A DNA stretch of 64,000 bases, from contig JAIPGM010000001.1 of NCBI GenBank assembly GCA_021735655.1, positions 224,001 to 288,000 of the forward strand, in the 5' to 3' direction. Below are positions 1 to 64,000 of this stretch, in pieces. The stretch comes from Candidatus Omnitrophota bacterium (GTDB taxonomy: Bacteria > Omnitrophota > Gorgyraeia > Duberdicusellales > 4484-171). Position 1 is the stretch's first letter. Every line of letters begins with the position of its first letter. The notes under the pieces were generated by a model. The model was not told where the DNA came from. It saw only the letters and a program-made list of their open reading frames with translations, and ran no database searches. The position numbers and the translations under genes were made by a program.

Positions 1-1
1 G

Positions 2-991
2 AAGCTAAACTTAGATAATCTGCATTCCCGGTTAACTTACCCGGCTAACTTAGCAAAAGAGCTGCTTAAGTTTAAGCCGGATAGTCAAATAGAGTCATTC
101 ATTCAGAGAGGTAAGCCTTATATTAGAGGGGCTTTGTCTTATAAATTACGCTACGATAGTTTGTATTGCCAATGGGCTAAATATCTTCTTAAACGTTTTC
201 CTCAGCCTGATTTTTTTGCCCTTTCTTTGCATGAAATACATTCCTTGTCACATCTTTTCTGGGATTGCCTGCCTCTGGCCAAGAAAAGATTTAAGGGCGC
301 GGTTCATCGGCGTCGACAAAAAAAGTATGGCGGGATAATTGAGGATTATTATCGTTACATTGATAAAAATATTGGCGAAGTATTGAAACTGAGCGATAGT
401 GATTCTACGGTTATGATTCTTTCTCACTACGGCATGGTCGATTCACGAATATTTAAGAAGTACATATTTATGGATAAAATTTATCATAAATTAAATTTTT
501 TCTTTTATGATGACGGTATTGATTGGGATCGAACCAGCGTGTATGATAATGTTAATCCTTGGGGTATATACGCTGTACGAAAGGGTTTTATCCGCGGACG
601 CAACCCCCAAAAAATATTTTTATCTTTAAGCAGGAAAATGAAAAAGATAATCACCAATAAAGGTGAGCCTTTGTTTTTGGATATATCATTTGAAAAACAA
701 GATAATTCATTTAAAGTAGTGCCGAATTACAAGGCCATAAACTATTCGACAAAGATATTAATCAAGGGCGAGGAGATACCAGTAAAGGAGTTAGTAGATT
801 TTAAACCGCATTATTCTATACATAATCCTGAAGGGGTTTTCATTGTCTCAAGTCGCAAGAGACAATCTTTAAAGGTTATCAAGGATAAAGTTGATTTTTT
901 GGACATTTTGCCTACGATTTTTTCCTTTTATGGGATAAAAAAAGATCCTAAAATGTCCGGTGAGGTATTTGTAGACAGAAAAAGGAGGTAA
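2..991 (+). CDS. Alkaline phosphatase superfamily protein (type I phosphodiesterase/sulfatase-like), C-terminal part; 5' end lies outside the window
   Basis: The reading frame is open from nt 2 to the stop at 989-991 with no in-frame stop upstream. The ORF track begins at a TTG at 134. The 'VMILSHYGMVD' segment resembles the conserved SDHG metal-site region of the alkaline phosphatase superfamily. Confidence 0.4.
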   Translation, partial: KLNLDNLHSRLTYPANLAKELLKFKPDSQIESFIQRGKPYIRGALSYKLRYDSLYCQWAKYLLKRFPQPDFFALSLHEIHSLSHLFWDCLPLAKKRFKGAVHRRRQKKYGGIIEDYYRYIDKNIGEVLKLSDSDSTVMILSHYGMVDSRIFKKYIFMDKIYHKLNFFFYDDGIDWDRTSVYDNVNPWGIYAVRKGFIRGRNPQKIFLSLSRKMKKIITNKGEPLFLDISFEKQDNSFKVVPNYKAINYSTKILIKGEEIPVKELVDFKPHYSIHNPEGVFIVSSRKRQSLKVIKDKVDFLDILPTIFSFYGIKKDPKMSGEVFVDRKRR

Positions 992-994
992 GTT

Positions 995-1288
995 ATGAAA
1001 GCCGACCAGTTAAAGGGCAAGTGCATGACTATTAACGAAGAAATTATTTCTTGGCGAGAGATCGACAAAGAGGTAGTATTTCTTAATAAACAGGAAAAAA
1101 GTTTTTACGAATTAAACAAAACAGCTGAGATCATTTGGCGCCAGTTAGCCAAAGGCGGTAAACTGACTCAGGTAATTTCTCAGGTTCAAAAGAAATATAA
1201 GAAAGTAGGTAAGCAAGACATAGAAAGAGATGTAATTGCTTTTATTGCAGATGGAATTAAGAAAAAAATATTTATTGTTAATAAATAA
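995..1288 (+). CDS. PqqD-family RiPP recognition element (peptide chaperone)
   Basis: 97 aa. The stretch 'FYELNKTAEIIWRQL...KKY...ERDVIAFI' matches the PqqD signature (LNxT..IW..L...Y...ErDv..F). AGGAGG lies 8 nt upstream of the ATG. The stop overlaps the next start as TAATG. Confidence 0.8.
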   Translation: MKADQLKGKCMTINEEIISWREIDKEVVFLNKQEKSFYELNKTAEIIWRQLAKGGKLTQVISQVQKKYKKVGKQDIERDVIAFIADGIKKKIFIVNK

Positions 1289-2442
1289 TGGCTAAGAAAA
1301 AACATTTTCTTCAAAATCCATTTTTTATTATCCAATGGCATATAACTGAACGCTGTAATTGGCAGTGTAAGCATTGCTATCAGGACAAGGCGCCGGTGCC
1401 TGAACTGCCTTTTGGCAAGCTAGAAGGGGTTCTTGGCCAATGTATGGAACTGTTTAAGACTCTAAACGTTCCCGCTAAGCAAGCTTACATGCATATAGGG
1501 GGAGGAGAGCCTTTCTTGCGGAAGGATTTTTTTAAATTCTTAAAGTTGCTGAGCGTGCATAATGATTATTTAAGAATTCAGATAATGACTAACGGCTCAT
1601 TACTTACGCAGTCGGTAGTTAAAGAATTAAAAAGAATGAAGGTGAACGCAGTGCAGGTTAGCTTAGAAGGATTTGAGCAAACTAATGATCAAATAAGAGG
1701 TCCGGGAAGTTTTAATAAGGCTTTGCGGGCTATAGAGTTGCTGATAAAGAACAAAATTTCCACCAGAGTTTCGCTTACCTTGACCAGGATGAATTTAAAC
1801 GAAATAGATGATTTAGCTGTGTATCTTAAAAGCCTCGGGGTCAGGTCTTTTGGAATCCGCAGATACTTTCCTGAAGGAGAAGGTGGGCAGCTGAAGGAGT
1901 TCATGCTTTCGCCTTTAGAAATGAAAGAGTATTATCTTAGGCGTGAGGCTTTGAAGAAAAAATTAGATGTACCGGGAAAATTTTGGGTTTCTAAAGTTTG
2001 TGAAGATGCATGCTATCTAAGCAGTCAGGATCAGTCTTGTCCAAGCTGCGGTATTACTAGAGGATGTCATCTAAATATTTTTACCAACGGCGACATTCTC
2101 GCCTGTAGGCGTTGTCCGATAGTAGTTGGTAATGTATTAAAGGATAGGTTGCTTGATGTTTACTTTTCTTCCGATACCTTGTGGGCTTTGCGGAATTTAG
2201 ATAATGTCAATCCAGAATGTAGGAAATGCACCTATTTCGATAGATGCCTCGGTGGTGCTAAGTGCGAGTCTTATTCTTATTTTAATAATCCATTTGCTCC
2301 TGATCCCCAATGTTTTAGGTTATTTACCGATCTCCCGGATCCACAGAGATATAATAGGCAGGCAGAGAAAATGGAAGTACAAAAGGTTAGTGCTTTTAAG
2401 GGAGAAAAAAAGTTTACGGATGAGATTGAAGATGTGATATAA
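1288..2442 (+). CDS. Radical SAM/SPASM-domain peptide-modifying enzyme
   Basis: CNWQCKHC is a CX3CX2C motif and a GGGEPFLR glycine-rich motif follows. The C-terminal half carries many extra Cys (CPSCGITRGC...CRRC...CRKCTYFDRCLGGAKC) typical of SPASM auxiliary clusters. It is translationally coupled to the PqqD-like gene. Confidence 0.85.
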   Translation: MAKKKHFLQNPFFIIQWHITERCNWQCKHCYQDKAPVPELPFGKLEGVLGQCMELFKTLNVPAKQAYMHIGGGEPFLRKDFFKFLKLLSVHNDYLRIQIMTNGSLLTQSVVKELKRMKVNAVQVSLEGFEQTNDQIRGPGSFNKALRAIELLIKNKISTRVSLTLTRMNLNEIDDLAVYLKSLGVRSFGIRRYFPEGEGGQLKEFMLSPLEMKEYYLRREALKKKLDVPGKFWVSKVCEDACYLSSQDQSCPSCGITRGCHLNIFTNGDILACRRCPIVVGNVLKDRLLDVYFSSDTLWALRNLDNVNPECRKCTYFDRCLGGAKCESYSYFNNPFAPDPQCFRLFTDLPDPQRYNRQAEKMEVQKVSAFKGEKKFTDEIEDVI

Positions 2443-2479
2443 TTATAGTGATAATATTATAGTAGACAGGAGATTAGCT

Positions 2480-2653
2480 ATGGTTAGCCATTCGAAAAAG
2501 AAAAAAGAGAAAAACCAAGACAAAATTGCCTCTTCAGTTGCTGCGTACGAAAAACCTAAGTTTAAAAAAATTAAACTGCTCGATCCCAAAGAGGCAGGCA
2601 TTGCCGGAACTACGGCTGGCTGCGGCTGCTGCGGTTGTTGCTGTTGTTGGTAA
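2480..2653 (+). CDS. Candidate RiPP precursor peptide (57 aa) with a Lys-rich leader and a Cys-rich C-terminal core
   Basis: Not in the ORF track (below 60 aa). AGGAG sits 8 nt upstream of the ATG at 2480. The translation is MVSHSKKKKEKNQDKIASSVAAYEKPKFKKIKLLDPKEAGIAGTTAGCGCCGCCCCW*. It lies directly downstream of the PqqD plus rSAM/SPASM pair. Confidence 0.6.
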   Translation: MVSHSKKKKEKNQDKIASSVAAYEKPKFKKIKLLDPKEAGIAGTTAGCGCCGCCCCW

Positions 2654-2668
2654 TTTTCTAACTTTTGT

Positions 2669-3559
2669 ATGAGTAAATACTACAATGTAGGTTACCCTCT
2701 TGCAGGAGATTGTCGTGGAGTTATCCAAATACGTACTAAAAGTAAATACCTGTGGGACCTCTTGTGTGGTAAATATGCTATGCTTTTTGGCCGTAAGGCC
2801 TTAAGTGGAAACAATGCTATCCGACGAGATTTTTTCATAGATTTTAATTTTATCTCTGATTATCAAGGTTTAGCCAAAAAAAACAAATCTAAATCTTTAG
2901 ATTTTTCTTGCCAGTTTGATAAAAAGTCAATAATTTATAACTTGGTTACCCCTAGGGGGTCCTCATTGGAAATAAACTATTTTAAGCGTTACGCCCAAGT
3001 GGGCTTGATTGAAAAAGATCCGATGATAACTTACTTTGTTGACAGGATGATTCTTTTTACCTATTCGTTAGCTAGAATGTTTATGGTCCATGGTGCTTGG
3101 GTAAAAAGAGGTAAATCTTCATTTTTTCTCATTGGTCGCAGTGGGGTAGGTAAAACAACCATAAGTTCTTTGTTAACCAATCAAAGTAAAGATTACAAAC
3201 TTATGGATGATGACAGTCCGTTTATTTTTCAGGCTGATGACACTTTGTTTGCTGCCTCCAGAGATCAGCGGCTAGTTGAATATTCACCAAATTATTTGTT
3301 TTTTATATCGAAGAAACCGCGCTTAAAGAGTGAAGCCTGCCCTTTAAGTTCTAAAGAGTCATTTAAGAGGTTAATTGAACACTCAGACGTAATTTTTAGA
3401 AAAAATGACCCGATGACCGATTATCGTTTGGATGTCTTAAGGAAATTGGCAATGCGTTGTAAATCATATCTATTGATTAACGGCAAAGATTTGATTGGTA
3501 GCAAAGTTTTGGCTTCTACTTTATTTAATGGTATTATCAAAAGGAGAAAAAATGCGTAG
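2669..3559 (+). CDS. HPr kinase-related P-loop kinase (HprK C-terminal-domain-like)
   Basis: 'HGAWVKRGKSSFFLIGRSGVGKTT' matches the HprK C-domain pattern hG..v...g.GvLi.G.SGvGKSe, which is a Walker A motif. Confidence 0.55.
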   Translation: MSKYYNVGYPLAGDCRGVIQIRTKSKYLWDLLCGKYAMLFGRKALSGNNAIRRDFFIDFNFISDYQGLAKKNKSKSLDFSCQFDKKSIIYNLVTPRGSSLEINYFKRYAQVGLIEKDPMITYFVDRMILFTYSLARMFMVHGAWVKRGKSSFFLIGRSGVGKTTISSLLTNQSKDYKLMDDDSPFIFQADDTLFAASRDQRLVEYSPNYLFFISKKPRLKSEACPLSSKESFKRLIEHSDVIFRKNDPMTDYRLDVLRKLAMRCKSYLLINGKDLIGSKVLASTLFNGIIKRRKNA

Positions 3560-4277
3560 TAAAATTATGTTTTATTTAGGGTTAGCGGTATTTAGTATGC
3601 TTGTTAATATAACAGTGTTCGGTGCAGATATTTCATATCAGGATTTGGTTCAGAGTGCTAAAGATAATTTTGCTTACCAGGTTTCAAATATAAAAAGTAT
3701 TGAGTATAAAGTAGTGGTTTCTGATATTGATGCTGAAACTATTTTATATATAGATGTTTGGGCGAAGTCCCCGGGGAGAGTTAAGGTGAAGCGTTTGGAT
3801 GTTCGTCCTGAGGCAAGCGATGATGGTGAATTCATTTTTGATAAAGGCAAAAGTTGGTCTAATTCTTCGATGGTTCCGGTAGAGATGTATATGGGGATGG
3901 TCGAGCAAGCTTTGTCTGGTGACCTAAGAGGTGGGGCGGTTCTAGAAGAGGAGAGCGGCCTAAGAGAAGTTTCTGGTACAACATATGCAGTAGCTACTTT
4001 ATTGTTTTTCGGAAAGTGTAAGGTAAAGGCATATTATAAGATACCTGATTCCCGCCGACCGGATAAATACGAAGTATTTTTGCTTCAGGGAGATAATTGG
4101 AACAAGTTAATGGATCTAAAACCACAGGATTACCAGGAGGTTGAAGGATCAGTATTTCCCCGCAGGACTGTCCAAACTCTTTATGAGCCCGAAGGCCAAG
4201 AGGAAAGGGTTATGGAGTTTTACAAAATAAAGGTTAATCAGGAAATAGATGACAGTATTTTTCAGATTCCTCAATAA
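3552..4277 (+). CDS. Exported hypothetical protein (N-terminal signal peptide)
   Basis: AAGGAG lies 5 nt upstream of the ATG at 3552. The N-terminus is MRSKIMFYLGLAVFSMLVNITVFGA. The ORF track gives a longer ORF from 3495. Confidence 0.5.
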   Translation: MRSKIMFYLGLAVFSMLVNITVFGADISYQDLVQSAKDNFAYQVSNIKSIEYKVVVSDIDAETILYIDVWAKSPGRVKVKRLDVRPEASDDGEFIFDKGKSWSNSSMVPVEMYMGMVEQALSGDLRGGAVLEEESGLREVSGTTYAVATLLFFGKCKVKAYYKIPDSRRPDKYEVFLLQGDNWNKLMDLKPQDYQEVEGSVFPRRTVQTLYEPEGQEERVMEFYKIKVNQEIDDSIFQIPQ

Positions 4278-4345
4278 ATTTTCTTAACTGCATAGATAGG
4301 ATTTTGTTTATAGCATTATCCTTTTTTTACGTCTTGCCTTTTAAA

Positions 4346-5149
4346 ATGAAGAAAAACTATACAGTATCATTTATCGAAAGCGACAGTATGTGGCCGGTCT
4401 TGAGGCCTTCAGATAAGGTATTGATTAAGGCAGTATCTTCTGCTTCGTTAAGAGTAGGAGATATTATTGTTTATCGGAAAAAAGAATTTTCGGTTGCCCA
4501 CCGGATTGTCCGAGTAGTTAATAATAAGGGGTTTTCCACTTATTGGACCAGAGGTGACTTTAATTATAAGCTCGATCAGGTTTCTACTGAAAATATAATT
4601 GGTAAAATAGCTGGAGTTTATCGTGATGGCCACCTAAAGCCAGTAAGAGGTCCTGGGTGCTGCTGGCTGTTTTTTATTGTGTTTTTAGGGAAAGAGGCTT
4701 CAACCAGGGTTTTGGAAGGAATATATTCTCTTGGGTTTTTTCGTAGTTGGATTAAAAGATTGTTTCCTTTAAAGGTTTCTTATGTCGTGGTGGGGGACAT
4801 AAAAAGCAATGATGATTTTAAAAGCTTTTATCATCGGTCATTTGATTCTTTATGTGAAGGTGGAACTCAGACAGGAATTATGGCTTTGTTTAAGGGTAAG
4901 CCCATAGGTAAACTTTGGATTTTAATTGACAAAGAAGGCAGCTTTTTTTTCTATGGTCCTTATGTAAGGTTGCTTTACCGTGTGAGGGGAGTTGCTGGAG
5001 GATTGATTAAGCAAGCTGTGTGCTATCTTGAAGGCTCTGGTTTAAAAAGGTCTAAAGTGTATGCTTTTACAGGAGGTAGCCGAATCCTGCTCAACTGCTT
5101 TAGCCGAGAGGAAATAGAAGCTAGAGGAGATTTTCCAGATAAACTTTAG
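4346..5149 (+). CDS. Signal peptidase I (S26)-like domain fused to a C-terminal GNAT-like domain
   Basis: 'SDSMWPVLRPSDKVLIK...GDIIVYRK...AHRIVRV' resembles the S26 SM(x)P...GD...KR(v) blocks. The C-terminal 'LLYRVRGVAGGLIKQAV' fits GNAT motif A (R/Q-x-x-G-x-G/A). The ORF track starts at a TTG at 4304. ATG 4346 is preferred. Confidence 0.5.
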   Translation: MKKNYTVSFIESDSMWPVLRPSDKVLIKAVSSASLRVGDIIVYRKKEFSVAHRIVRVVNNKGFSTYWTRGDFNYKLDQVSTENIIGKIAGVYRDGHLKPVRGPGCCWLFFIVFLGKEASTRVLEGIYSLGFFRSWIKRLFPLKVSYVVVGDIKSNDDFKSFYHRSFDSLCEGGTQTGIMALFKGKPIGKLWILIDKEGSFFFYGPYVRLLYRVRGVAGGLIKQAVCYLEGSGLKRSKVYAFTGGSRILLNCFSREEIEARGDFPDKL

Positions 5150-5160
5150 AAGAATTAAAA

Positions 5161-6594
5161 ATGGAACAATTTGACTGTGTTTTAATCCATCATTCCGGGC
5201 CGGGCCCTAATGCTAAGCATATTGCTCCTAATGTCTCGATGGGTGTATTTGCTTTGGCAGATATTTTGCAGAGAAACGGCTACAGGACTGAAATAATTCA
5301 TTTAGGCATAGAAGAATATCTTGATAATAGTTTTTCTTTGGCCAGATATTTAAGAGTTAAAAAGCCATTATTGGTTGGAGTTACTTTGCATTGGCATTTA
5401 CAATGCTCTAAAACCGTAGGCTTAGTTAGAAGTATAAAAAAAATAGTTCCTGGCGTTAAAGTTATTTTAGGAGGTTATACGGCAAGCTTTTTTGCCGATC
5501 AAATAATGCCTGAAGTTAAGGAAGTTGATTTTATTATTAGAGGTGATGCTGAGAAACCTCTGCTGGAGTTGATGCGACAGTTAAAAGACGGCCATTTTGA
5601 CTTAAGTTCTGTGCCGAATCTTACTTGGCGTAGAGCCAAAAAGGTAATACATAACAAGCAGAGTTATGTAGCAAAAAAGGAGGATCTTGATCAGTTAAAT
5701 TTCTCTAATTTTAAACTTATGAAAAATAGTCAGTTTTATTTAGGTTCATTAGCTAAAATTTACCAGTCAGTGCAGGATACAGAAACATACAATCTTCTTA
5801 AACTGAATCCTTTTTATCTTTCTGTTGGTCGAGGCTGTCGGTTTAATTGTCTGTTTTGCGGTGGATCGGCAATGGCGCAGAAATTAATTAACAACCGAAA
5901 TAATTTAGTTTTTCGTTCTTCCAAAAAAGTCATCTCTACCATTAAAGACGCTTTTCGAGAAGGAGTAGATACTTTTTGTATTTGTTTTGATCCTAATCTT
6001 GACAAATCTTATTATTTTGATTTATTTCAGTCTATCCGCAAAAATAGAATAAAAATTTCAATGATGTTTGATTGTTGGTCTTTGCCATCATTTGAGTTCA
6101 TTGATGCATTTGCTAAGACTTTTCAAGATGGAAAACATAGTAGCTTAGCCTTATCTCCAGAAACCGGTTCTGAGCGCTTACGAAAAAAGTATAAAGGTTC
6201 ATTCCATACTAACCAGGAATACTTTGAGGTATTTCGTTATTTACGGGCAAAAGGCATAAAATGTGTTGTGCAGTTTGGCTATATATTTCCGGGTGAAAGC
6301 ATGGTAGATTTTAAGAAGACTAGTGACTTCATTGAAACCACCAATGAAATTTTTAAAGGACGAGTGCTTGTAATTATAAATAAATGCGTGATTGACCCGG
6401 CTTCTTTGTTTTATATGTTTCCGAAAAAGTATAAAATAACCAGAAAAGCGGTTAGCTTCTCTGATTATTGTAGATTAGATCCCTGGAAGAGCTATTCTTT
6501 TTTTCCCGCCCAGCAAAAGAAAATGAAAGCTGTTTTAAAGATGTGGCAAAAGGTTGAGGCTCTTCAGTTATTGGATATTGCTGATCCGATCTGA
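5161..6594 (+). CDS. B12-binding-domain radical SAM enzyme (class B rSAM)
   Basis: The N-terminal region looks like a cobalamin-binding Rossmann domain (VKVILGGYTAS...DFIIRGDAE). This is followed by 'LSVGRGCRFNCLFCGG', which carries CX3CX2C. Confidence 0.8.
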   Translation: MEQFDCVLIHHSGPGPNAKHIAPNVSMGVFALADILQRNGYRTEIIHLGIEEYLDNSFSLARYLRVKKPLLVGVTLHWHLQCSKTVGLVRSIKKIVPGVKVILGGYTASFFADQIMPEVKEVDFIIRGDAEKPLLELMRQLKDGHFDLSSVPNLTWRRAKKVIHNKQSYVAKKEDLDQLNFSNFKLMKNSQFYLGSLAKIYQSVQDTETYNLLKLNPFYLSVGRGCRFNCLFCGGSAMAQKLINNRNNLVFRSSKKVISTIKDAFREGVDTFCICFDPNLDKSYYFDLFQSIRKNRIKISMMFDCWSLPSFEFIDAFAKTFQDGKHSSLALSPETGSERLRKKYKGSFHTNQEYFEVFRYLRAKGIKCVVQFGYIFPGESMVDFKKTSDFIETTNEIFKGRVLVIINKCVIDPASLFYMFPKKYKITRKAVSFSDYCRLDPWKSYSFFPAQQKKMKAVLKMWQKVEALQLLDIADPI

Positions 6595-6613
6595 CCGCGT
6601 TTTAAAGGCGCTT

Positions 6614-7774
6614 TTAAAAAATCATCTTGAAAATGTGTTTTATAAGTCTATAGGGTATATAGAAAATTCTTAGGTGGTATTTTCTAGCTGTTGTTACACA
6701 ACGTTGGGGCAGAGAATAATACTTAGCAAATTGTTCCTGTGGTACGGTTAAAATGTATTTTAAGGGGTAGCTTATGGTGTCGTAATAGATAAATTGACAG
6801 AGGGTGTAGATATAAGGTAGATTTTCCATTCTTACTGGGGTGTAGGTAAAGCGCTGCACGATAGAAGATATTAAATATTTTTGCCAACCAGGCACTTTAA
6901 GTTTTTTCAGGAAAAATTTAAGGTCGACATCCAAAACGAATTGCATTTGATATAATAGAAGGTAGAGGCTTGCTTTGGCTTTTTCTTGTTCAGCTGCCTT
7001 TAAGATATATTCCCAGTTAAGATTTTCCTCTTTTAGGATAATCCCCAAGTCACAAATGTATTTTAAATTAAGTATTTTTCCGAACCGTCGCTGATGTAAG
7101 GCAAGGCTTAGAATAGTGTCTTCGGCGCTTAAAGCTCTAAAGGAGTATCCTGGGCCTTGGATTAGGCGCAGGCGATTCCATGCATCAGGCAATACTTTTT
7201 GCTTAAAGCGATTGCAATCTAAAGCCCAGTGCAGTTCGACTAGTGTAGCTTGGCCATTAGTTTCTTTAGTGAAAGAGAGGTGACATTGGTGCTTTCGCCA
7301 GTAAGCTTCGTCAGATCCGAGAAATTCCTTTTTATAGCCCATGGCCAGAAGAAGAAAAGTTGCTTTTTCAAAGTTTTTTTCAGTGGTGAACAGGTCTATG
7401 TCTGATGAAGGACGTATCCCAAAATGCTTGTAGTATTTATCAGGCAAAGAAAAGCCCTTAATCGGAATAATTAGGGTATCGGATTTTTCCGCTTCTTTGA
7501 GTATATTTGATAATTCAATACATAGATTTTCATGGTTAAAAATTTTTAAGCAATAAAACTTTTTATAAAGTTGTTCAAAGCCTTTCGGTATCGGGTATGA
7601 ATTTTCTTTAAGTATAACCTGAAGAAAGTGAGGTAGCTCATGGTAAAAAATAGCATAACCTAGGTTTTTTCCGTGTATGTTTTCTGCTTTGAGGCTTTTT
7701 AGGAGTAGATCACGTTGGTTTCCATAGACTATTTCCTTCGCTAGGTATTTGATTATTTTTTCTTCAGTTTTCAT
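6614..7774 (-). CDS. Nucleotidyltransferase-fold protein (NTP_transf_5/PF14907-like)
   Basis: 'GFSLPDKYYKHFGIRPSSDIDLFT' fits the nucleotidyltransferase motif hG[GS]...DhDh. The start was chosen at CAT 7772-7774 (MKTEEKII...) to avoid an 86-nt overlap. The ORF track extends it to 7882. Confidence 0.5.
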   Translation of the reverse strand: MKTEEKIIKYLAKEIVYGNQRDLLLKSLKAENIHGKNLGYAIFYHELPHFLQVILKENSYPIPKGFEQLYKKFYCLKIFNHENLCIELSNILKEAEKSDTLIIPIKGFSLPDKYYKHFGIRPSSDIDLFTTEKNFEKATFLLLAMGYKKEFLGSDEAYWRKHQCHLSFTKETNGQATLVELHWALDCNRFKQKVLPDAWNRLRLIQGPGYSFRALSAEDTILSLALHQRRFGKILNLKYICDLGIILKEENLNWEYILKAAEQEKAKASLYLLLYQMQFVLDVDLKFFLKKLKVPGWQKYLISSIVQRFTYTPVRMENLPYIYTLCQFIYYDTISYPLKYILTVPQEQFAKYYSLPQRCVTTARKYHLRIFYIPYRLIKHIFKMIF

Positions 7775-7796
7775 CTTGTAGTAATTAAACTTAGTA

Positions 7797-8843
7797 TTAT
7801 AAAAATAAAGGATAAATGGTTTTGCCCGGGCATTCTTCCGGACAGGATTTTCCTTTACGAAAGGTCCGGTATTTTTCTCCATACCATATATCCTTAAAAG
7901 ATAACTTATTTATATTTCCGAGTGATTTTTTTTCGGCATAAACACAACCTAAGACTTCACCTTCTAAAGTTATAACTGATTGAACCCAAGACAGATAGCA
8001 GGGTTTTTGTTTAGTCTGGCTTTGAATTTTCTGAGGTATTTTGTTACCACTGGCAAAATTTAAGAAACTTTTAATATTGTTGGGAATTTTTATCTTACTG
8101 GAAATGCTTGAGATTTTTTCCACGAATTCTTCCTGCTCAGACTCCGGAGGAATAAGTCTTTTATTTAGTTCCGGAGTCATAAGTAGAGGTTTAAACAGCA
8201 GCTTATCTGCCGATAATTTCTGGCTAAGAGCGATCATCTCGGCAGCATTGTGGTAATTAAGATTAGATATTACGTTTACCAGAAACAAGAGAGGGTATCG
8301 TTTTTTGCCTTTTAGGGACTTTATCAGGAAGAGATTGTTTAATAAAGTATTGAAATCTTTTTTGTTTCTGGAGGGCCTGATCCTTTGGAAAGTTTCAGCA
8401 TCCGCGCAATGAAGACTTACCAGAATTTTTTTTACACCCTTTTCTATTAGCTTGGCTATATTAGTTTTATCAAGATAAAAGGCATTGGTCATTAGCTCAA
8501 CATTGATTTTTTGCTCACCGGCTATGCTTATAAGTTTAAACAGATCGGGATGCATTAGTGGTTCACCTTCTCCGGTAAATAAAATAGTGTTTACCTGAAG
8601 GGTTTTTAATTGCTTAACCAGGGCAGAAAATGTATCACAGGAGATATGCTGATCCGGTTTTTTTTTGGATATCGCCCCTGAATGATACCAACACATTTCG
8701 CAAGCCATGTCGCATTTATTGGTTATATCAAGAGTTATCTTAAGCGGTCCGGTAAAAGCTCTGCTTCGGGAAAGTATTCCTAGGAGGCGGAGCATATTGT
8801 GAGAATTTGAAAGATAGTGTAGATTGTTTTTTAACGAAAACAT
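7797..8843 (-). CDS. Radical SAM/SPASM enzyme, family B paralog
   Basis: 'ITLDITNKCDMACEMCWY' carries CX3CX2C and a GEGEPLMH motif follows. The C-terminus has a SPASM-like pattern (KPCYLS...GEVLGCVYAE...GNINKLSFKDIWYG...CPEECPG). An alternative start at 8795 (MLRLLG) matches the paralog N-termini. Confidence 0.8.
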   Translation of the reverse strand: MFSLKNNLHYLSNSHNMLRLLGILSRSRAFTGPLKITLDITNKCDMACEMCWYHSGAISKKKPDQHISCDTFSALVKQLKTLQVNTILFTGEGEPLMHPDLFKLISIAGEQKINVELMTNAFYLDKTNIAKLIEKGVKKILVSLHCADAETFQRIRPSRNKKDFNTLLNNLFLIKSLKGKKRYPLLFLVNVISNLNYHNAAEMIALSQKLSADKLLFKPLLMTPELNKRLIPPESEQEEFVEKISSISSKIKIPNNIKSFLNFASGNKIPQKIQSQTKQKPCYLSWVQSVITLEGEVLGCVYAEKKSLGNINKLSFKDIWYGEKYRTFRKGKSCPEECPGKTIYPLFL

Positions 8844-9059
8844 AAGGTGATGTAATATGAGTACAATTAAAAATTATTATATCATTTTTAGCCCCGTAAA
8901 GACAGGGTTTTGAAGGGGATTTCTAGGCTTAAGACAGGCTATTGTGTTATGGTCATTAAGTATATATAATATATATTCCCAGGTAGATACACTAGTATTT
9001 TTCATAATAGTGCTAATTTTAAAGTTTTTAGTAGAATCTAACAAAGAGCTTGAGTATTT

Positions 9060-9911
9060 ATGAGCAAACCTTTATTATCGGTGATTATCCCAGCTTTTAA
9101 CGCCGAAATTTACATTGAAAAATGTTTGCAACCATTGATTAAGAATCTGTCTGATGGTTTAGAAGTAATTGTTGTCGATAATGGGTCAGTTGATAAAACA
9201 GCAGCTATTGTAACTGAGGGATACCCTCAGGTAACTTTGTTGAAAAATCAGGAAAATCTCGGTGCTTGTAGGGCTAGGAATCAAGCTATCGAAGTCTCAT
9301 CTGGAGAATGGGTTTTGACTCTTGATTGTGATGTGGTTTTGGAAGATGACTTTATTTTAAAAGTATCTCAGTTGATAGATGATCTGCCGTCTGATCGTAT
9401 TGGAATAATCCAGCCAAAAATATTGCAAGCTGACAAAAAAACTATTGATTCCTGTGGAATCCATCTTTCCTGGTTGAGGAGATTCTATGATCTTGGGAAG
9501 GGGAAAACTGACTCCGGCCAATTCAATGAATCTATCTATGTTTTCGGCGCCTGCTCAGCCTGCGCTCTTTATCGGCGGACGATGCTTGAGGATTTAAAAG
9601 AAAGTGGAGAATACTTTGATCAAAAGTTCTTTTTTTTAGTGGAAGATGTGGACTTGGCCTGGCGAGCAAATAATAGGCAGTGGCAATCATTCTTTTTTCC
9701 TTTTATTTCTTGTTGTCATATCGGAAAAAGTTCAGGTTTTCCTAAGAAATTCCGGCAGTATCTTTGTTTTCGCAATCGCTACTACACAATAGCTAAAAAC
9801 GAGGGGTTGGGTAGGTATGCCGGAAAAATTTTACCTGTGATTATATATGATTTTCCTAGGTTGGTTTATTTGGCTTTAACTAATAAATATTTCTGGACTA
9901 GAAAATTGTGA
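9060..9911 (+). CDS. Glycosyltransferase family 2
   Basis: 'LSVIIPAFNAE...VIVVDNGSVDKT' is the GT2 nucleotide-sugar-binding signature. A DxD-like 'LDCDVV' and a 'GACSACALYRR' block are present. Confidence 0.8.
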   Translation: MSKPLLSVIIPAFNAEIYIEKCLQPLIKNLSDGLEVIVVDNGSVDKTAAIVTEGYPQVTLLKNQENLGACRARNQAIEVSSGEWVLTLDCDVVLEDDFILKVSQLIDDLPSDRIGIIQPKILQADKKTIDSCGIHLSWLRRFYDLGKGKTDSGQFNESIYVFGACSACALYRRTMLEDLKESGEYFDQKFFFLVEDVDLAWRANNRQWQSFFFPFISCCHIGKSSGFPKKFRQYLCFRNRYYTIAKNEGLGRYAGKILPVIIYDFPRLVYLALTNKYFWTRKL

Positions 9912-11407
9912 AAACCGAAAACGGAATTACAAACCGGCGTGATTTTTGGATAAAGATTTCTCTGTTCTTTTTTGCTCTTTTTCTGCTTAGGGTATATGGT
10001 CTTAGCCGGCATGAGTTTTGGTATGATGAAATATACTCGGTTGATTTTGCCCGTTCTCCCTTGCTCAGTTGGAACGCCCCTCTTTATTGGATTATTATTC
10101 ATTTTTGGTCAAAGTTATTTGGTTTGTCTGAATTCAGCCTGCGTTTTCCTTCTGCTATTTTTAGTCTGGCTACTTGCGTAGGGACCTATGTTTTGGGAAA
10201 GATGATATTTAGCCGGAGGATCGGGCTTTTGTCAGCTTTGATCATTGGCTTGTCACCTTTCCACCTCTGGTATGCTCAGGAAGCCAGGAATTACAGCCTG
10301 GTAACTTTTTTGGGAATATTTTCTTCTTATTTATTTTTTCGGGCTCTTAATGAGAGAAAAACAATATTTTGGGTTTACTTTGTAGTAATTTCTTTGCTTG
10401 GCGTGTACACAAACTACTTTTATTTGTTTTTGTTGTTTTTTCAAGGGGTCTATTTTGTTTGCTTCCGGGGGGTCAGATTCAAGCTTAAAGAAATATGGCC
10501 TTTTTTAATAGTTCTTGCCGGATTTATGTTTTATTTTCCGGGATTTATCAGTAAGTTTGCTTTTGTAAAATTAGGTTTTTGGGTGCCTAAGCCAGAGCTT
10601 GGGGCACTACTTATTAGTTTTGAGAATTTTCTTTTGGGTTATAGCGGAAACAGATTTTTTTATCTAGTGGCTAGTTTAATAACTTTAGTTTGTATTGGTG
10701 CGTTATTATATAAAGTAATAAAGGATAAGGCTATTTGCCAGGGGGTATTTTTTTGTTTTTGTTTATCGTTTGCTCCGATATTATTGATATTTTTGTTTTC
10801 CAGTATTTTTTTCTCAATTTATTTAGATCGGGGCCTGATGTTGTTCAGTCCTTATTTTTATATTCTTCTTTCTTTGGGATTGTTTTATTTGGTTCGACGC
10901 TGGAGAATCATTGTTTTTATTTCTCTTGTTTTTTTACAGATAGTTGCTATTTTCGGATTTTATCAGGATCGGATGTATCCGCCGCTTAAGCATCATATCG
11001 GAACTTATCTTAAAAAACCGGTTAAACCGGCCATAACTTTTCTTGAGGACAATGTCCGAGAGGGTGATATTGTTGCTTATACTAATCCTTCGGCCATACG
11101 TTCTATGGAATATTATAGCCAGCGGAGATTAGCTGATTTTTATATGTTTTTTGATCCGAGCTTGTCGGAATCATCTTGGCAAAGGCCTATCCAGGAAACA
11201 GCCACTATAGTTCCATATAATAAAATAAGAGGCTTACCTGCTGAACGTATTTGGGTTATTTTTAATGATTGGGGTAGAACCGGTGGCTTGGATGAACATT
11301 CAAAAATAGTAAAGGATTGGATGGATGAAAATCTTACCTTGAAAACTTCCCGGGAATTTGATGGCTTGTGGGTATTGGAGTATACAAAGAAAGTCATTAG
11401 CCCATAG
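9908..11407 (+). CDS. GT-C membrane glycosyltransferase (ArnT/PMT, GT39/GT83-like)
   Basis: It has about 10 or more transmembrane segments. 'RHEFWYDEIYSVDFA' is the periplasmic DE-loop motif of the PMT_2 family. The GTG start overlaps the upstream stop. Confidence 0.65.
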   Translation: MKTENGITNRRDFWIKISLFFFALFLLRVYGLSRHEFWYDEIYSVDFARSPLLSWNAPLYWIIIHFWSKLFGLSEFSLRFPSAIFSLATCVGTYVLGKMIFSRRIGLLSALIIGLSPFHLWYAQEARNYSLVTFLGIFSSYLFFRALNERKTIFWVYFVVISLLGVYTNYFYLFLLFFQGVYFVCFRGVRFKLKEIWPFLIVLAGFMFYFPGFISKFAFVKLGFWVPKPELGALLISFENFLLGYSGNRFFYLVASLITLVCIGALLYKVIKDKAICQGVFFCFCLSFAPILLIFLFSSIFFSIYLDRGLMLFSPYFYILLSLGLFYLVRRWRIIVFISLVFLQIVAIFGFYQDRMYPPLKHHIGTYLKKPVKPAITFLEDNVREGDIVAYTNPSAIRSMEYYSQRRLADFYMFFDPSLSESSWQRPIQETATIVPYNKIRGLPAERIWVIFNDWGRTGGLDEHSKIVKDWMDENLTLKTSREFDGLWVLEYTKKVISP

Positions 11408-11518
11408 TAGGCCTGTGTTTTGTTGATGATTTAGCTGGGGTTATGATAAAATATGTAGACTAATGAGAATTACTGTATTAAACGAGACTCATTTACAGCA
11501 AAAGCTTAACCGAAAACA

Positions 11519-13081
11519 ATGAAAGCCTTATCTAGCAAGAAGCATTTTATAGTAATTTCATTGATAATGATTTTGTCTTTTCATTTTATAAATAACTTTA
11601 TATGGCTGGCAATTGACGATACTCCGGACGGGGTTGACACTGCTTGGCATTTGATAGAGGCCGCAAAATTCCAGATATTGTTTAGGGGGATATCAGAATC
11701 CAAACAATCGTTATTTAGTAAGATAAAACAAATGTTTTATACGTTTAGAGAAGGGAGCGGCCATATAGCTTGGCCGCCACTTATCTATCTTATTTCTTGG
11801 TTATTGGTCCCTTCTCACTTTTCGCTTTTTTCAATCAGGCTGTATGTAGATTTTTTATTTTTTTCCTTGTTGATAATTTCTGTATATTTTTTAGGGAAGA
11901 AGATTTTTAACAAAAAGACTGGTTTGCTGGCTGCTTTTTTGATAAGTTTTTATCCTTCTGTTTATTTTTCTTCTCGGCAATTTGGACTAGACCTACCGTT
12001 GACAACTTTCACGGCTTTGTGTACTTGTTTTATTTTGTATTCTGAGAGTTTTTCCCGGAGAGGCTACTCTTTGTTGTTTGGCTTAAGTCTGGGCCTCGCG
12101 ACTTGGGCTAAGCTGCAGATAGCTTTTTTCCTGCTGGTGCCATTATGCTGGGAAACTTTTAAAATATTTTCTAAAGCTGTGGAAAAAAAATCCAAATCAT
12201 TGTTTAACTTGATTCTTAGCTTGGCGGTAACATTTATTTTATTTTGGGTATATTGGGGTTCTAAGCTTCAATCAGCCTGGGTAAGCTTTTGTGAGTACGC
12301 TACGTTTCTTTATCCTTCTTTTAAGAACAATTTGTTTATTTTAAGCGAACCGGAAATACCGATATTTAGTATAAGTAATATGTTTTTTTACCCGTCTCAG
12401 ATGCTAAACTACACATCTTGGGTTCTTTTTGCCTTATTCGTAATTGCCTTGATATTATCCTGGCGATACAAAATGAAACGAAGAGGCTTCTTCTTAGCAA
12501 GTTTGATTGTGCCTTATCTTATTTATACTTTTATATCTATGAAATGGGCACGTTACACATTGCCGTTTCTTGTATTCATTGCTTTAATTTCTGCTTGGTC
12601 AATTGATAGTCTTAGGCGTAAATACTTAAAGAAATTTATGTTGAGGGGAATAATTATTTATTGCCTAGGAGTTTTTTTCATAATATCTTGGGTAATTCCT
12701 TACAATAAAACACCTTTTTTCTGCGGAGATTTTTTCGGGTATCATCTTCCTTATTTTCGTCCGCCGGCTTTTGATGCTTACGCTGAAACAGTTAGCGAGA
12801 AAGGAATCATTAACGACATTAAGGGTAAAATCAGCGGTAGCGAGGAAGTAACCATAAGCTATAATAATCACGGAGCCCGCACAGTGCTCGTTTTTTACGA
12901 CATTTTTAGTGACTATATTTTGTCTGGTAAAATAAACTTACGAAGGGACGATGAGCTAAGTTTTTCTGATGCCGACTATATAGTTTTAGGAAATCAGGAT
13001 TGGTTTGAAAAAAAAGATATTCTAAAAAAATATAAGGTTTTGTCTAAGTTGAAAGAAGAAACAGTTTTGTTTAAGGAGTAA
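11519..13081 (+). CDS. GT-C-like polytopic membrane glycosyltransferase (ArnT/PMT-like)
   Basis: It is a multi-pass membrane protein. The first loop has an acidic motif (IDDTPDGVDTAWH) and there is a large C-terminal soluble domain. Confidence 0.5.
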   Translation: MKALSSKKHFIVISLIMILSFHFINNFIWLAIDDTPDGVDTAWHLIEAAKFQILFRGISESKQSLFSKIKQMFYTFREGSGHIAWPPLIYLISWLLVPSHFSLFSIRLYVDFLFFSLLIISVYFLGKKIFNKKTGLLAAFLISFYPSVYFSSRQFGLDLPLTTFTALCTCFILYSESFSRRGYSLLFGLSLGLATWAKLQIAFFLLVPLCWETFKIFSKAVEKKSKSLFNLILSLAVTFILFWVYWGSKLQSAWVSFCEYATFLYPSFKNNLFILSEPEIPIFSISNMFFYPSQMLNYTSWVLFALFVIALILSWRYKMKRRGFFLASLIVPYLIYTFISMKWARYTLPFLVFIALISAWSIDSLRRKYLKKFMLRGIIIYCLGVFFIISWVIPYNKTPFFCGDFFGYHLPYFRPPAFDAYAETVSEKGIINDIKGKISGSEEVTISYNNHGARTVLVFYDIFSDYILSGKINLRRDDELSFSDADYIVLGNQDWFEKKDILKKYKVLSKLKEETVLFKE

Positions 13082-13091
13082 GCAGTAGATT

Positions 13092-14288
13092 ATGTTTTTG
13101 TTTCTTTCGTTGTTGCCTTTAATGGTTGTGTTTTATTGGTTCGGCCTGCCCCGAAAGTGGCGAAGCTTATTTTTATTTGCAATGAGCCTTGTGTTTGCCG
13201 CGTCCATTAGCTTAAGGTATACGTTCTATTTTCTTTTCAATATAGTGATAGTTTATGTCGGCGGAGCCTCAATGCGTAAAACCGACAAAAGAAAAAAAAT
13301 TATTCTTAAATTGTTATTAGTTTGGCTGGTTGGTAATATCTGCTTTTTCAAATACATTGGTCTACTAGCTGTTAGCATGTCGAGGATATCTTGGTTTGCA
13401 TCAATGCCAAAAATACCAATGCCGGGGATAGTTTTACCTTTAGGAATTTCTTATATAATATTCAGGCTCATACATTACATTGTTGAGGTTTATAGAAGGA
13501 ATATGCCCGAGAGTTCCTTTAGTGATTTCGGACTATATATTTTATTCTTTCCGACATTTTTAGCTGGTCCGGTTGAAAGATTTCATAATTTTCATTCCCA
13601 AACTAGAGCCCAGAAAAGTATTTCCGCGGGCACCAGCCTTGGCGATATCAATTACGGATTATTTCGCATTATTTGCGGTATGGTTAAGAAATTCATTATC
13701 GGCGATAGTTTAGCAAGATTGATAATGCCGTTGCTTAATTCACCGCAGAATTATTCGCGTTTGCTGGTGTTGGTGTCTATATACGGTTTAGCTGTACGAA
13801 TCTATATGGATTTCTCAGGTTATACTGACATGGCTATTGGAATAGCTAGATTGTTTGGATACCGGATTGTTGAGAATTTTAAAAAGCCCTTTTTTCAAAA
13901 AAATATAGCTTTATTTTGGAGAAATTGGCATATATCAGTGTATACCTGGATAAGAGATTATTTCTTTTTTCCATTTTTCGGCCATCGGGCTTCCAGTGTA
14001 AAAGTTTATGCTGGCGTGTTTTTTTCTATGCTTGTATTTATGTTATGGCACGGAGGAAACTTTAATTTTTTTATTTTAGGAATTTATCATGGCTTGGGTC
14101 TTTTAACCTGGTATGGGTTTCAGGAGATAAAAAGAAAACATCCTGCGATTCGTCGCTTGACCGTCAAGCCTTATCTGGACCCGTTGGCTATTTTTTTTAC
14201 ATTTAGTTTTGTAAGTTTCGGTTTTATTGTTTTCGCTTTGGACATTAATTGTGCAAAGGCTATTTTACAAAGAGTATTTTTTGTTTAG
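13092..14288 (+). CDS. MBOAT-family membrane-bound O-acyltransferase (DltB/AlgI-like)
   Basis: 'FWRNWHISVYTWIRDYFFFP' matches the MBOAT 'WRRWHISLSTWLRDYLY' block, including the catalytic His. Confidence 0.8.
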   Translation: MFLFLSLLPLMVVFYWFGLPRKWRSLFLFAMSLVFAASISLRYTFYFLFNIVIVYVGGASMRKTDKRKKIILKLLLVWLVGNICFFKYIGLLAVSMSRISWFASMPKIPMPGIVLPLGISYIIFRLIHYIVEVYRRNMPESSFSDFGLYILFFPTFLAGPVERFHNFHSQTRAQKSISAGTSLGDINYGLFRIICGMVKKFIIGDSLARLIMPLLNSPQNYSRLLVLVSIYGLAVRIYMDFSGYTDMAIGIARLFGYRIVENFKKPFFQKNIALFWRNWHISVYTWIRDYFFFPFFGHRASSVKVYAGVFFSMLVFMLWHGGNFNFFILGIYHGLGLLTWYGFQEIKRKHPAIRRLTVKPYLDPLAIFFTFSFVSFGFIVFALDINCAKAILQRVFFV

Positions 14289-14307
14289 CTAAAAAAAGGA
14301 GTCACAA

Positions 14308-14544
14308 TTGAAGGACAAAATAAGAAACTTTATCATTAGCAATTTTATGTTTGATGAGGGTAGTTTAGGAGATGATGATTTACTATTTGAGACAGGGATC
14401 ATAGATTCTATGGGATTTATCAAACTGCTCGCTTTCATTGATAAGACATTTAATCTATCTATGGATATGAGTGAAATAAGCATCGATAATTTTAATACTT
14501 TAAACAATATTGTTAAGAGCTTAGAGCGTAAGATTAATAGGTAA
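14308..14544 (+). CDS. Acyl/peptidyl carrier protein (DltC-like)
   Basis: 78 aa. 'GIIDSMGFIKLLAFI' is the DSx phosphopantetheine-attachment motif. Confidence 0.7.
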   Translation: MKDKIRNFIISNFMFDEGSLGDDDLLFETGIIDSMGFIKLLAFIDKTFNLSMDMSEISIDNFNTLNNIVKSLERKINR

Positions 14545-14571
14545 TTATTTTATAAAAAGGAGATTCGGAAT

Positions 14572-15717
14572 ATGAATTTTTCCTGGAGTAAAAATCAAGA
14601 AGAACTCAAAAGGGCGGCAACAAAATTTGCGGCGGCCAAACTCAATGATGATATTATTCAAAGGGACAAGAACGGTAAATTTTCCTTAGACGGCTGGAAG
14701 GCCTGCGCTGACTTTGGTCTCCAGGGCATGTTAATGCCCAAAAAGTATGGTGGATTGGGATTTGGGTTACTTGATATAGTAGCTATCTTGGAAGGTATAG
14801 GCTACGGATGTAAAGATAATGGACTTATATTTTCAATCAATGCCCATATTTGGGGGGCAGAGGCGCCGATTTATCATTTTGGTACAGAAACCCAGAAGAA
14901 AAAATTACTTCCCGGTTTTTGTAACGGTAGCTTAATTGGGGCAAATGCAATGACTGAACCCGGTTCAGGTTCGGATGTCTATTCCCTTAGAACTACCGCT
15001 GTTAAAAAGAATAATTATTACACTTTGAACGGAACCAAGATCTTTGTCACCAATGCCCCTTTGGCTGATATATTTATTGTTTACGCTCGTACCGCTAAGT
15101 CTCGAGGATTCTCCGGTTTATCTTGCTTTTTAGTCGAGAAAGGTACCAAGGGATTAGTTATAGGTGAAAATTTCGAAAAAATGGGGCTTAGGACCAGTCC
15201 GATGTCGGAAGTGATTTTTAATAATTGTAAGATACCGAAAAACAATTTAGTCGGTCAAAAAGGTTCAGGAGCCTTGGTTTTTAATGATAGCATGGAATGG
15301 GAAAGGGTTTTTATTTTAGCTAATTGTGTAGGTATTATGGATCGCCAGCTGAAATATTGCATAGAATACGCAAATTCCAGAAAGTTGGATACCAAGCCAA
15401 TCGGTAAATACCAATCCGTAGCCAATAAGATTGTAGATATCCAGTCGAACCTTGAAGTAAGCCGCTTGCTTCTTCATAAGGCCGCTTGGCTTAAGAGCTG
15501 CAAAGAATCGGCATCAATGGCTTCAGCAATGACAAAATTGTATCTTAGCGAAGCTTATATTAAAAGTATTCGCTGTGTCATGGATATCTTTGGTGGATAT
15601 GGATATATGACTGAGTATGAATTGGAGCGCGAATTGAGAGATGCTCTAGCGAGCACTGCCTATTCGGGAACATCGCAGATACAAAAAAATATCATTGCCG
15701 GTCTTAGCGGATTATAA
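14572..15717 (+). CDS. Acyl-CoA dehydrogenase family flavoenzyme
   Basis: 'GANAMTEPGSGSDV' is the ACAD signature. The C-terminal helical domain ends '...YSGTSQIQKNIIAG'. Confidence 0.8.
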   Translation: MNFSWSKNQEELKRAATKFAAAKLNDDIIQRDKNGKFSLDGWKACADFGLQGMLMPKKYGGLGFGLLDIVAILEGIGYGCKDNGLIFSINAHIWGAEAPIYHFGTETQKKKLLPGFCNGSLIGANAMTEPGSGSDVYSLRTTAVKKNNYYTLNGTKIFVTNAPLADIFIVYARTAKSRGFSGLSCFLVEKGTKGLVIGENFEKMGLRTSPMSEVIFNNCKIPKNNLVGQKGSGALVFNDSMEWERVFILANCVGIMDRQLKYCIEYANSRKLDTKPIGKYQSVANKIVDIQSNLEVSRLLLHKAAWLKSCKESASMASAMTKLYLSEAYIKSIRCVMDIFGGYGYMTEYELERELRDALASTAYSGTSQIQKNIIAGLSGL

Positions 15718-15718
15718 T

Positions 15719-17302
15719 ATGGAATACCGATTACCGACATTATTGCGGCAAAGCGCAAAGAGTCAACCTTTTAAAGTTGCCATTAGACAGGGCGAAGAAG
15801 AACTTTCATATGAAGATTTGAATTTGTTGAGTGATAAGTTGGCCTCTTGCTTAGTCGATAAAGGCCTAAAGGTTGGCGACAGAGTAGGAATATATATAGA
15901 TAAATCGATTGATGCTGTTATTGCTATATTTGGTATTTTAAAATCGGGCGGTTGTTATGTTTCTTTGGATCCTTTGGATAATTCCCGGAGGCAGACCTTA
16001 ATTGTTAAGGATTGTTCATTGAAATATTTGATTTCTTCTTCAAAAAAGTTACCATCTCTGGTTAAAATAATACGCGGTATAGATAGTCTAGAGTATATAT
16101 TTGTAGTTGACGCCAACAAAAAAGAAAGTAGCAGGGATTGGTGCGACATTAAGATGGTTTTTAAAAAGGAGATATTTAATTCAGATGTTAGCATTTCCCC
16201 AAGGTCGAGAAGATTAAAAGACAACAACTCGGCATATATACTTTATACTTCTGGTTCAACCGGAAAACCCAGAGGAGTAGAGATTAGTCATCGGGCTTCA
16301 CTTGCTTTCATAAATTGGGCCAATAAGTATTTTAATATTACTAAAGCCGACATTGTGGCGGCTCAGTCTCCGTTTCATTTCGACCTTTCCATTTTTGATA
16401 TTTTCGTCAGCATAAAGGCCGGCGCGACCATTTGTATTGTTCCTCAGTCTTTATCAATTTTTCCTAAATCTTTGGCAGATTTTATCGAGAGCCAGAAAAT
16501 TAGCACTTGGTATTCTACACCTTCGGTTTTAATCAAGCTTCTTTACTACGGTAATCTTCAGAAAAGGAATTTATCAGCCCTAAAAAGAATTATTTTCGCC
16601 GGTGAGGTATTTCCCCCAAAGCATCTGCATAAGCTAATGAAGATATTGCCGGGAGCTAAATACTATAATTTATACGGACCTACCGAAACGAATGTCTGTA
16701 CTTGTTATTTTTTAAAGCGTATTCCTAAGGTAGATAAACCGATCCCGATAGGGTGTCCTTGTCGCGGCCAATATATTTTCATAGTTGATAAGGCTGGCAA
16801 TCTTGTTAAAAACGGTCAATCGGGCGAATTATGTGTTAGCGGACCCACACTTATGCAGGGATACTGGAATAATTCTCAGGCAACCGAGAAAGCTATGATT
16901 AAGCTCAATTTTTTAAATAAAGCCAGTAAGGTATATAGAACTGGTGATTTGGCCAAAATTAGAAAAAACGGAGATATTCTTTATTGTGGCCGTAATGATG
17001 AAATGTTAAAGGTAAGGGGATATCGGGTTGAGCCGGCTGAAATTGAAGCAGTTTTGCATTCATGTCCGGGAATAAAAGAAGCAGCTGTGGTAGGAGTCTC
17101 AGCTGATGCAGCTGGGGACAGAATCAAAGCCGTGATTAGCCTAAAAACTAACTATTCTGTTTCTGAGAGTAAGGTAAAGCTTTTTTGTTCCAGGCAGTTG
17201 CCTTCCTATATGGTTCCTGCGGAAATATTTTTTAAAAAGTCGTTACCTCGGCTTTCTACCGGAAAAATTGATAGGAAGAAATTGAAAACAATTCGAAGAT
17301 GA
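15719..17302 (+). CDS. Adenylate-forming enzyme (AMP-dependent ligase, DltA/NRPS A-domain-like)
   Basis: Core adenylation motifs are present: 'YILYTSGSTGKPRGVEISH', 'YGPTE', 'YRTGDL' and 'GRNDEMLKVRGYRVEPAEIE'. ATG 15719 is preferred. The ORF track starts at 15695. Confidence 0.85.
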   Translation: MEYRLPTLLRQSAKSQPFKVAIRQGEEELSYEDLNLLSDKLASCLVDKGLKVGDRVGIYIDKSIDAVIAIFGILKSGGCYVSLDPLDNSRRQTLIVKDCSLKYLISSSKKLPSLVKIIRGIDSLEYIFVVDANKKESSRDWCDIKMVFKKEIFNSDVSISPRSRRLKDNNSAYILYTSGSTGKPRGVEISHRASLAFINWANKYFNITKADIVAAQSPFHFDLSIFDIFVSIKAGATICIVPQSLSIFPKSLADFIESQKISTWYSTPSVLIKLLYYGNLQKRNLSALKRIIFAGEVFPPKHLHKLMKILPGAKYYNLYGPTETNVCTCYFLKRIPKVDKPIPIGCPCRGQYIFIVDKAGNLVKNGQSGELCVSGPTLMQGYWNNSQATEKAMIKLNFLNKASKVYRTGDLAKIRKNGDILYCGRNDEMLKVRGYRVEPAEIEAVLHSCPGIKEAAVVGVSADAAGDRIKAVISLKTNYSVSESKVKLFCSRQLPSYMVPAEIFFKKSLPRLSTGKIDRKKLKTIRR

Positions 17303-17421
17303 AAAAAAACCATAAAACACTCATGGTAACAATTGTTCTCTGTGGTATTATATTTATAATCAGCTATATTTTATATTTTTTTATAAAGCCTCCGCTTGAA
17401 TTTATATATCAACAATTCTAG
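17299..17421 (+). CDS. DltX-like 40-aa membrane micropeptide
   Basis: Not in the ORF track. Its ATG overlaps the stop of the adenylation gene as ATGA. The translation is MKKNHKTLMVTIVLCGIIFIISYILYFFIKPPLEFIYQQF*. It has one transmembrane segment, and its C-terminal FIYxxF motif resembles my recollection of the DltX C-terminus (FIYNEF-like), which needs checking against a DltX model. Confidence 0.45.
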   Translation: MKKNHKTLMVTIVLCGIIFIISYILYFFIKPPLEFIYQQF

Positions 17422-17452
17422 GATGGCGAATCTTTTTTAAAGGCATGCTATT

Positions 17453-18748
17453 ATGAAGGATTACAATAAGGAGTCTCTTTTTACTGCAGCTGGAAAGTTT
17501 ATTTTTGGCACAGGTATCATCTTTTTACTGCTTTTTTTATTTTATCAGAAGTCATTAATTCTGTCTTTAGATCCTAATCCAAATTTGTCTGAAATTACAG
17601 TTGAGAAAATAAAACTTACCAGGCTTTATTTATTATCGATATCTTTGGTGTTGATTTTCATATCAGGGGCAGCAAAGATGTTGCCGGTTTTTAACCGTTA
17701 TATAAATCGAATAATGGCAATTAAACCAGTGCGGTATTTTTTGTTGATAATGCTGCCGATAGTTATTTTCGAACTATACTTTCAACCTTTAGCTTTGCAA
17801 AAACCGACAATTTTAATGCGGGATGATGATTTAATCTGGAAATTACGGCCAAATAGCGAATCTATATGGGCTGAAGCGATAGTAAAGATAAATTCCAAAG
17901 GCTTAAGGGGTCCCGAGTTAGATTACGCTAAACCGGCTGATACAAAAAGAATCCTTTATTTGGGCGATTCTATAACTTTTGGTTTTAGCTTGAAAAGCTA
18001 CGATCAAACATTTCCCTGTCAGGTTGAGGAAATTTTAGAGGAAGATAATAATAGAAAAGTTGAAACAATAAATGCCGGTGTGGGCGGTTATTCTCCCTGG
18101 CAGGAATATATCTATTTATCAAAAGAAGGTATTAACTATGATCCGGATTTAGTTGTAGTCGCTTTTACCTTAACCGATGTTAGTGAGAAGCTTGGCTTGA
18201 GACGATTCGGCGGCGACAGCGAAGGGGCTCAGCTGGCAGCTTCGGCTATTACGATATTTGATTGGTTAAGTAACAAAAGCCGCATTTTATATTTCATAAA
18301 GGAGGCGGTTACTAACCTAAGATTCAACGGCGATATTGAAAAAATGGTACCGGTTGAAGAAGGGCTTAAAATTACCCAGCTAATAGATGAAGCAAACGAT
18401 CCGGACATTAAAAATGCATGGGAGATTACCTTAAATAATCTTGGTAAAATATTCGATTTTTGTAAAAGTGGAAATGTCCCGGTAATATTAGTTATTTTTC
18501 CGGTAGCGTCTCAATTTGATGATGTTGAGAACATGTCAGGGCCACAACTTTTTGTGAGCAGGTTTGCTAGTAAAAAAAATGTTCTGTCATTGGACTTGCT
18601 GCCTTTGTTATCTCAGAGAGTCAAAAATAAAAAAGTAGACCTAGAAGATTATTTTTTGGGTCCACTTCACTTATCAGCTGAGGGAAATAAGGTAGTTGCT
18701 GAATTAATAGCTGACTTTATTAAGGAAAGTAATATTTTATATTTTTGA
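17453..18748 (+). CDS. Membrane-anchored SGNH/GDSL hydrolase-fold protein (DltD/AlgX-like)
   Basis: An N-terminal transmembrane helix is present. The GDS block is 'ILYLGDSITFGF', the Gly block is 'NAGVGGYS', and the C-terminal region has a DxxH-like motif. Confidence 0.6.
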   Translation: MKDYNKESLFTAAGKFIFGTGIIFLLLFLFYQKSLILSLDPNPNLSEITVEKIKLTRLYLLSISLVLIFISGAAKMLPVFNRYINRIMAIKPVRYFLLIMLPIVIFELYFQPLALQKPTILMRDDDLIWKLRPNSESIWAEAIVKINSKGLRGPELDYAKPADTKRILYLGDSITFGFSLKSYDQTFPCQVEEILEEDNNRKVETINAGVGGYSPWQEYIYLSKEGINYDPDLVVVAFTLTDVSEKLGLRRFGGDSEGAQLAASAITIFDWLSNKSRILYFIKEAVTNLRFNGDIEKMVPVEEGLKITQLIDEANDPDIKNAWEITLNNLGKIFDFCKSGNVPVILVIFPVASQFDDVENMSGPQLFVSRFASKKNVLSLDLLPLLSQRVKNKKVDLEDYFLGPLHLSAEGNKVVAELIADFIKESNILYF

Positions 18749-19620
18749 CTTTTATCAAAATGAGTAAAACCTTAAATATTGAAGATTTGGATAGGGCTGT
18801 ACTTAGGAAATTGGAAACTCTGCAGAGTATTTTTTCTGATATGGGAAGTGCTTTAATAGCCTATTCCGGAGGTGTAGATAGCACGCTTTTAACCAAGGTG
18901 GCCAAGGATGTTCTAAAAAGTAAGGCGGTTGCTGTGACTTCAGAGTCAGAAACTTATCCTTTACGGGAATCAAGGCAGGCTAAGGAATTGGCAAGGCAGC
19001 TGGGAATAAGGCATATTATTATTAATACCCGTGAACTAGATAATGAAGAGTTTTCTAAAAATTCACCTCAAAGATGTTATTTTTGCAAAAAAGAATTGTT
19101 TTCCAGACTTTTGGATTTAGCAAAACAGCATAGTTTAGATTATGTTGTTGAGGGCTCAAATCACGACGATCGGTCTGATTATCGGCCGGGCCTAAAGGCA
19201 ATAGAGGAACTAGGCATAAGAAGTCCTTTAAAAGAAGCCGAGCTAACCAAGAAAGAAATCAGAATACTTTCGAAGATGTTCGGTTTAAGCTCTTGGAATA
19301 AACCGTCTTTTGCCTGCCTATCTTCAAGATTCCCTTACGGAACTAAAATAACCAAAGATGGATTAATAAAGGTTGATCGGGCTGAGGGGGTGTTGCTTAA
19401 ATTTGGCTTTAGCCAGTTAAGAGTAAGAATACATGGGCCAATAGCAAGGATAGAGGTTCCCAAGGAAGATATTTCTTTATTTTTTAAGGCTGGTTTGTCA
19501 GACAGAGTTGTTGAAGAATTTAAAAAAATCGGTTTTTTCTATGTAACTTTAGATTTGGCAGGTTATGAAACTGGCAGTATGAATAAGCTGCTTAAGAGCG
19601 AGGATAAATTTGGATACTAA
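18745..19620 (+). CDS. larE: LarE-family ATP-dependent sulfur transferase (PP-loop)
   Basis: 'ALIAYSGGVDSTLL' is the PP-loop motif. Conserved Cys are present (CYFCKKELF, CLSSRFPYG). It sits directly upstream of larB and larC homologs. Confidence 0.75.
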   Translation: MTFIKMSKTLNIEDLDRAVLRKLETLQSIFSDMGSALIAYSGGVDSTLLTKVAKDVLKSKAVAVTSESETYPLRESRQAKELARQLGIRHIIINTRELDNEEFSKNSPQRCYFCKKELFSRLLDLAKQHSLDYVVEGSNHDDRSDYRPGLKAIEELGIRSPLKEAELTKKEIRILSKMFGLSSWNKPSFACLSSRFPYGTKITKDGLIKVDRAEGVLLKFGFSQLRVRIHGPIARIEVPKEDISLFFKAGLSDRVVEEFKKIGFFYVTLDLAGYETGSMNKLLKSEDKFGY

Positions 19621-20356
19621 AAGACTAAAAAAATTACTTCAGGATATAAAATCGGGCAAAAAAAATGTAGCCTCAGCTATGCGGGCATTAAAGTCTCTAC
19701 CTTTTGAGGATTTAGGTTTTGCTAAGGTGGATACTCATAGAGATTTACGTTGTGGATTCTCAGAAGTCGTATTCTGTCAGGGGAAAACTTTAAACCAAGT
19801 AACAACTATCGTTAAAAAACTTTCCTTGGTTAACTCTTGTGTTTTGGCAACTAAAGCCGATAAAAAGGTTTATAGGGCTATAAAACGAATCAGAAAGAAT
19901 GCTGTTTATTATGAACAGGCAAAAATAGTAGTTATTGGAAAAAATAAAAAGTTAAAGTCAGAAAAAACTATTTTGGTTGTCAGTGCCGGTACTTCGGATA
20001 TTCCAGTAGCCGAAGAAGCCGCGGTTACAGCCATGGTTTTAGGCAATAAAGTTCAAAAGGTATATGATGTGGGGGTCGCCGGTGTACACCGGTTGCTTAA
20101 ACATAAACAAAAACTGTTTAAAGCCAGTGTGATTATAGTTGTTGCCGGAATGGAGGGGGCCTTGGCAAGTATAGTCGGAGGGTTGGTGGATAAGCCGGTT
20201 ATAGCTGTTCCTACCAGTGTGGGTTATGGAGCAAGCTTTAAGGGACTTTCGGCATTACTTACTATGCTTAATTGCTGTGCTCCGGGAATTACAGTGGTAA
20301 ATATAGATAATGGATTTGGGGCAGGGTACGCTGCTAGTATAATAAATCGACAATGA
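19610..20356 (+). CDS. larB: LarB-like NaAD carboxylase/hydrolase (PurE-fold)
   Basis: An N-terminal LarB-specific region (LKKLLQDIKSG...) precedes the PurE-like 'ILVVSAGTSDIPVAEEAA' domain. Confidence 0.7.
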   Translation: MDTKRLKKLLQDIKSGKKNVASAMRALKSLPFEDLGFAKVDTHRDLRCGFSEVVFCQGKTLNQVTTIVKKLSLVNSCVLATKADKKVYRAIKRIRKNAVYYEQAKIVVIGKNKKLKSEKTILVVSAGTSDIPVAEEAAVTAMVLGNKVQKVYDVGVAGVHRLLKHKQKLFKASVIIVVAGMEGALASIVGGLVDKPVIAVPTSVGYGASFKGLSALLTMLNCCAPGITVVNIDNGFGAGYAASIINRQ

Positions 20357-21534
20357 AGATAGCTTATTTTGATTGTTTTTGTGGGATAAGTGGGGATATG
20401 ATTTTGGGGGCATTTTTGGACTGTGGGTTAGATATTGAAGATTTGCGAAAAGAATTGAATAAGTTAAAGTTATCCGATTATCAAATAAAAATTGAGAAAG
20501 TAAAAAAAGGTGTTATCTCAGGTACTAAATTCAGCGTTGACATAAAAAAACAAAAAATCGAGCGTAGCTTAAAAGATATCCTTAAGATTATAGGAGAAAG
20601 TAATTTGGATGCTGATATAAAAAAATCATCCAGAGAGACATTTGAGTTGTTAGCAAAGGTAGAAGCCGAAATACATAATCAAGATATAGAAAAAATACAT
20701 TTTCATGAAGTAGGGGCAGTTGATTCTATAGTAGATATAGTGGGAGCTTTTATAGGAATAAAACTTTTAGGTATTGAATGTATTTATTCGTCAAAGATTC
20801 ATGTCGGGGATGGCTTTGTTAGGTGTCAGCATGGTACTTTGCCTGTTCCTTCGCCGGCCACGATAGCTTTGCTAAAAGGCATTCCGATTTATTCAAAAGG
20901 GATAGACTCTGAATTGGTTACGCCTACTGGAGCTTGCATTATAAGGAAAGTTTCTAAAGGGTTCGGTCTCTTACCAGACATGGAGATAAAAAAAATAGGC
21001 TATGGCGGAGGAAGAAAAGATTTGTCAATTCCTAATCTTTTAAGAATTTTTATAGGGGAAACCGAGGAGGATAATATATACGATAATGATGAAGTAATAC
21101 TTATTGAGACAAACATAGATGATATGAGCCCCGAGGCAGTAGGCTATATTTCAGAAAGATTGCTTAGCCGAGATGCTTTGGATGTTTTCACTACTCCAAT
21201 TTTTATGAAAAAAAACCGGCCGGCAGTAACTTTAAGTATTTTGACCGAACCTAGCAAGCTCGACGACATGCTTTCTTGTTTATTCTCGGAAACAACTACC
21301 TTTGGTATAAGGATGCGTGGTTTTAAGCGGAGAAAACTTTTACGCAAGATTGCTATGATTGATACAAAGTTTGGTCCGATTGCGGTTAAAGTTGGCCGGA
21401 CTAGTGAAGGGATAAAGACTATCGCTCCTGAATATGAATCTTGTAAACAAGTTGCTCAAAAGGAAAATATTCCTTTTAAAAATATATACAGCGAAGTAAA
21501 GAAAATAGCTGATCAAGTTTTAAAAGAAACCTAA
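20353..21534 (+). CDS. larC: LarC-like nickel insertase (DUF111)
   Basis: 'MKIAYFDCFCGISGDMILGAFLDCGL' is the typical DUF111/LarC N-terminus. The length, about 390 aa, is appropriate. Confidence 0.8.
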   Translation: MKIAYFDCFCGISGDMILGAFLDCGLDIEDLRKELNKLKLSDYQIKIEKVKKGVISGTKFSVDIKKQKIERSLKDILKIIGESNLDADIKKSSRETFELLAKVEAEIHNQDIEKIHFHEVGAVDSIVDIVGAFIGIKLLGIECIYSSKIHVGDGFVRCQHGTLPVPSPATIALLKGIPIYSKGIDSELVTPTGACIIRKVSKGFGLLPDMEIKKIGYGGGRKDLSIPNLLRIFIGETEEDNIYDNDEVILIETNIDDMSPEAVGYISERLLSRDALDVFTTPIFMKKNRPAVTLSILTEPSKLDDMLSCLFSETTTFGIRMRGFKRRKLLRKIAMIDTKFGPIAVKVGRTSEGIKTIAPEYESCKQVAQKENIPFKNIYSEVKKIADQVLKET

Positions 21535-21545
21535 AGGCTTAGCTG

Positions 21546-22760
21546 ATGTCGGTGAAACTTAAGCGTCTATTTGGATCATTTGTGAGATTGTGTTCATTTA
21601 TTGTGCTTATCTTTAGGCCTTACGCCGATAACGAGATTCAGGCATCTAGTGAGCCTTTGCCCGGTGAGCATAAAAATATACCGGCACCTTTCTATCCGCC
21701 GAAAAATTCCAAAATTATATCTTTACCACAACAGAAACAAGTGGTTACGACTGAAGTTTCGATAATAAAAGGTTATAATTTATATTCTATTACCAGAGAA
21801 GCTATCGATGCAATCGGTGGTATGAAAAGTATAGTAAAAAAGGGTAATAAAGTATTTATAAAGCCTAACTATGTAAGTGGCGGCCTTAATGGGCATGATC
21901 CAGTTACAACCGGAGAAATTGCTCATCCGGAAGTAGTTGCTTCGGTAGCGGAAGAATGCTTGAAGGCCGGAGCTAAAGAAGTAATAATTGGTGAGTGGGT
22001 CGAGCGTCCTTATAAAATAAACTTTGGTGGCGAGGAAGGAAAAGATGGTGCTCAAGTTAAGCATTTAATCGATTTATTAAATAAAAAATATGGACATAAG
22101 ATTTATTTGATAAATTTAATGGACCATACTACTAATTTTAAATACTTTCCTTCAAGGACTAAATTAGGCTTTTTGGCAATTCCTGACATAGTAGCTGAAG
22201 CAGATGTAATTATCTCGATCCCTTCTCTGAAAACTCATCATAAACCATGCCCGGTAAGTTTAGGTATGAAGAATTTTATGGGTATTATGCCTTCTATTTT
22301 TTATGGCGAGCCGCGGTATAAATTGCATGAAGCTGGAGTTCATCAGGTAATAGTGGACATTAACCAAGCTTTAAAGCCATCTTTAGTTGTTATCGATGGA
22401 AGCTTTGGGATGGAAAAGGGTGGTGCCTCAGTGTTTTTAGGAGGCAAACCAGTAGATGTTAGCAAGCGTATAGGAGGGTTTTTGGTGATTGCCGGGAGAG
22501 ATCCGGTGGCGACAGACGCAACTGCTACTCGGTTGATTACTAAAGATTGGGGGCCGAGACCTGAAGATTCCAATTTGGGTACTCCTTGGTATGTACATCA
22601 TCTTCGGATGGCTAGCGAACAAGGATTGGGGGTTTTGGATGCTTCGCGAATAATTATTAAGGGTGAGAGCTTAAAAAGCGTTGAAATGAATTGGCAGGCT
22701 TCGGATGATGGAGTATATCCTGAAATTAAGAAAGATGAAAATCCTAAAGACAACAATTAA
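21546..22760 (+). CDS. DUF362-like domain protein with an N-terminal hydrophobic segment
   Basis: 'KGNKVFIKPNYVSG' and 'SIPSLKTHHKPCPVSLGMKNFMG' match my recollection of DUF362 blocks. It sits immediately downstream of larBCE. Confidence 0.45.
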   Translation: MSVKLKRLFGSFVRLCSFIVLIFRPYADNEIQASSEPLPGEHKNIPAPFYPPKNSKIISLPQQKQVVTTEVSIIKGYNLYSITREAIDAIGGMKSIVKKGNKVFIKPNYVSGGLNGHDPVTTGEIAHPEVVASVAEECLKAGAKEVIIGEWVERPYKINFGGEEGKDGAQVKHLIDLLNKKYGHKIYLINLMDHTTNFKYFPSRTKLGFLAIPDIVAEADVIISIPSLKTHHKPCPVSLGMKNFMGIMPSIFYGEPRYKLHEAGVHQVIVDINQALKPSLVVIDGSFGMEKGGASVFLGGKPVDVSKRIGGFLVIAGRDPVATDATATRLITKDWGPRPEDSNLGTPWYVHHLRMASEQGLGVLDASRIIIKGESLKSVEMNWQASDDGVYPEIKKDENPKDNN

Positions 22761-23676
22761 GTGCATATTTTATTGTTTTCTTTTGATTTATTCTACTGGA
22801 GGAGATGTCCGGTCAGAAACCTCTTTGGTAATCGAAACTAATGATTTACAAGGATATTGGAAACAGGGGGTGGTTGGATCAAGAAAAGTAGTTTTTACCG
22901 ATAAGGCAGATAATTTTTCAGAGATTAGAGCATCTGTGCCTAAAGATGGAAAATATAATTTATTGGTATATCTTCATCATGATTGGAGAAATAGAGAAGC
23001 TTTCCCTGGTATTTATGTTGAAGCGGTTGATTCAAAAGGAATCCAGCATAAAGGGTATCACCTAGTTGAAAATATTTGGTATTTAGATGAAGAAGCCCAA
23101 GGTCGTTGGTTTTTTGTTTCCTTATCAAAAAATCCTTATTGGGTTCTCCCTCAAGGAGAGTTGTATTTAAAATTCTGGGCTGTGGGAAAAACCTTTCCCT
23201 GGGAAGGTCAATCCATTCCTTTAGAAGGTAAGGTTTCGATTAATAGTTTTTTTCTTATGCCGGTATTTAACTCCGATTCTGGTATGTTTTCTTTAGGCAT
23301 AATTAATCCTGAAAGCGGCAAGGGGGATTGGGAGGTTCATAATTATCATCCGTTGCATGCCACCAACTTTATTAAGACCGATAAAAAAAATGCACAATTT
23401 TTGTGTGAAACCGATATTGTGAAGGCAGGGTATTATCAAGCATTCCTTTCAGTTTTTTCGCCTTCAGGTGGTAATTTGGAGTTAAACTTGAAAGGCCAGT
23501 CAGACAATAGGGCAACCGTCATCAGATTAGATTCTAGTAAGGAGTGGTTGTTGATTCCAACCGAAACTATGTATTTAGATAAAGGCTATTATTCGTTGAT
23601 GTTTAAAAATTTAACCTCAAAAGAAGTAATGATTGATTTTGTTTTCTTAGCGCCATCGGAAAAATCTTTTAAATGA
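22735..23676 (+). CDS. Exported hypothetical protein
   Basis: The ATG at 22735 gives MKILKTTIKCIFYCFLLIYSTGG, which is signal-peptide-like. The ORF track extends it to 22705. Confidence 0.4.
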   Translation: MKILKTTIKCIFYCFLLIYSTGGDVRSETSLVIETNDLQGYWKQGVVGSRKVVFTDKADNFSEIRASVPKDGKYNLLVYLHHDWRNREAFPGIYVEAVDSKGIQHKGYHLVENIWYLDEEAQGRWFFVSLSKNPYWVLPQGELYLKFWAVGKTFPWEGQSIPLEGKVSINSFFLMPVFNSDSGMFSLGIINPESGKGDWEVHNYHPLHATNFIKTDKKNAQFLCETDIVKAGYYQAFLSVFSPSGGNLELNLKGQSDNRATVIRLDSSKEWLLIPTETMYLDKGYYSLMFKNLTSKEVMIDFVFLAPSEKSFK

Positions 23677-25244
23677 ATTTAAAAGCAATACCACAAAATA
23701 AAGTTTTAATAATTTTTGCTATTTTAATCGTTGGTTTATTACTGCGTGTATATAAGTTAGATAGTAAGAGTCTTTGGTATGATGAAGCCTGCGCTTTAAG
23801 CTTTACTGAGTATAATTTGAGTGATGTGCCGTCTCACCGTTATATAGCTAAACCGGTATATTTTTTAATTTTAAAACCATGGGTTAGTTTATTTGGATCC
23901 AGTGAATCTGCTGGTCGGTCTTTATCAGTTATTTTTGGGTTAGTTTCAATTTTTTTAATCTATAAACTAGCTAAAATACTTTTTGGCCGGTCAGTAGGAG
24001 CGTGGAGTGCTTTTATCTTGGCTATCTCGCCTTATCATATTTATCATTCCCAGCAGCTAAGAAATTACAGCTTATTTGTTTTGCTGGGTATTTTGTCGAT
24101 GTTTTTATTTGTAAAAAGCCTGGAAAAAACCAAAAATAGTTTATATCTTGTTTTTCATACCTTGATCAATGGCCTTCTTATTTATACGCATCCTTACGGA
24201 ATATTTATAATAATTGCTCAGAGTATAGTTTTATTTGCTCAAAGAAAGAGAGTAAAATTTAAAAGAAGATGGGTTATTTCCCAGATAATAGTTTTATTAT
24301 GCTTTATTTCTTTGGTTTCGGTGATAGTCACAAACCCTAAGACTAATGAAATCGATTATATTCAGAAACCCGATCTTGCTTTGGTGCTTGAAACCTTTGA
24401 GGCTTTCAGCTACGGGGGGCCCAGGCAGGCGCATGGTGGTTTGGGGTTTTGGATTGATTCCCAGCGTTTAGTTGTGCCCAGAATTACTGTTTTTATATTT
24501 TTGATTTTCTGTTTAATGGGATTAATCCCTAAAAAGAAATTCAGGAAAGATTCTGACCTTTCTTCTGATCCCTTAGGCGGAATTATTTTGATTTTGCTCT
24601 GGCTGGTAGTGCCGATTATTTGTGCCTATAGTTTTTCAAAGATTTTTTTTCCGATTTATATAACTAGGTATCTCGTTGCTTCCGCCCCGGCTTTTTATAT
24701 CATTGTTGCTAGGGGAATAAGTCAGATGCCAAGATTAACTCGTCAAACAGTTATTCCAGTAGTTATTATTTTTCTGTCAGTATTTTCTTTAAACATTCTA
24801 TATAATCCGCAGGTAAAAGGCGACTGGCGAGATGGGGCTATTTTCTTAAAAGAACGGATAAAAAAAGAAGATGCTATTGTGTTTGTCCCTTTACAGCAAA
24901 TTGTTCCTTTTTGGTATTACTATAAATACGGCCAAAAGCATGCCTTAAAGAACATAGATAGATTTGGCAGGCTGGTAAACGGAAAGCAGTATCGGGAGTT
25001 TTACGATAAGGCTAATTTTATTACGGGTATAGAATTAGATGCCCGGCAAGAGGATATAGAAAATAACTTTAATAATCTAGCTAAGAACGATGAAGATATC
25101 TGGCTTATTGTTTCTCCGGGGTGGATGTCGCAGAAATCCCTTGAGTTTACGCAGAAGTATCTTGATGAATTTTATGTTTTAAAGAGTAAAAGTTCTTATT
25201 CTTATAATGGTGTGGAAATTTTACAATATAGCGTTAAAAATTAA
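23673..25244 (+). CDS. GT-C membrane glycosyltransferase (ArnT/PMT-like)
   Basis: The 'SLWYDEACALSF' DE-loop motif is present and the N-terminal half is polytopic. It is a paralog of the 9908 gene (…YAQEARNYS… / …YHSQQLRNYS…). Confidence 0.65.
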   Translation: MNLKAIPQNKVLIIFAILIVGLLLRVYKLDSKSLWYDEACALSFTEYNLSDVPSHRYIAKPVYFLILKPWVSLFGSSESAGRSLSVIFGLVSIFLIYKLAKILFGRSVGAWSAFILAISPYHIYHSQQLRNYSLFVLLGILSMFLFVKSLEKTKNSLYLVFHTLINGLLIYTHPYGIFIIIAQSIVLFAQRKRVKFKRRWVISQIIVLLCFISLVSVIVTNPKTNEIDYIQKPDLALVLETFEAFSYGGPRQAHGGLGFWIDSQRLVVPRITVFIFLIFCLMGLIPKKKFRKDSDLSSDPLGGIILILLWLVVPIICAYSFSKIFFPIYITRYLVASAPAFYIIVARGISQMPRLTRQTVIPVVIIFLSVFSLNILYNPQVKGDWRDGAIFLKERIKKEDAIVFVPLQQIVPFWYYYKYGQKHALKNIDRFGRLVNGKQYREFYDKANFITGIELDARQEDIENNFNNLAKNDEDIWLIVSPGWMSQKSLEFTQKYLDEFYVLKSKSSYSYNGVEILQYSVKN

Positions 25245-25259
25245 AGGTATATATTTAAA

Positions 25260-27194
25260 ATGATTAAGTTTTTATATCAGGAAATGTACCAGCGCAGAAA
25301 TATTATCGCAATTTTAGTCATTATGCTTATTGTCGGAATGTTCTATTTTCCGACGATAAAGGATATCGATTCTACAATTATAAGCGAGGATGACTGGTTT
25401 GGTTTTTATTACTATGCGGGCATATCAAGATTAACAGCCTTGAAATATCATCAGTTGCCGTTGCGTACTCCTTATCTAGGCGGAGGGTACCCTTCGATTG
25501 CTCACCCTTTCGATTATACCCTAAGCCCTTTTTTCTTTTTTATTTTATTGTTTGGGGAAGTAGCAGGATTAAGGTTGATGGTGTACTTTATTTTTATGTT
25601 TGGTTCTTTGGGGATGTTTTACTTTACTAGATATGTTTTGAAATACAATCTCATGGGAGCTATTTTCTCTTGCTTGACTTTTTCTCTCTGCAGTTGGGGG
25701 GCTTTTGAGGTAGTTGACGGAAATATCCCTAAGATATTTTGTTATCTTTTGCCTTGGCTATTTGCTTTTTTGCTGCAATCTAAAAAAGATAAGCGATTCT
25801 TAATCCTTGCTTGTTTAGTTTTGAGTCCGATTCTGACCCTATCTGGTTTATCTTTTATCCCGGTAGTGCTGGCTTTGTTTTTATTAGCCTGCTTTTATGC
25901 CGTCAGTATAAATAAGGGGTTTAAGTTTAAAATCAGAGGATCGTATATAGCTTTTTTTCTGGCCATAATAATCGGAACCTGTCTTTTATTTGCTATTAAA
26001 GTCATTCCGATGTTTGAACTTTATAAAATGCGCACAGAGTATATTCATTTGCCATACGAGAATTCTTATTCTGCGATTTCCCGAGCCACTAAGGCCTTTG
26101 GCGCTTGTTTGGATATGGAATTACTTAAAAAGTCCTTGTTGGATAAGAGCTTTCGTGGATATTCAACAATGTATTTAGGGTATCTTCCACTCGTTTTTAT
26201 GTTTTTATCGATTTTAATCTATGCAAAAAAAAATATGCGCTACATATTGCTTCTGATCGTATTTGCCCTCATTCAGTTTGGATCGAGAAGTCCCCTGGAT
26301 TTATTTAAGATATTTTGGCAGATTCATCCGTCAGTTCATGGGATATGGAGGCTTAATAAATATTTTGGTTTTTTTATTCCCTTTTTTATTTCTATAATTG
26401 CCGGGAGGTTTTTCTTAATTTTTAGACATAAAAAGATAATTAAACCGCTGGTATTTATAATCATCGGGATTAGTGCATATCATATGTATTCGAATAATAG
26501 ATTGATTTTTAGTCCTATGGTTTACGAAAGAAAGCCGTCTTTGGAGGTGTATGATTCGTTTTTTCCGGTTGAGATAGAAAACACTACCATAGAAAGAGCT
26601 TGGCCGGGATTTCATGAGGTTAAAGACATACGGTCCTATCAGCCTTTTTGGTTGCTGTTACGTCAAAATATAGGAGTGGTGAATTTTAATTGGTCGGGGA
26701 ATTTAAACCTTTCTCAATACGCTCAGCCTAAATATATACTTCCTACTGGTAAACAGGTAGGAGAAATTGTCTATGTCCGTGGTTACGAACAGTTATCCCA
26801 AGATATAAATGTACCAATTGATTTAATGACTGTAGCAAGGGACAACCCTCATTATCAAGGAGAAGTATTTTTTTTGAAAAAAAACAACAAGGTGGACTCG
26901 ACATATCTTAGTCCTAATATAGTAAAAGCTGATGTTAGTCTTAGAAGTCCTGATCGGCTTATTATAAATCAGAATTACCACAAGAGTTGGACAGTGGACA
27001 AGGGCAAGCTGATAAATCACAAAGGCTTGCTGGCAGTTGAGCTTGTAGATCAAGGTGTTCATCAGGTGACATTTAGATATGTTCCTCTAGATTTTTATTT
27101 AGGCGCGATTGTAAGTTTTTTTACACTTATAGGTATGTTGGCTTACTTTTGGTTCGTGCCTGGGAAAAAAATTAGTTTCAATAAAGCTAAATAA
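25260..27194 (+). CDS. Large polytopic membrane protein, YfhO-like (tandem paralog 1)
   Basis: 644 aa with many transmembrane helices. The C-terminus is '…FRYVPLDFYLGAIVSFFTLIG…'. Confidence 0.45.
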   Translation: MIKFLYQEMYQRRNIIAILVIMLIVGMFYFPTIKDIDSTIISEDDWFGFYYYAGISRLTALKYHQLPLRTPYLGGGYPSIAHPFDYTLSPFFFFILLFGEVAGLRLMVYFIFMFGSLGMFYFTRYVLKYNLMGAIFSCLTFSLCSWGAFEVVDGNIPKIFCYLLPWLFAFLLQSKKDKRFLILACLVLSPILTLSGLSFIPVVLALFLLACFYAVSINKGFKFKIRGSYIAFFLAIIIGTCLLFAIKVIPMFELYKMRTEYIHLPYENSYSAISRATKAFGACLDMELLKKSLLDKSFRGYSTMYLGYLPLVFMFLSILIYAKKNMRYILLLIVFALIQFGSRSPLDLFKIFWQIHPSVHGIWRLNKYFGFFIPFFISIIAGRFFLIFRHKKIIKPLVFIIIGISAYHMYSNNRLIFSPMVYERKPSLEVYDSFFPVEIENTTIERAWPGFHEVKDIRSYQPFWLLLRQNIGVVNFNWSGNLNLSQYAQPKYILPTGKQVGEIVYVRGYEQLSQDINVPIDLMTVARDNPHYQGEVFFLKKNNKVDSTYLSPNIVKADVSLRSPDRLIINQNYHKSWTVDKGKLINHKGLLAVELVDQGVHQVTFRYVPLDFYLGAIVSFFTLIGMLAYFWFVPGKKISFNKAK

Positions 27195-29128
27195 TGAGAG
27201 TAGATAAAAAGTATCTTCTAAGTGTATTACTGATAGTTATTATGGTAGCGATGGCTTATTTTCCTTTATTAAAAAATATAAATTCTATGATCACCAGCGA
27301 CAACGATTGGTCTTTTTATACTTTTTATGCTTCTGCCTATCGCACTAGTGTGCTTGAATATAAACAACTTCCGATACGAACTCATCTCTTAGCCGGAGGT
27401 TATCCTTTGATAGCTCATCCTCGTGATTGGAGCTTGAACCCTTTGGCTTTTTTAATCCTTATATTTGGTGAAATCGCCGGACTAAAGCTAAGCATGTTTA
27501 TTTTATTTCTTTTGGGTGGCCTAGGGATGTTTTATTTGGCTAAGAATGTTTTGGGCTATAACTACCTAGGTGCCTTATTTTCTTCATTTTTATATATATT
27601 TTCTAGTTGGGGAGCTTACCATACTGTTCAGGCAAATTTTAGCGTTCTTTTAAGCTATATGCTCCCTTGGGTGATTGCTTTTTATCTTAAATCTATACAT
27701 AAAAGAAAATTTATTATATACGCTTCATTGGCTTTGGCTATGGTAATTACGCTTGGTTCCCTTCTTGTCATACCGACAATTATTTTCTTTTTCATTTTTT
27801 CCCTTATGAAATCTTTAAGCATTCAGAAGCGGTTGAGGTTGAGGTTTAATTCAGGGTATTTAAAGAATTTTACGATGATAGTTTTATGTGCTGTTTTGTT
27901 GTGTTCGGTTAAAATATTGCCTATGGTTGGATTGTTGAATTCACGAACCGATGTCTATTTTCATGGCGCCGGTGAAGAAACCACTTATGATACGATAGAT
28001 CGAAACCATTTTTTTACTTCCGAAAAACTCATTAAGTCAATTTTTGATAAAGGGTACCAACATCGTTTAAAAATTTACTTTGGCTATATTCCTATAGTTT
28101 TTTTTCTGCTAGCTTTATGTTTTTATGGCAAGAAGATGTTTTCGTTTTTCTTTCCGTTCATATTTTTTACCATAGTTATGTTCGGGCCCTATAGCCATCT
28201 AGATTTATATCGATTATTATGGAATTTACACCCTTTCATTCGAGCGATTGTTGAACAAGATAGGTACTTTTTGCCATTTGTTATTTTTCCGGTTGCCCTT
28301 ATATCGGGTAGCGTTTTTCTTTTACTGAAAAGACTAACGAGATTTCGGCCGTTTTGGGCTATCGCAGTAGGAATACTTATAATCTATAGCTTTTTTGATA
28401 CATTTTTTGTTCAGCAAAATATTATGAAGCGGATAGTATATAAGCCAGTTCCGAATACAGCTTCTTTCATTCGGTCACCAGAATCATTTTTCCAGATTGC
28501 CTTTGATGATCCGATTCAAGATATCGAAGAAGAAAAAGGAGAGTTGTCAGTTTGCAGCTCTTCTAATTCCCCTAAGCCTTGTCGGCCGCAGGACTATGTA
28601 TTAATTAAAGATTATACTAAAATATTTCCCCTGATTCGTCAGAATATCGGCGTGGTAACTTTTTGTGGATATGCTGAAAGCTTAGACATAGCCGAATCAG
28701 CAATTCCTAAATATATCATTAATAAGAATAACTACTATGAGCCATTTAGCAATATACATCAATTTAGGTCTATAGCTGATAAACTTGCCGTTAATCCTAA
28801 TTACCGGGGTGAGGCCTTTGCTTTAGGTAAGGACAATAAAATAGAGATTGTGTCACTGGGGCCGACGCGAATAGAAATAAACGCTAATTTTTTAACGCCT
28901 GATACTCTGATTATAAATCAAAATTACCATAGAAGCTGGAAGTCAAACACAGGATTGATTGCTAATCATCAGGGGCTTTTAGCGGTAGATTTACCCGAAG
29001 GAAGGCATGATATTGTATTGCGATATGTTCCTTTAGATTTTTATTTAGGCGCGGCAATTAGCCTGTTGGCTTTGCTGGGTATTGGTGGTTATATTATTTT
29101 TTTAAAGAATGAGCAGGATGGAGAATAA
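27194..29128 (+). CDS. Large polytopic membrane protein, YfhO-like (tandem paralog 2)
   Basis: 644 aa and clearly paralogous to the 25260 gene (…LPIRTHLLAGGYPLIAHPRDW… / …LIINQNYHRSW…LRYVPLDFYLGAAIS…). The start overlaps the upstream stop as ATAATG. Confidence 0.45.
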   Translation: MRVDKKYLLSVLLIVIMVAMAYFPLLKNINSMITSDNDWSFYTFYASAYRTSVLEYKQLPIRTHLLAGGYPLIAHPRDWSLNPLAFLILIFGEIAGLKLSMFILFLLGGLGMFYLAKNVLGYNYLGALFSSFLYIFSSWGAYHTVQANFSVLLSYMLPWVIAFYLKSIHKRKFIIYASLALAMVITLGSLLVIPTIIFFFIFSLMKSLSIQKRLRLRFNSGYLKNFTMIVLCAVLLCSVKILPMVGLLNSRTDVYFHGAGEETTYDTIDRNHFFTSEKLIKSIFDKGYQHRLKIYFGYIPIVFFLLALCFYGKKMFSFFFPFIFFTIVMFGPYSHLDLYRLLWNLHPFIRAIVEQDRYFLPFVIFPVALISGSVFLLLKRLTRFRPFWAIAVGILIIYSFFDTFFVQQNIMKRIVYKPVPNTASFIRSPESFFQIAFDDPIQDIEEEKGELSVCSSSNSPKPCRPQDYVLIKDYTKIFPLIRQNIGVVTFCGYAESLDIAESAIPKYIINKNNYYEPFSNIHQFRSIADKLAVNPNYRGEAFALGKDNKIEIVSLGPTRIEINANFLTPDTLIINQNYHRSWKSNTGLIANHQGLLAVDLPEGRHDIVLRYVPLDFYLGAAISLLALLGIGGYIIFLKNEQDGE

Positions 29129-30101
29129 TAAAGGAATTTCGGTGATAGTGCCTTGTTATAACGATCAGGCGACGTTGAAGCTTTGCCTTGATGCAATCGT
29201 TGCTAACCAATATCCCGATTGTGAAATCATTGTGGTAGATGATAACTCTAAAGATTCATCATTAGCAATCGCACGCTCATATGATGCTCAGGTGATCTCA
29301 TCGGGTGAGAATCTTGGCGCAGGCTGGGCAAGGACTCACGGTGCAAGTTTTGCCAGTAAGGACATATTGCTTTTTATCGATGCAGACATAATAATTCCCG
29401 GTGATTTTCTTAGGCGGATAAGCCAAAAGTTTAGCGGGGGAACCTCGGATGTAATTATGGGGGTTATGGATAAGGAACCTTGTAACCGAGGCTTTATGGC
29501 GTCTCTTTTAGCTTTAGAGGCAAATTTTTACCACTCCTGTAAAGATACTGCCATAGATGAGGTGCATACTTTTAGTTTTGCAATAAGAAGGAGCGTGTTC
29601 TCGGCCAGTGGCGGATTTAGTTCTACCTTTAGGGGTGCCGGCGGCGAGGAATACGAATTCGGATATAAACTGACTAATAAAGGTTGCGTTTTAAAAGTAG
29701 ATCCAAAACTTAAGGTCGGGCATTATTTTGATAGTTTTTTTAAAAGAACTGTTAAATTATTCAGAAGGTCTGTTAATTGGTTTTATGTGTTTGCAAAACA
29801 AAGAAGGTTTGGTGTTAAGGGAACAAGTTTAAGGGTAGGGTTAGGTAAAGTATTCGGGTCACTTTTCTTAATAACCCTAGCAATGTCAGCATTAAAGCCG
29901 CAACCGTTTATATATATAAGTTTGATCGTTTTTATAATCGAGCTGTTGTTACTATCGAACTTTTTTTATTTTATTTATAAAGAGAAGGGTACTTGGTTTT
30001 TATTGAGAGCAGTGTTTATTTTACAGTTTTGGTCTTTAGTCGTAGTGGTTGGTGTAATTGTAGGATTTTTACAGATTTTATTTAAGAGTAGGAAATTATG
30101 A
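29109..30101 (+). CDS. Glycosyltransferase family 2 with a C-terminal membrane anchor
   Basis: 'ISVIVPCYNDQATLKLCL…IIVVDDNSKDSS', 'FIDADII' and a C-terminal hydrophobic tail. Its stop overlaps the next rSAM start as ATGA. Confidence 0.75.
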   Translation: MSRMENNKGISVIVPCYNDQATLKLCLDAIVANQYPDCEIIVVDDNSKDSSLAIARSYDAQVISSGENLGAGWARTHGASFASKDILLFIDADIIIPGDFLRRISQKFSGGTSDVIMGVMDKEPCNRGFMASLLALEANFYHSCKDTAIDEVHTFSFAIRRSVFSASGGFSSTFRGAGGEEYEFGYKLTNKGCVLKVDPKLKVGHYFDSFFKRTVKLFRRSVNWFYVFAKQRRFGVKGTSLRVGLGKVFGSLFLITLAMSALKPQPFIYISLIVFIIELLLLSNFFYFIYKEKGTWFLLRAVFILQFWSLVVVVGVIVGFLQILFKSRKL

Positions 30102-31213
30102 TTGGAAAGTATTTTAAAGCCTTAAAATTTTTATTTTACAATTACCCTACCTATTTAATACTTTTTACTACTGCAAGATGCAATGCTAGATGTCGACACT
30201 GTTTTTACCTTGATTCTATAGATAAGTCTAATGTTGATAGCGAACTTACTTTGGATGAGTATGAAAAAATATCTAAATCTTTGAAACATGTAAAAGCACT
30301 GATTATAACCGGAGGAGAACCTACTCTTAGGGATGATATACCTGAGATTTGCCGTATTTTTTATAAAAATAATGGAGTTCAGTACATAGCAGTACATACT
30401 AACGGTTTTTTTACCGATAAGATAGGGGACATTTCTAAAACGATATTGAATAGCTTACAAGATGCCTATCTGGATGTTAAAATATCCATAGATAATATAG
30501 GCGAAAAACATGATTATATACGTAGCGTAGACGGTATATTTAGTAAAGCGAAAAAGACGATTGGGCTGATAGATAGGATGAGAGAAGATTATCCAAATCT
30601 GGGGTTAGGCGTAGCTACTGTTTTTTCTAGTTATAATTCAAAAGATATACCTGAAGTATTGAATTTTGTAAATGAATTTGAAGTTGATTCTTTTGATTTA
30701 AATTATATGCGCGGCAATGTGGGAATCGAAGCATGCGAAGATATATCGTTAGAGATGTTTGAAAAAGCAATAAATTATGTAAATTTAAATAAAAGGCCTT
30801 CATTGAGGAGCAGCTTGCCGTTGTCGTCTTTTGTCTGGCCAGTGAAAAGCTTGGTATCAAAATATCTCATAGGGGCTTTGCGGAATCGAAAGATGCCTAT
30901 ATCTTGCAGTGTTGCTAAAAAGAAGATGGTTGTTATTTCTGAAGATGGTGAACTGCGGCCTTGTGAGATTTTATCCCAGAGCTACGGTAATTTAAGGAAC
31001 GTTAAGTATGATATATTTAAACTTATCAATTCATCAAAAGCCAAAGAAATTCAGAGGCAGATAGCCAAGGGCGATTGTTATTGTTCTTGGGAGTGCGCTA
31101 TAGTTAACAGCATAGTACACAATTTTAGTACTTACCCTTCAATTTTGAAAGAATGGCTGGCTCAAAGAAAAACTTTTATCAACTTTGTAAAAGAAGAGAC
31201 GAAATTTAAATAA
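30098..31213 (+). CDS. Radical SAM/SPASM enzyme, family B paralog
   Basis: 'FTTARCNARCRHCFY' carries CX3CX2C, followed by 'ITGGEPTLRDD' and a C-terminal SPASM pattern (PCEIL…GN…C.C.WECA). Confidence 0.8.
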   Translation: MIGKYFKALKFLFYNYPTYLILFTTARCNARCRHCFYLDSIDKSNVDSELTLDEYEKISKSLKHVKALIITGGEPTLRDDIPEICRIFYKNNGVQYIAVHTNGFFTDKIGDISKTILNSLQDAYLDVKISIDNIGEKHDYIRSVDGIFSKAKKTIGLIDRMREDYPNLGLGVATVFSSYNSKDIPEVLNFVNEFEVDSFDLNYMRGNVGIEACEDISLEMFEKAINYVNLNKRPSLRSSLPLSSFVWPVKSLVSKYLIGALRNRKMPISCSVAKKKMVVISEDGELRPCEILSQSYGNLRNVKYDIFKLINSSKAKEIQRQIAKGDCYCSWECAIVNSIVHNFSTYPSILKEWLAQRKTFINFVKEETKFK

Positions 31214-32640
31214 TGAAAATAGCCTTAATACATCCATTGTATCGACATAAAATATTTTCCGAGAATTTACGGGTTGTTGATGAAGAGTTTTGTCAGGCAC
31301 CGCCGATAATTTTGGCTTATGTTGCGTCTATTTTACGCCAAGCTGGTCACAAAGTAATTTTAATAGATGCTTACACCCTTAGGCTTTCAAAAAAGAAGGT
31401 TTTGGGTATTTTGCGTAATTTCAAGCCAGATTTTCTTGGGTTTCGGTTGGAATCTTACCATTTTCATAACACTCTTGACTGGATAAAAACTTTAAAGTCG
31501 GAGTTGGGTATTCCAATCATAGTTGGCGGAATCAATCTAAAATTATATCTTAAAGAGTCACTTTTTTATCAGGAGATAGATTACGGCATCTTGGATGATG
31601 CCCTGGAGAGTTTGCCTAAGCTTCTTCGGGCTTTGGCCGAAAGCAGAGACCTTAGAACTATAGAAGGTCTTGCCTATCGGCATAAGGGAAAACTGATGAT
31701 TAACCCGCCTTCCGATAAAGCCATCGGCTTTGACAATTTTCCTTTTCCGGCCCGGGATTTACTTCCTAACGATAAATATGTTTCTTTTCTTTCAAAGAGA
31801 AAGAATTTTACGATTATGGTTACTAGCCGGGGTTGTCCGTATAATTGTTATTTTTGCGCGATTTCTAACAGCCAGGTTTATGAGGAAAGGTCAGCCCAAA
31901 ACGTCGTTGACGAAATCGAAGAGTGCTACCATAAATATAATATTCGTGAGATAGACTTTTTTGACGCCACATTCTTTTTTAATAAGAAAAGATTTTTCGA
32001 GATAAGCAAAGAAATGAAGAAACGAAATATTAAAATTGAGTGGTCTTGTAGATCTAGGGTAGACGTAGTCGATGAGGATATAATTAAAGAGGCTAAATCT
32101 ATAGGATGTAGACAGATATTGTTTGGGATAGAGTCGGCAGACCAACAAGTGCTACAAGGAATCCAAAAAAAAATAAGCATTGAAAAAGTTAAGGACAGCA
32201 TTAAGCTTTGCAGGAAATACAATATTTTAACTATGGGTTTTTTCATGATCGGAAACCCCGGAGAAACCAGGGATAGCATAAATAGATCAATTAAATTCGC
32301 AAAAGATCTAGGCTTGGATTTTGTGCAGTTTTGCAGGGCAATTGCTAAACCTAATTCAGGATTAAACGAGATACTGAAAAGTAAGACTGGTAAGGATTAT
32401 TGGAGCGACTATATGCTTGGTAAGGAAAAGGAACGAAGGATGTTAACTCCTTGGGTTGACCTATCCCAAGAGGAGATAGAATATTATACAGTTAAAGCCT
32501 ACCGTAGTTTTTACTTTCGACCTGTGCATATTCTCAAGATTACCTTAAAAGTAAAATCTTTTTCTGAATTTGTTAAGTATCTCCGGGTTGGATTACGGAT
32601 GCTTTTTGGAAATAAAAAAGAATATGACCTTAAAAGATAA
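31213..32640 (+). CDS. B12-binding-domain radical SAM enzyme
   Basis: An N-terminal B12-binding-like domain (MKIALIHP…IIVGG) precedes 'MVTSRGCPYNCYFCAIS', which carries CX3CX2C. Confidence 0.8.
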   Translation: MKIALIHPLYRHKIFSENLRVVDEEFCQAPPIILAYVASILRQAGHKVILIDAYTLRLSKKKVLGILRNFKPDFLGFRLESYHFHNTLDWIKTLKSELGIPIIVGGINLKLYLKESLFYQEIDYGILDDALESLPKLLRALAESRDLRTIEGLAYRHKGKLMINPPSDKAIGFDNFPFPARDLLPNDKYVSFLSKRKNFTIMVTSRGCPYNCYFCAISNSQVYEERSAQNVVDEIEECYHKYNIREIDFFDATFFFNKKRFFEISKEMKKRNIKIEWSCRSRVDVVDEDIIKEAKSIGCRQILFGIESADQQVLQGIQKKISIEKVKDSIKLCRKYNILTMGFFMIGNPGETRDSINRSIKFAKDLGLDFVQFCRAIAKPNSGLNEILKSKTGKDYWSDYMLGKEKERRMLTPWVDLSQEEIEYYTVKAYRSFYFRPVHILKITLKVKSFSEFVKYLRVGLRMLFGNKKEYDLKR

Positions 32641-33616
32641 ACTTCATTCTTTCAATTGTATGTTTAAAGTAAGGTTTTTAAAAAAAAGAATACCTTTGGC
32701 GGTCCGTCTTCAGGTTACAAATCGCTGTACATTACAATGTAAATATTGCAATCTTTGGAACACAAAAACTGAAGAATTCACCAAAGAAGAAATATTTAGT
32801 CTTATCGATCAATTAGCCGTTTTGGGGGCTAAAAGAATTTCTTTTAGTGGCGGAGAGCCGTTGCTAAGAAAAGATATAGGTGAGATCATAAGCTATTGCC
32901 GAGAAAAAAGTATTTATCCTGAAATGAATTCCAATGGCACATTAGTGCCTGAAAGAGTAGATGAAATTAGTAACTTAGATTTTCTAAAATTGAGTCTAGA
33001 CGGGCCAAAAGAAATACACGATTTATTACGGGGCAAAGGTTCCTATGGACAGGTTCTAGCGGCTGCTGATTCTGTTTCTAAGAAGGGGATGAATTTTGGT
33101 TTTGCCACGACTTTAACAAAGTATAATATAGATCATCTTGATTTTCTTCTTGCTATAGCAGAAAAGTACAATACGATAGTGGCTTTTCAGCCTTTAAAGC
33201 AACTCTATCGAGGGATAAGTGACATTTCTAATTTAGCGCCATCTCAGGATAAATTTAAAAAGGCTATTGATAAGCTTATCCAAACTAAGAAATCCGGTAA
33301 TAGGCATATGCGTAATTCCCTTCGCGGACTTAAGCATATTTATAATTGGCCAAAATATAAAAAACTTAGATGCTGGTCGGGGCGGCTTTTTTGTATTATT
33401 AATGCCGATGGTGAGCTATTTCCTTGCGATAGAATTAATTATAATTCTCCGCTCCCGAATTGTAAAAAACAGGCCTTAAAGTTAGCTTTAGATCAGTTAC
33501 CTCAAGCGCATTGTTCGGGATGCGGTTTTTGTGGCTCTTTAGAGCTAAATTATCTTATGAATTTTAAACTCGATATTATTTCTTCGATAAGAAAGATATT
33601 AGATAAACAAGAATAA
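32624..33616 (+). CDS. Radical SAM/SPASM enzyme, family A paralog
   Basis: 'VTNRCTLQCKYCNLW', 'SGGEPLLRKDI' and a SPASM tail (CSGCGFCGSLELNYL). ATG 32624 was chosen to match paralog N-termini. The ORF track starts at 32570. Confidence 0.8.
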   Translation: MTLKDKLHSFNCMFKVRFLKKRIPLAVRLQVTNRCTLQCKYCNLWNTKTEEFTKEEIFSLIDQLAVLGAKRISFSGGEPLLRKDIGEIISYCREKSIYPEMNSNGTLVPERVDEISNLDFLKLSLDGPKEIHDLLRGKGSYGQVLAAADSVSKKGMNFGFATTLTKYNIDHLDFLLAIAEKYNTIVAFQPLKQLYRGISDISNLAPSQDKFKKAIDKLIQTKKSGNRHMRNSLRGLKHIYNWPKYKKLRCWSGRLFCIINADGELFPCDRINYNSPLPNCKKQALKLALDQLPQAHCSGCGFCGSLELNYLMNFKLDIISSIRKILDKQE

Positions 33617-33626
33617 AGAAGGTTAT

Positions 33627-34916
33627 ATGGTTCAAAATAATTCTGGAAAGTGCTTAAAATTTATATACTCTAGCATAGCGTGTGTAATCGTTAGTTGTAT
33701 ATTATTTGTAACTTTAGAGGTAGGGGCTAGGTATTTATTTCCCAATAATGATCGACTTCAAGAGATACTTCGTGTTTTAGAGCAAGATTCAATACTTTTT
33801 TGGCGCCAGAGGGAAAATTTAGATACAGAATTTCAAAAGACAGGCCTAAAGACAAATTTTATCGGCTTAAGGGACGAGGTTCAGAATTTCGGCAAAAAAG
33901 CAAATCTGGTTAGGGTTATTTGCTTGGGTGCATCGCCGACATTTGGATGGGCAGTGGAAGGTGAAGACTCTTATCCCGACCAGCTAGAAAATATGCTTAA
34001 TCATAACCCCAAAGGCAAAAAAATTTACGAGGTCATAAATGCCGGAGTCATCGGATATAGTTCTTATCAGGGGTTATTATTTTTAAAAAATGAATTGCTC
34101 AGGTTTGATCCGGATATTATTACCATAGCTTATGGAGTTAATGATATGGACAAGCACAGATTCTATCGGAGCAATGGCAAAATGGATAAGGAATTGTATC
34201 CTAAGAATAGGAGCTCAGTTTTTCTGGAGAACATTTTTAATAATAGTAAATTAGTTAGAGTGTGCAGGGATTTTGTTTTATATCTTAAAGGTTACAGGAA
34301 AGATTTTTCAGGAATTAAAGGAAGTACTTTTTCTGATAGCGTAAGAGTATCGCCTCAAGATTATAAAAATAATCTCGATGAGATTTTAAAGATAGCTAAG
34401 AAGAAAGGAATAAAAATCATATTCATTAAAATGCCCATGGACCTATCTTTACCGGAACCAATATCAGACCAAAAAAAACTTAAAGCTGAGGAGTATTTAT
34501 CAATCGGACTAAAGCTCATTAAGGCGAGAGCTATAGACCAAGCGATTGCAAATCTTAAAAAGGCAGCTATAAATAATCCTTATTCAAGCGAAGTTTTTTA
34601 CTATTTAGGAATGTGTTATGAATTAGAAAAAGATTCCCTATCGGCAAAAGATTATTTTTTGAAAGCGAAGGAGGCTCAAGCCTATCAGCATAGGAAAGAT
34701 ATCCAAATTTATCAAGATCTCATGCAGCAATTAGCTGATACTAAAAATATACCTTGCCTGGATGCGATGCGTGCGGTTGTTGGAAGTAATAATAAGAGTT
34801 TTTTTAAAACACCAATCCACCCCAATGCTTCAGGTCATAAAATTATTGCCGGGCTATTATATGATGCTTTAACTGATAATGATTACTTATTAAACGATGA
34901 GGAAAATAGGAGGTAA
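33627..34916 (+). CDS. SGNH-hydrolase-fold protein with a C-terminal TPR-like region
   Basis: An N-terminal transmembrane segment is present. The SGNH blocks are 'ICLGASPTFGW', 'NAGVIGYSS', 'GVNDMD' and 'HPNASGH'. The C-terminal region is TPR-like (…AIANLKKAAINNPYSSEVFYYLGMCYE…). Confidence 0.5.
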   Translation: MVQNNSGKCLKFIYSSIACVIVSCILFVTLEVGARYLFPNNDRLQEILRVLEQDSILFWRQRENLDTEFQKTGLKTNFIGLRDEVQNFGKKANLVRVICLGASPTFGWAVEGEDSYPDQLENMLNHNPKGKKIYEVINAGVIGYSSYQGLLFLKNELLRFDPDIITIAYGVNDMDKHRFYRSNGKMDKELYPKNRSSVFLENIFNNSKLVRVCRDFVLYLKGYRKDFSGIKGSTFSDSVRVSPQDYKNNLDEILKIAKKKGIKIIFIKMPMDLSLPEPISDQKKLKAEEYLSIGLKLIKARAIDQAIANLKKAAINNPYSSEVFYYLGMCYELEKDSLSAKDYFLKAKEAQAYQHRKDIQIYQDLMQQLADTKNIPCLDAMRAVVGSNNKSFFKTPIHPNASGHKIIAGLLYDALTDNDYLLNDEENRR

Positions 34917-34918
34917 TC

Positions 34919-36196
34919 GTGGATAAAAATAATACTCATAATACATCTAAGAAGACCAAATATCGTTTAAGGGCAAAAGTTTGCATAAGTTTGTTTAGTC
35001 TGTTTTTTTCTTTAATCGTACTGGAGGTAGTTTTAAGAATTATTGGGCATGTTTATTTTTCATCGCGACCAACGGCAGATGAAATATTTGCAGAATTCCA
35101 AAATAAACAAGGCGAAAGAGTAATTTTGTGTATTGGTGATTCTTACACAGTTGGGGCTAACGTAGGAGAGAAAAACGCCTGGCCTAGTAAATTGCAGATT
35201 ATGCTGAATGAGGGGTATGGTGAAGGTAAATTTCACGTTGTTAATAGCGGTGTATGCGAGATCAATTCTGCTCAGGTTCTAGAGATATTACCTCGCTACA
35301 TAGAACGTTACAAACCTGAGATAATTATTTTTTTGGTTGGAGTTGCTAACCAATTCAATTTTATTGGATTCGACAGGGAAGCAGAAACCTATTTGAAATT
35401 GCCTAACTTTGTTTATAAGCTCAGAACTTACAAGATGTTAAGGATTGTAGCTTTAAATATTCGGCAAAAGATTTTTAAAGATAGTTTCGAGCAAGATAGT
35501 ACTTTTGCTACTCAAGCATCGCTATCAAAGCGTCAATTGAGTAAAGCTCTTAATCCAGACGAGCACATATTTGCAGAAATAGCAGATGCTGATTATGACT
35601 TAATTGAGCACCTAAGGGCGGCAGGTGAGCACGATAAAGCTTCTGATTTGTTTAGAAAATCGGTGTTGGTCATTGACCCTAATTCAGAATTGTTTGCTTA
35701 TTATGGTCCTGAATTTATACTTGATATATATGACGATATGTATAATAGCAAAACCTTGAGTGTGGATGAGGTGCTTTCTGATTTTAGAAAAAATCTAGAA
35801 AGTAACCCTAGTCTGAAAGATGATAAGGCGTTCATGGACTATTATTCGTATTTACAAAGTATAGATAAATTCTATAAAGCAAAAAGAATTGAGCAGCAGC
35901 TGATAAATGATTTGGATAAGATTATTAGTGTGTGTCGAGACAATAATGTCAGAATTGTTATCCAAAATTACCCTTACCCTTATCCAATGATTGACAAGGT
36001 CATAGCCGATGTAGCTCTCAAATATTCTTTAACTTTAGTCGATCAAGGCAGAATTTTTAGTAGGTTAATTGCTAGGAATAAAAGAGAGATTTATTTTCAA
36101 GATGATCTTCATTGCACCCCTTTGGGGTACCGGATTATGGCAGAAAACATATATAATGTTTTTAAGCAAGAGGATATCGGCAAAATAGAACCATAG
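34919..36196 (+). CDS. SGNH/GDSL hydrolase-fold protein
   Basis: An N-terminal transmembrane segment is present. The blocks are 'ILCIGDSYTVGANVG', 'VNSGVCE' and 'DDLHCTPLGY'. Confidence 0.5.
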   Translation: MDKNNTHNTSKKTKYRLRAKVCISLFSLFFSLIVLEVVLRIIGHVYFSSRPTADEIFAEFQNKQGERVILCIGDSYTVGANVGEKNAWPSKLQIMLNEGYGEGKFHVVNSGVCEINSAQVLEILPRYIERYKPEIIIFLVGVANQFNFIGFDREAETYLKLPNFVYKLRTYKMLRIVALNIRQKIFKDSFEQDSTFATQASLSKRQLSKALNPDEHIFAEIADADYDLIEHLRAAGEHDKASDLFRKSVLVIDPNSELFAYYGPEFILDIYDDMYNSKTLSVDEVLSDFRKNLESNPSLKDDKAFMDYYSYLQSIDKFYKAKRIEQQLINDLDKIISVCRDNNVRIVIQNYPYPYPMIDKVIADVALKYSLTLVDQGRIFSRLIARNKREIYFQDDLHCTPLGYRIMAENIYNVFKQEDIGKIEP

Positions 36197-36208
36197 GGAG
36201 GTTAACAA

Positions 36209-36388
36209 ATGAAAAGAAAAACTAGTTTTAAACAGAATAAAGAGATTCTGTGGCAAATATTCTTTTTGATTAAAGAAAATAAGAAATGGTGGTTACTGCC
36301 TATATTTTTAGTATTAGTAATTTTAGGTTTATTTGTCAGCTTGACAGGAAATCAATCTATTTTGCCTGCAGTTTACGCTTTATTTTAA
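36209..36388 (+). CDS. DUF5989-like small membrane protein (59 aa)
   Basis: Not in the ORF track. GGGAGG lies 7 nt upstream. The translation is MKRKTSFKQNKEILWQIFFLIKENKKWWLLPIFLVLVILGLFVSLTGNQSILPAVYALF*. This matches the DUF5989 pattern (…KKWWLxPI…, C-terminal …P.iYtLF). Confidence 0.5.
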   Translation: MKRKTSFKQNKEILWQIFFLIKENKKWWLLPIFLVLVILGLFVSLTGNQSILPAVYALF

Positions 36389-36403
36389 TATTACTGAAAT
36401 AAA

Positions 36404-36592
36404 ATGGCAACATTATTAAGAAAAGTTATTGCTTCTGTTGTTTGTTCTATAGCATTGCTATTGCCGCATAGACTTAGAATTATCTATTGCGAGATACTTG
36501 GCTGGTCGATGCAATTAATCTTTTGGGCTTATATTTCTATACTTAAATTTATAATAAAGTCACTTAAAGTGGGTAAAATTAAAACGCAATGA
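36404..36592 (+). CDS. Small hydrophobic protein (62 aa), hypothetical
   Basis: The ORF is in the track and has two predicted membrane helices. It sits between the DUF5989-like gene and a PP-loop ATPase. No confident family was recognised. Confidence 0.3.
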   Translation: MATLLRKVIASVVCSIALLLPHRLRIIYCEILGWSMQLIFWAYISILKFIIKSLKVGKIKTQ

Positions 36593-37425
36593 AAGAGCTT
36601 GTTATTTTATACTCTGGCGGAACAGATTCAACCTGTGCCGCAGCTTTAATGGCTAAAGAGTTTGATAAGATCCATTTATTATCTTATACACGTTTTGGTG
36701 TATTTTCGATAGAAAATTCTAAAAAAAATGTCGAAAGGCTTGTAGAAAAATTCGGTAAAGATAAGTTTATTCATAAAATAATCGATGTAGATAAAATATT
36801 TCGAAAGGTATCGTATTCTAACTACATGCATAATCTTAGAAAACATAAGTTTGTTATGCTTACGATGTGTGGTTTGTGTAAAATAACTTTGCATATTCGT
36901 TCTTTAATGTATTGCTTAGACAATGATATAAAGTATGTGTGTGATGGTGTGGATAAAAGCATGGTTTTATTCCCAACCCACATGAGGGAGGTAGTTGGCT
37001 TAATCAAAGATATGTATTTTCGTTACGGAATTATCTATTCGTTGCCAGTATATGAATGTGGCACCCCTAGAAAAATAGGATATTTTGATAAATATAAATT
37101 AGATTTAAACATTTCAGAGCCAGATAATTTCGCTGTTGATTCTGAGTCGAACAATCCTACAACTGGTGAAATATTGCATAAAATGGGCATTTTTCCTTCG
37201 GATAATATTAAAGGAACAAAGCTTGATCATCAGATGCAGTATAGATGTTTTCAATTTATATTAACTTATATATTAGCACTTTGGTATTATTTGCCAAAAG
37301 ATGGTTATGAAAAATATAAGGATGTGTGTATAGAATTCTATAAAGAAAAGATAAATTATTTTTACCCTTTGTTAGATGAATATTTTAATAAAAAAGAAAG
37401 CAGTAGCCTAGCTAGATTGCGATAA
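36589..37425 (+). CDS. PP-loop superfamily ATP pyrophosphatase (QueC/ExsB-like)
   Basis: 'LVILYSGGTDSTCAAALM' is the SGGxDS PP-loop. Additional Cys are present (MCGLCK). Confidence 0.55.
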   Translation: MKELVILYSGGTDSTCAAALMAKEFDKIHLLSYTRFGVFSIENSKKNVERLVEKFGKDKFIHKIIDVDKIFRKVSYSNYMHNLRKHKFVMLTMCGLCKITLHIRSLMYCLDNDIKYVCDGVDKSMVLFPTHMREVVGLIKDMYFRYGIIYSLPVYECGTPRKIGYFDKYKLDLNISEPDNFAVDSESNNPTTGEILHKMGIFPSDNIKGTKLDHQMQYRCFQFILTYILALWYYLPKDGYEKYKDVCIEFYKEKINYFYPLLDEYFNKKESSSLARLR

Positions 37426-37486
37426 AATTTAAAAATAACGAGCCAGTGTGCAGAATTTGCTAAGGATAATAATTTAAATTAAGCCG

Positions 37487-38464
37487 ATGAAAAATATTGA
37501 GAAAGTAAGATTAGCTTGCGCTTTACTGAGAATAAAATTATTGAAAAAAAGAATACCTTTGATAGTTAGCTGGTCGTTAACCTATAGGTGTAATCATAAA
37601 TGTTTATATTGTGGCATTTGGGAAAAAACTTCGGATGAATTAAGCAACGAACAAATTTTTTCACTTATCGACCAAATGGCGGCGGCAGGGACTCAACGGA
37701 TACATTTTACCGGTGGTGAGCCCTTATTAAGAGATGATATCGATAAGATTCTGATTTATTGTAAAAAAAAGGGAATAAGTACTGCATTGAATTCTAATGG
37801 GTTTTTGATTCCTGAAAAAATAAAATCCCTTATTAATCTCGACTTATTGTCGTTAAGCTTAGATGGGCCAGAAGCGGTGCATGATTCCATCAGAGGTAAG
37901 GGCTCTTACCAACAAGTAATGGGAGCGATAGAGGCAGCTAAGAAAAATAATATAAAAATAAAAATAATAACCGTATTGTCAAAGTTAAATCTAGGCCATA
38001 TTGATTTTATTTTGCATAAAGCGCAGGAATTGAAGATTCCGGTTACTTTCCAACCGACGACGATTTCGGTGCTTGAGGGAAGTAAGCCTAACTCCATTGC
38101 CGCTATCAAAGAAGAGTATAATCAAGCAGTTAGCTATTTAATAAAAGAAAAAAGAAAAAACAAATATATAGGTAATTCTTGTTCAGGATTAAAACATCTT
38201 TATGATTGGCCATCACCGTCAAAAATTTCCTGTGTAAATAGTCGCATTATTTGTCGTCTTGAACCTGATGGCCGTCTTTATGGATGCAATGATTATAAAA
38301 ATAAAGGCCTTGCGGTAGATTGCATAACCCTTGGCTTTAAAAAAGCTTTTGATAGCCTTGTGCCTTTTGCTTGTGATGAATGCTGGTGCGCTTCACTTGT
38401 AGAATTAAACTGTTTATTTGCCATAAAATTAGATACTGTTTTTAGTATTATCAAGTTAATTTAA
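37487..38464 (+). CDS. Radical SAM/SPASM enzyme, family A paralog
   Basis: 'LTYRCNHKCLYCGIW', 'TGGEPLLRDDI' and a SPASM tail (CDECWCASLVELNCL). Confidence 0.8.
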   Translation: MKNIEKVRLACALLRIKLLKKRIPLIVSWSLTYRCNHKCLYCGIWEKTSDELSNEQIFSLIDQMAAAGTQRIHFTGGEPLLRDDIDKILIYCKKKGISTALNSNGFLIPEKIKSLINLDLLSLSLDGPEAVHDSIRGKGSYQQVMGAIEAAKKNNIKIKIITVLSKLNLGHIDFILHKAQELKIPVTFQPTTISVLEGSKPNSIAAIKEEYNQAVSYLIKEKRKNKYIGNSCSGLKHLYDWPSPSKISCVNSRIICRLEPDGRLYGCNDYKNKGLAVDCITLGFKKAFDSLVPFACDECWCASLVELNCLFAIKLDTVFSIIKLI

Positions 38465-38473
38465 TGATATGAA

Positions 38474-39463
38474 ATGAAAAAAGCCGAACTATTAGCTGCT
38501 TATAATTTGTCAAAGGCAAAATTTTTTAGGAAGAAAATTCCTTTAGTGGTCGGATGGTCTGTTACTAATAGATGTAACTGGCACTGTGCTTATTGTACGC
38601 GATGGAGTGATCATTCAGAAGAGCTAGATACAAAACAGATTTATTCTATTTTGGACGAATTATTTCAGATGGGCACCTATAGTATTAATTTTACTGGGGG
38701 TGAACCATTGATAAGAGATGATATAGATAGAATAGTTTATTATGCAAAAAGAAAAGGCATCAACGTAACCATTAGCAGTAACGGTTCGTTAGTATCCCAA
38801 AAGATTAAAGAGATTCGTAAAGCTAACCCCCTTATTATTATAAGCTATGATGGGCCGCAAGATGTGCATGGTAGGCAGAGGCAAAAAGATTCTTATCAAT
38901 CTGTGTTGGATGCGATCGAGGCAGCAAAAAAATGTAATATTTTTGTAAAACTTCATACAGTCTTGACTAGGCATAATATAGAGCATGTTGATTCTATATT
39001 AGATTTTGCCAAAAAGTTGGACCTAACTGTGAATTTTGCTGTTGTCGAGTTCACTCCTTTTAGTAAAGAAGAAGCAGTTAAGACTTTATTGCCACCAAAA
39101 GATAAGTATAAATCAGCACTTAAATATCTCATATTTGAAAAAAGAAAAGGTAATAGTAGCGTTAGTAATTCACTTAGTGGTTTGCAATACCTTGAGCAGT
39201 GGCCTGAGTATAGAAAAATAAATTGCTGTGCTGGAAGAATTTACTGTCGGATTGAGTCCAATGGTGATGTTTTTCCTTGTGGCAATTTAATTTTTAAAAG
39301 CAAACCTCGTAACTGTTTAGAATTAGGATTTAAAAATGCTTTCGAGAATATTGAATTTAATGATTGTAAATCCTGTTGGTGTGATACCAGAATTGAGTTG
39401 AATCGTATATATTCTTTTAATTTAGGAGCTATTTTAGAGGTAAAAAGAACTTATAAATTATAA
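38474..39463 (+). CDS. Radical SAM/SPASM enzyme, family A paralog (tandem with the 37487 gene)
   Basis: 'VTNRCNWHCAYCTRW', 'TGGEPLIRDDI' and a SPASM tail (CKSCWCDTRIELN). Confidence 0.8.
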   Translation: MKKAELLAAYNLSKAKFFRKKIPLVVGWSVTNRCNWHCAYCTRWSDHSEELDTKQIYSILDELFQMGTYSINFTGGEPLIRDDIDRIVYYAKRKGINVTISSNGSLVSQKIKEIRKANPLIIISYDGPQDVHGRQRQKDSYQSVLDAIEAAKKCNIFVKLHTVLTRHNIEHVDSILDFAKKLDLTVNFAVVEFTPFSKEEAVKTLLPPKDKYKSALKYLIFEKRKGNSSVSNSLSGLQYLEQWPEYRKINCCAGRIYCRIESNGDVFPCGNLIFKSKPRNCLELGFKNAFENIEFNDCKSCWCDTRIELNRIYSFNLGAILEVKRTYKL

Positions 39464-39466
39464 TAT

Positions 39467-40846
39467 ATGAAACAGATTGAAACCGAAGTGCTTATTCTTG
39501 GTGGCGGGTTGAGCGGGCTAATAGCCGCAGAGCTTTTATCTAAAGAAAGAAAAAAAATATTTATTTTAGAAAAAGAGTCTGTATCCGGTGGTTTAGCAAC
39601 GACAGTTCAATTCGAGGGCTTTAAGTTTGATATCGGAGGGCATAGAGTTTGTTTTAATAAGTCAGAGAATATAAATTATTTTAAAGATATCCTTGGTGAA
39701 AAAAAGTTTTTATTTTTGAAGAGAAAAAGCAAGATCATGTTTAACGATAGATATGTAAATTACCCCTTGAGCATCGGTACCGCATTTAATGTAAAAAAAA
39801 TGCATTTATTAAAAATAGCTTTTGATAGGCTTGGTGTGTATTTAAAAAGACAAAATAACTTGACTCCAGATAATTTTGAAGATTGGATAAAGATACATTA
39901 CGGGAAAACATTGTACAATATGTTTTTCAAGGAATATACAGAGAAAGTCTGGGGCAGGCCGTGTGGCGAGCTTTCTTCTAGCTTGGGGATAAGGAGAATG
40001 GGTAGTAAAAAACTATCAAAATTAACTAAATGTATTTCTAGGGGTGACGATGCTTTCAGGGAAAGCGCCCGCTCTTTTTATTACCCTCAAGAAGGAATGG
40101 AGGCGTTAATTAATGCTTTCGAGCAAAAATTAGGTACTAGTTGTAATATTCACAAAAATGTTCGAATCGGAAAAATTACCAGGTCTAACGGAGGGCTGAG
40201 CTGTTTATTGGCCAGCTCTAAAGGAGAACCTTACAAGATAAATTTTAAATATATCTTTTCTTCAATACCGCTTACAGAGCTTTTTAAAGCATTATCTATT
40301 GATGGGTTAACTTTGCCTCACAATTTAGAAAAAGGAATACAATATAGAAGTTTAGTTTTGGTAAGTATGATTGTTAATAAGAAAAATATCTCCCGGTGGC
40401 ATTGGTGTTATTTTCCTTCCCGGAAAGTTATATTTTCAAGATTACATGAGCCAAAGTTTTGGAGTAATGGTATGGCTGTAGATGAGAACAAGACATTGAT
40501 ATGTGCAGAAGTGTTTTGTAACTACAATGATTCATGTTGGCTTATGAATGATCGTGACCTAGCAATAGCAGTAAAAGAAGGTTTAAAGATTAATAAATTA
40601 ATCGATAGTGATCAAGATGTAGGTAATTTTTGCGTAAAGAGGATAAGATATGCCTATCCGCTACCAACTTATGAGTATAAAAAATATTTATCCATAGCTA
40701 AAAAGGCACTTAGTTCTTTTAATAATCTTTTTTTAATAGGAAGGAATGGAACCCATTCTTATTTTAATATGGAAGAATGCCTCGATGATGTGAAAGAGAA
40801 GGTTAAATTTTTACATGAAAATAGCAGTAATTATCCCCGTAACTAG
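39467..40846 (+). CDS. FAD-dependent oxidoreductase, UDP-galactopyranose mutase-like
   Basis: 'VLILGGGLSGLIAAELL' is a GxGxxG dinucleotide fold. 'YNMFFKEYTEKVWGRPCGELS' resembles the UGM 'YT.KqWG' block. Confidence 0.55.
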   Translation: MKQIETEVLILGGGLSGLIAAELLSKERKKIFILEKESVSGGLATTVQFEGFKFDIGGHRVCFNKSENINYFKDILGEKKFLFLKRKSKIMFNDRYVNYPLSIGTAFNVKKMHLLKIAFDRLGVYLKRQNNLTPDNFEDWIKIHYGKTLYNMFFKEYTEKVWGRPCGELSSSLGIRRMGSKKLSKLTKCISRGDDAFRESARSFYYPQEGMEALINAFEQKLGTSCNIHKNVRIGKITRSNGGLSCLLASSKGEPYKINFKYIFSSIPLTELFKALSIDGLTLPHNLEKGIQYRSLVLVSMIVNKKNISRWHWCYFPSRKVIFSRLHEPKFWSNGMAVDENKTLICAEVFCNYNDSCWLMNDRDLAIAVKEGLKINKLIDSDQDVGNFCVKRIRYAYPLPTYEYKKYLSIAKKALSSFNNLFLIGRNGTHSYFNMEECLDDVKEKVKFLHENSSNYPRN

Positions 40847-41852
40847 ACCAGAGCAGGCCGCTATCTGCGTAGATGCCCTTTCAAAACAAAGTTTTCTTAA
40901 TTCTGAAATTGAAATTATCCTCATTAAAGATAAGGATCAGGTTATAGAATTAAAAAAAACTGATATAAAGATAATTATTATAGAAGAGGAAAATCCGCAC
41001 CCTGCTTTTCGGAGAAATTTAGGAGTAAAGCTAACTAATGCAAGGATATTGGCTTTTTTGGATGATGATACTATACCTTGCTCAGAGTGGCTTAGCGAAG
41101 CAGTTCGATACATCGAGAAAGAATCGGTAGATGGTGTTTGTGGGCCTGAATTGCAGTCGCAAAATAACTTATCACTGGGTTATACTCTGGCCGGGGCAGC
41201 TAATGAGACTTTTTTTGTAGAAGGAGTTGAGCGGATGAATGTTACTAGTGAGGGGCCAGTAAGATTTTATAATATTCGTTTATGTAATGTGATTATGAGG
41301 CGTAAAGTGTGGGAGGCCGTGGGAGGATTCAATGAAATAGCTAATTATCACATTGATGATATCGAGTTTTTTTATTTGGCTTGTAACAAAAAGTACAGGT
41401 TCCATTATATACCGAAGATGCTAGTTCACCATCGGCCAGAACCATTTCCTTTTAGATACCTAAAAAAGAAGTTTAACGAGCGGTTCTATACGGGCATGAA
41501 TGCTATGATGTTTAGGGAGATTTATTCATTGATTCCTCAGATATGGTTTGTATATTTACTATATCCGATCATAATTCTTATTTTTTTATTATTTTTTAGT
41601 AATAGCATGTATATCATGCCATTTTTAGCAATTTATTTTGGGCTAATTTTGTGGTTTTCCTACCCTTGGTTTCGGAAAAATAAAAAGATTTTTATTCTTT
41701 TGCCGATAGTATTTATATCGACGCATATAGTTGAGCTAATAGGTTTTTTAGCAGGTACTTTTTATTTTTTTGTTAACAGAAATTATGGGGATGTAACCGT
41801 TAGGATTAAACAGGGAAGATTAGAAAAATGCTCCGAAAGTTTGACGTTATAA
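40815..41852 (+). CDS. Glycosyltransferase family 2 with a C-terminal membrane anchor
   Basis: 'IAVIIPVTRPEQ…', 'FLDDD' and 'GGFNE'. The C-terminal third has about 4 transmembrane helices. Its 3' end overlaps the next rSAM gene. Confidence 0.7.
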   Translation: MKIAVIIPVTRPEQAAICVDALSKQSFLNSEIEIILIKDKDQVIELKKTDIKIIIIEEENPHPAFRRNLGVKLTNARILAFLDDDTIPCSEWLSEAVRYIEKESVDGVCGPELQSQNNLSLGYTLAGAANETFFVEGVERMNVTSEGPVRFYNIRLCNVIMRRKVWEAVGGFNEIANYHIDDIEFFYLACNKKYRFHYIPKMLVHHRPEPFPFRYLKKKFNERFYTGMNAMMFREIYSLIPQIWFVYLLYPIIILIFLLFFSNSMYIMPFLAIYFGLILWFSYPWFRKNKKIFILLPIVFISTHIVELIGFLAGTFYFFVNRNYGDVTVRIKQGRLEKCSESLTL

Positions 41853-42904
41853 AATTTATTAAGGGATACTCTAAAAAAAGTCCGCCTACTTATGTTGTTT
41901 TTTTTGTCACTGCTCGATGCAATTTAAAATGCAAAATGTGTTTTTATTGGAAACGCATAGAGAATGCCAAGGCGGAGGAAGAGCTAAATTTAAATGAAAT
42001 AGAAGCTATATCTCGGTCTTTTGATTGGATTATGAATCTTGCTATTTCTGGCGGAGAACCTTTCTTGCGTGACGATCTTGACCAAATTTGTTTTATTTTT
42101 TATAAAAACAATCACTTGCGATTTATGAATATTCCTACAAATGGAAGTTTTCCGGCAAAAATAAGTTTGATGACTGAAAAAATATTGCGACTATGCAAAA
42201 AGTCTACGGTTACAATTGAATTATCTATAGATGGCATCGGAGAAGCTCATGATCATATCAGAGGGGTAGGAGGAAGCTTTGATAAACTTGAAGATACATA
42301 TTGGAGGCTATCAAAGCTAAAGAAAAGGTATGGTAATCTACGATTGGCGGCAGCAACAACTTTTTCTTATTACAACCAAAACCAGCTTAAGGAGATCATT
42401 TCGTATATAAAGCAGAAAAATTTTTTAGATGATTTTACTATATCAACGGTTCATGGTAATCCTAGGGATCCTATGGCGAAGAGTTTCGGGTTAGATAAGT
42501 ATACCGAGGCTATGAATTTACTTTATAAAGATAAATTATGTAGCAAAAAGGCTTTTGAAAGAGGGCTTCGTGCTTTAAGAAAATCAGTCACTCAAGAAGT
42601 TGTTAACGTGATAAAATATGGAAGGTTAAGGTCTCCTTGTACAGCAGGGAATAAAATAATTGTCATAGATGAAACGGGGAATGTTTTTCCTTGTGAGCCA
42701 ATTAGCGAAAGAATAGGCAGCCTTCGTGATGATGGTTATGATATAAAAAAAATAATTTACTCTAAAAAAAGATACGATTTTGAGAAAAAATACAAAATAA
42801 ATTCTGAGTGTAGCTGTAATTGGGAGTGCGCCATCCTTAATAATGTAATTTATAATCCGAAAAATTTGCCATATTTGATTAGAAATTGGTTTATTGGTTG
42901 TTAA
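41828..42904 (+). CDS. Radical SAM/SPASM enzyme, family B paralog
   Basis: 'FVTARCNLKCKMCFYW', 'ISGGEPFLRDD' and a SPASM tail (PCEPISERIGSL…CSCNWECA). Confidence 0.8.
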   Translation: MLRKFDVIKFIKGYSKKSPPTYVVFFVTARCNLKCKMCFYWKRIENAKAEEELNLNEIEAISRSFDWIMNLAISGGEPFLRDDLDQICFIFYKNNHLRFMNIPTNGSFPAKISLMTEKILRLCKKSTVTIELSIDGIGEAHDHIRGVGGSFDKLEDTYWRLSKLKKRYGNLRLAAATTFSYYNQNQLKEIISYIKQKNFLDDFTISTVHGNPRDPMAKSFGLDKYTEAMNLLYKDKLCSKKAFERGLRALRKSVTQEVVNVIKYGRLRSPCTAGNKIIVIDETGNVFPCEPISERIGSLRDDGYDIKKIIYSKKRYDFEKKYKINSECSCNWECAILNNVIYNPKNLPYLIRNWFIGC

Positions 42905-42939
42905 TATATTATAATTAATCTATTCATTTTGGAGTGTTG

Positions 42940-43764
42940 ATGCAAGTTGAAAGTGGGCTGAACGCGATAAGTATAGATGTAGAAGAGTGGTACCAAACAA
43001 CGCTTATCAATGGAAATAATTTTAGTAACACAGAATCTACAAGTTTATTAAAAAATATAGATGAGATATTGTCACTTTTTGAGGAGTGTAACACGAAAGC
43101 TACTTTTTTTATTGTAGGATCAGTAGTTAAGCAATATCCTGATATTGTTAGAATGATAGCTGAGCGAGGTCATGAGTTGGCCAGCCATGGTTATTTCCAT
43201 AAATTAGTTTATAGAATGTCTAAGCAGGAGTTCTCTCGTGACCTTGCCCTTTCGTTAGATGTTTTAAGAGAGAGTGCACAGACGAATATTTTAGGATATC
43301 GTGCCCCGACTTGGTCAATTATTAATGATGCTCATTGGGCGGTAGATATTCTTCAGGCGGCAGGATTAAGGTATGATTCAAGTATTTATCCTTTTAGTTT
43401 TAATTTGATAAAATCTCGAAAATTAGAAAGGTTTCCATATAAAATTAATGATAATTTTATTGAATTTCCGCCCTCTACATTCAAATTTTTGAATTACAAC
43501 TTACCTTTTTGTGGAGGCATGTTTTTACGTAATTTTCCGCTTAGTTTTATCAAGAATAAAATTATTGAGATAAACGCAAAAGGCCATCCGGCCATGGTCT
43601 ATCTACACTCTTGGGAGTTTGATAGTCAGGCAGCTAAGTTCAAAATTCCTAATTGGAAAAGATTGATTCAATATAGTAATATAGGCAGCGTGAAAGGAAA
43701 GCTATTAGAACTTTTGCAAAGCTTTAAATTTACTTCAATAAAAGAAGTTTTACAGCTTAGGTAA
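42940..43764 (+). CDS. Polysaccharide deacetylase (CE4, NodB-like)
   Basis: 'ISIDVEEWYQ', 'TFFIVGSVVKQYP…ERGHELASHGYFH' and the His-box 'YRAPTWS' are present. GGAG lies 5 nt upstream of the ATG at 42940. The ORF track starts at a GTG at 42934. Confidence 0.65.
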   Translation: MQVESGLNAISIDVEEWYQTTLINGNNFSNTESTSLLKNIDEILSLFEECNTKATFFIVGSVVKQYPDIVRMIAERGHELASHGYFHKLVYRMSKQEFSRDLALSLDVLRESAQTNILGYRAPTWSIINDAHWAVDILQAAGLRYDSSIYPFSFNLIKSRKLERFPYKINDNFIEFPPSTFKFLNYNLPFCGGMFLRNFPLSFIKNKIIEINAKGHPAMVYLHSWEFDSQAAKFKIPNWKRLIQYSNIGSVKGKLLELLQSFKFTSIKEVLQLR

Positions 43765-43864
43765 TGTAGCATTAAAAGAAGCGTTTGAATCTTTTTTGCT
43801 TATTTTTTAAAGATGGATTTATGATTATTATTTTTTAAATGTTCACTACTTAGAAAGTATTATT

Positions 43865-45559
43865 ATGATGATTACTCGCAGTCGATTTACAAATTTTATT
43901 TTCTATTTAATTATTTTTTTTGTAGTCTTGCTAGCATGTTTATTTATATTTAATAATATAGCGAAGTTTTCCTATTTAACTTATGATAATGAAGAGAGTG
44001 AGAAAGTGTTGCCAGCATTGGTTATTTATCAGGATTTTCGCTCAGGCGACTTAATTTCCTTTCTCAAGCATACATTCGACCAATCAGTGTACCCTTTTTT
44101 AAATTCCTGGTTTCTAGGCTTATATTATTGTATTTTTGGAGTTAGCATAATTAGTTCTCGGGTTTATAGTTTAATTTGTTACTTTTTTTTCCTTATTGTT
44201 TTATATTTTCTCGGTAGAAAAATATGCAAAAGACCTAGCGCTATTTCAGGTTTGATTCCTTGTTTTTTTGCTTTAACTAGTAGCATAGTGCTTATTTATG
44301 CAGCTAAGAGCACTCTTGAATTACCTTACTTATTTGTAGCCTATTGTACATTTGCTTTGTATCTAAATACAATAAACAAGCCCAGTCGCAATAAATTAAT
44401 CGCAGTGAGTTGTTTGATGGCTGCTGGTTTTTTGATCGAGTATGGCTATGGAATTCTAATGGTAATTACGCTTTTAGCAACTCATTTAATAAATAATGGT
44501 TTCAAAGTCAAAAGTATTATAAACAAATCGGTTGCTTATCTCTTTGGACCTTTCATTGTTCTTTCAATTATATGGCTAAGTTTTCCTTTTCGCTTCGTAG
44601 GCTATGTTAGTAAGATTCCTTTTACCGCTTCTTCTTACCTAAAAATTAAACTGCCCTATAAACTTGCTGGACTTTTATATTTGCCAACCTCAGATGTATC
44701 GCACTATAAGATGTTTAGTTGGGAAAATGCTGTTTATTATTTTAAAATAATTAGTAATCAATTTTCAATTTCGCTTATTGTTGCTTTGCTGCTTCTTGTA
44801 TTTTTTTCAGTTTCTTTTCGTGATATAAAAAATAAGAGAACTAATGTTTTTTTGATATATTTTGTTGTTACAATGATATTAGCTTTCCTTTACCCGATTA
44901 AATCTCATCGATACATAATATCAGCTGTTCCCTGCCTTTGGCTTTTAGCCGGTTATCAGATTAATAATTTAATACTTAAGGCAAAAAAGATGTCGCTTGC
45001 TTATAGATATTTCCTTAATCTATTCGTTGTTTTATTTGTATTTTTACATGTTCCAAGCGTGGTTAATCTATACAAGAATTATCCGCAACGCTTATCATGG
45101 GAATATGAGTCTAAAAAAGATCATTTAGAAGTTTACAATTTCATTCTTTCACATATAGATGTTAATAAAAAAGTAGTTGAAGTTGGGTTCCGTGATCCTC
45201 TTTTGATACAAGGACTTACTTGGCATATTCTTGCTAGGCCTTCCAATAAAGATATAAGCTATGATGACTTAAAATTAAGATCTGTTCCTCTCTGGAATTT
45301 AGCAGACGATAGGTTGTATGATGCTAAACATTTAGTTGCGTCTTTACGAGAATATTTGGATGAAAAGGAAGTTGATTATATTGTTTTTACAGAATGGTTA
45401 GGTGATTCGACAGAACATGGAGACCTTCGATATCAGAAAGTTTTGGCTGTCTGCCGAGAGTTATTGAATAATCAAGATTGCTACAAGATAGTAAGGAAAA
45501 AATTATTTAAAGATATCCAAACCGAGGTAGCTATTTACAAAGCAAATAGTTTTTATTAA
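43865..45559 (+). CDS. Polytopic membrane protein, GT-C-like
   Basis: The N-terminal half has about 10 or more transmembrane segments with an early acidic loop (LTYDNEESEKV). A C-terminal soluble domain follows. Confidence 0.4.
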   Translation: MMITRSRFTNFIFYLIIFFVVLLACLFIFNNIAKFSYLTYDNEESEKVLPALVIYQDFRSGDLISFLKHTFDQSVYPFLNSWFLGLYYCIFGVSIISSRVYSLICYFFFLIVLYFLGRKICKRPSAISGLIPCFFALTSSIVLIYAAKSTLELPYLFVAYCTFALYLNTINKPSRNKLIAVSCLMAAGFLIEYGYGILMVITLLATHLINNGFKVKSIINKSVAYLFGPFIVLSIIWLSFPFRFVGYVSKIPFTASSYLKIKLPYKLAGLLYLPTSDVSHYKMFSWENAVYYFKIISNQFSISLIVALLLLVFFSVSFRDIKNKRTNVFLIYFVVTMILAFLYPIKSHRYIISAVPCLWLLAGYQINNLILKAKKMSLAYRYFLNLFVVLFVFLHVPSVVNLYKNYPQRLSWEYESKKDHLEVYNFILSHIDVNKKVVEVGFRDPLLIQGLTWHILARPSNKDISYDDLKLRSVPLWNLADDRLYDAKHLVASLREYLDEKEVDYIVFTEWLGDSTEHGDLRYQKVLAVCRELLNNQDCYKIVRKKLFKDIQTEVAIYKANSFY

Positions 45560-45569
45560 GATTGTAATT

Positions 45570-46586
45570 ATGAAAAAATTAAAAATATTGTTATCTAAAT
45601 ATGCGTCATTGCTGAGGGCGACATTTTATAGCCGGAGATTACCTAACGCCTTTAAATCTTTGCTTTCTTATATGTTTCGAAGGCCTAAGGCGTGGGGTTT
45701 GCCGCCAATTGTCCAGATAGAACCGACCACTAATTGCAATCTGAAATGTGCCCTGTGCCTTACTGGTAGAGGTCAATTAAAGAGGCTTAAAGGAGATATG
45801 TCTTTTGATTTTTTTAAAGAAATAATAAACCAGCTGGAAGATATCATAATTTACTTAGTTATGTATAATTTAGGCGAACCTTTATTAAATAAAGAAATAT
45901 TCAAAATGATAGAGTATGCAAAGATGAAGAAGATTTTTATTAGACTCAGTACCAATGGTGCATTTTTGAGCAAGCAAGACATAGAGAATTTAGTTAGATT
46001 TAAAGTAGACGAGGTGATTATTTCTCTTGATTGTGCAAATTCAGAGATATACGAAAAGTATAAGGGGAGTGATGGTTTCAAAAAAGTTATTGAAAATACA
46101 GGTTTGCTAATTAAACAGCGGGGAGACAACTTGAAGCCTTTCGTTGATTTGCAAGTTTTAGCCATGAGAGGTATTGAGAGGGACATTATTCATTTTAAGG
46201 AATTAGCACGGAATCTGGGGGTTGATCGGGCCTTAATCAAGAAGTTGCGTGTTAACTTTCCAGGAATTCCTTCAGATGAAAGTTTTTTGCCTAAAAATTC
46301 AAGATATGTTCGAAAAGCATATCGAAAAAAAACTTACAAAAGCAATAATTGCTATAAACTGTGGTTATCAACGCTTATTTTGTGGGATGGGGTGGTTGTT
46401 CCTTGTTGTTTTGATATGGAGGGGCATTATTCTTTAGGAAGTATATTGCAGGTGGAATTGAAGCAAATTTGGAATAGCGATAAGTATAAATTATTTCGAA
46501 AGAATGCATCGAAGGGTGCGGGTAAAACATCTTTGTGCAAAGATTGCAGTTTGGGTTGTTTATCGGGGGATTTATCGCTTTTGTGA
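45570..46586 (+). CDS. Radical SAM/SPASM enzyme (singleton family)
   Basis: 'IEPTTNCNLKCALCLTG' carries CX3CX2C. The C-terminal Cys are 'PCCFDMEG…' and 'CKDCSLGC'. Confidence 0.75.
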   Translation: MKKLKILLSKYASLLRATFYSRRLPNAFKSLLSYMFRRPKAWGLPPIVQIEPTTNCNLKCALCLTGRGQLKRLKGDMSFDFFKEIINQLEDIIIYLVMYNLGEPLLNKEIFKMIEYAKMKKIFIRLSTNGAFLSKQDIENLVRFKVDEVIISLDCANSEIYEKYKGSDGFKKVIENTGLLIKQRGDNLKPFVDLQVLAMRGIERDIIHFKELARNLGVDRALIKKLRVNFPGIPSDESFLPKNSRYVRKAYRKKTYKSNNCYKLWLSTLILWDGVVVPCCFDMEGHYSLGSILQVELKQIWNSDKYKLFRKNASKGAGKTSLCKDCSLGCLSGDLSLL

Positions 46587-46608
46587 TAGCAGAATTAATT
46601 GAATATTT

Positions 46609-47466
46609 ATGAAAAAAGTTATAATCAATGCTGATGATTTTGGGTTAACTGAAGGAATTAATAAAGGAATAATAGAAGCACATAAGAAAGGGGCAGTGAC
46701 TAGTGCATCATTAATGACAAATATGCCATCATTTTATGATGCTATAAGGTTAGCTAAAGATAATCCTGGTTTGGGTGTGGGGGTTCATCTTAATATTGTG
46801 CGCGGTGAGCCGGTTCTTCCTTTAGGGAACGTTAGAACGCTTGTTGATAAAGAAGGTTTTTTCCTGCGAAATATTTTTAAAATTATAGCAGGCATATATC
46901 AGAATAAAATAGATTTGATTGAGCTTGAGTCGGAATGGGTTGCTCAGATTGAGAGAGCTTTAGAAAATGGAATGTCAGTTACTCATCTAGATAGCGAAAA
47001 GCATCTGCATTTGATAGGGCCAGCTTTAAAGATTCTTAAAGTGTTGGCAAAACGCTATAAGATATCAAAAATAAGAGCGATTAATGAGCCTATGTATTTT
47101 AATAAGATATTTTCGAACCCTTTTTGCATTTTTAGAAAATGTTTTTATAAAACACTAGTTGTTAATTTGTTATCAAACCAAATGCAGGGCTTAAGATCTA
47201 CTGATTATTTTTACGGTTCTTACGAAGCAGGCAATATGATTTTAGAAAAATATCAAAATTTGTTTTCTTGCCTAGAGGATGGTCTTACTGAAATAATGTG
47301 TCATCCAGGCTATATCATCGGAGAGCAAGAGCGTACTTTACTTAATTATAATAGATATTCGCTAATCGGTAAACGCGAACGCGAATTGCAGGCATTGATT
47401 AATCCAAAGTTCAGCGAATTAGTGAAGCAATTCAATATAAGTTTAGTTAGTTATAAGGATGTATAA
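46609..47466 (+). CDS. YdjC/ChbG-family carbohydrate deacetylase
   Basis: 'MKKVIINADDFGLTEGINKGIIEAHKKGAVTSASLM' is the canonical YdjC N-terminus. Confidence 0.7.
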   Translation: MKKVIINADDFGLTEGINKGIIEAHKKGAVTSASLMTNMPSFYDAIRLAKDNPGLGVGVHLNIVRGEPVLPLGNVRTLVDKEGFFLRNIFKIIAGIYQNKIDLIELESEWVAQIERALENGMSVTHLDSEKHLHLIGPALKILKVLAKRYKISKIRAINEPMYFNKIFSNPFCIFRKCFYKTLVVNLLSNQMQGLRSTDYFYGSYEAGNMILEKYQNLFSCLEDGLTEIMCHPGYIIGEQERTLLNYNRYSLIGKRERELQALINPKFSELVKQFNISLVSYKDV

Positions 47467-47478
47467 GTTAAAGGCGGC

Positions 47479-48219
47479 ATGATAAAAGATATTTCTGTAA
47501 TTATACCTTTGCATAATGAATCCAAGAATATAATGATTCTTTATGACAAGTTAAAAAAGGAATTAGAGCGCTTGAGTAGGGATTATGAGATTATTTTTGT
47601 GGATGATGGGTCCGACGACGATACCTTCAGAATATTAACTGATATTTACGAGAAGGATACCTCAGTAAACATTATTAGTTTTGATAGAAATTATGGCCAA
47701 ACCGCCGGTTTGGCCGCAGGATTTAAGTTTGCAAAGGGAAATATTATTATTACCATGGACGGAGACTTGCAGCATGATCCAGAGGATATTCATAAGTTTA
47801 TCGATAAAATTCAGGACGGTTACGATATGGTAGGTGGGTGGAAAGTTAAAAGATCCGATAACTTTTTTACAAGAAGGCTGCCATCTTTAATTGTAAATAG
47901 AGTAATTTCTTTTTTATTTAAGGTAAAGATGCACGAAGTAAGTTCAACTTATAAGGCTTACAAGAAAGACGTGGTCAAAAATATATTTTTGTACGGTGGT
48001 TTGCATCGTTTTATCCCTTTACTTATTGAAAGCAATTGTTCAGTGTGCGAGGTAGAGATAAGGCACAATAAAAGGCTTTATGGCAAGTCCCATTACAATA
48101 TCGGCAGGGTAGGGAGTGTTATTCACGATTTAGTAATGTTATTGTGGGCGCGTGGTGATAAAAGCTCTAAGCCAAAAAAGCTTGTTTATTCAATAAAAGA
48201 CATGAAATATCATAAGTAA
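47479..48219 (+). CDS. GT2 polyprenyl-phosphate glycosyltransferase (GtrB/DPM1-like)
   Basis: 'ISVIIPLHNESKNI', 'IIFVDDGSDDDT' and 'TMDGDLQHDP' (a DxD motif). Confidence 0.75.
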   Translation: MIKDISVIIPLHNESKNIMILYDKLKKELERLSRDYEIIFVDDGSDDDTFRILTDIYEKDTSVNIISFDRNYGQTAGLAAGFKFAKGNIIITMDGDLQHDPEDIHKFIDKIQDGYDMVGGWKVKRSDNFFTRRLPSLIVNRVISFLFKVKMHEVSSTYKAYKKDVVKNIFLYGGLHRFIPLLIESNCSVCEVEIRHNKRLYGKSHYNIGRVGSVIHDLVMLLWARGDKSSKPKKLVYSIKDMKYHK

Positions 48220-48229
48220 ATATATCATT

Positions 48230-49837
48230 ATGACTACAGCGCGATATTCAAAAAATACAGAAAGACTTTTGTTGGGTATTTTGGCGGTGATTTCTCTTTT
48301 GGTTACTTTATATTGCCAGTACCCTTTGTTGACAAATAAATATGCGATTAACGATGATGTGCGCCAAGAAATCTACTTTTATAGTAATTACAATAATAGT
48401 AATCTTTTTCGGAACGATCCAATAACTGATTATTACCGAAGTTGGAATCCTTCGGGATTAAATACATTTTATTATTTTGCAAGCCTGTTTCATGATCCGA
48501 TAGGGGTTACAAAAATATTACCTTTTTTTCTTTGTGTGTTTTCGGCGCTTTACATGTTCGGGATAGGTAAGATATTGAAAGGTAATCTTTGTGGATTCTT
48601 AAGCGGCCTTTTGTTTATTTCTTTAGCCTGGAGCAGAGAGGCTTTTGAAGTTTTTGGTACCGGCAATGGAGAAGATTTTGCGGTAGTTTTCTGTGTGATG
48701 TTTTTGTATTATCTATTGAAAAAAGATTTACTTAAGTCTAGTATAACTTTGATTTTGCTTTCACTTTTCCACCCGTCCTTACTTCTAATTTGTCTATTGA
48801 CTCAATTTTTAGTTTTGATTATAGATTGCCTGAAACATAATAAATCAGCCTCAAAGAAACTATTGGGTTTTATGATAACCTTAATAATAATATTTTTAAT
48901 ATTGTGGCCAAAATATTTATCTGGTCAAATAAAGCTTACTAAATTAAAAGAGATGAAGGCCATGGAGGAGTTTTATCCCGGAGGGAGAAAACCACTTTTT
49001 TTTGAGTCTAGTTATGAACGCTGGACTAACTACGAGAGTGGTTTGGCAATAGATTATCCTTTGAGATGGTTGTTTGGGGTCGCTTCGATCGCCCTCCTTG
49101 TTCTCAGAAAGAAAATTTTGAAGGTTATGCCACCGCAGCTGTTTTATTTTATATTTATTTCTTTTGTATTGTTTGGGATCGCAAATTTATTCATGTATTC
49201 GCTATACGGTCCTTCAAGATATGTTAGATATCCGTTACCTTTATTTTTAATTTTTATTATAACCTTAGGTGTTAGTGAGATTACACAAAAGATAAAGGTG
49301 TCAGCAGGCAGGATAGCACTTATAACAGGGTTTATCGCCTTGATTGGTTTATCCTTTGCGCCTAAGCTACATGCTCATTATGTCGTAGCTCCCTATCCCG
49401 GCCTTTATAGGTTTTTATCAACGCTTCCTGAAAGTAGTCTTATTGCCGGACACCCGGTTTTAATGGATGATGTGCCTACTTTTGCCAAAAGAATAGTGTT
49501 TATTAGTCAAGAAACCTCTATGCCTTATTACGCTAATTTTTATCCTTTCATTAAGAAGCGCACCTATGATTTTTTCCGGGCCTATTATTCTAATGATTTG
49601 CGAGAAATTGATGATTTTTTTAAAAAGTATAATATAACCCACATGGTTGTCCAAAAAAGTAATTTTTCCGAGGACTACATAAAAAGATCTCAATTTTATT
49701 TTAATCCTTTTAATGCTTACGTTGAAGATATTATAAAGAATAGAAAGAAATTTGCCTTAATGGACGTCCCTCAAGATAGCAGATTGTTTGAGACCGAAGA
49801 TGTTTTTGTGATCGCAAAGGATAGCCTTGTTTTCTAA
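48230..49837 (+). CDS. Polytopic membrane protein, GT-C-like
   Basis: About 12 transmembrane segments. The first loop has an acidic motif (AINDDVRQEIY) and there is a C-terminal soluble domain. Confidence 0.4.
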   Translation: MTTARYSKNTERLLLGILAVISLLVTLYCQYPLLTNKYAINDDVRQEIYFYSNYNNSNLFRNDPITDYYRSWNPSGLNTFYYFASLFHDPIGVTKILPFFLCVFSALYMFGIGKILKGNLCGFLSGLLFISLAWSREAFEVFGTGNGEDFAVVFCVMFLYYLLKKDLLKSSITLILLSLFHPSLLLICLLTQFLVLIIDCLKHNKSASKKLLGFMITLIIIFLILWPKYLSGQIKLTKLKEMKAMEEFYPGGRKPLFFESSYERWTNYESGLAIDYPLRWLFGVASIALLVLRKKILKVMPPQLFYFIFISFVLFGIANLFMYSLYGPSRYVRYPLPLFLIFIITLGVSEITQKIKVSAGRIALITGFIALIGLSFAPKLHAHYVVAPYPGLYRFLSTLPESSLIAGHPVLMDDVPTFAKRIVFISQETSMPYYANFYPFIKKRTYDFFRAYYSNDLREIDDFFKKYNITHMVVQKSNFSEDYIKRSQFYFNPFNAYVEDIIKNRKKFALMDVPQDSRLFETEDVFVIAKDSLVF

Positions 49838-49854
49838 AGGAGTTTACGCTAGCC

Positions 49855-51072
49855 ATGTTTATAAAAGCTATACCACCGCATAGGATAGCCGTTACATATA
49901 AAGAAATGTTAAAGCTATTAAGCCTTTTTTTCCAGAGGAAGCTTATGGAGGGCGATTCTATTGAGGAATTTGAACAGAGGTTTGCTGAATATATCGGAAC
50001 CGAATCGGCCTGTGCTGTTTCCTCGGGAAGATACGGATTGAAATTGATACTAGAGTCTTTAGGGCTAAAAAAAGGCGATGAAATAATTATCCCGGCTTAT
50101 ACTTTTTATGTTGTTCCCGAAGTGGTCAAAAAGGCGGGGTTTGTCCCGGTGTTCGTGGACATAAACGCTAATGATTATAATATAGATACCCGATGTATAG
50201 AAGAGAAAATTACCGAAAAGACAAAAGTTATCATTGCGGTACACCTTTTCGGAAAACCTTGCGAATTGGATAGAATATCAGAGATTGCTAAAAAGCATGG
50301 TTTGTTCGTGATTGAAGATTGTGCACAGTCAATTGGCGCTGAATATCGAAATAAAAAAGTCGGATCTTTCGGTAATTGTGCCTATTTCAGTTTTGAAACA
50401 GTAAAACCTTTTCATACTTTCGGCGGAGGAATGATAGTAACTAGTAACAAATCATTACATCAAAAGTTAAAAAAAGCTACGCAGGTATGTTCTTACCCGA
50501 AGTATTCGGGAGTTGCTAAGAAGATATTTTTTACCATTATGGAATCAATGTTAACCAGCTATTTTTTGTTCACAATTTTTATATACCCACTTTTTTTCCT
50601 GGCCATGATTTTTGGTAAAGATCTTAAGAAAGTCGCCAAGCGGACAAAGGGAAAATTTAAGTTGCTTCAGACAAGGTATACTAATTTTCAGGCTTCAATA
50701 GGAATTCTTAAATTTGGAGCCTTAGATTTTCAACTTGAAAGAATGATTATGAATGTAAAGCTTCTAAATGAAAGATTAGATCAAAGTATAGCCACTCAGA
50801 ATTTAGACGACCATACTAAGCCTATATTTTATTACTTTGTTGTTAAAAGCAAAAATAGGAAGAATTTTTCTAATGTTTTATTCCGTAAGGGGATAATCGG
50901 GACTACTAATATGGCACAAAATTGCTGTAAGGATAGTTCTCTCGGCGATTATTATCCGGTTGCCCGGGAAGCGGATGCCGATCTTTTTCAAATACCGGTA
51001 TACAGTAATTTTTCTTTAAAAGACATTGAGCGTTTGTCTAGCATTCTAAATAGGTATTTTAAACAAGAATAG
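49855..51072 (+). CDS. DegT/DnrJ/EryC1-family PLP-dependent sugar aminotransferase
   Basis: 'HLFGKPCEL', 'EDCAQSIGAEY' and 'SFETVKPFHTFGGG' with the Schiff-base Lys are present. An internal hydrophobic segment (SYFLFTIFIYPLFFLAMIFG) is unusual. Confidence 0.6.
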   Translation: MFIKAIPPHRIAVTYKEMLKLLSLFFQRKLMEGDSIEEFEQRFAEYIGTESACAVSSGRYGLKLILESLGLKKGDEIIIPAYTFYVVPEVVKKAGFVPVFVDINANDYNIDTRCIEEKITEKTKVIIAVHLFGKPCELDRISEIAKKHGLFVIEDCAQSIGAEYRNKKVGSFGNCAYFSFETVKPFHTFGGGMIVTSNKSLHQKLKKATQVCSYPKYSGVAKKIFFTIMESMLTSYFLFTIFIYPLFFLAMIFGKDLKKVAKRTKGKFKLLQTRYTNFQASIGILKFGALDFQLERMIMNVKLLNERLDQSIATQNLDDHTKPIFYYFVVKSKNRKNFSNVLFRKGIIGTTNMAQNCCKDSSLGDYYPVAREADADLFQIPVYSNFSLKDIERLSSILNRYFKQE

Positions 51073-51077
51073 CGAAA

Positions 51078-52058
51078 ATGAAGTCGTATAAAAAATTATT
51101 GGTTGGCGGTGCTATACTCGGAAAAATATTGTTGAAGAAAAGGACACCACTTCTGGTTAGTTGGGTAATCACCGAGAGGTGTAATTATCGTTGTAAATAT
51201 TGCAGTATTTGGAATAAAAAAGTAAGAGATTTAGATTATCAGAATGTTTGCGCTGTCATTGATAAATTATCGAAATGGGGAACTAAAGCTATAGCTTTCA
51301 TTGGAGGCGAACCGCTTTTGCGTGATGATATAGGAAAGATTTTAAAGTATTGTTATCAGAAAGGAATATATACCAAGTTAACCACCAATGGTTCTTTAAT
51401 TTCTAAAAAGCTAGACCAGATTAAAGACGTCGGGTCTGTTAAGTTGAGTTTTGACGGCCCCAAAGAGGTACATGATTCAAACCGCCAGTCGGGTTCTTAT
51501 GAGCATGCTATCGGCGCTGCAGAGCTGCTAAAGAAATCCAAGATTAAAGTGATCTTTAATTGTGTTATTTCTAAAACGAATGTGGAAAGGCTTGATTACG
51601 TATTGTTAATTGCCGCTAAGCTCGGTATCAGAGTTACTTTCCAACCTTTGGAGTTTCGCAATGATCAGGATTTCATATTCGACAATATGCCTTCGGAAGC
51701 TAAATATAAAAAAGCCATAAATAGGCTTATATATGAAAAGAAAAGAGGAAATAGGTACATTGCTAATTCGCTGCCCGGCTTACGATATTTGTATAATTGG
51801 CCCCATGGCAAAGAGTTAAAGTGCTGGGCCGGAACGCTTCATTTTAGGATAGGTCCTCAAGGCAGTTTTTCTGCTTGTGACAGGATTCCTGACGGCTACT
51901 TACCGTTTGATATTTTGAAAGGAGATTTTAAGTCAGCCCTTAAGGGTATGCGGCCCCCCAACTGTAGCCAAGGTTGCTGGCGGAACACAACCATTGAGTT
52001 AAATTATCTTTTATCTCTGCATCCTTTGGCGATATTAAATGCGGTTAATGTCTTTTAA
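51078..52058 (+). CDS. Radical SAM/SPASM enzyme, family A paralog
   Basis: 'ITERCNYRCKYCSIW', 'IGGEPLLRDDI' and a SPASM tail (CSQGCWRNTTIELNYL). Confidence 0.8.
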   Translation: MKSYKKLLVGGAILGKILLKKRTPLLVSWVITERCNYRCKYCSIWNKKVRDLDYQNVCAVIDKLSKWGTKAIAFIGGEPLLRDDIGKILKYCYQKGIYTKLTTNGSLISKKLDQIKDVGSVKLSFDGPKEVHDSNRQSGSYEHAIGAAELLKKSKIKVIFNCVISKTNVERLDYVLLIAAKLGIRVTFQPLEFRNDQDFIFDNMPSEAKYKKAINRLIYEKKRGNRYIANSLPGLRYLYNWPHGKELKCWAGTLHFRIGPQGSFSACDRIPDGYLPFDILKGDFKSALKGMRPPNCSQGCWRNTTIELNYLLSLHPLAILNAVNVF

Positions 52059-52065
52059 ATGGGTA

Positions 52066-53049
52066 ATGAAATTAATAAATAAAATAGCTTCTCTTAAATC
52101 TATCCTAAAGGCTAAATGCTTTTCTTACCGGATTCCTTTAATAGTAAGTTGGCATTTGGTTAATCGATGCAATCGAAAATGTAAATATTGTTATCGATGG
52201 AGCACCGTTGAGAAAGAACTATCCAGCGATGAGGTTTTTTGCGTAATCGATGTATTGTCTCAAATGGGCAACCAGGTGATAATATTTAGCGGCGGAGAGC
52301 CTTTACTTAGGGATGATATAGGTAAAATCATAGATTATAGTCAGGCTAAGGGTATCTTTACGGGGTTGACCTCTAACGGTGATTTAGTCCCAGAAAGAAT
52401 AAATGAGATTAAGGGATTGGATATGCTAAAGATAAGTTTCGATGGTCCGAAAGATGTACATGATTTTTTAAGGGGTAAAGGGTCATATGACAATGTTATG
52501 GTGGCCATTGAAACGGCAAAAAAATACAACATCAAGGTTAAGTTCAATACTACTTTAACTAAATATAATATAGAATATATAGATTTCATTTTGGAAAAGG
52601 CAAAGCAATTAAATGTAAAAGTAAAATTTCAACCGGTTAGCCATGTGCACTCAGCCGGAAAAGACATTCGCGATTTTTTTCCCGAGATTAAAGAGTATAA
52701 ACAGGCGGTTCAAAGGTTGATCGACTCAAAAAGGACTAATAAATTTATTATTAATTCGATTGCTAGCCTTAACTATCTTAGTACTTGGCCGCACCCTCTA
52801 AAATTAAAATGTTATGCCGGAAAATTAATCTGTTGCATCACAGCTAATGGAAAAGTTTGGCCTTGTTCAGCGGCGCGTGAGGAATCTTATCATTTGAACT
52901 GTTTAGACCCAAAATTTAAAAAGATGTTTGCTCGAGGGTTGGCTATGCCATTTTGTCAGGGCTGTTGGTGCTCAAGTACTTTGGAACTAAATTGCCTGAT
53001 GAAGTTTAACCTTAATACAATTTTAAACATTAGAAGATTATTTGATTGA
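52066..53049 (+). CDS. Radical SAM/SPASM enzyme, family A paralog (tandem with the 51078 gene)
   Basis: 'LVNRCNRKCKYCYRW', 'SGGEPLLRDDI' and a SPASM tail (CQGCWCSSTLELNCL). ATG 52066 was chosen. The ORF track starts at 52039, inside the upstream gene. Confidence 0.8.
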   Translation: MKLINKIASLKSILKAKCFSYRIPLIVSWHLVNRCNRKCKYCYRWSTVEKELSSDEVFCVIDVLSQMGNQVIIFSGGEPLLRDDIGKIIDYSQAKGIFTGLTSNGDLVPERINEIKGLDMLKISFDGPKDVHDFLRGKGSYDNVMVAIETAKKYNIKVKFNTTLTKYNIEYIDFILEKAKQLNVKVKFQPVSHVHSAGKDIRDFFPEIKEYKQAVQRLIDSKRTNKFIINSIASLNYLSTWPHPLKLKCYAGKLICCITANGKVWPCSAAREESYHLNCLDPKFKKMFARGLAMPFCQGCWCSSTLELNCLMKFNLNTILNIRRLFD

Positions 53050-53074
53050 TATCTGATAATTTCTAAACTAGAAT

Positions 53075-54058
53075 ATGGATATTTCAGTAATAATTCCATC
53101 GTATCGACCAGCTGACATAAAAGAATGTTTGAAATCTATTTTTGAATCTGATCTTAGGCCTTGTGAGATTATCTTGGTAGATGATTGTTCAACTCTTGAT
53201 TATTTCAGAGAAATAGATAGTTTTTGCCAGATAATTAAGTTGAAAGAACACGTCGGTCCGGCCAAAGCCAGAAATATTGGTGCTTGTCAAGCAAAAGGGG
53301 ATATTTTTTGTTTCATTGATTCCGATGTTAAAATATTTAGCAATACCTTGAGATTAATAAGTGATTCATTTCAATCTTTACCAGAAATTGCTGCCGTTCA
53401 AACTGCATGCACAGAATATTGTAGATTCACGAATTTTGCAAGCCAATATCATAATTTATACCTATATTTTCACATTGAAGCAATCAGGTGTAAATATATT
53501 AGGACTTTCATCGGAAATTGTTTTGCAGTAAAAAAAGAAGACTTTGTTTCGGTAGGAGGGTTTAATGAAAATATTAAAAATGCAAGCGTCGAGGATGGTG
53601 ATTTTGGTATGCGACTGTCTGAGCAGGAAAGAATAATATATCTAAATAAAAACATTAAAATTGAGCACAGAAGTTATATTAAATTACGAGGCGTACTAAA
53701 AAGAATGTTTATTCAATCCCAAGATAAAGTGTATACTTTAATGAAAAATAAAAGTTTATTTAAATTTTCTCCGGATAAAACTCCTCACTCGAAGGAAAAA
53801 ATATTTTCAGTATTATTGTCGCCTTTGTTGCTGATCAGTTCCATTATTTTAATTTTTGCTCCAAAAACGTATGTAATTTTTCTCTCAGCCTTATTGCTAT
53901 ATTTATTGTCTAGCAGGCAGTTTATCTATTTTACCTTGAAATCCAAAGGGATAATGTTTGCAATTAAAGCTGCTGTTTTTTATTACCTTAATTGCTTAGT
54001 TGCTTTCGTTGGCATAACCTGGGGTGTAATCAAGTTTGGGGGGGGTAATATTATCTAA
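53075..54058 (+). CDS. Glycosyltransferase family 2 with a C-terminal membrane anchor
   Basis: 'ISVIIPSYRPADIKECL…IILVDDCS', 'FIDSDV' and 'GGFNE'. The C-terminal helices are transmembrane. Its stop overlaps the next start as TAATG. Confidence 0.75.
   Translation: MDISVIIPSYRPADIKECLKSIFESDLRPCEIILVDDCSTLDYFREIDSFCQIIKLKEHVGPAKARNIGACQAKGDIFCFIDSDVKIFSNTLRLISDSFQSLPEIAAVQTACTEYCRFTNFASQYHNLYLYFHIEAIRCKYIRTFIGNCFAVKKEDFVSVGGFNENIKNASVEDGDFGMRLSEQERIIYLNKNIKIEHRSYIKLRGVLKRMFIQSQDKVYTLMKNKSLFKFSPDKTPHSKEKIFSVLLSPLLLISSIILIFAPKTYVIFLSALLLYLLSSRQFIYFTLKSKGIMFAIKAAVFYYLNCLVAFVGITWGVIKFGGGNII
54038..54045. repeat. Homopolymeric G8 tract in the last codons of the GT2 gene, 13 nt before the coupled rSAM start
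   Basis: The sequence is tttGGGGGGGGtaat and encodes …FGGGNII*. G8 is rare in this AT-rich sequence. Confidence 0.9.
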
Positions 54059-55164
54059 TGCAGTATATTAAACAAATTTTTAAACTGATTAATAAGAAAA
54101 GTGTGAATCCAGAATATGTTACATTTTTTATTACTAATAAATGCAATGCAAAGTGTAAGCACTGCTTATATTGGTCTAGCCTTAATTCAGACGAAAACGA
54201 ATTGTCTTGTGAGGAGGTTAAAAAGATATCGCAAAATATGGGCAACTTTATATTTTTACTTATCACCGGCGGTGAGCCATTCATGAGAGAAGATATTTCA
54301 GAGATTGCTCGTATTTTTTATGAGAATAACAACATTAAAAAACTTTCCCTAGTGACCAATGGCTATTTTACTGATAAAATAATTGGACATACTAAGGAAA
54401 TATTAAGAAGGTGTCCAAAATTACAGTTGAACCTAAGTATTTCCTTGGATGGCATTGGCAAAAGGCACGATGAAATTAGAGGCCTAGAGGGTATTTTTCA
54501 AAGAGCAATTAATACCATTGGCAATCTAAAAAAAGTTCAGAATTCTTATCCGAAATTATCTATTTCAACCGTTTGCTCATTTTCAGTTTTAAATCAAAAC
54601 GATATTTTTGATATTTATCATTACGCAAGGGATGTTCTTAAACTTGATTCATTTAATTGTCCTTTAGTTCGCGGTAATTTAAAAGACAACTCAATAAAAT
54701 CAAGTGATATAGCTATATACAAAAAGCTTTCAGAGGTTGTGAGAGCTGATGTTGTCAGCGGTAAATTAAAAGGGGCCAGCGATCATTTTATATCTAATGT
54801 AATATCTGCGGCTAAATTTATTGCGACAGATTTAAGCGTAAAGACTTTTGAGGCTGACAAATATATAACTCCCTGTTATGCCGGTAAAATAAATGTAGTT
54901 ATTTACCCTGACGGAGGGGTGTTTCCTTGTGAATTGCGAAAGGAAAAGTTGGGAGATTTAAGGACGGCGAATTATGATTTTAAAAAAATATGGTTTTCAA
55001 AAAAATCAAAAAGAGTTCTTGAGAAAATAAAAGAAACTAAATGCCATTGTTTTCATGGTTGTAATATGTTACCTAATGTTTTATATAATTCTCGATATAT
55101 ACCTAAGATGACTGTGAATTATATAAATGTATTATTAAAGAGATCAGGCAATAACTACAATTGA
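54058..55164 (+). CDS. Radical SAM/SPASM enzyme, family B paralog
   Basis: 'FITNKCNAKCKHCLYW', 'ITGGEPFMREDI' and a SPASM tail (PCELRKEKLGDL…CHCFHGCN). Confidence 0.8.
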   Translation: MQYIKQIFKLINKKSVNPEYVTFFITNKCNAKCKHCLYWSSLNSDENELSCEEVKKISQNMGNFIFLLITGGEPFMREDISEIARIFYENNNIKKLSLVTNGYFTDKIIGHTKEILRRCPKLQLNLSISLDGIGKRHDEIRGLEGIFQRAINTIGNLKKVQNSYPKLSISTVCSFSVLNQNDIFDIYHYARDVLKLDSFNCPLVRGNLKDNSIKSSDIAIYKKLSEVVRADVVSGKLKGASDHFISNVISAAKFIATDLSVKTFEADKYITPCYAGKINVVIYPDGGVFPCELRKEKLGDLRTANYDFKKIWFSKKSKRVLEKIKETKCHCFHGCNMLPNVLYNSRYIPKMTVNYINVLLKRSGNNYN

Positions 55165-55165
55165 T

Positions 55166-56107
55166 ATGTTGACTAAAATTAACCTTCAAAAAATAAAATC
55201 TTTTACGATATCTATTGTTACGATAATTATTTTCGTTGTATTGTTTTCTAAGATAAATATTTATCAATTTGCCGAGCATCTCAAAGAGGCAAATCTATTT
55301 TTTTTATTATTAGGAGTCGGTATATTTATATTTACCGAATTATTTATTTCTTCTGTTCAGTGGGTAGAAATACTTCGACAGCTCAATTGCCATATTAGCT
55401 TGAAGGAAGCAATGTTTATAAGGATTGGAAGTATTCCGGCAAAATCGATGTTGCCATTTCGAAGCGGAGAGTTGTTAAGAGCTTTTTATCTTAAAAAACA
55501 GAAGCAATTTCCAGTTTCTTTGGGGGTTGGTTCTTTACTCTTTCAGCTCATAATTAATCTTTTAGTTTTAATTAGCATTATGTCGTCTGCTTACATTTAT
55601 TTTTTTAAATTAGATAACATTATTTTTTTCTCATTAATCTTAGCATTTCTATTCATTTTTTGTATATTATCATTTAAATTTATAAATAAGTTTATTCTTT
55701 ATTTGGCTAAAAAAGTAAATTTTCAATTTTATGAGTCTCTAAAGGCTTTATTCAATATTCACAGGAATTTTAAATTAAAAAGTTTAGTGGTGATACTTTT
55801 TTATTCGGTTATTATGTGGGTCGGTGAATTGTTTATATTTATTTTTATATTTAAGACAGTCGGTTTAGATATACCACTATACGCGATACTTATATTTGTA
55901 CCTTGGACAATCATAATAAGTAATATCCCCATAACCATTTCGGGTTTAGGGACAAGGGAGGCTAGCATAGTTTTACTTTTTTTACAATTTGGCTCACCTG
56001 AAAAATTATTGAGCAGTGGAGTGCTTATGTCATTTATCCAATTTGTTTTACCATTAACATTCAGTTTGTTATTCCTTAGAAAGTTTTTGAAAAAGATTAT
56101 GGTCTGA
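55166..56107 (+). CDS. Flippase-like membrane protein (UPF0104, LPG-synthase transmembrane-domain-like)
   Basis: 313 aa with about 8 transmembrane helices. The family is typically encoded next to GT2 genes. Confidence 0.5.
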   Translation: MLTKINLQKIKSFTISIVTIIIFVVLFSKINIYQFAEHLKEANLFFLLLGVGIFIFTELFISSVQWVEILRQLNCHISLKEAMFIRIGSIPAKSMLPFRSGELLRAFYLKKQKQFPVSLGVGSLLFQLIINLLVLISIMSSAYIYFFKLDNIIFFSLILAFLFIFCILSFKFINKFILYLAKKVNFQFYESLKALFNIHRNFKLKSLVVILFYSVIMWVGELFIFIFIFKTVGLDIPLYAILIFVPWTIIISNIPITISGLGTREASIVLLFLQFGSPEKLLSSGVLMSFIQFVLPLTFSLLFLRKFLKKIMV

Positions 56108-56238
56108 TTAATATTTTATGGTTTCTAGGAGAGTTTTTAAAGGTTAGTAATGCGGAAATATTTGGCTAGATAAATAATTTATTATTTTTGAGCGGCAAAA
56201 AAAGATATATAGCATTAAGGTAGCAAAATGAGTATACG

Positions 56239-56982
56239 ATGAGCAAGATAATAGCAATTATCCCTACTTACAATGAGGCTGGGAATATTTTACCTTTGTT
56301 AGGTAAACTTTTTTCTCTGGCAAGTAATATTTCTGTTTTGATAGTGGATGATAGCTCGCCTGACGGGACATCTCAAATAGTAATAAAGTTGCAAAGAGAA
56401 TATCCTAAGCTACATTTAATAACTCGGGCATGTCGTCAAGGCTTGGGCAGTGCTTATATAGAGGGGTTTAAATATGCCCTAAAGAAAGGTTACGATATAA
56501 TAATTCAAATGGACGCAGATTTATCTCACGCTCCGCGTGAGGTGTTAAAGATGATCGCTTTAATTGAGAGGTATGATCTAGTTATTGGCAGCAGATATAT
56601 TAAGGGTGGAGGAGTCTACGATTGGTCATATCCGAGAGTTTTGTTGAGCCGCTGGGCAAATATTTTTTCAAAAATATTGCTTAGGACGCAGGTCTATGAC
56701 TTAACCAGCGGATTCAAATGCTTGCGAAAGAATGTATTGGAAGAAATAGATTTCCAAACTATATCTTCCAGAGGGTATGCTTTCCAGATTGAAATGGTTT
56801 TTAGAGCTTTAAGGAAAGGCTTTAAGGTAATTGAGCATCCAATTATCTTTCAAGGAAGAAGATATGATAAGTCTAAAATGTCTTTGCCGATTGTCATAGA
56901 GGCTTTTATTAGAGTTTTGTGTTTGTTTTTTAATCGATTCTCCAGGGGGCGCAATACAGGATCAAATATTATCAATAAATAA
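56239..56982 (+). CDS. GT2 polyprenyl-phosphate glycosyltransferase (Dpm1-like)
   Basis: 'IIAIIPTYNEAGNI', 'VDDSSPDGT' and 'QMDADLSHAPRE' (a DxD motif). Confidence 0.8.
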   Translation: MSKIIAIIPTYNEAGNILPLLGKLFSLASNISVLIVDDSSPDGTSQIVIKLQREYPKLHLITRACRQGLGSAYIEGFKYALKKGYDIIIQMDADLSHAPREVLKMIALIERYDLVIGSRYIKGGGVYDWSYPRVLLSRWANIFSKILLRTQVYDLTSGFKCLRKNVLEEIDFQTISSRGYAFQIEMVFRALRKGFKVIEHPIIFQGRRYDKSKMSLPIVIEAFIRVLCLFFNRFSRGRNTGSNIINK

Positions 56983-57133
56983 AGGCCTTTCGACTTAAAG
57001 GTTAGGGAAATTTTTTAAGAAATACGATTAAAAAAGTATTTGATTCTATATAGAATATGATAAAATTAAGGGATAAAGAAGTGTGTTTTTATATTAGATG
57101 CACAATTTACAATGCTAAAGGGAGGTGTCCAAA

Positions 57134-57886
57134 ATGATTAGGACCATGGAAACTTTATGTTTTGCGGCTTTGATTTTTGCAATAACATTTGCTTTTACTC
57201 CATTAGCTTTAGCTTATGATTTAAGTAAGTATTACCCTTTAAATGAAGGTGATAGTTGGGAGTATTTAACAAGCGGAATAGGCTACGTTGAGGGTGGAGC
57301 AGATAAGGCAGAATTTTCCGATATGATTGAAGTAGATAAAATAGAATCAAAAGAATCTATTTCCGGTAAAAGGACCATGGTAAAGGTTTCGGGAGCCTTA
57401 GAGGAAAAAGAATGTTTGGCTGTAGACTCAGAAGGACTAAAACTGTACAAGTTAATAGATGGTCCAGGTGGTTATGATATATTTACCCCGCCGTTCATGC
57501 AGTTGGCAAATCTTGCAGTTGGAGAGAGTAAAACTTTCTTAAGCAATGCAATCGGGTATGGTGATCGCTCAAGTGAAGGAGCCAGACTGAATACAAATAC
57601 GATAACATTGGAATCAGTGGAAAGAGTAGAAGTTCCCGCAGGATTATTTGATGATTGCCTTAAATTTACGTCGACGGGTGAAAGAGCCTACGCAGATGGC
57701 AATTATGAAAATATTGAGTCTACCGTTTGGCTTGCTTTAGGGGTAGGTGTAGTTAAGGCTGATTATATTTATATCGAACATGATTTTTCTTCAGGCGAGG
57801 ATAGTACTACTACCAACAAGCGAAATTTGGTTTCAGCAAAGGTAAATGGTCAACAAATCGGAACTCCAAAGGAAAGTCAAGAATAA
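57134..57886 (+). CDS. Exported hypothetical protein
   Basis: AAGGGAGG lies upstream of the ATG at 57134. The N-terminus is MIRTMETLCFAALIFAITFAFTPLALA, a signal peptide. The ORF track starts at a GTG at 57125. Confidence 0.5.
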   Translation: MIRTMETLCFAALIFAITFAFTPLALAYDLSKYYPLNEGDSWEYLTSGIGYVEGGADKAEFSDMIEVDKIESKESISGKRTMVKVSGALEEKECLAVDSEGLKLYKLIDGPGGYDIFTPPFMQLANLAVGESKTFLSNAIGYGDRSSEGARLNTNTITLESVERVEVPAGLFDDCLKFTSTGERAYADGNYENIESTVWLALGVGVVKADYIYIEHDFSSGEDSTTTNKRNLVSAKVNGQQIGTPKESQE

Positions 57887-57899
57887 TAAGGCCAGCGTG

Positions 57900-57936
57900 C
57901 AAGTTTTAGCTAATGAAACTTGATAATTTTTTTATT
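57900..57936 (+). terminator. Rho-independent terminator
   Basis: An 8-bp stem, CAAGTTTT (57900-57907) paired with GAAACTTG (57915-57922, one G·U pair), encloses a 7-nt loop. It is followed by ataaTTTTTTTaTT. It lies 14 nt after the stop of the upstream gene. Confidence 0.55.
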
Positions 57937-57986
57937 GCAGTTTCATAAATCCTTCTATACGATTCAAATTCAATATTACAATTTAT

Positions 57987-57995
57987 GGGGGGGGG
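57987..57995. repeat. Homopolymeric G9 tract in the intergenic region upstream of a GT4 gene
   Basis: The sequence is atttatGGGGGGGGGttaat. It is located about 120 nt upstream of the ATG at 58117 and downstream of the terminator. Confidence 0.9.
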
Positions 57996-58116
57996 TTAAT
58001 CCGATCAACATGTGAAGTTCCTCATGAATTGCAGTCTTATCAAAATACGCATAAACATAAAATACGAATTAATAAAGATGTTAAGCTATATATAGTTGAT
58101 AGTTGTAGGGCGAAAA

Positions 58117-59220
58117 ATGAAAAAAATTCTGGTTTTTAACGCTGGAGCTTATATCTACGGAGCAGAAAGAGGGTTAATTAATTTTATTAGAACTTTGTCT
58201 GATAAATTTGAAATAACGGTAGTCTTGCCTTCCCAAGGCCCCCTTTCTAAAAAAATCGAAAAATTAAATGTATCTTTAAAAATATTTCCGATACCGATCC
58301 TTAAAATCTCGCTTTCACCGCTATATTATATTTTTTTTCCTTTTCATTTTATTTTTTCCGTTATTTATTTTAGCATTTATGCAATCCGCAAAGATATTGA
58401 AATAATTTGTAGTAATTCTTTACTTTTAGTTTTTCCGGCTATTGTTGCTAAATTTACCAAAAAAAGACATATCTGGTATTTAAGAGAGTTTCTGCCTTCT
58501 AGTTTTTTGAATAAAGCTCTAGGGGCATTCATTATCAGATTTTCAAACCAAATAATATGTCAATCTCAAGCTATTAGGGAAGCCTTGCTTGGCAAAGAAA
58601 GGGGCATTATTATTTATGAACCTTTAAATGCTACGGACTATAAAATCTACAAATCAGATCTTGCAAGAAGTGAGCTAAATATCCCTATAAAATCAACGGT
58701 TATTTCAATAATTTCTCGAGTGCATCCTTCTAAGGGACAGTATGAATTTATAGTTGATATTAAAAGGACATTAAAGAAAAATCCCAACATCCTTTTGGTT
58801 ATCGCCGGTGATATATCGCCGAACAATTTAAGAAATCGTTTATATAAAGCAAAAATAGAAAAATTGATAGAGGGGGATACTCTAAAAAATGTAGTCCTTT
58901 TAGGTTTTAGAGATGATGTTGATAGGATACTTTCTTTAAGCAATATTTGCGTTTTTCCTTTTAAAAGAAAAGAACCGTTTGGAATTTCTGTAGCTGAAAG
59001 TTTAACTTTTGGTAAAATAACTTTTTTTCCTCAGGTTGGAGGTCTAAAAGAAGTACGTGATATCTTTGGTCGGGGAAACGATTTTAGTATAGATAGGATT
59101 TGTGAGATAGCCTCAAACTTTGAACCAGCACGAGTAGAAAAGCTCCAAGAATTATATATCCCTGAAGAGCTTTCTATCGCGACATACAAAAATAAACTTA
59201 TTCCTATTTTTGAAAATTAA
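58117..59220 (+). CDS. Glycosyltransferase family 4 (GT-B)
   Basis: The EX7E-type C-terminal block 'FKRKEPFGISVAESLTFGKITF' is present. ATG 58117 was chosen (MKKILVFNAGA…). The ORF track starts at 58096. Confidence 0.7.
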   Translation: MKKILVFNAGAYIYGAERGLINFIRTLSDKFEITVVLPSQGPLSKKIEKLNVSLKIFPIPILKISLSPLYYIFFPFHFIFSVIYFSIYAIRKDIEIICSNSLLLVFPAIVAKFTKKRHIWYLREFLPSSFLNKALGAFIIRFSNQIICQSQAIREALLGKERGIIIYEPLNATDYKIYKSDLARSELNIPIKSTVISIISRVHPSKGQYEFIVDIKRTLKKNPNILLVIAGDISPNNLRNRLYKAKIEKLIEGDTLKNVVLLGFRDDVDRILSLSNICVFPFKRKEPFGISVAESLTFGKITFFPQVGGLKEVRDIFGRGNDFSIDRICEIASNFEPARVEKLQELYIPEELSIATYKNKLIPIFEN

Positions 59221-60348
59221 ATGAAGCCGTTTAAAAAAAAGATACTTTTTATTATTACCCACCTTGAATTGGGAGGAGCTCAGGGTCAGTTGCTTTTGCT
59301 TGTAAAAAATCTAGATAGAAACAAGTACTCACTGTATTTATCTTCCGGAGACCAGGGCTATCTCAAGGAAGAATTTTTAAAACTCCCATATTTACATATA
59401 AAATTAATTCCGGAGTTGATAAGAAATATTAATCCTTTCTACGATTTTATTGCTTTTTTGAAATTATATTTCTATATCAAAAAAAATAAATTCGATATAG
59501 TTCATACTAATTCCCCTAAAGCTTCTATTTTGGGAAGATGGGCGGCTTATCTGGCAGGCGTAAAAGGTATTATTTACACTGTACACGGTTGGCCTTTTCA
59601 TAAATTCATGAATCCGATAGTGCATTATTTATATATTTTAATTGAAAAAGTGACCGCCAAGATTACAAAAAAGATAATAGTTGTTTCTGAAGCAGACCTT
59701 AGAACAGGAATAGAGAATGAAATCGCCGATAAAAATAGAATTTTTCTTGTTCATTATGGCATAGAAATAGATAAGTTTAATAAGGTGTATGATCAAAGAA
59801 GCGAAATTTTTCCTGGTAATACTGTTTTTACAATCTCTTCGTTTAAGCCTCAAAAGGATATTTTTAATTTTTTGAAATTAGCAAAAATGCTTCTTGATAG
59901 AAATCCTCAGTTGAATTTTATCATAGCCGGAGACGGACCTTTGCGTAAGAGAGTGGAGAAAAGGATAGAGTTACTAGGGCTAAGCGGTAAGGTGCACCTA
60001 AAGGGCTGGTCTGACGATGTTTCTCTTTTATTTAAAATGGCATCGTTGTTTGTGCTCACTTCTTTATGGGAAGGTCTACCAGTGTCTTTGATTGAAGCGG
60101 TTGTATCAGGAGTTCCGGTGGTAGTCACTAATACCGGTGGCATTTTCGATATAGTGAAAAGCGGCAATCAGGGGGTGGTCGTCAATCCAACCAATATTTT
60201 AGAAATAGAGAGCGCTTGTTGGGAAATATTGAAAAACTATGATAATTGGAGTACAATTGTCAGGAATGGCCGGAAAAAGTTAAATTTAAAATATTGGTCT
60301 TTTGCTAGAACGCTGAGAGAAATAGAAAATATTTATGCTACTATTTAA
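59221..60348 (+). CDS. Glycosyltransferase family 4 (GT-B)
   Basis: 'ILFIITHLELGGAQ', 'LTSLWEGLPVSLIEAVVSGVPVVVTNTGG' (an EX7E-like motif) and 'HTNSP' are present. Confidence 0.8.
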   Translation: MKPFKKKILFIITHLELGGAQGQLLLLVKNLDRNKYSLYLSSGDQGYLKEEFLKLPYLHIKLIPELIRNINPFYDFIAFLKLYFYIKKNKFDIVHTNSPKASILGRWAAYLAGVKGIIYTVHGWPFHKFMNPIVHYLYILIEKVTAKITKKIIVVSEADLRTGIENEIADKNRIFLVHYGIEIDKFNKVYDQRSEIFPGNTVFTISSFKPQKDIFNFLKLAKMLLDRNPQLNFIIAGDGPLRKRVEKRIELLGLSGKVHLKGWSDDVSLLFKMASLFVLTSLWEGLPVSLIEAVVSGVPVVVTNTGGIFDIVKSGNQGVVVNPTNILEIESACWEILKNYDNWSTIVRNGRKKLNLKYWSFARTLREIENIYATI

Positions 60349-61339
60349 GTTGATAGAGCTGTTAGCGCTTTTCTTTTTTGCTTTTACGCTCAGTATATTT
60401 TTTCTTGCTATTTCAAGAAAGCTATCTTTAAAACACAATCTTTTTATCAGAGATAGAAATATACCTTATATTGGGGGGGTTAGTTTTTCTCTGGTTTTTA
60501 TCATTTGCCTTATTTTATTTTCTTTTATTAAAGCTAAAGTTGTGCCTTTTCAGTTTATTTGGATAATTACCTTTTCATTTATATTGTTGTTGGTTGAGTG
60601 GATAGACGATTTGAAGGATTTAAAGCTTAAGGCCAGAGTCCTGATTCAAATCATTTTTGTATTTTTATTTCTCCTTTACGGAAAGCAAATCCAGATTTAT
60701 TTTTTACCAAACTGGGCTAATTATCTTATTTCTTTTTTATGGATAGTAGGGATAACCAATGCTTTTAATCATCTTGATGTCGCTGATGGGCTATGTGCAG
60801 GTATAGCTTTGATTGTTAGCTTGGCATGTTTAGTGATAGCTTTAAAGACTGGAAGCTTTTTATTGTTTGTTTTTGTTGCTCTTTTTGGGGTTCTTTTGGC
60901 TTTTCTTTTGTTTAATTTCCCTCCGGCTAAAATATTCATGGGTAATGCTGGAAGTCACTTTTTAGGCTTCTTGTTTGCAACCTTAAGCATTTATGGAGAC
61001 TATGCCAGCTTCGATAATATTTTAGCCATTTTTTTGCCCCTGTTGGTTCTAGGATTGCCGATTGTTGACACATTTTATCTCATTGTGGTGCGTGCTAGTA
61101 AGAAAATCTCTCCTTTACGGAAAAGTGATGATCACATCATTTTACGTTATTTGTTAAAGGGCTATTCTTACAAGCGGTCTTTGGCAAGTATTTATTTTTT
61201 AACTGCGGTTTGGTGTTTAAGTGCAATTCTTTTATTGAATGGTCCAGGCCTATGGTGTTTAATTTTTCTGATTATTGCCTTTTTGGGAACAATTCTTATG
61301 ATCATTAAGGCTAATGTCAGTAAATTTTCTAGTTGTTAG
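60335..61339 (+). CDS. Polyprenyl-phosphate N-acetylhexosamine-1-phosphate transferase (MraY/WecA family)
   Basis: 'WIVGITNAFNHLDVADGL' matches the MraY/WecA NxxNxxDGxDGL block. It is a polytopic membrane protein. It contains a G7 tract at 60473-60479. Confidence 0.75.
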   Translation: MLLFKLIELLALFFFAFTLSIFFLAISRKLSLKHNLFIRDRNIPYIGGVSFSLVFIICLILFSFIKAKVVPFQFIWIITFSFILLLVEWIDDLKDLKLKARVLIQIIFVFLFLLYGKQIQIYFLPNWANYLISFLWIVGITNAFNHLDVADGLCAGIALIVSLACLVIALKTGSFLLFVFVALFGVLLAFLLFNFPPAKIFMGNAGSHFLGFLFATLSIYGDYASFDNILAIFLPLLVLGLPIVDTFYLIVVRASKKISPLRKSDDHIILRYLLKGYSYKRSLASIYFLTAVWCLSAILLLNGPGLWCLIFLIIAFLGTILMIIKANVSKFSSC

Positions 61340-62524
61340 TCCGAGGATTATCCACCAGAGAAAAGCTACTTGAGGAATAAAGAAAGAGAAATCGACAATA
61401 TTATGCAGGAGAAACGACAACCCAGCTGCGAATATAGCTAATGATAGTAATGTGTTTTTCGAAGCTATAAGTATTTTTAAGTTCATTCTTACATAATTAA
61501 AAACTATCACTAGCCAGCTTAAAATTCCTATCATTCCAAGCTCACCCCAAATTTGAAGATAAGAGTTGTGGCTATAGCGAGACCCGGGCAAATAAAAATT
61601 GCCTAAACCGACGCCGACAAAAGGGTGTTGTTTGATTATTTCAGTTGTTCCGCGCCAGTAAGCGACTCTTTGGTGAATAGAAAAAAAGGGGTTGGTTATT
61701 TTTTCCGGATTGTTCAGACGTAGATAAAAAACAATTATTGATAATAAGCCGATTACAAGAATAGCGGTAATGCTTTTTTTGTTTATTTTTTTACGCCAAA
61801 ATAGTAGAAAAGGCAACAGACTAAGCAAGGATAACCATCCGCCGATAGATTTAGTAAAGAAGAAGGCAATAAAAGAAATAAGGACGCAAAAAAAGGCCAG
61901 GTATTTATCAAATACCCATTTAGCTTCTTCTTTTTTTTGTAAAAGTAGGCCAAGGCTGATGAAGATTAGTATTATTAGATAACCGGCTAAAAGATTGGGG
62001 TTAATGAAAGGGGCCAAGGCTCTTGATTGCGATAATAGCTCTTTTACAAAATAGTTATTAAATAATGCCCAAAGGCTGTAAATGGCCACAAAGCAGCAAC
62101 TCAGGAGGAGTGTTTTTATCAGAACTATTTGATTGTTTTTTGGGGTAAGCTTAGCGAAGTAAAATAATAACAGAATGATAAAAAAGTCATAAACTTTATT
62201 TAGATTTGATACAAGATCAGAAACAAACAGTGCTGAACCAAATAGGTTTAAGAAAAAAACTATGATTATTAAGTTAAAAAAACTTTTCTTGATATTTTTT
62301 CGGAAGATAAAAATATATAAAAGGCTAGAGCAAAAAATTACAAAATTAACTGTTGAATCAAGCATCCTAGAGCCAAATATCGGCAGAAGCGGGTAAAGGA
62401 AAATACAGCTAACTATAATTTTCCATATTGCTGACTGTAGTTTTAATTTCTGTTTTTCAGTCAGAGGCCTGAGCGGTGAATTAAGTTTATTCGCTATTGA
62501 TTTGGTTAAAGTAATTATTGGCAT
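61259..62524 (-). CDS. O-antigen ligase/polymerase-like membrane protein (Wzy_C domain)
   Basis: 'HNSYLQIWGELGMIGIL' matches the Wzy_C signature (H.H..y…E.G..G). About 10 transmembrane helices. Its 3' end overlaps the convergent MraY-like gene by 81 nt. Confidence 0.6.
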   Translation of the reverse strand: MPIITLTKSIANKLNSPLRPLTEKQKLKLQSAIWKIIVSCIFLYPLLPIFGSRMLDSTVNFVIFCSSLLYIFIFRKNIKKSFFNLIIIVFFLNLFGSALFVSDLVSNLNKVYDFFIILLLFYFAKLTPKNNQIVLIKTLLLSCCFVAIYSLWALFNNYFVKELLSQSRALAPFINPNLLAGYLIILIFISLGLLLQKKEEAKWVFDKYLAFFCVLISFIAFFFTKSIGGWLSLLSLLPFLLFWRKKINKKSITAILVIGLLSIIVFYLRLNNPEKITNPFFSIHQRVAYWRGTTEIIKQHPFVGVGLGNFYLPGSRYSHNSYLQIWGELGMIGILSWLVIVFNYVRMNLKILIASKNTLLSLAIFAAGLSFLLHNIVDFSFFIPQVAFLWWIILGLTTRKFTDISLNDHKNCSQKGNNQKN

Positions 62525-62612
62525 ATTTTTTAGGTTTGTTACTATTATAACTAGAATTTGACATATAGTAAAAAGATTTATATACTTTAAAGGTAGATTT
62601 AAAAGGTAAAAC

Positions 62613-63899
62613 GTGAAAAAATTATTTTTAACTATAATTATTTTCGGGCTGTTATTTTTGATATCTAGCTATCTCGAAGCTGCTATCTCTTATCGGTCGA
62701 GTAAGGTTTTTTTTGAGGGAAAACAGCTTTTAGTAGCTAAACCTGATAGTCAGGGTCGATATAGCCAGGCTTCTCCCTTTATAATCAAAGGAGTTACCTG
62801 GTCTCCGGAGACAGCCGCTCCTGATTTTGGTCCTAACCCAATATGCCCAAACGAAACTGTAGAATATGGTTTTTTCTTTGATTGGGCCGGCCGTATACCT
62901 CAGGGGCATGAGATTTTTGTTTATTGGAAGGAGCGGCAGTTTGTTAAGCATTACTTAACTGATGTTCCGCTGATGAGGAAGATGAATTTAAATACAGTTA
63001 GGGTTTATAGTTCCTTCGGCGATGATTTTAGAGAGGGCCGTAAGGTTTTAGATGAGTTATTCGATAATGGGATTATGATTATTATGAATGTAGCAATGTC
63101 TAAAGTTGACATTGATAACCAGAAGTATTTAAAAGTAGTCGAAGCTTACAAAGATCATCCGGCAATTCTTTTTTGGGCGATCGGTAACGAGTGGAATCTT
63201 GACTATAATAAATATTGGGGTTATGAAACAGTAGAAGCAGCAGCCCAAGCTACAAACCAGGTAGCTAAAGCAATAAAGCAAGTTGATCCAGATCATCCGG
63301 TGACCTCAGTTTTGGGTGATCGTTTTAGTGATTGCGATTTTGAAGATTCGGTAAGCCACATACTTGATATTTGTTTAGAGATAGATGTTTGGGGTTTTAA
63401 TGTTTACCGGGGAAAAAGCTTTAGAGATTTTTTTTCACAAGTTGAGAGCTTAACTGAAAGACCTTTTTATATCTCTGAGTTTGGAACCGACTCTTTTCGT
63501 ACTACTAAATTCAAGGTGGTTGATGAGCATCAGGCTGACAACTGCAAAGGTTGGGAGCATGAGGCTTTACAGGCAAAGTTTGTTTTAGGCCTTTGGCGGG
63601 AGATAGAAAGTAATCTTTCGGGAATTCATTCCGATAAGCAGTGTTTAGGCGGCCTGGTCCATGAGTTTAATGATTCGCTTTGGAAGGTTGGCTCTTATCA
63701 TGTAGGTTTAGGAGGTTTAGTTGACTATTACTCCGAAGAAAGATCTAGTTTTAGAACTTATAATACCGAAGGGTTTTATCTTCCTGGGGGTCACCCTGAT
63801 GATGTGGCTAACGAGGAGTATTTCGGTATAGTTAACGCTGAACGCAAGCCTAAAGAAATATTCTTTAAATTGCAGGAATATTACGCTAAGTTAAAGTGA
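62613..63899 (+). CDS. Exported clan GH-A (GH5-like) glycoside hydrolase
   Basis: A signal peptide is present (MKKLFLTIIIFGLLFLISSYLEA). 'ILFWAIGNEWN' is an NE acid/base motif and 'YISEFGTDSF' is an E-nucleophile motif. The start is a GTG. Confidence 0.5.
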   Translation: MKKLFLTIIIFGLLFLISSYLEAAISYRSSKVFFEGKQLLVAKPDSQGRYSQASPFIIKGVTWSPETAAPDFGPNPICPNETVEYGFFFDWAGRIPQGHEIFVYWKERQFVKHYLTDVPLMRKMNLNTVRVYSSFGDDFREGRKVLDELFDNGIMIIMNVAMSKVDIDNQKYLKVVEAYKDHPAILFWAIGNEWNLDYNKYWGYETVEAAAQATNQVAKAIKQVDPDHPVTSVLGDRFSDCDFEDSVSHILDICLEIDVWGFNVYRGKSFRDFFSQVESLTERPFYISEFGTDSFRTTKFKVVDEHQADNCKGWEHEALQAKFVLGLWREIESNLSGIHSDKQCLGGLVHEFNDSLWKVGSYHVGLGGLVDYYSEERSSFRTYNTEGFYLPGGHPDDVANEEYFGIVNAERKPKEIFFKLQEYYAKLK

Positions 63900-63900
63900 T

Positions 63901-63929
63901 TTGACATATCAAGGTATATTCTATATAAT
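63901..63929 (+). promoter_or_regulatory. Consensus sigma70-type promoter
   Basis: TTGACA (63901-63906), a 17-nt spacer, then TATAAT (63924-63929). Confidence 0.55.
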
Positions 63930-63938
63930 CAATACATC

Positions 63939-64000
63939 ATGGAATTGAATGAAAAACTAGAGAAAATAAGCGAAGAGTTTGGTAACCCCTTCTTGGAGAC
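63939..64000 (+). CDS. 5' end of an ORF running off the window (MELNEKLEKISEEFGNPFLE…), possibly leaderless
   Basis: The ATG lies 10 nt after the -10 hexamer with no room for an SD. The frame is open to the window end. Confidence 0.25.
   Translation, partial: MELNEKLEKISEEFGNPFLE

Follow-up and report, generated by a model that had tools for sequence, protein, structure and literature searches.

The gene at 4346..5149 encodes a two-domain protein in which a protease of the S26 (signal peptidase I) fold is fused to an acetyltransferase domain of the GNAT superfamily, and it lies in a conserved cassette for the maturation of a predicted Cys-rich peptide. We are nearly certain of this fusion architecture and of its membership in the cassette. 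The S26 domain probably acts as the dedicated leader peptidase of the cassette, as its sequence and the analogy with related fusions suggest. That the GNAT domain caps the new N-terminus of the released core is a more tentative proposal from sequence, and we give about even chances to the combined statement that a leader peptidase is coupled to N-acetylation. For the fusion's substrate, cleavage site and acetylation target, we present what we infer from these data.

An alignment-based AlphaFold2 model of the fusion is confident (pLDDT 88.8, pTM 0.77) and folds into an S26 beta domain (residues ~5-100), a helix pair (103-139) and a GNAT-like beta/alpha/beta domain (~143-262). It was used in place of a single-sequence model, which was unusable (pLDDT 37.7). 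The initial annotation had described an S26-type domain fused to a GNAT-like one; profiles, the fold model and the homologue alignment confirm it. The gene and its parts lie as follows in the window, by which we mean the whole 64,000-nucleotide stretch of DNA that was analysed:

4346..5149, + strand: S26(Ser/His)-GNAT fusion protein, 267 aa
4358..4645, + strand: S26 signal-peptidase-fold domain, residues ~5-100
4385-4387 (AGT), + strand: codon of predicted catalytic Ser14, S26 domain
4499-4501 (CAC), + strand: codon of predicted catalytic His52, S26 domain
4556-4558 (GAC), + strand: codon of Asp71 of the GD box, S26 domain
4652..4762, + strand: two long amphipathic linker helices between the domains, residues 103-139
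4772..5131, + strand: GNAT acetyltransferase-fold domain, residues ~143-262
4979-4996, + strand: GNAT motif A, R212-V-R-G215-V-A217, the CoA pyrophosphate-binding loop Q/R-x-x-G-x-G/A

The open reading frame is listed as 4304..5149 (+) with a TTG start, and its product is 267 aa long if translation begins at the ATG at 4346. The TTG at 4304 is an alternative start that adds 14 aa and is the one used in the NCBI copy from a Candidatus Omnitrophota MAG (MCF7907325.1, 281 aa, named 'signal peptidase I'). A public gene call, P0001 on a Logan contig of 129,842 bp, has exactly the sequence of the ATG product. We favour the ATG because the homologues begin only a few residues upstream of the 'G-x-S-M-[FWY]-P' box.

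The NCBIfam model for archaeal/ER-type signal peptidase I (TIGR02228) matches residues 7-90 of the protein above its cutoff (E 3.9e-17; 62.6 bits against 51.85). The SipW and bacterial signal peptidase models score lower and stay below their cutoffs, the bacterial model TIGR02227 with 26.1 bits against 47. Compared with the PDB, the sequence on its own aligns to SEC11A/C, and the family profile retrieves SEC11C (2.3e-12) and SEC11A (2e-11). Ser14 ('SDSMWP') thereby aligns with the serine of SEC11 'SGSMEP', His52 ('AHRIV') with 'VHRV', and Asp71 ('RGDFN') with 'KGDNN'; their counterparts, S56, H96 and D116, form the active site of SEC11A. Within a 30-member family alignment, Ser14 is present in 23/23 sequences covering the site, and His52, Arg53 and Gly70-Asp71 are each present in 28/28. 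From this conservation and the SEC11 alignment we conclude that the protease is, by its sequence, of the Ser/His(/Asp) S26B type (SEC11/SipW-like) and not of the Ser/Lys type, and that the domain looks catalytically competent. The Ser/Lys dyad assumed in the initial annotation is therefore incorrect: the box D residue is a histidine in 28/28 sequences, and TIGR02227 stays below its cutoff. Absence of that dyad had been named as grounds for rejecting the proposal; the dyad is indeed absent, yet the S26 enzyme class stands, as a Ser/His type. The best structural match of the S26 domain is the non-catalytic SipA, and Foldseek also matched the C-domain of LexA. A degenerate, SipA-like non-catalytic domain was ruled out by the full conservation of Ser/His/Asp.

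The TIGR02228 match begins only at profile position 34 of 158, and we therefore take the anchor region to be missing. Consistent with this, a search of the fusion protein for transmembrane (TM) segments by hydropathy, from both starts, found no N-terminal anchor and nothing TM-like: in 19-residue Kyte-Doolittle windows of the 267-aa protein the maximum is 1.34 and none reaches 1.6, and the 14 extra residues of the TTG product supply only ~12 hydrophobic positions and no anchor. The stretch CCWLFFIVFLG in the linker helices is hydrophobic, and it is too short to span a membrane. A topology with S26 outside, GNAT inside and the linker crossing was ruled out by the maximum hydropathy of 1.34 and the charged linker helices. 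The fusion protein is thus predicted to be cytoplasmic or peripherally membrane-associated. A few homologues are borderline in hydropathy (1.6-2.0), so that a peripheral association with the membrane may occur.

These features set the protein apart from the signal peptidases that it resembles. With the ER and archaeal enzymes (S26B: SEC11A/C, archaeal SPase I, Bacillus SipW) it shares the fold and the SM-P, GDI, HR and GD-N boxes. Unlike them, it lacks a TM anchor at the N-terminus (and a convincing one at the C-terminus), is predicted to be cytoplasmic, is fused to a GNAT domain, and is tied by its genomic setting to a peptide-maturation cassette and not to general secretion. To judge from its sequence, the fusion resembles an S26B protease and falls outside canonical signal peptidases by its topology.

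The C-terminal half has the alpha/beta fold of GNAT enzymes. Its motif A, already picked out in the initial annotation as an R-x-x-G-x-A acetyl-CoA-binding-like motif, is conserved across the family alignment (R212 in 28/30, G215 in 22/30 and A217 in 27/30), and GNAT profiles agree with the assignment. The sequence alone matches Pfam Acetyltransf_1 marginally (E 0.018), and 23/30 homologues match that model (best 4e-18) and 22/30 match Acetyltransf_7. By fold and motif A, the domain is assigned to the GNAT superfamily, and acyl transfer is predicted. The best PDB matches of the family profile over this domain are N-alpha-acetyltransferases: Naa50 (9.5e-10), RimI (5.5e-9), Naa30 and Ard1. The most frequently matched NCBIfam GNAT model is RimI (TIGR01575), tied with the generic PRK03624; 7/30 members match RimI, below cutoff where compared (P0027: 38.2 against 86.4 bits), and the window protein itself does not match it. 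One family member matches the RiPP N-acetyltransferase model HaaN (1.2e-6). Other members of the match list are PaiA, AAC and dTDP-amino-sugar acyltransferase models.

The fusion gene is surrounded by genes for leader recognition and peptide modification:

995..1288, + strand: PqqD-family protein, likely the leader-recognition element
1288..2442, + strand: radical SAM/SPASM enzyme; best NCBIfam match to the ACGX-system radical SAM model, below cutoff
2480..2653, + strand: candidate 57-aa precursor with leader box AAYEKPKFKKIKLL and Cys-rich tail GTTAGCGCCGCCCCW
2669..3559, + strand: HprK/ScmC-like P-loop protein, Walker A GRSGVGKTT
3552..4277, + strand: LolA-like protein with a signal-peptide-like N-terminus
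5161..6594, + strand: B12-binding radical SAM enzyme, TIGR04190-like, below cutoff
6614..7774, - strand: PF14907 (NTP_transf_5) nucleotidyltransferase-family protein
7797..8843, - strand: second radical SAM/SPASM enzyme

The PF14907 gene probably starts at the Met at 7774 and not at 7882. The cassette is followed by a GT2, two PMT_2 glycosyltransferases and an MBOAT gene. Among the loci examined, the LolA-like gene is inserted in the window only, and its membership in the cassette is uncertain.

The gene set recalls the SynChlorMet (Scm) and HprK-related cassettes described by Haft. With these and the HprK and nucleotidyltransferase tailoring systems of lasso peptides, it has PqqD, radical SAM/SPASM, ScmC/HprK-like P-loop and PF14907-type genes in common, but scores lie far below the cutoffs: in the window, 21.6 bits against 100 for ScmD, 105 against 400 for ScmE, 84.9 against 400 for ScmF and 16.2 against 200 for HprK_rel_A, and, for a neighbour in locus L002, 33.7 against 200 for HprK_rel_B and 18.8 against 125 for ScmC. 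Judged by these profiles, the cassette is related to the NCBIfam TIGR04248-04251 and TIGR04352/04355 systems and is not a member of them.

A small open reading frame beside the radical SAM and ScmC-like genes recurs in five independent loci, and a leader box followed by a Cys-containing tail is common to them:

Window: ...AAYEKPKFKKIKLLDPKEAGIAGTTAGCGCCGCCCCW
L008: ...KVYQKPKIKRVVYKKKKLPVAIAQSCALCV
L002: MIKKPYQKPEIKEVKLV...GCSRCRATYRTS
L005: closely resembles L002
L012: ...KKYFNPEVTKIKLEPEQAVLSCC...

When the five are aligned, the Tyr and Pro of the leader box and two C-terminal cysteines are invariant, and the conserved box reads Y-x-K/N-P-x-h-x-x-h-K-L. By sequence, these small proteins have the anatomy of RiPP precursors, with a leader for recognition by a PqqD-type element, followed by a core at the C-terminus; the box is presumably read by the PqqD protein. 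A comparison of the precursor peptides with NCBIfam at E<=10 returned no relevant family, the sole match being Sec61beta at chance level (E 0.15). In the window and in L008 (n=2), G/A-I-A directly precedes the Cys-rich tail, and the leader is possibly cut after it. This motif fits the permissive small-residue rule for positions -3 and -1; the rule was discarded as evidence for a cleavage site, being too permissive. The predicted new N-terminal residues vary among the loci.

To find the fusion elsewhere, an exhaustive HMMER search was needed, as a word-indexed search returned only the protein itself and one S26-only relative. A related-locus search with a 10-sequence alignment yielded only 2+2 loci. 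HMMER retrieved 2,020 proteins at E<=1e-3, mostly with the S26 domain alone; both halves are matched in ~28 representatives at 50% identity, which are 245-317 aa long and come from metagenomes and uncultured bacteria. We examined every locus with enough flanking DNA. Radical SAM genes accompany the fusion in six adequately flanked loci and one partial locus, and PF14907 genes lie beside it in six adequately flanked loci and on a short contig. In five loci (the window, L002, L005, L008/L010 and L012), a PqqD gene, an HprK/ScmC-like P-loop gene and a small precursor reading frame are present as well. The loci other than the window are:

L002/L003/L004 (an NCBI Omnitrophica MAG): PqqD, radical SAM, small reading frame, ScmC(PF27840)-like, S26-GNAT, PF14907 (NTP_transf_5)
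L005/L006 (JGI): gene order as in L002, that is PqqD, radical SAM, small reading frame, ScmC(PF27840)-like, S26-GNAT, PF14907
L008/L010: cassette genes rearranged round the fusion; identity to the window 45% for the first radical SAM enzyme, 48% for PF14907 and 48% for PqqD
L012: fusion, PF14907, PqqD-like reading frame, long ScmC-like protein, six or seven radical SAM genes
L014: radical SAM/SPASM, fusion, PF14907 (-), radical SAM/SPASM (-), matching the right-hand side of the window
L013: fusion, then PF14907; partial synteny
L007: fusion, then radical SAM at the contig end; partial synteny

In L014 the modifying enzymes are present, and neither a precursor nor a PqqD protein was recognised there. 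The cassettes usually sit within cell-envelope glycan loci; L002-L006, for example, are surrounded by Poly_export, GNVR/Wzc, Wzy_C, glycosyltransferase and ABC-2 transporter genes. The RiPP-like operon context claimed at the outset thus holds up, with precursor, PqqD and modifying enzymes in conserved synteny, and the same fusion was found beside radical SAM/PqqD pairs in other genomes (L002, L005, L008/L010 and L012), as had been proposed for a check.

The S26 module also occurs without the GNAT domain. In the three fusions of this kind, it has the boxes described above, is trailed by a similar helix, and is 34-41% identical to the S26 domain of the window protein; a helix after the S26 domain that resembles the fusion's linker is likewise found when the module is fused to other partners:

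P0030, 737 aa: S26-ABC exporter fusion, S26 N-terminal, 38-41% identity; cassette PqqD, ScmC-like, [S26-ABC], PF14907
P0059, P0128, P0140: PF14907-S26 fusions, S26 C-terminal, 34-39% identity; near radical SAM, PqqD and ScmC genes
P0079: S26-SAM methyltransferase fusion, 34-39% identity; directly after a PF14907 gene
P0002: unfused S26-only relative; comes after an HprK-like gene

The most constant neighbour of the module is PF14907, which is adjacent to it, within two genes of it or fused to it in 10/10 usably flanked loci. A link to peptide tailoring comes from the lasso peptide pseudomycoidin, whose NTP transferase PsmN is presumably of the PF14907 type. There, the HprK-type kinase PsmK phosphorylates the C-terminal Ser of the precursor (PMC6993621), and PsmN, an uncharacterised enzyme, adds one or more hexoses to the phosphate (PMC6993621). 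Because PsmK and PsmN tailor a lasso precursor, the proteins that constantly accompany the S26 module resemble peptide-tailoring enzymes, and a tie to PF14907 therefore already amounts to a tie to peptide maturation. The S26-ABC, S26-PF14907 and S26-methyltransferase fusions, which lie in cassettes of this type, provide strong comparative evidence for a role of the module as leader peptidase.

These observations suggest the following sequence of events. The PqqD protein would bind the leader box of the precursor, and the radical SAM/SPASM, B12-dependent radical SAM, HprK-like and PF14907 enzymes would modify its Cys-rich core. After or alongside modification, the cytoplasmic S26 domain (Ser14/His52/Asp71) would remove the N-terminal leader of the 2480-2653 precursor. 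The fused GNAT domain would then transfer an acyl group from acetyl-CoA or another acyl-CoA to an amine on the core set free by cleavage; the simplest acceptor would be the new alpha-amino group. We favour this acceptor on the logic of the fusion, together with the N-alpha-acetyltransferases as best PDB matches and the matches to the RimI and HaaN models.

The last of these steps could also be read differently. The S26 domain may be the leader peptidase while the GNAT domain acylates a side chain or an amino sugar or glycan (on the peptide or from the locus), or protects the cell by inactivating an intracellular product, in the way that the GNAT enzyme MccE inactivates processed microcin C. 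We consider this unlikely. The GNAT domain is dispensable in the sister cassettes, where the fusion partner of S26 is a methyltransferase, PF14907 or an ABC exporter; the cassette lies within glycan loci (GT2, PMT_2, MBOAT, Wzy_C, Wzc, Poly_export); PaiA, AAC and dTDP-amino-sugar acyltransferase models are among the GNAT matches; and the predicted new N-terminal residues are not constant between loci. The first three of these observations also stand on their own as points against an alpha-amine acceptor. By contrast, the simplest explanation of a protease-GNAT fusion is that both domains act in turn on a single substrate, and the top solved relatives of the family profile are N-alpha-acetyltransferases, both of which favour capping of the new N-terminus.

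It is less probable still that the S26 module does not act on the small precursor at all, and works with PF14907 on another substrate, either by cleaving or activating its partner or by a LexA-like self-cleavage that regulates the GNAT domain. The invariable proximity to PF14907 (10/10 usable loci), the Foldseek match to the LexA C-domain and the lack of a recognised precursor in L014 or L015 would be in keeping with such a role. However, the catalytic type is Ser/His and signal-peptidase-like, in contrast to the Ser/Lys of self-cleaving S24 proteins; the S26-ABC fusion, with its N-terminal protease, is built like the leader-cleaving PCAT transporters; and the NTP transferase PsmN and an HprK-type kinase are tailoring enzymes of a lasso precursor (PMC6993621). 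An ordinary SipW/archaeal-type signal peptidase I that secretes envelope or matrix proteins, with an incidental C-terminal half, is very improbable: TIGR02228 above its cutoff, the NCBI name 'signal peptidase I' and the secreted LolA-like protein encoded immediately upstream point that way, but the protein has no N-terminal TM anchor from either start and no TM-like segment, its partner is a GNAT fold from a family that uses cytoplasmic acyl-CoA, and the synteny that is conserved is that of the peptide cassette and not of the LolA-like gene. A housekeeping LepB or SipW is ruled out on the same grounds (missing anchor, fused GNAT, conserved synteny), and the initial annotation had named a true start that makes the protein a typical LepB as grounds for rejection; neither the ATG nor the TTG start provides an anchor.

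Several known systems resemble the one proposed here. The NiSOD maturation protease SodX is a small S26 enzyme dedicated to a single substrate, whose N-terminal propeptide it removes. The fusion matches its model (TIGR02754) weakly (E 1.8e-3 for the window protein; 5/30 members at E<=1e-3) and below cutoff, and differs in substrate and context; SodX has no fused acetyltransferase. PCAT transporters are ABC exporters that begin with a leader-cleaving C39 protease, and the sister S26-ABC protein has S26 where C39 sits. Lasso clusters pair the leader protease B2 with the PqqD-like B1, a pairing of PqqD/RRE leader binder and dedicated protease in which the S26 module would fill the slot of B2. In both comparisons the known enzymes are Cys proteases, whereas S26 is a Ser/His enzyme. 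The lasso clusters for paeninodin and pseudomycoidin share HprK and nucleotidyltransferase genes with our cassette, which has neither a lasso cyclase nor a B2 protease.

Capping after cleavage also has precedents. PilD, an aspartic membrane protease, cleaves and N-methylates prepilins, and thus shares the logic of cleaving and then capping in one polypeptide; the S26-methyltransferase sister fusion recalls it. The GNAT enzymes MdnD and GodH N-acetylate RiPPs after leader removal. Like these and HaaN, the GNAT domain here would N-acetylate a RiPP core, but the known RiPP GNATs are stand-alone and this one is fused to a protease. The literature searched contained no description of an S26-GNAT fusion or of the cassette. 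A fusion that cleaves and acetylates would thus be an undescribed combination built from known kinds of enzymes, and not a new principle.

When cryptic RiPP clusters are expressed, the step that is lacking is often the removal of the leader. To our knowledge, the proteases dedicated to this step in RiPP pathways are Cys proteases (C39, lasso B2), subtilisin-like enzymes, prolyl oligopeptidases or metalloenzymes. If our reading is correct, a soluble Ser/His leader peptidase of the signal peptidase fold would be a new protease class in RiPP biosynthesis, modular with capping, decorating and exporting domains, and this anchor-less module may prove a more useful outcome than the single fusion gene. 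Together with PF14907, PqqD and ScmC-like genes, it would also provide a sequence handle for mining a peptide family of candidate phyla. A broader generalisation, which we regard as doubtful, is that the anchor-less S26 domain is a plug-in leader peptidase of PqqD, ScmC/HprK-like, PF14907 and radical SAM cassettes in Omnitrophota and other uncultured bacteria, serving to cleave and cap (GNAT or methyltransferase), cleave and export (ABC) or cleave and decorate (PF14907), and that the Cys-rich, possibly phospho-glycosylated products are components of the envelope or glycan machinery and not classical antibiotics. At the level of single genes, public annotation covers only one half of the fusion, as 'signal peptidase I', 'GNAT family N-acetyltransferase' or 'RimI-like', and our reading would put right half-annotations such as the first two of these where public MAGs carry them.

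The S26 module, an anchor-less signal-peptidase-fold domain, is fused to several partners other than GNAT, and its most constant partner is PF14907, the NTP_transf_5 nucleotidyltransferase family.

S26-module fusions with other partners
L015 5969-8182 and L016 1471-3684: P0030, S26 module at the N-terminus of an ABC exporter
L017 237-1928: P0059, PF14907 joined to the S26 module
L019 1049-2122: P0079, S26 module joined to a SAM methyltransferase

The architecture of P0030 resembles that of the peptidase-containing ABC transporters (PCATs), except that an S26 domain takes the place of C39. Its S26 module lacks an anchor, as does that of the window's S26-GNAT fusion, and its gene is flanked by genes for a ScmC-like protein and PF14907; the 10-kb contig that carries it contains no precursor with the leader box described below. 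P0128 and P0140 combine PF14907 with the S26 module in the same way as P0059, and a PF14907 gene lies immediately upstream of that for the S26-methyltransferase P0079.

The window's candidate precursor ends in GCGCCGCCCCW and carries a leader box, Y-E-K-P-K-F-K-K-I-K-L, common to small ORFs of four further loci. None of the five matched an NCBIfam or Pfam family.

Small ORFs with the leader box
window 2480-2653 (+): candidate precursor, 57 aa
L002 8965-9123
L005 8954-9112
L008 7845-7997 (-)
L012 12601-12813 (-)

At L012, six or seven radical SAM genes surround the fusion, and the ScmC-like protein (9600-11354, -; 584 aa) is twice the usual length and has a C-terminal extension. Among the cassettes, a TPR/FlmR_OhkR_N-domain protein is found more than once (L002 6332-7612; L005 6217-7611), including beside the S26-methyltransferase fusion (L019 2115-3599), and is absent from the window's first 9 kb.

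Around the fusion in the window, three genes deserve comment.

window 3552-4277 (+): LolA-like protein
window 6614-7882 (-): PF14907, longest ORF
window 7797-8843 (-): radical SAM/SPASM gene, upstream of PF14907

The LolA-like gene, which separates the fusion from the HprK-like gene, encodes a protein with a signal-peptide-like N-terminus and a weak Pfam LolA_like match (E 1.2e-3). When the window's proteins were used to search seven loci, no counterpart of it came up. The longest PF14907 ORF shares 86 nt with the radical SAM/SPASM gene. Because its homologues align from about residue 35, translation probably begins at the Met at 7774.

Public annotations of the fusion itself disagree on its start: NCBI begins at TTG 4304, giving 281 aa, and Logan at ATG 4346, giving 267 aa. 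The names differ too, with 'signal peptidase I' for this protein, 'GNAT family N-acetyltransferase' for the homologue P0154 and 'RimI-like' for the homologue P0027; none of these annotations names both halves together.

Farther along, downstream of glycosyltransferases, window 13092-21534 (+) encodes an MBOAT protein, an acyl-CoA dehydrogenase, an AMP-binding acyl-activating enzyme, a GDSL hydrolase, a PP-loop ATPase (LarE/Asn-synthase-like) and a full-length nickel-insertion protein (PF01969, E 2.6e-143). These genes may represent an acylation module together with a Lar-like gene set for the nickel-pincer cofactor.

Follow-up and report, generated by a model that had tools for sequence, protein, structure and literature searches.

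What can a family-2 glycosyltransferase (GT2) and a radical SAM (rSAM) enzyme be doing together, when their genes lie side by side again and again at one locus? The locus is an Omnitrophica cell-envelope gene island, and the window, that is, the whole 64,000-nt stretch of DNA that was analysed, holds 54 genes, including 13 rSAM and six GT2 genes. A preliminary description had counted four modules in which a GT2 is coupled to an rSAM/SPASM enzyme. We found a GT2 with C-terminal transmembrane helices (GT2-TM) beside an rSAM of one subfamily (rSAM-B) three times, not four, at 29109-31213, 40815-42904 and 53075-55164:

29109..30101, + strand: GT2-TM of pair 1, a membrane-embedded family-2 glycosyltransferase with DAD, GGFSS and C-terminal helices at about residues 239-324
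30098..31213, + strand: rSAM-B of pair 1, with C28/C32/C35 and auxiliary C270, C289, C327 and C329 (and C333)
40815..41852, + strand: GT2-TM of pair 2, with DDD, GGFNE and C-terminal TM helices
41828..42904, + strand: rSAM-B of pair 2, 34-36% identical to the other two (PF04055, 50 bits)
53075..54058, + strand: GT2-TM of pair 3, with DSD, GGFNE and C-terminal TM helices
54058..55164, + strand: rSAM-B of pair 3, a paralogue of the other two (SPASM, 28.2 bits)

At these three places the gene order is as it had been described, the GT2 being followed by a paralogous rSAM with an overlap of 4 nt (pair 1), 25 nt (pair 2) or 1 nt (pair 3). The GT2-TMs all match PF00535 above the gathering score (46-108 bits), have predicted hydrophobic helices at about residues 236-328 and share DxD and GGF(S/N)(S/E) motifs, while a motif check found no QxxRW in them. 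Their predicted membrane fold resembles a minimal cellulose-synthase-like enzyme (HAS, BcsA, PcManGT) and not GtrB/ArnC, and they are no generic polysaccharide glycosyltransferases. The three rSAM-B proteins, which share 32-36% identity across about 340 aa (E 1e-62 to 1e-70), are genuine paralogues, and the tail motifs CYCSWECA, CSCNWECA and CHCFHGCN reported for them are present.

We then considered whether the adjacency could simply result from so many GT2 and rSAM paralogues being crowded into one island. Overlaps are indeed usual here (18 of the 48 same-strand junctions, with a median gap of 9.5 nt), so that the tight GT2/rSAM overlap, which had been singled out as translational coupling, is not a distinctive trait and no proof of coupling. 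However, this order of these subfamilies is found three times, and by our own arithmetic the chance of each GT2-TM directly preceding an rSAM-B is 6/(54x53x52) = 4e-5 for three plus three genes among 54. Outside this island, we examined 37 close rSAM-B loci from other genomes (those whose rSAM scores 220 bits or more with the rSAM-B profile). A GT2-TM homologue adjoins the rSAM in 21 of them, directly upstream on the same strand in 19 and directly downstream in two; it is fused to the rSAM in five and lies no more than 2.6 kb away in three. The remaining eight have no nearby GT2, three of these lacking upstream sequence, and in a more distant Chloroflexi sub-clade of rSAM-B relatives the partners are B12-rSAMs, not GT2s; the rSAM-B family is therefore not strictly GT2-dependent. 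Among the 150 best representatives of clusters at 50% identity, 13 are full GT2-TM~rSAM-B fusions of 618-719 aa, some of them archaeal. In all but one of these, the GT2-TM profile is matched from end to end and the TM helices are retained; the exception is the shortest, P0259 (618 aa), which scores 56.5 bits over residues 8-219 and has no predicted TM segment. The fusion proteins found include P0012, P0013, P0016 and P0018. The synteny, up to gene fusion, spans more than 10 phyla and both domains of life. Packing as the explanation is already refuted by a pair that is kept in unrelated phyla and repeatedly fused. Since many uncultured bacteria and archaea have GT2-TM and rSAM-B as neighbours or as one fused protein, it is almost certain that the two act jointly, on what we infer to be a membrane-bound, sugar-carrying molecule. 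A search of open-access text yielded nothing on this pair.

As to the kind of rSAM involved, a SPASM domain had been claimed for all three enzymes. Pfam SPASM exceeds its threshold of 21.5 bits solely in 54058-55164 (28.2); it falls below it in 41828-42904 (19.6) and is absent from 30098-31213. Across 42 diverse members, seven Cys are invariant, three in the CX3CX2C motif and four auxiliary, and in an AF2 model the four auxiliary Cys lie on both sides of a beta-hairpin and come after a helix, as they do in twitch domains. Four invariant extra Cys therefore indicate one predicted auxiliary cluster, in a twitch-like domain and not a full SPASM. An amphipathic C-terminal helix hints faintly at membrane association. 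No NCBIfam model reaches its cutoff for any GT2-TM/rSAM-B member, and an anSME-type function is contradicted by the anSME model score of 49 bits (cutoff 349) and by the absence of a sulfatase partner.

The supposed fourth module consists of two genes at the left of the island:

7797..8843, - strand: the supposed fourth rSAM/SPASM paralogue, outside the rSAM-B trio, overlapping the NTP_transf_5 gene at 6614-7882
9060..9911, + strand: the supposed fourth GT2, a soluble GT2 that overlaps by 4 nt with the GT-C gene at 9908-11407, not with an rSAM

The closest paralogue of this rSAM is 45570-46586 (E 4e-28); against the trio there is a single weak match, to 54058-55164 (25% identity, E 7e-10), and the top NCBIfam match is a tungsten-cofactor oxidoreductase maturase model (124 bits, below cutoff). 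In the GT2, a TM segment is not predicted and the GGF motif, which had been ascribed to the GT2s along with DxD, was not found. We rejected the two as a module: the rSAM belongs to another subfamily, the GT2 has no TM segment, the genes are divergent and they border a peptide-maturation cassette. This cassette (995-2653, near the NTP_transf_5 gene) encodes PqqD, a different rSAM of its own (1288-2442) and, at the left end of the window, a 57-aa Cys-rich ORF (2480-2653). Hence, the statement that small precursor ORFs are missing holds at the three pairs and not for the window as a whole.

A genuine PqqD-rSAM-peptide cassette in the same window brings up the idea that rSAM-B is itself a RiPP or redox-cofactor maturase (as MftC, PqqE and the sactisynthases are) whose product is glycosylated by the GT2, in the manner of MftF on mycofactocin or SunS on glycocins. 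The top NCBIfam matches lean the same way, with MftF first for two of the three GT2-TMs (65-78 bits; cutoff 280) and PapB, HxsB and AhbD among those of rSAM-B, but all these scores lie far below cutoff. The cassette has its own rSAM and is 27 kb from the nearest pair, no RRE/PqqD domain or conserved small ORF was found at the three pairs or in about 37 close loci, and the fusions occur as isolated genes. No peptide-recognition domain was found in rSAM-B, in which CX3CX2C begins at residue 28 and therefore leaves no room for an N-terminal RRE. We regard peptide maturation as very improbable. In summary, the earlier proposal that GT2 and rSAM are functionally coupled and act on a carbohydrate or glycolipid, not a peptide, withstood checks for the three findings that could have overturned it: synteny is strongly conserved in relatives, neither a precursor peptide nor PqqD/RRE accompanies the pairs in the window or in 90 related loci, and the enzymes are not anSME-type.

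The module is larger than GT2 and rSAM-B, as each pair is accompanied by one or two family-A rSAMs and a large polytopic membrane protein:

25260-27194 and 27194-29128, + strand: two polytopic membrane proteins in tandem, each of 644 aa, that immediately precede pair 1 and may be divergent YfhO-like proteins (GT-C type)
31213..32640, + strand: B12-binding rSAM directly after rSAM-B of pair 1 (Pfam B12-binding and Radical_SAM; HpnJ 179 bits, cutoff 577.6)
32570..33616, + strand: family-A rSAM of module 1 (Pfam), with paralogues in modules 2 and 3
37487-38464 and 38474-39463, + strand: two family-A rSAMs of module 2, just upstream of pair 2
39467..40846, + strand: FAD amine-oxidase/UDP-galactopyranose-mutase-like flavoprotein, which runs into the beginning of the pair-2 GT2
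42934..43764, + strand: polysaccharide deacetylase (NodB-fold and DUF3473) directly after pair 2 (XrtA-system deacetylase model 240 bits, cutoff 276)
43865..45559, + strand: GT-C glycosyltransferase (PMT_2/ArnT-like) of module 2, with about 12 TM helices (PF13231 37 bits, above gathering score)
51078-52058 and 52039-53049, + strand: two family-A rSAMs of module 3, just upstream of pair 3
55166..56107, + strand: flippase-like (LPG_synthase_TM) membrane protein, 1 nt downstream of the pair-3 rSAM-B (PF03706 134 bits; TIGR00374 59 bits, cutoff 43.2)

The family-A rSAMs are 35-45% identical to one another. The two tandem proteins (35% identity) each have about 12 N-terminal TM helices and one C-terminal TM helix, and are YfhO/GT-C candidates through distant homologues, which at E 1e-59 carry PF09586 YfhO; the same family lies upstream of a GT2-TM/rSAM-B pair in another genome (L010). 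The large membrane proteins beside such pairs belong to several unrelated sequence families. Downstream of a GT2~rSAM-B fusion in locus L029 sit a 50%-identical orthologue of the B12-rSAM, a 46.5%-identical orthologue of 32570-33616 in the equivalent position and a homologue of the flippase-like protein, while the flavoprotein family also adjoins GT2/rSAM genes in L088. Across five loci (L001, L010, L029, L063, L089), the recurring neighbours of rSAM-B are GT-C enzymes (YfhO-like, PMT_2), B12-rSAMs and the flippase-like protein; in L001, a UbiA-family prenyl/phosphoribosyl-transferase-like gene takes the place of the GT2, beside three PMT genes. This GT-C and flippase-like context points to lipid-anchored intermediates and not to the stepwise tailoring of a growing polymer.

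The earlier description supposed radical tailoring of every added sugar, but what rSAM-B attacks could equally be the donor sugar or the lipid acceptor. rSAM-B might make an unusual donor out of a soluble nucleotide sugar, by deoxygenation, decarboxylation or epimerisation (as with DesII, BlsE and AprD4), and hand it to the GT2, the fusion serving for channelling and the lipid as acceptor only. However, rSAM-B is 13-16% identical to BlsE and DesII and reaches no equivalog model; in the fusions, the rSAM follows the membrane domain and is not beside the nucleotide-binding domain; and one archaeal fusion gene stands isolated among housekeeping genes, with no sugar-nucleotide genes nearby. This supply of donors seems unlikely to us. 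More doubtful still is that rSAM-B alters a hydrophobic acceptor (a polyprenol, alkyl or isoprenoid chain, as with Tes/GDGT-MAS, Grs and HpnH) that the GT2 then glycosylates, so that an unusual glycolipid would result, not an unusual sugar. Its similarity to Tes is confined to the common rSAM core, the extra clusters and domains of Tes are absent, and the neighbours, GT-C and flippase-like, suggest that a glycan is transferred.

We therefore favour, with a probability of roughly 0.55, that the GT2-rSAM unit builds a lipid-anchored sugar and radically edits it before export. Domain content, paralogy, conserved adjacency and fusion, Cys pattern, predicted folds and neighbourhood are observed, whereas we infer the physical complex, the lipid-anchored substrate, the order of steps and the type of radical chemistry. 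All three modules would have the two-enzyme unit as their core, acting on the cytoplasmic side of the membrane. The GT2-TM, non-processive and inverting, would use a nucleotide sugar as donor and glycosylate an acceptor embedded in the membrane (a lipid or lipid-linked glycan). The twitch-type rSAM-B would dock on the GT2, to whose C-terminus it is fused in many organisms, and its 5'-deoxyadenosyl radical would abstract a hydrogen from the same lipid-anchored sugar. Oxidation, epimerisation or rearrangement of the sugar would be the favoured chemistry, because a single fully Cys-ligated auxiliary [4Fe-4S] cluster is predicted, as in BtrN-type sugar dehydrogenases. Neighbouring enzymes (B12-rSAM, family-A rSAMs, deacetylase, aminotransferase) may then modify the product, the flippase-like protein may carry it across the membrane, and the GT-C enzymes (YfhO-like, PMT_2) may attach it to an acceptor in the envelope.

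Several known systems share parts of this arrangement. PcManGT, a Pyrobaculum membrane mannosyltransferase, and the cellulose and hyaluronan synthases are 13-19% identical to GT2-TM, and no rSAM partner has been described for them; GT2-TM lacks the QxxRW processivity motif, and its TM helices are too few to form a translocation channel. Mycofactocin biosynthesis likewise has an rSAM/SPASM (MftC) and a membrane GT2 (MftF) in one cluster, whereas the pairs have no MftA precursor, MftB/PqqD or MftD/E beside them and rSAM-B has four, not seven, auxiliary Cys. BtrN (2-deoxy-scyllo-inosamine dehydrogenase), BlsE (cytosylglucuronate decarboxylase) and DesII, at 13-16% identity to rSAM-B and without an equivalog match (the top NCBIfam matches of the trio do not include BlsE TIGR04466), act on soluble antibiotic intermediates and, unlike rSAM-B, are not paired or fused with membrane GT2s.

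A precedent for a glycosyltransferase followed by an rSAM on a lipid-bound hexose is provided by HpnI/HpnK/HpnJ (bacteriohopanetetrol cyclitol ether) and, likened by description only, the archaeal calditol synthase Cds, in which a hexose is added to a membrane lipid and an rSAM remodels the sugar (PMC13459092). The window contains an HpnK-like YdjC deacetylase (46609-47466, 178 bits), the HpnJ-like B12-rSAM (31213-32640) and the HpnL-like flippase-type protein (55166-56107). However, the models stay below cutoff (HpnJ 179 against 577.6, HpnK 178 against 232.6, HpnI 27.7 against 310), rSAM-B does not belong to the B12-binding rSAMs, the Hpn pathway has no such GT-C context, and neither a squalene-hopene cyclase nor another hopanoid gene was seen in the window. 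The same flow is found in ArnC/ArnD/ArnT, GtrA/B/C and CsbB/YfhO, where a GT2 loads a lipid carrier at the cytoplasmic face, the product may be edited (by the deformylase ArnD), flipped and transferred by a GT-C; parts of this type in the window include ArnC-like short GT2s (47479-48219, 150 bits), the ArnD-fold deacetylase (42934-43764), the PMT_2/ArnT-like and YfhO-like GT-Cs and the flippase-like protein.

The window holds three gene pairs in which a family-2 glycosyltransferase with C-terminal membrane helices (GT2-TM) is followed by a paralogous radical SAM enzyme (rSAM-B):

29109-30101 and 30098-31213, GT2-TM and rSAM-B of pair 1
40815-41852 and 41828-42904, GT2-TM and rSAM-B of pair 2
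53075-54058 and 54058-55164, GT2-TM and rSAM-B of pair 3

At 29109-31213, 40815-42904 and 53075-55164, the PF00535 domain, motifs, helices and rSAM paralogy agreed with the preliminary description. The paired GT2s score 46-108 bits against PF00535 (gathering score 23.3) and carry DxD (DAD, DDD, DSD) and GGF(S/N)(S/E) motifs; PF00535 and DxD make them GT-A-fold inverting GT2 enzymes. D91 and D93 are invariant in 45 GT2 sequences, and hydrophobic helices extend from about residue 236 to the C-terminus. Full-length identity among the three rSAM-B proteins is 32-36%, and the cysteine strings quoted for them are present. The overlaps between the two genes (4, 25 and 1 nt in pairs 1, 2 and 3), which had been taken as a sign of coupling, are real but uninformative: overlaps occur at 18 of the 48 same-strand junctions, where the median gap is 9.5 nt. 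What is informative is that one order of the same two subfamilies recurs three times, for which simple arithmetic gives a chance of about 4e-5 with 54 genes.

Four modules had been claimed, and three of them hold. The fourth, an rSAM (7797-8843, minus strand) with a GT2 (9060-9911, plus strand), differs in subfamily, membrane segment and coupling. Its rSAM has its closest paralogue at 45570-46586 (E 4e-28), with a single weak match within the rSAM-B trio, and overlaps an NTP_transf_5 gene that borders a peptide-maturation cassette; its GT2 has neither a membrane segment nor a GGF motif and overlaps the following GT-C gene. The repeated unit of GT2 and rSAM-B stands, but it is larger than had been stated, as each pair comes with one or two members of a second paralogous rSAM group (family A) and a large polytopic membrane protein.

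The GT2-TM/rSAM-B pairing is biologically meaningful. A search of 5.8 billion proteins with rSAM-B as the query returned 134 relatives at E <= 1e-10, all from uncultured organisms. Among them, P0012, P0016 and P0018 are single polypeptides in which GT2 and rSAM are fused, and a Lokiarchaeota fragment (P0013) has the order GT2-TM-rSAM. In a deltaproteobacterium and another MAG, a GT2 of ~320 aa precedes the rSAM with a 4-nt overlap, and a ~630-aa polytopic membrane protein precedes the pair in both. A 617-aa fusion is isolated among archaeal housekeeping genes (TFIIB, LSM, tRNA-intron endonuclease). A GTDB scan (one genome per species, 12-sequence query) gave at least 555 loci, 80 of which were examined, with partner genes located by the hit coordinates of HMMs built from the window proteins; none of the 80 was seen to come from a cultured host. 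At the 37 loci where rSAM-B scored 220 bits or more, GT2-TM lay directly upstream in 19, directly downstream in 2 and nearby in 3, was fused in 5, and was not found in 8, three of which have no upstream sequence. The bacterial lineages in the scan were Omnitrophota, Elusimicrobia, Planctomycetota, Chloroflexota and Myxococcota, together with other delta-, alpha- and gammaproteobacteria, Clostridia, Melainabacteria and Wolfebacteria (CPR); Woesearchaeota and Nanoarchaeia were also found.

A profile search run exhaustively over 1.84 billion cluster representatives (E <= 1e-30) placed the rSAM-B family at 3,238 clusters (50% identity), a figure that includes a sub-clade not linked to GT2. Full fusions of 618-719 aa made up 13 of the 150 best representatives of these clusters. 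In 12 of the 13, the GT2-TM profile matches over its whole length and the membrane helices remain in place, separating the catalytic domains; in the shortest, P0259 (618 aa), the match is confined to residues 8-219 (56.5 bits) and no TM helix is predicted. With fusions, ordered repeats and recurrent adjacency in hand, we reject a merely accidental juxtaposition of GT2 and rSAM, which we regard as extremely improbable. Best matches of GT2 and rSAM were concordant in 13 of 25 cases, a value with no bearing on co-evolution, given how similar the distances between the three window pairs are. Distant rSAM-B members, mostly from Chloroflexi, have no GT2 link and adjoin B12-binding rSAMs. At nine loci, mostly from Chloroflexota (L046, L054, L055, L057, L059-L061, L072 and L073), rSAM-B scores 180-196 bits and is never beside a GT2; this sub-clade has one to three B12-binding rSAMs as immediate neighbours, so the wider family has a second, GT2-independent context.

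We then considered what kind of radical SAM enzyme rSAM-B is. All three proteins belong to the superfamily (PF04055, 50-60 bits; gathering score 29.5), with no N-terminal domain before the CX3CX2C motif, which spans residues 28-35 (C28/C32/C35) and is invariant in 42 sequences. Exactly seven cysteines are invariant in these 42 diverse members, namely C28/C32/C35 together with C270, C289, C327 and C329, and C333 is present in 74%. In an AlphaFold model (pLDDT 92), C270 and C289 flank a beta-hairpin (C-x13-G-x4-C), and C327 and C329 follow the next long helix. A twitch domain is recognised by CX9-15GX4C round a beta-hairpin and two cysteines after the following helix; on the predicted structure, rSAM-B is a twitch arrangement with a single, fully ligated auxiliary cluster. 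The SPASM assignment made previously, which implies two auxiliary clusters, the seven-cysteine pattern CX9-15GX4C...CX2CX5CX3C...C and PF13186 above its gathering score of 21.5, does not stand: there are only four invariant auxiliary cysteines, and the tail reads CxCx3C, not CX2CX5CX3C. PF13186 is absent from 30098-31213 and scores 19.6 bits in 41828-42904 and 28.2 bits in 54058-55164 (threshold 21.5).

An anSME identity was rejected, as TIGR03942 matches 41828-42904 only, at 49 bits against a cutoff of 349; scans of 56 window ORFs detected no sulfatase domain. A RiPP- or peptide-maturing rSAM was likewise rejected, rSAM-B having neither an RRE extension nor an adjacent precursor. No intergenic small ORF was found beside any of the three pairs, a PqqD-like partner gave one weak match only in 90 related loci, and the window's only PqqD and Cys-rich peptide (995-1288, 2480-2653) belong to another rSAM. 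A peptide or cofactor role for rSAM-B is, in our view, largely excluded. That other rSAM lies in a RiPP-like cassette at 995-8843:

995-1288, PqqD/RRE, overlapping the next gene
1288-2442, rSAM/SPASM; best model ACGX-system rSAM (169 bits, below cutoff)
2480-2653, 57-aa ORF ending GCGCCGCCCCW (...TTAGCGCCGCCCCW), likely a Cys-rich precursor
2669-3559, P-loop/HprK-like protein
4304-5149, signal-peptidase-I-like and GNAT-like protein
5161-6594, B12-rSAM
6614-7882, minus strand, NTP_transf_5
7797-8843, minus strand, rSAM/SPASM, paralogue of 45570-46586

The paralogue belongs to a row of genes at 45570-48219, which may represent another type of grouping of rSAM, GT2 and membrane protein and parallels 7797-8843 / 9060-9911 / 9908-13081:

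45570-46586, rSAM/SPASM
within 45570-48219, HpnK-like YdjC deacetylase (178 bits; cutoff 232.6)
47479-48219, ArnC-like short GT2
after the short GT2, 535-aa polytopic protein without family match

As for the paired GT2s, a polyprenyl-phosphate sugar synthase of GtrB/ArnC/DPMS type is contradicted by the fold search. The ArnC model gives 27 bits on the paired GT2, against 150 bits on the unpaired short GT2 at 47479-48219. A processive synthase of cellulose, hyaluronan or chitin type, with QxxRW and a multi-helix translocation channel, also does not fit, and no QxxRW motif was found in the paired GT2s. Given the weak ArnC score and the lack of QxxRW, they are best described as non-processive, minimal cellulose-synthase-like membrane GT2s. 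Such enzymes are expected, from PcManGT and lipid GT2s, to glycosylate a membrane-presented acceptor.

The annotated genes show the window, essentially one long plus-strand array of ~35% G+C, to be a very large envelope-glycan island. When all 56 ORFs of 100 aa or more were scanned with Pfam and NCBIfam, 13 radical SAM genes (two B12-binding) and six GT2 genes were found; there are also at least four PMT_2-type GT-C genes, together with three polytopic proteins without family assignment. GT4, WecA-like and O-antigen-ligase-like genes lie at the right end, and deacetylases, a DegT aminotransferase, a flippase-like protein and acylation genes were recovered by the same scans. The acylation tool-kit, inside the island at 13092-18748 and 33627-36196, suggests O-acylation of glycan or lipid. 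These and further genes of the island are:

13092-14288, MBOAT
14572-15717, acyl-CoA dehydrogenase
15695-17302, AMP-dependent ligase
17453-18748, 33627-34916 and 34919-36196, GDSL/SGNH proteins with N-terminal TM segments
18745-22760, nickel-pincer cofactor genes LarE (327 bits, above cutoff), LarB (by its AIRC domain) and LarC (by Ni_insertion, 478 bits)
within 18745-22760, downstream of the Lar genes, DUF362 protein, then 323-aa protein without family match
36209-36388, small membrane ORF, DUF5989 family member (53 bits)
36404-36592, 62-aa hydrophobic ORF that runs into the 5' end of a PP-loop ATPase-like gene (36589-37425)

The window showed no LarA (DUF2088) user enzyme, and PDB sequence searches with the DUF362 protein and its neighbour beside LarBCE gave no match. 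The two small membrane ORFs (36209-36592) occupy the array's only large intergenic gap; they are membrane peptides, and an identity as RiPP precursors was rejected. The ORFs at 32570-33616, 3495-4277 and 22705-23676 begin at a distant upstream TTG, 56-71 nt inside the preceding gene; translation probably starts further downstream, some stated overlaps being artefacts of the longest-ORF rule.

The surroundings of the pairs were compared here and in other genomes. Pair 1 has two 644-aa paralogues upstream, and an HpnJ-like B12-rSAM and then a family-A rSAM downstream; pair 2 has two family-A rSAMs and a flavoprotein upstream, and a NodB-fold deacetylase and a PMT_2 GT-C downstream; pair 3 has two family-A rSAMs upstream and a flippase-like protein downstream. 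The five family-A paralogues (32570-33616, 37487-39463 (two) and 51078-53049 (two)) are 35-45% identical, their best model being the PTO1314 family (105-123 bits, below cutoff). The 644-aa proteins (25260-27194 and 27194-29128) reach 15 bits against PF09586 (gathering score 28.5) in the C-terminal TM part only; their distant homologues (E 1e-59) carry this domain, and a YfhO-like topology fits. Profile comparison with PMT_2 GT-Cs gave a probability of 37%, and a PDB sequence search no match; the large membrane proteins beside pairs in other genomes did not detect one another by phmmer. In an Elusimicrobiales locus (L029), a GT2~rSAM-B fusion is followed by a B12-rSAM (50% identical to 31213-32640), a family-A rSAM (13254-14273, 46.5% identical to 32570-33616 and in the equivalent position) and a flippase-like protein. 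An Omnitrophota contig has the order YfhO-like, GT2-TM, rSAM-B, GT-C, and in L089 B12-rSAMs, PMT_2 genes, GT2 and pair alternate. The closest non-self relative of 30098-31213 on a long contig (L001, 8001-16702) has no GT2; its flanks carry a UbiA-family membrane prenyl/phosphoribosyl-transferase-like gene and three PMT-type GT-C genes, with three B12-rSAMs and a DegT aminotransferase. In L004, an A-like rSAM (15934-17055) comes after a GT2 of its own, which has a GT2_TM_C domain, and after a 644-aa membrane protein.

GT-C enzymes use lipid-phosphate-linked sugars, and the recurrent GT-C and flippase-like neighbours are the main reason for placing the substrate on a lipid carrier. From the parts list, conservation, fusions, cysteine pattern and folds, we infer a substrate, an order of steps and a chemistry as follows. 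The GT2 would load a sugar on a membrane-anchored acceptor at the cytoplasmic face, and the tethered rSAM-B would edit that same lipid-bound sugar by taking a hydrogen from it, a general model to which we assign a probability of roughly 0.55. Its lone auxiliary cluster would accept or conduct electrons, as in BtrN-type dehydrogenases; in view of this role, we place oxidation giving a keto-sugar, or an epimerisation or rearrangement without net redox change, first as the putative chemistry. Further elaboration of the sugar would fall to the neighbouring B12-rSAMs, family-A rSAMs, deacetylase and aminotransferase, after which the sugar would be flipped and used by GT-C enzymes. The main rival, that the rSAM makes an unusual nucleotide-sugar donor for its GT2, is unlikely; that the rSAM acts on the lipid and not on the sugar is less likely again. 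A more far-reaching proposal, that GT2-TM~rSAM-B is a widespread, not yet described glycosylate-and-radically-edit machine making non-standard sugars on a lipid carrier and feeding the envelope-decorating GT-C enzymes of uncultured anaerobes (bacteria, CPR and archaea), with radical chemistry on lipid-linked sugars as a general but hitherto neglected layer of cell-surface glycan diversification, is put forward tentatively, as possible rather than probable. Such sugars would be keto, epimerised, deoxy, C-branched or carbocyclic.

To our knowledge, sugar-acting radical SAM enzymes are known almost only from antibiotic pathways; HpnJ and Cds are two poorly understood lipid head-group exceptions. 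The rSAM-B family is large and phylogenetically broad, and its fusion to a membrane glycosyltransferase supports a functional hypothesis that is unusually firm and can be tested directly; such Rosetta-stone evidence offers a concrete proposal for a family that counts thousands of proteins, unannotated and from poorly known lineages. If true, it would reveal a new enzyme class in glycoconjugate assembly, show how anaerobes and archaea that have not been cultured (Omnitrophota, Elusimicrobia, DPANN, Asgard, CPR) produce unusual sugars for their envelopes with no need of oxygen-dependent chemistry, and help to annotate thousands of entries labelled 'radical SAM protein' or 'glycosyltransferase'. 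For heterologous expression, the natural fusions offer the convenience of a target encoded by one gene.

Among published systems, the logic comes closest to that of HpnI/HpnK/HpnJ and calditol synthase, in which an rSAM remodels a hexose bound to a lipid (PMC13459092), and next closest to that of the ArnC/ArnD/ArnT edit-on-carrier pathway. The Hpn models themselves stay far from their thresholds in the window for HpnI (TIGR03472, 27.7 vs 310) and HpnJ (TIGR03471, 179 vs 577.6), and HpnK (TIGR03473) is below cutoff (178 vs 232.6); the window ORFs scanned include no squalene-hopene cyclase. Neither a GT2-rSAM pair or fusion nor the rSAM-B family was found in the searchable literature. Since the defining models are not reached and this literature holds no counterpart, GT2-TM/rSAM-B is placed as a fresh form of the radical tailoring of glycoconjugate sugars, which, with precedents for its logic, would not be categorically new.

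Follow-up and report, generated by a model that had tools for sequence, protein, structure and literature searches.

A Dlt-like operon with a proline-type loading module in an Omnitrophota genome

Which acyl group is delivered to the cell envelope if a Dlt-like operon carries, between its carrier and loader genes, a gene for a flavoenzyme of the acyl-CoA dehydrogenase (ACAD) family? For the carrier-dependent MBOAT route, the sole cargo that has been characterised mechanistically so far is D-alanine on Gram-positive teichoic acids. The question is raised by six open reading frames on the plus strand at positions 13092-18748 of a 64-kb window, i. e. the whole stretch of DNA that was analysed. 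The host is an Omnitrophota metagenome-assembled genome (MAG) with a GC content of about 35%, and it had correctly been recognised as an AT-rich non-Firmicute from the letters alone. Our analysis suggests that a proline-derived ring takes the place of D-alanine here and is esterified to a glycan of the cell surface. We consider it moderately probable that the locus encodes a chimeric envelope acylation system, in which a proline-to-pyrrole loading module in the cytoplasm is combined with a Dlt-type membrane transfer half.

Organization of the operon

The six reading frames, placed at the same coordinates by the original prediction, form a tightly packed operon in the order DltB-like MBOAT, DltC-like carrier protein (CP), ACAD, stand-alone adenylation enzyme (A), 40-aa microprotein and SGNH protein (Table 1). 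The MBOAT gene starts 10 nt behind an upstream GT-C gene. The subsequent gaps are 19 nt (MBOAT to CP), 27 nt (CP to ACAD), a single nucleotide (ACAD to A; TAA-T-ATG, the ATG being the start chosen by the public gene caller) and 31 nt (microprotein to SGNH), and the genes for the adenylation enzyme and the microprotein overlap by ATGA. The proposed tight coupling holds for this overlap and for the small gaps, but the ACAD/A junction reads ATTATAATATG and is thus not quite the TAATAATATG that had been put forward. The next gene, larE, follows after 11 nt; the larE/B/C genes adjoin the cassette in no close relative, and we treat them as a separate module.

Table 1. Genes of the cassette; positions are those of the 64-kb window.
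Feature	Position	Strand	Length	Family or remark
DltB-like MBOAT, multi-pass membrane protein	13092-14288	+	398 aa	Pfam PF03062
Stand-alone carrier protein (CP)	14308-14544	+	78 aa	TTG start behind AAGGAG; PP-binding PF00550
FAD-dependent ACAD-family protein, probable prolyl-carrier-protein dehydrogenase	14572-15717	+	381 aa	PF02771/02770/00441
Stand-alone amino-acid adenylation enzyme (A), predicted L-proline specific	15719-17302	+	527 aa	PF00501 + PF13193
DltX-like membrane microprotein	17299-17421	+	40 aa	MKKNHKTLMVTIVLCGIIFIISYILYFFIKPPLEFIYQQF
Membrane-anchored SGNH/GDSL protein	17453-18748	+	431 aa	SGNH domain PF13472

The genes flanking the cassette in the window code for GT2 and GT-C (PMT_2) glycosyltransferases and for radical-SAM enzymes, which bears out the glycan-building neighbourhood assumed at the outset. 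For a DUF362 protein, the sequence search of the PDB returned nothing useful, and a single-sequence AF2 model was unusable (pLDDT 38.7).

The loading module

The adenylation enzyme had been described as DltA-like. It scores 305-310 bits with DltA models, below their cutoffs of 476-560, and passes the amino-acid adenylation model TIGR01733 (AA-adenyl-dom; 360 bits, cutoff 317). The best single-domain match in the PDB is PltF (6o6e) with 289.7 bits over the full length, as compared to about 220 bits for DltA, and in the pocket region the two score 112.9 and 64 bits, respectively. The pocket code DLFYIALVC agrees in eight of nine positions with that of 7thn, a second solved proline ligase (DLFYIAWVC), in seven with that of PltF (proline; DLLYLALVC), but in only three with that of DltA (DLMTLCTVA), and an Ala is found where DltA carries a Cys. 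Orthologous cassettes have either DLLYLALVC, which is identical to the PltF code in all nine positions, or DLFYLALVC. By these comparisons, the enzyme is nearer to the proline ligases than to DltA and is predicted to be specific for L-proline; its likeness to DltA is an analogy of role rather than of family. The pocket residues, which had been suggested as the guide to specificity, thus yield a proline-type code, and activation of fatty acids, as by a fatty-acyl-AMP ligase, is ruled out since the amino-acid adenylation model is passed and the nearest solved relative is PltF. The transferred group had originally been left as an acyl or aminoacyl chain; the predicted substrate can now be named: L-proline, oxidised towards pyrrole-2-carboxyl.

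The carrier protein matches the PP-binding family with 27 bits and DltC models with 44 and 38 bits, below the cutoffs of 68 and 52. Its phosphopantetheine serine, Ser34, lies inside a DltC-like IDSMG motif, and the DSMG part is common to the two proteins. Among the PDB entries, DltC is closest (40 bits), followed by the prolyl carriers PltL (28.8 bits), PigG (25.8 bits) and the carrier domain of Bmp1 (6cxt_A, 25.2 bits).

The ACAD has its best NCBIfam matches in PigA (417.8 bits, cutoff 500) and RedW (355 bits, cutoff 650), both below the equivalog cutoff. The top PDB match is AnaB (4irn; 394.8 bits), to which the protein is 47% identical in an ungapped alignment of 380 residues; next come 6cxt, identified as Bmp3 (PMC10849742), with 322.8 bits, and the PigA-type L-prolyl-PCP dehydrogenases 5zw0 and 6af6 with about 290 bits. 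Thus, the four best matches are all prolyl-carrier-protein dehydrogenases, and generic ACADs reach at most 253 bits. Moreover, the ACAD and AnaB are identical in the segment SMEWER, which we take, from the structure of AnaB, to hold the catalytic Glu of this enzyme. In prolyl-carrier-protein dehydrogenases such as AnaB and Bmp3, a Glu is required for catalysis, and the triad of an acyl carrier protein, a proline adenylase and an ACAD is the established route to carrier-bound pyrrole (PMC10849742). The suggestion that the ACAD acts on a carrier-bound substrate prior to transfer is supported by this relationship: the nearest characterised relatives act on carrier-bound proline, and the same would be expected here.

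How far would the prolyl thioester be oxidised? The ACAD stays below the PigA and RedW cutoffs, and AnaB, its closest solved relative, stops at dehydroproline; to our knowledge, there is no sequence feature that separates two- from four-electron prolyl-carrier-protein dehydrogenases. If the ACAD were AnaB-like and removed two electrons only, the same machinery would deliver a dehydroprolyl (pyrroline-carboxyl) group to the envelope. The lead of AnaB over the pyrrole-forming Bmp3 and PigA-type enzymes among the solved relatives is in favour of this possibility, but the best NCBIfam profile is that of a pyrrole former, PigA, and a cyclic imine or enamine ester would probably be chemically labile as a surface decoration. 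We regard this outcome as rather unlikely and prefer oxidation to the pyrrole. Against our main reading, the characterised prolyl-carrier-protein dehydrogenases use O2 for reoxidation; Omnitrophota and Syntrophaceae, to which the hosts belong, are largely anaerobic lineages, and no ETF genes were seen in the 64-kb window.

The membrane half and a proposed pathway

The idea of a Dlt-like system for carrier protein- and MBOAT-dependent acylation is supported by three relationships: the MBOAT matches only DltB in the PDB by sequence (6bug and 8jem; about 99 bits, the best 98.7), the carrier is closest to DltC, and the motif of DltX is present. In addition to the Pfam MBOAT family (74 bits), the MBOAT has DltB (TIGR04091) as its sole NCBIfam match, and since the score of 176 bits is under the cutoff of 375, the protein is, by this measure, a homologue rather than an orthologue of DltB. 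His289 and His336 of DltB are both kept as H280 and H320; across 21 homologues, H320 never varies, and 90% or more retain H280. Like DltB, the protein has no fused C-terminal FXYXXF motif of its own; it ends with LQRVFFV.

The microprotein has one transmembrane helix and ends with FIYQQF, which conforms to the FXYXXF acyl-shuttle motif known from DltX; both this motif and the function of its tyrosine have been described (PMC12148441). The window contains 378 small ORFs (25-70 aa), and no other one has an F.Y..F ending; moreover, 40-aa orthologues with the same ending occupy the same position in relatives; for these reasons, it is a genuine gene and no chance ORF. Orthologues of 39-40 aa that share this ending are encoded in the loci L002, L003 (two copies), L004-L007, L009, L044 and L126. 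The gene is absent from the public gene calls for the contig. Tyr37 is the predicted acyl acceptor.

For the last protein of the cassette, a match to Lipase_GDSL_2 was obtained (39.9 bits). Three N-terminal transmembrane helices are followed by the SGNH domain, which is predicted to face outward from the transmembrane segments and the positive-inside charges. Ser173, Gly212 and His406 are conserved, and the block-III Asn and the block-V Asp are replaced by Thr and Gly, respectively. Of the family assignments that had been anticipated for the operon, PF03062, PF00550, PF00501 and PF02770/PF00441 were found, but not that of DltD: the SGNH protein has no match to this family in Pfam (PF04914) or NCBIfam, and DltD did not appear in sequence or fold searches of the PDB. 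The sequence search returned nothing useful, and Foldseek with the AF2 model of the protein (pLDDT 85) retrieved only generic SGNH esterases, with no signal for DltD, PatB or AlgX. The closest homologues (44-48% identity) are encoded in loci without an MBOAT. After the microprotein, relatives of the cassette (L002, L003, L007) carry a different protein of about 340 aa with a weak match to DltD (E = 1e-3), and no homologue of this family is encoded in the window. Its place outside the DltD family, the two substitutions, the MBOAT-free loci of its homologues and the different protein in relatives weigh against our main reading. The SGNH protein is a candidate for the final acyltransferase, and "DltD-like" would then apply to its role, not to its family.

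The domain identities, the proline-type pocket, the affinity of the ACAD to prolyl-carrier-protein dehydrogenases, the microprotein with its motif and topology, and the conservation of the cassette were observed; from these we infer every chemical step, how far the product is oxidised, what the SGNH protein does and which molecule accepts the acyl group, as follows. The stand-alone adenylation enzyme would activate L-proline and load it onto the Ser34-phosphopantetheine of the 78-aa carrier. The ACAD flavoenzyme would oxidise the prolyl thioester, most likely in a four-electron reaction to pyrrole-2-carboxyl-S-carrier, as PltE, RedW, PigA and Bmp3 do, or alternatively in a two-electron reaction to dehydroprolyl-S-carrier, as AnaB does. 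At the cytoplasmic face, the DltB-like MBOAT would dock the DltC-like carrier and, via the conserved H320, acylate Tyr37 of the microprotein at the outer face of the membrane. The acyl-tyrosine may then be passed to the outward-facing SGNH protein (Ser173), which would esterify a hydroxyl group of an extracytoplasmic glycan or glycoconjugate built by the products of the flanking GT2 and GT-C (PMT_2) genes.

Known systems, relatives and implications

With the Dlt system (DltX-A-B-C-D) that acts on the teichoic acids of Bacillota, the cassette shares a presumed carrier thioester as the donor, a DltB-type MBOAT with both histidines, a separate microprotein that ends with FXYXXF and its predicted acceptor Tyr, and an adjoining gene for a protein with a Ser-His hydrolase fold that is predicted to face outward, and again, the genes form one operon. 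It differs in the loader, which is of the proline rather than the D-Ala type, in the presence of an ACAD-family dehydrogenase between carrier and loader, in an SGNH protein from outside the DltD family, and in the order B-C-(ACAD)-A-X-SGNH. Moreover, the host belongs to the Omnitrophota, and the GT2, GT-C and radical-SAM genes take the place of teichoic acid synthesis genes, none of which were recognised in the 64-kb window.

Its triad of proline adenylase, carrier protein (both stand-alone) and ACAD flavoenzyme, a pocket code of the family DL(F/L)Y(I/L)A(L/W)VC and the identity to AnaB link the cassette to the thiotemplated pyrrole and dehydroproline cassettes PltF/PltL/PltE, PigI/PigG/PigA, RedM/RedO/RedW, Bmp4/Bmp1/Bmp3 and AnaC/AnaD/AnaB. 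These, however, feed a PKS, an NRPS or a halogenase and result in a soluble metabolite, whereas here the DltC-like carrier adjoins an MBOAT. In the clorobiocin and coumermycin system, CloN/CouN esterify a proline-derived, carrier-bound pyrrole-2-carboxyl group to a sugar hydroxyl via a serine acyl-enzyme, and the B12-radical-SAM enzyme CloN6 C-methylates the pyrrole. Similarly, an in-cassette B12-radical-SAM gene is present in the relatives L007, L008 and L010; the B12-radical-SAM genes of the window were rejected as orthologues of these (only 24-29% identity). The CloN system is cytoplasmic and employs an alpha/beta-hydrolase with a small-molecule aminocoumarin glycoside as the acceptor, and the present cassette has the MBOAT-microprotein-SGNH relay instead of this hydrolase. 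Finally, the acyl-CoA-dependent PatA/PatB and AlgI/AlgJ/AlgX systems also combine an MBOAT with an extracytoplasmic SGNH protein and form an acyl-Tyr intermediate on FXYXXF (PMC12148441). Their MBOATs use acetyl-CoA, with no carrier protein, and bear the motif on two extra C-terminal helices, whereas the MBOAT described here is short and motif-free, and its partners are a carrier and a microprotein that is encoded by a gene of its own.

The gene order, whose presence in relatives had been named as a check, recurs in Syntrophaceae, in another Omnitrophota MAG and on several metagenome contigs: L002 (Syntrophaceae), L003, L007 (Omnitrophota), L044, L124, L126 and L127 all keep the order MBOAT-CP-ACAD-A(-microprotein), at 51-66% identity, and in L126 ALGX/GDSL-like genes adjoin the cassette. 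A protein-database search revealed at least 21 ACAD clusters on the same contig as a close MBOAT homologue. The 22 MBOAT-linked ACADs (21 clusters whose contig is identical in length to that of a close MBOAT homologue, and P0160 from its direct gene context) all fall within one 60-leaf clade of a 118-leaf tree.

Some close relatives of the MBOAT are encoded next to an A domain and a carrier with no ACAD nearby: L010 has a proline-type A domain with a code identical to that studied here, and L008 has a divergent code that was partly read from a truncated gene (DLL?ITFVC). They would fit a transfer of unoxidised L-proline, or another amino acid, as in D-alanylation, with the ACAD being accessory, editing or unrelated, and a cationic aminoacyl ester would mimic the charge-modulating role of D-alanylation. 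However, in the window and in no fewer than seven relatives, the ACAD gene is placed between those for the carrier and the adenylation enzyme, with gaps of 1-27 nt, and the closest characterised relatives of the ACAD all act on exactly carrier-bound proline, so that a transfer of the unoxidised amino acid seems improbable.

The clade that holds the MBOAT-linked ACADs also includes a CP-ACAD-A cassette within an NRPS cluster (L131), and for this reason such a cassette alone does not imply envelope modification. When metagenomes were scanned with the ACAD, no MBOAT was detected on the recovered stretch for 79 of the 80 best relatives (51-56% identity), most of these loci being short; in about half of the 79, an A domain adjoins the ACAD, and L044 was the only one among the 80 with the full order. 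It is conceivable from these findings, but in our view quite improbable, that CP, ACAD and A make a soluble pyrrole natural product and that the MBOAT, the microprotein and the SGNH protein are mere neighbours from a glycan cluster: PKS, NRPS condensation, KS, thioesterase and halogenase genes are absent from the entire 64-kb window, the carrier is more DltC-like than PltL-like, a carrier-dependent DltB-type MBOAT needs a carrier partner and no second carrier or loader is present besides those of the cassette, and the MBOAT-CP-ACAD-A order is conserved across phyla. An ordinary dlt operon for the D-alanylation of a teichoic acid-like polymer, with an unrelated ACAD inserted, is hardly credible: DltB, DltC and DltA models are among the matches and a DltX-type microprotein is present, but every Dlt equivalog score falls far short of its cutoff, no DltD-family protein is encoded and the host is an Omnitrophota MAG, and canonical D-alanylation is rejected on these cutoffs and on the pocket code, with its three matches to DltA and Ala for Cys.

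Based on the preferred reading, in which pyrrole loading and Dlt-type transfer are combined, we tentatively propose, as a possibility of slightly less than even weight, that Omnitrophota, Syntrophaceae-type Desulfobacterota and other phyla that are uncultivated and for the most part anaerobic attach pyrrole-2-carboxylate esters to a surface glycan by means of a pyrrole module plugged into the DltB/DltX acyl-tyrosine shuttle, the ester being methylated where the cassette includes a B12-radical-SAM gene. We found no pathway of this kind described in the literature, and nothing relevant on a link of MBOAT to pyrrole or of Dlt to prolyl groups, or on the specificity-code strings. If true, acylation of an envelope with a heteroaromatic group would be seen here for the first time, as would a cargo other than D-alanine on the DltB/DltX relay, and O2-independent prolyl-carrier dehydrogenases would be implied.

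The locus and its relatives point to the DltB/DltC/DltX relay as a general, modular device for export and transfer that accepts different cytoplasmic loading modules. The proline-to-pyrrole module is otherwise known only from the biosynthesis of antibiotics and toxins, and when genome-mining tools report cassettes of ACAD, adenylation and carrier genes, these do not in every case belong to secondary metabolism. If confirmed, the pathway would introduce a chemically new class of envelope decoration that is aromatic and uncharged, the opposite of the cationic D-alanyl ester, and the acyl-tyrosine shuttle would be seen to handle bulky acyl groups as well. The surface chemistry of the Omnitrophota, a phylum without cultured free-living representatives, would also become accessible to testing.

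Gene organisation and setting

The original prediction had placed six open reading frames in the cassette, and all of them were found on the + strand with unchanged coordinates (see the table). The gaps between the six genes are, in order, 19, 27, 1, -4 (an ATGA overlap) and 31 nt, and the carrier and ACAD genes are each preceded by an AAGGAG ribosome-binding site. The public gene calls for the contig (Logan SRR12088349, 129.8 kb) include five of the six; the 40-aa gene alone was missed. The window has a GC content of about 35%, with almost every gene on one strand, and a protein of a Candidatus Omnitrophica MAG matches the MBOAT at 100% identity. A GT2 and two PMT_2/GT-C genes lie upstream, with 10 nt to the start of the cassette, and the surrounding 64-kb island carries GT2, GT-C, radical-SAM, SGNH, deacetylase and aminotransferase genes. 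No PKS or NRPS genes were found within the 64-kb window. This setting fits the decoration of an extracytoplasmic glycoconjugate by the cassette.

Coordinates of the annotated cassette genes and their Pfam domains
Gene	Position	Strand	Domains
MBOAT	13092-14288	+	Pfam MBOAT
Carrier protein	14308-14544	+	Pfam PP-binding
ACAD	14572-15717	+	Pfam, all three ACAD domains
Adenylation enzyme	15719-17302	+	Pfam AMP-binding and AMP-binding_C
SGNH protein	17453-18748	+	Pfam Lipase_GDSL_2

The window (1-64000) is approximately a single + strand island and is a glycan modification locus unusually rich in radical-SAM genes: there are at least 14 of them, three with B12-binding domains and several with SPASM domains, next to about eight GT2, five PMT_2/GT-C and three SGNH genes, a polysaccharide deacetylase, YdjC, a DegT aminotransferase, a flavin amine-oxidase/GLF-like gene and an LPG_synthase_TM protein. 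In the region 18760-22760, the genes larE, larB and larC for nickel-pincer cofactor synthesis begin 11 nt 3' of the SGNH gene, all scoring above their NCBIfam cutoffs, and a gene for a DUF362 protein of 404 aa comes next; no LarA (DUF2088) was found in the window. Since DUF362 and DUF2088 belong to the same Pfam clan (PMC11770544), the DUF362 protein of this glycan cluster is a candidate for a new enzyme that depends on the nickel-pincer cofactor.

Loading and membrane halves of the cassette

Judged by its sequences, the loading half of the cassette is not Dlt-like. First, the adenylation enzyme exceeds the cutoff of the amino-acid-adenylation model TIGR01733 (360 > 317) and does not pass the DltA models. 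Among solved single-domain proteins, the closest is PltF, an L-proline-[L-prolyl-carrier protein] ligase (289.7 bits, full length), whereas DltA reaches about 220 bits in a partial alignment. With the pocket region alone as query, PltF scored 112.9 bits, the second proline ligase 7thn 71 and DltA 64. The pocket codes were taken from alignments without gaps across the A4-A5 region, at what we take to be the Stachelhaus positions in GrsA-PheA numbering, anchored on the FDxS and NxYGPTE motifs. The code of the window's enzyme, DLFYIALVC, stands beside DLLYLALVC in PltF, DLFYIAWVC in 7thn and DLMTLCTVA in DltA; the related cassettes L002, L003 and L007 have DLLYLALVC, identical to PltF, or DLFYLALVC. 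Second, the two NCBIfam models that fit the ACAD best describe L-prolyl-PCP dehydrogenases: PigA (417.8 bits, against a cutoff of 500) and RedW (355 bits). A carrier, a proline adenylase and an ACAD together form the established path to carrier-bound pyrrole by four-electron oxidation, and the second solved relative of the ACAD, 6cxt_B (322.8 bits), is Bmp3 (PMC10849742). The best solved relative is the prolyl-ACP dehydrogenase AnaB (394.8 bits, 47% identity, no gaps over 380 residues), and the third and fourth are two L-prolyl-PCP dehydrogenase entries at about 290 bits, whereas generic acyl-CoA dehydrogenases reach 253 bits at best. AnaB takes its oxidation no further than two electrons. For the known prolyl-CP dehydrogenases, the oxidant in vitro is O2; the lineages that carry the cassette are largely anaerobic, and the window showed no ETF genes. 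Both the ACAD and the Dlt-type parts score under their equivalog cutoffs.

The membrane half, on the other hand, appears to be Dlt-like. The sole NCBIfam match of the MBOAT is DltB (176 bits, under the equivalog cutoff of 375), and its sole solved sequence relatives are the DltB structures 6bug and 8jem. In the alignment, the equivalents of DltB His289 and His336 are kept as H280 and H320; across 21 homologues H320 is invariant and H280 present in at least 90%. The 40-aa microprotein, MKKNHKTLMVTIVLCGIIFIISYILYFFIKPPLEFIYQQF, has a basic N-terminus, one TM helix and FIYQQF at its C-terminus. In DltX, the FXYXXF motif at the extracellular C-terminus is the acyl shuttle: D-alanine travels from DltC via DltB to its invariant Tyr and from there to DltD. 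[quoted passage not shown] The C-terminus of the window's MBOAT (398 aa) is without this motif. The carrier is nearest to DltC (40 bits), with which it shares the DSMG serine motif; further matches are to prolyl carriers, namely PltL, PigG and the Bmp1 carrier domain.

Proposed pathway and the SGNH protein

We propose that the adenylation enzyme would activate L-proline and charge Ser34 of the carrier with it, and that the flavoenzyme would oxidise the prolyl group to a pyrrole-2-carboxyl-S-carrier or a dehydroprolyl-S-carrier. The carrier would then dock on the MBOAT, with H320 catalysing transfer to Tyr37 of the microprotein at the outer face; the acyl-tyrosine would be handed to Ser173 of the SGNH domain, which would esterify a hydroxyl of a glycan. 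The SGNH protein, a candidate final transferase by its position (31 nt after the microprotein), its topology and analogy, is the weakest link of this model. It has three hydrophobic helices at its N-terminus, and the positive charges on the N-terminus and the TM2-TM3 loop predict that the SGNH domain lies outside. An AF2 model from 35 homologues is confident (pLDDT 85); its Foldseek matches are generic SGNH esterases only, with DltD, PatB and AlgX absent. Ser173 (GDS), Gly212 and His406 are invariant across the family. The window's protein is the sole case in 35 aligned members with Thr for the block-III oxyanion Asn, and one of five among the 35 without the block-V Asp; the two deviating positions are residues 241 and 403. 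One possible reason is that the protein has adapted to work as a transferase or to handle another acyl group. None of the glycan loci that hold its nearest homologues (44-48% identity) has an MBOAT. The identity of the partner differs among relatives: GDSL-type genes adjoin the cassette in L126 and L130, and L002, L003 and L007 have instead an unrelated protein of about 340 aa, of which the L002 orthologue matches DltD weakly and no homologue was found in the window. At L003:14198-16565, the DltX-like 40-aa gene is present in two tandem copies, each followed by a member of this 340-aa family, an arrangement that points to a duplication of the microprotein/transferase pair, perhaps to serve two acceptors.

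The proposed pathway resembles the Dlt pathway in its working and differs from it in the predicted specificity of its adenylation enzyme, which is unlike that of DltA, and in having no DltD-family protein. It is also like the thiotemplated proline-oxidation cassettes, a bona fide-looking module of which is present, but the locus is without a downstream assembly line. The nearest known chemical precedent is the CloN/CouN system of the aminocoumarins, in which carrier-made pyrrole-2-carboxylate is esterified onto a sugar. No paper that connects prolyl or pyrrolyl carriers with an MBOAT or with a Dlt system came up in full-text searches.

Conservation and modularity

A scan with an MBOAT alignment, one genome per species, gave 42 loci, in which gene order was read by tblastn with the window's proteins. 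The order MBOAT-CP-ACAD-A is found in L002 (Syntrophaceae UBA2208; 59/64/66/54% identity), in L003 and in L007 (another Omnitrophota MAG), the last with two radical-SAM genes between ACAD and A. In relatives, 40-aa genes ending KFVYEEF, TFLYQQF or similar follow the A gene, and in almost every one of the 42 loci the MBOAT has DltX-like ORFs with an FxYxxF end beside it. About 50 ACAD clusters with 57-70% identity are present in the protein database; 21 of them, the window's own included, were linked to a close MBOAT homologue by identical size of the longest contig. Direct look-ups found MBOAT-CP-ACAD-A in L124, L126 and L127, MBOAT-CP-ACAD in L125, SGNH-GT-C-MBOAT-ACAD in L130 and, in the metagenome locus L044, the full order; L044, L124, L126 and L127 also carry microprotein genes. 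All 22 ACADs with an MBOAT link (the 21 contig-matched clusters and P0160, for which the link is direct context) group in a single clade, which holds 60 of the 118 leaves of a neighbour-joining tree with AnaB as root. Among the more distant MBOAT loci L014-L043 (Bacillota, Syntrophomonadaceae, Thermincola and others), almost all have an ORF of 36-58 aa ending FIYxxF or FVYxxF directly behind the MBOAT; as these ORFs are usually unannotated, DltX-type microproteins are probably far more widespread than gene calls suggest.

Orthologous B12-binding radical-SAM genes (47-63% mutual identity) lie in the MBOAT/carrier/adenylation cassettes at L007:13797-15260, L008:11150-12619 and L010:5342-6811; L007 has an additional UPF0004-type radical-SAM gene, and the window's own B12-radical-SAM genes are just 24-29% identical to the in-cassette ones. 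The in-cassette genes suggest C-methylation or other tailoring of carrier-bound proline or pyrrole, and they recall the B12-radical-SAM methylase that the CloN/CouN system includes.

CP-ACAD-A cassettes also occur away from MBOAT loci. At L131:7741-10775 (GCA_003354025.1), CP-ACAD(60%)-A of the same ACAD clade lies within an NRPS cluster and the MBOAT is absent, so the same loading module serves different downstream users. Of the 80 closest JGI metagenome relatives of the ACAD (51-56% identity), 79 lie on recovered stretches in which no MBOAT was found, and an A domain adjoins in about half of these. Conversely, the MBOAT-CP core is present without the ACAD in L004-L006, L009, L011 and L012, and the B12-radical-SAM gene takes the place of the ACAD in L008 and L010, the latter with the pocket code DLFYIALVC despite the absent ACAD. 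Since the core occurs without the ACAD and the ACAD cassette without the MBOAT, the system appears to be modular, with a predicted DltB/DltC/DltX core that is combined with exchangeable loading and tailoring genes.
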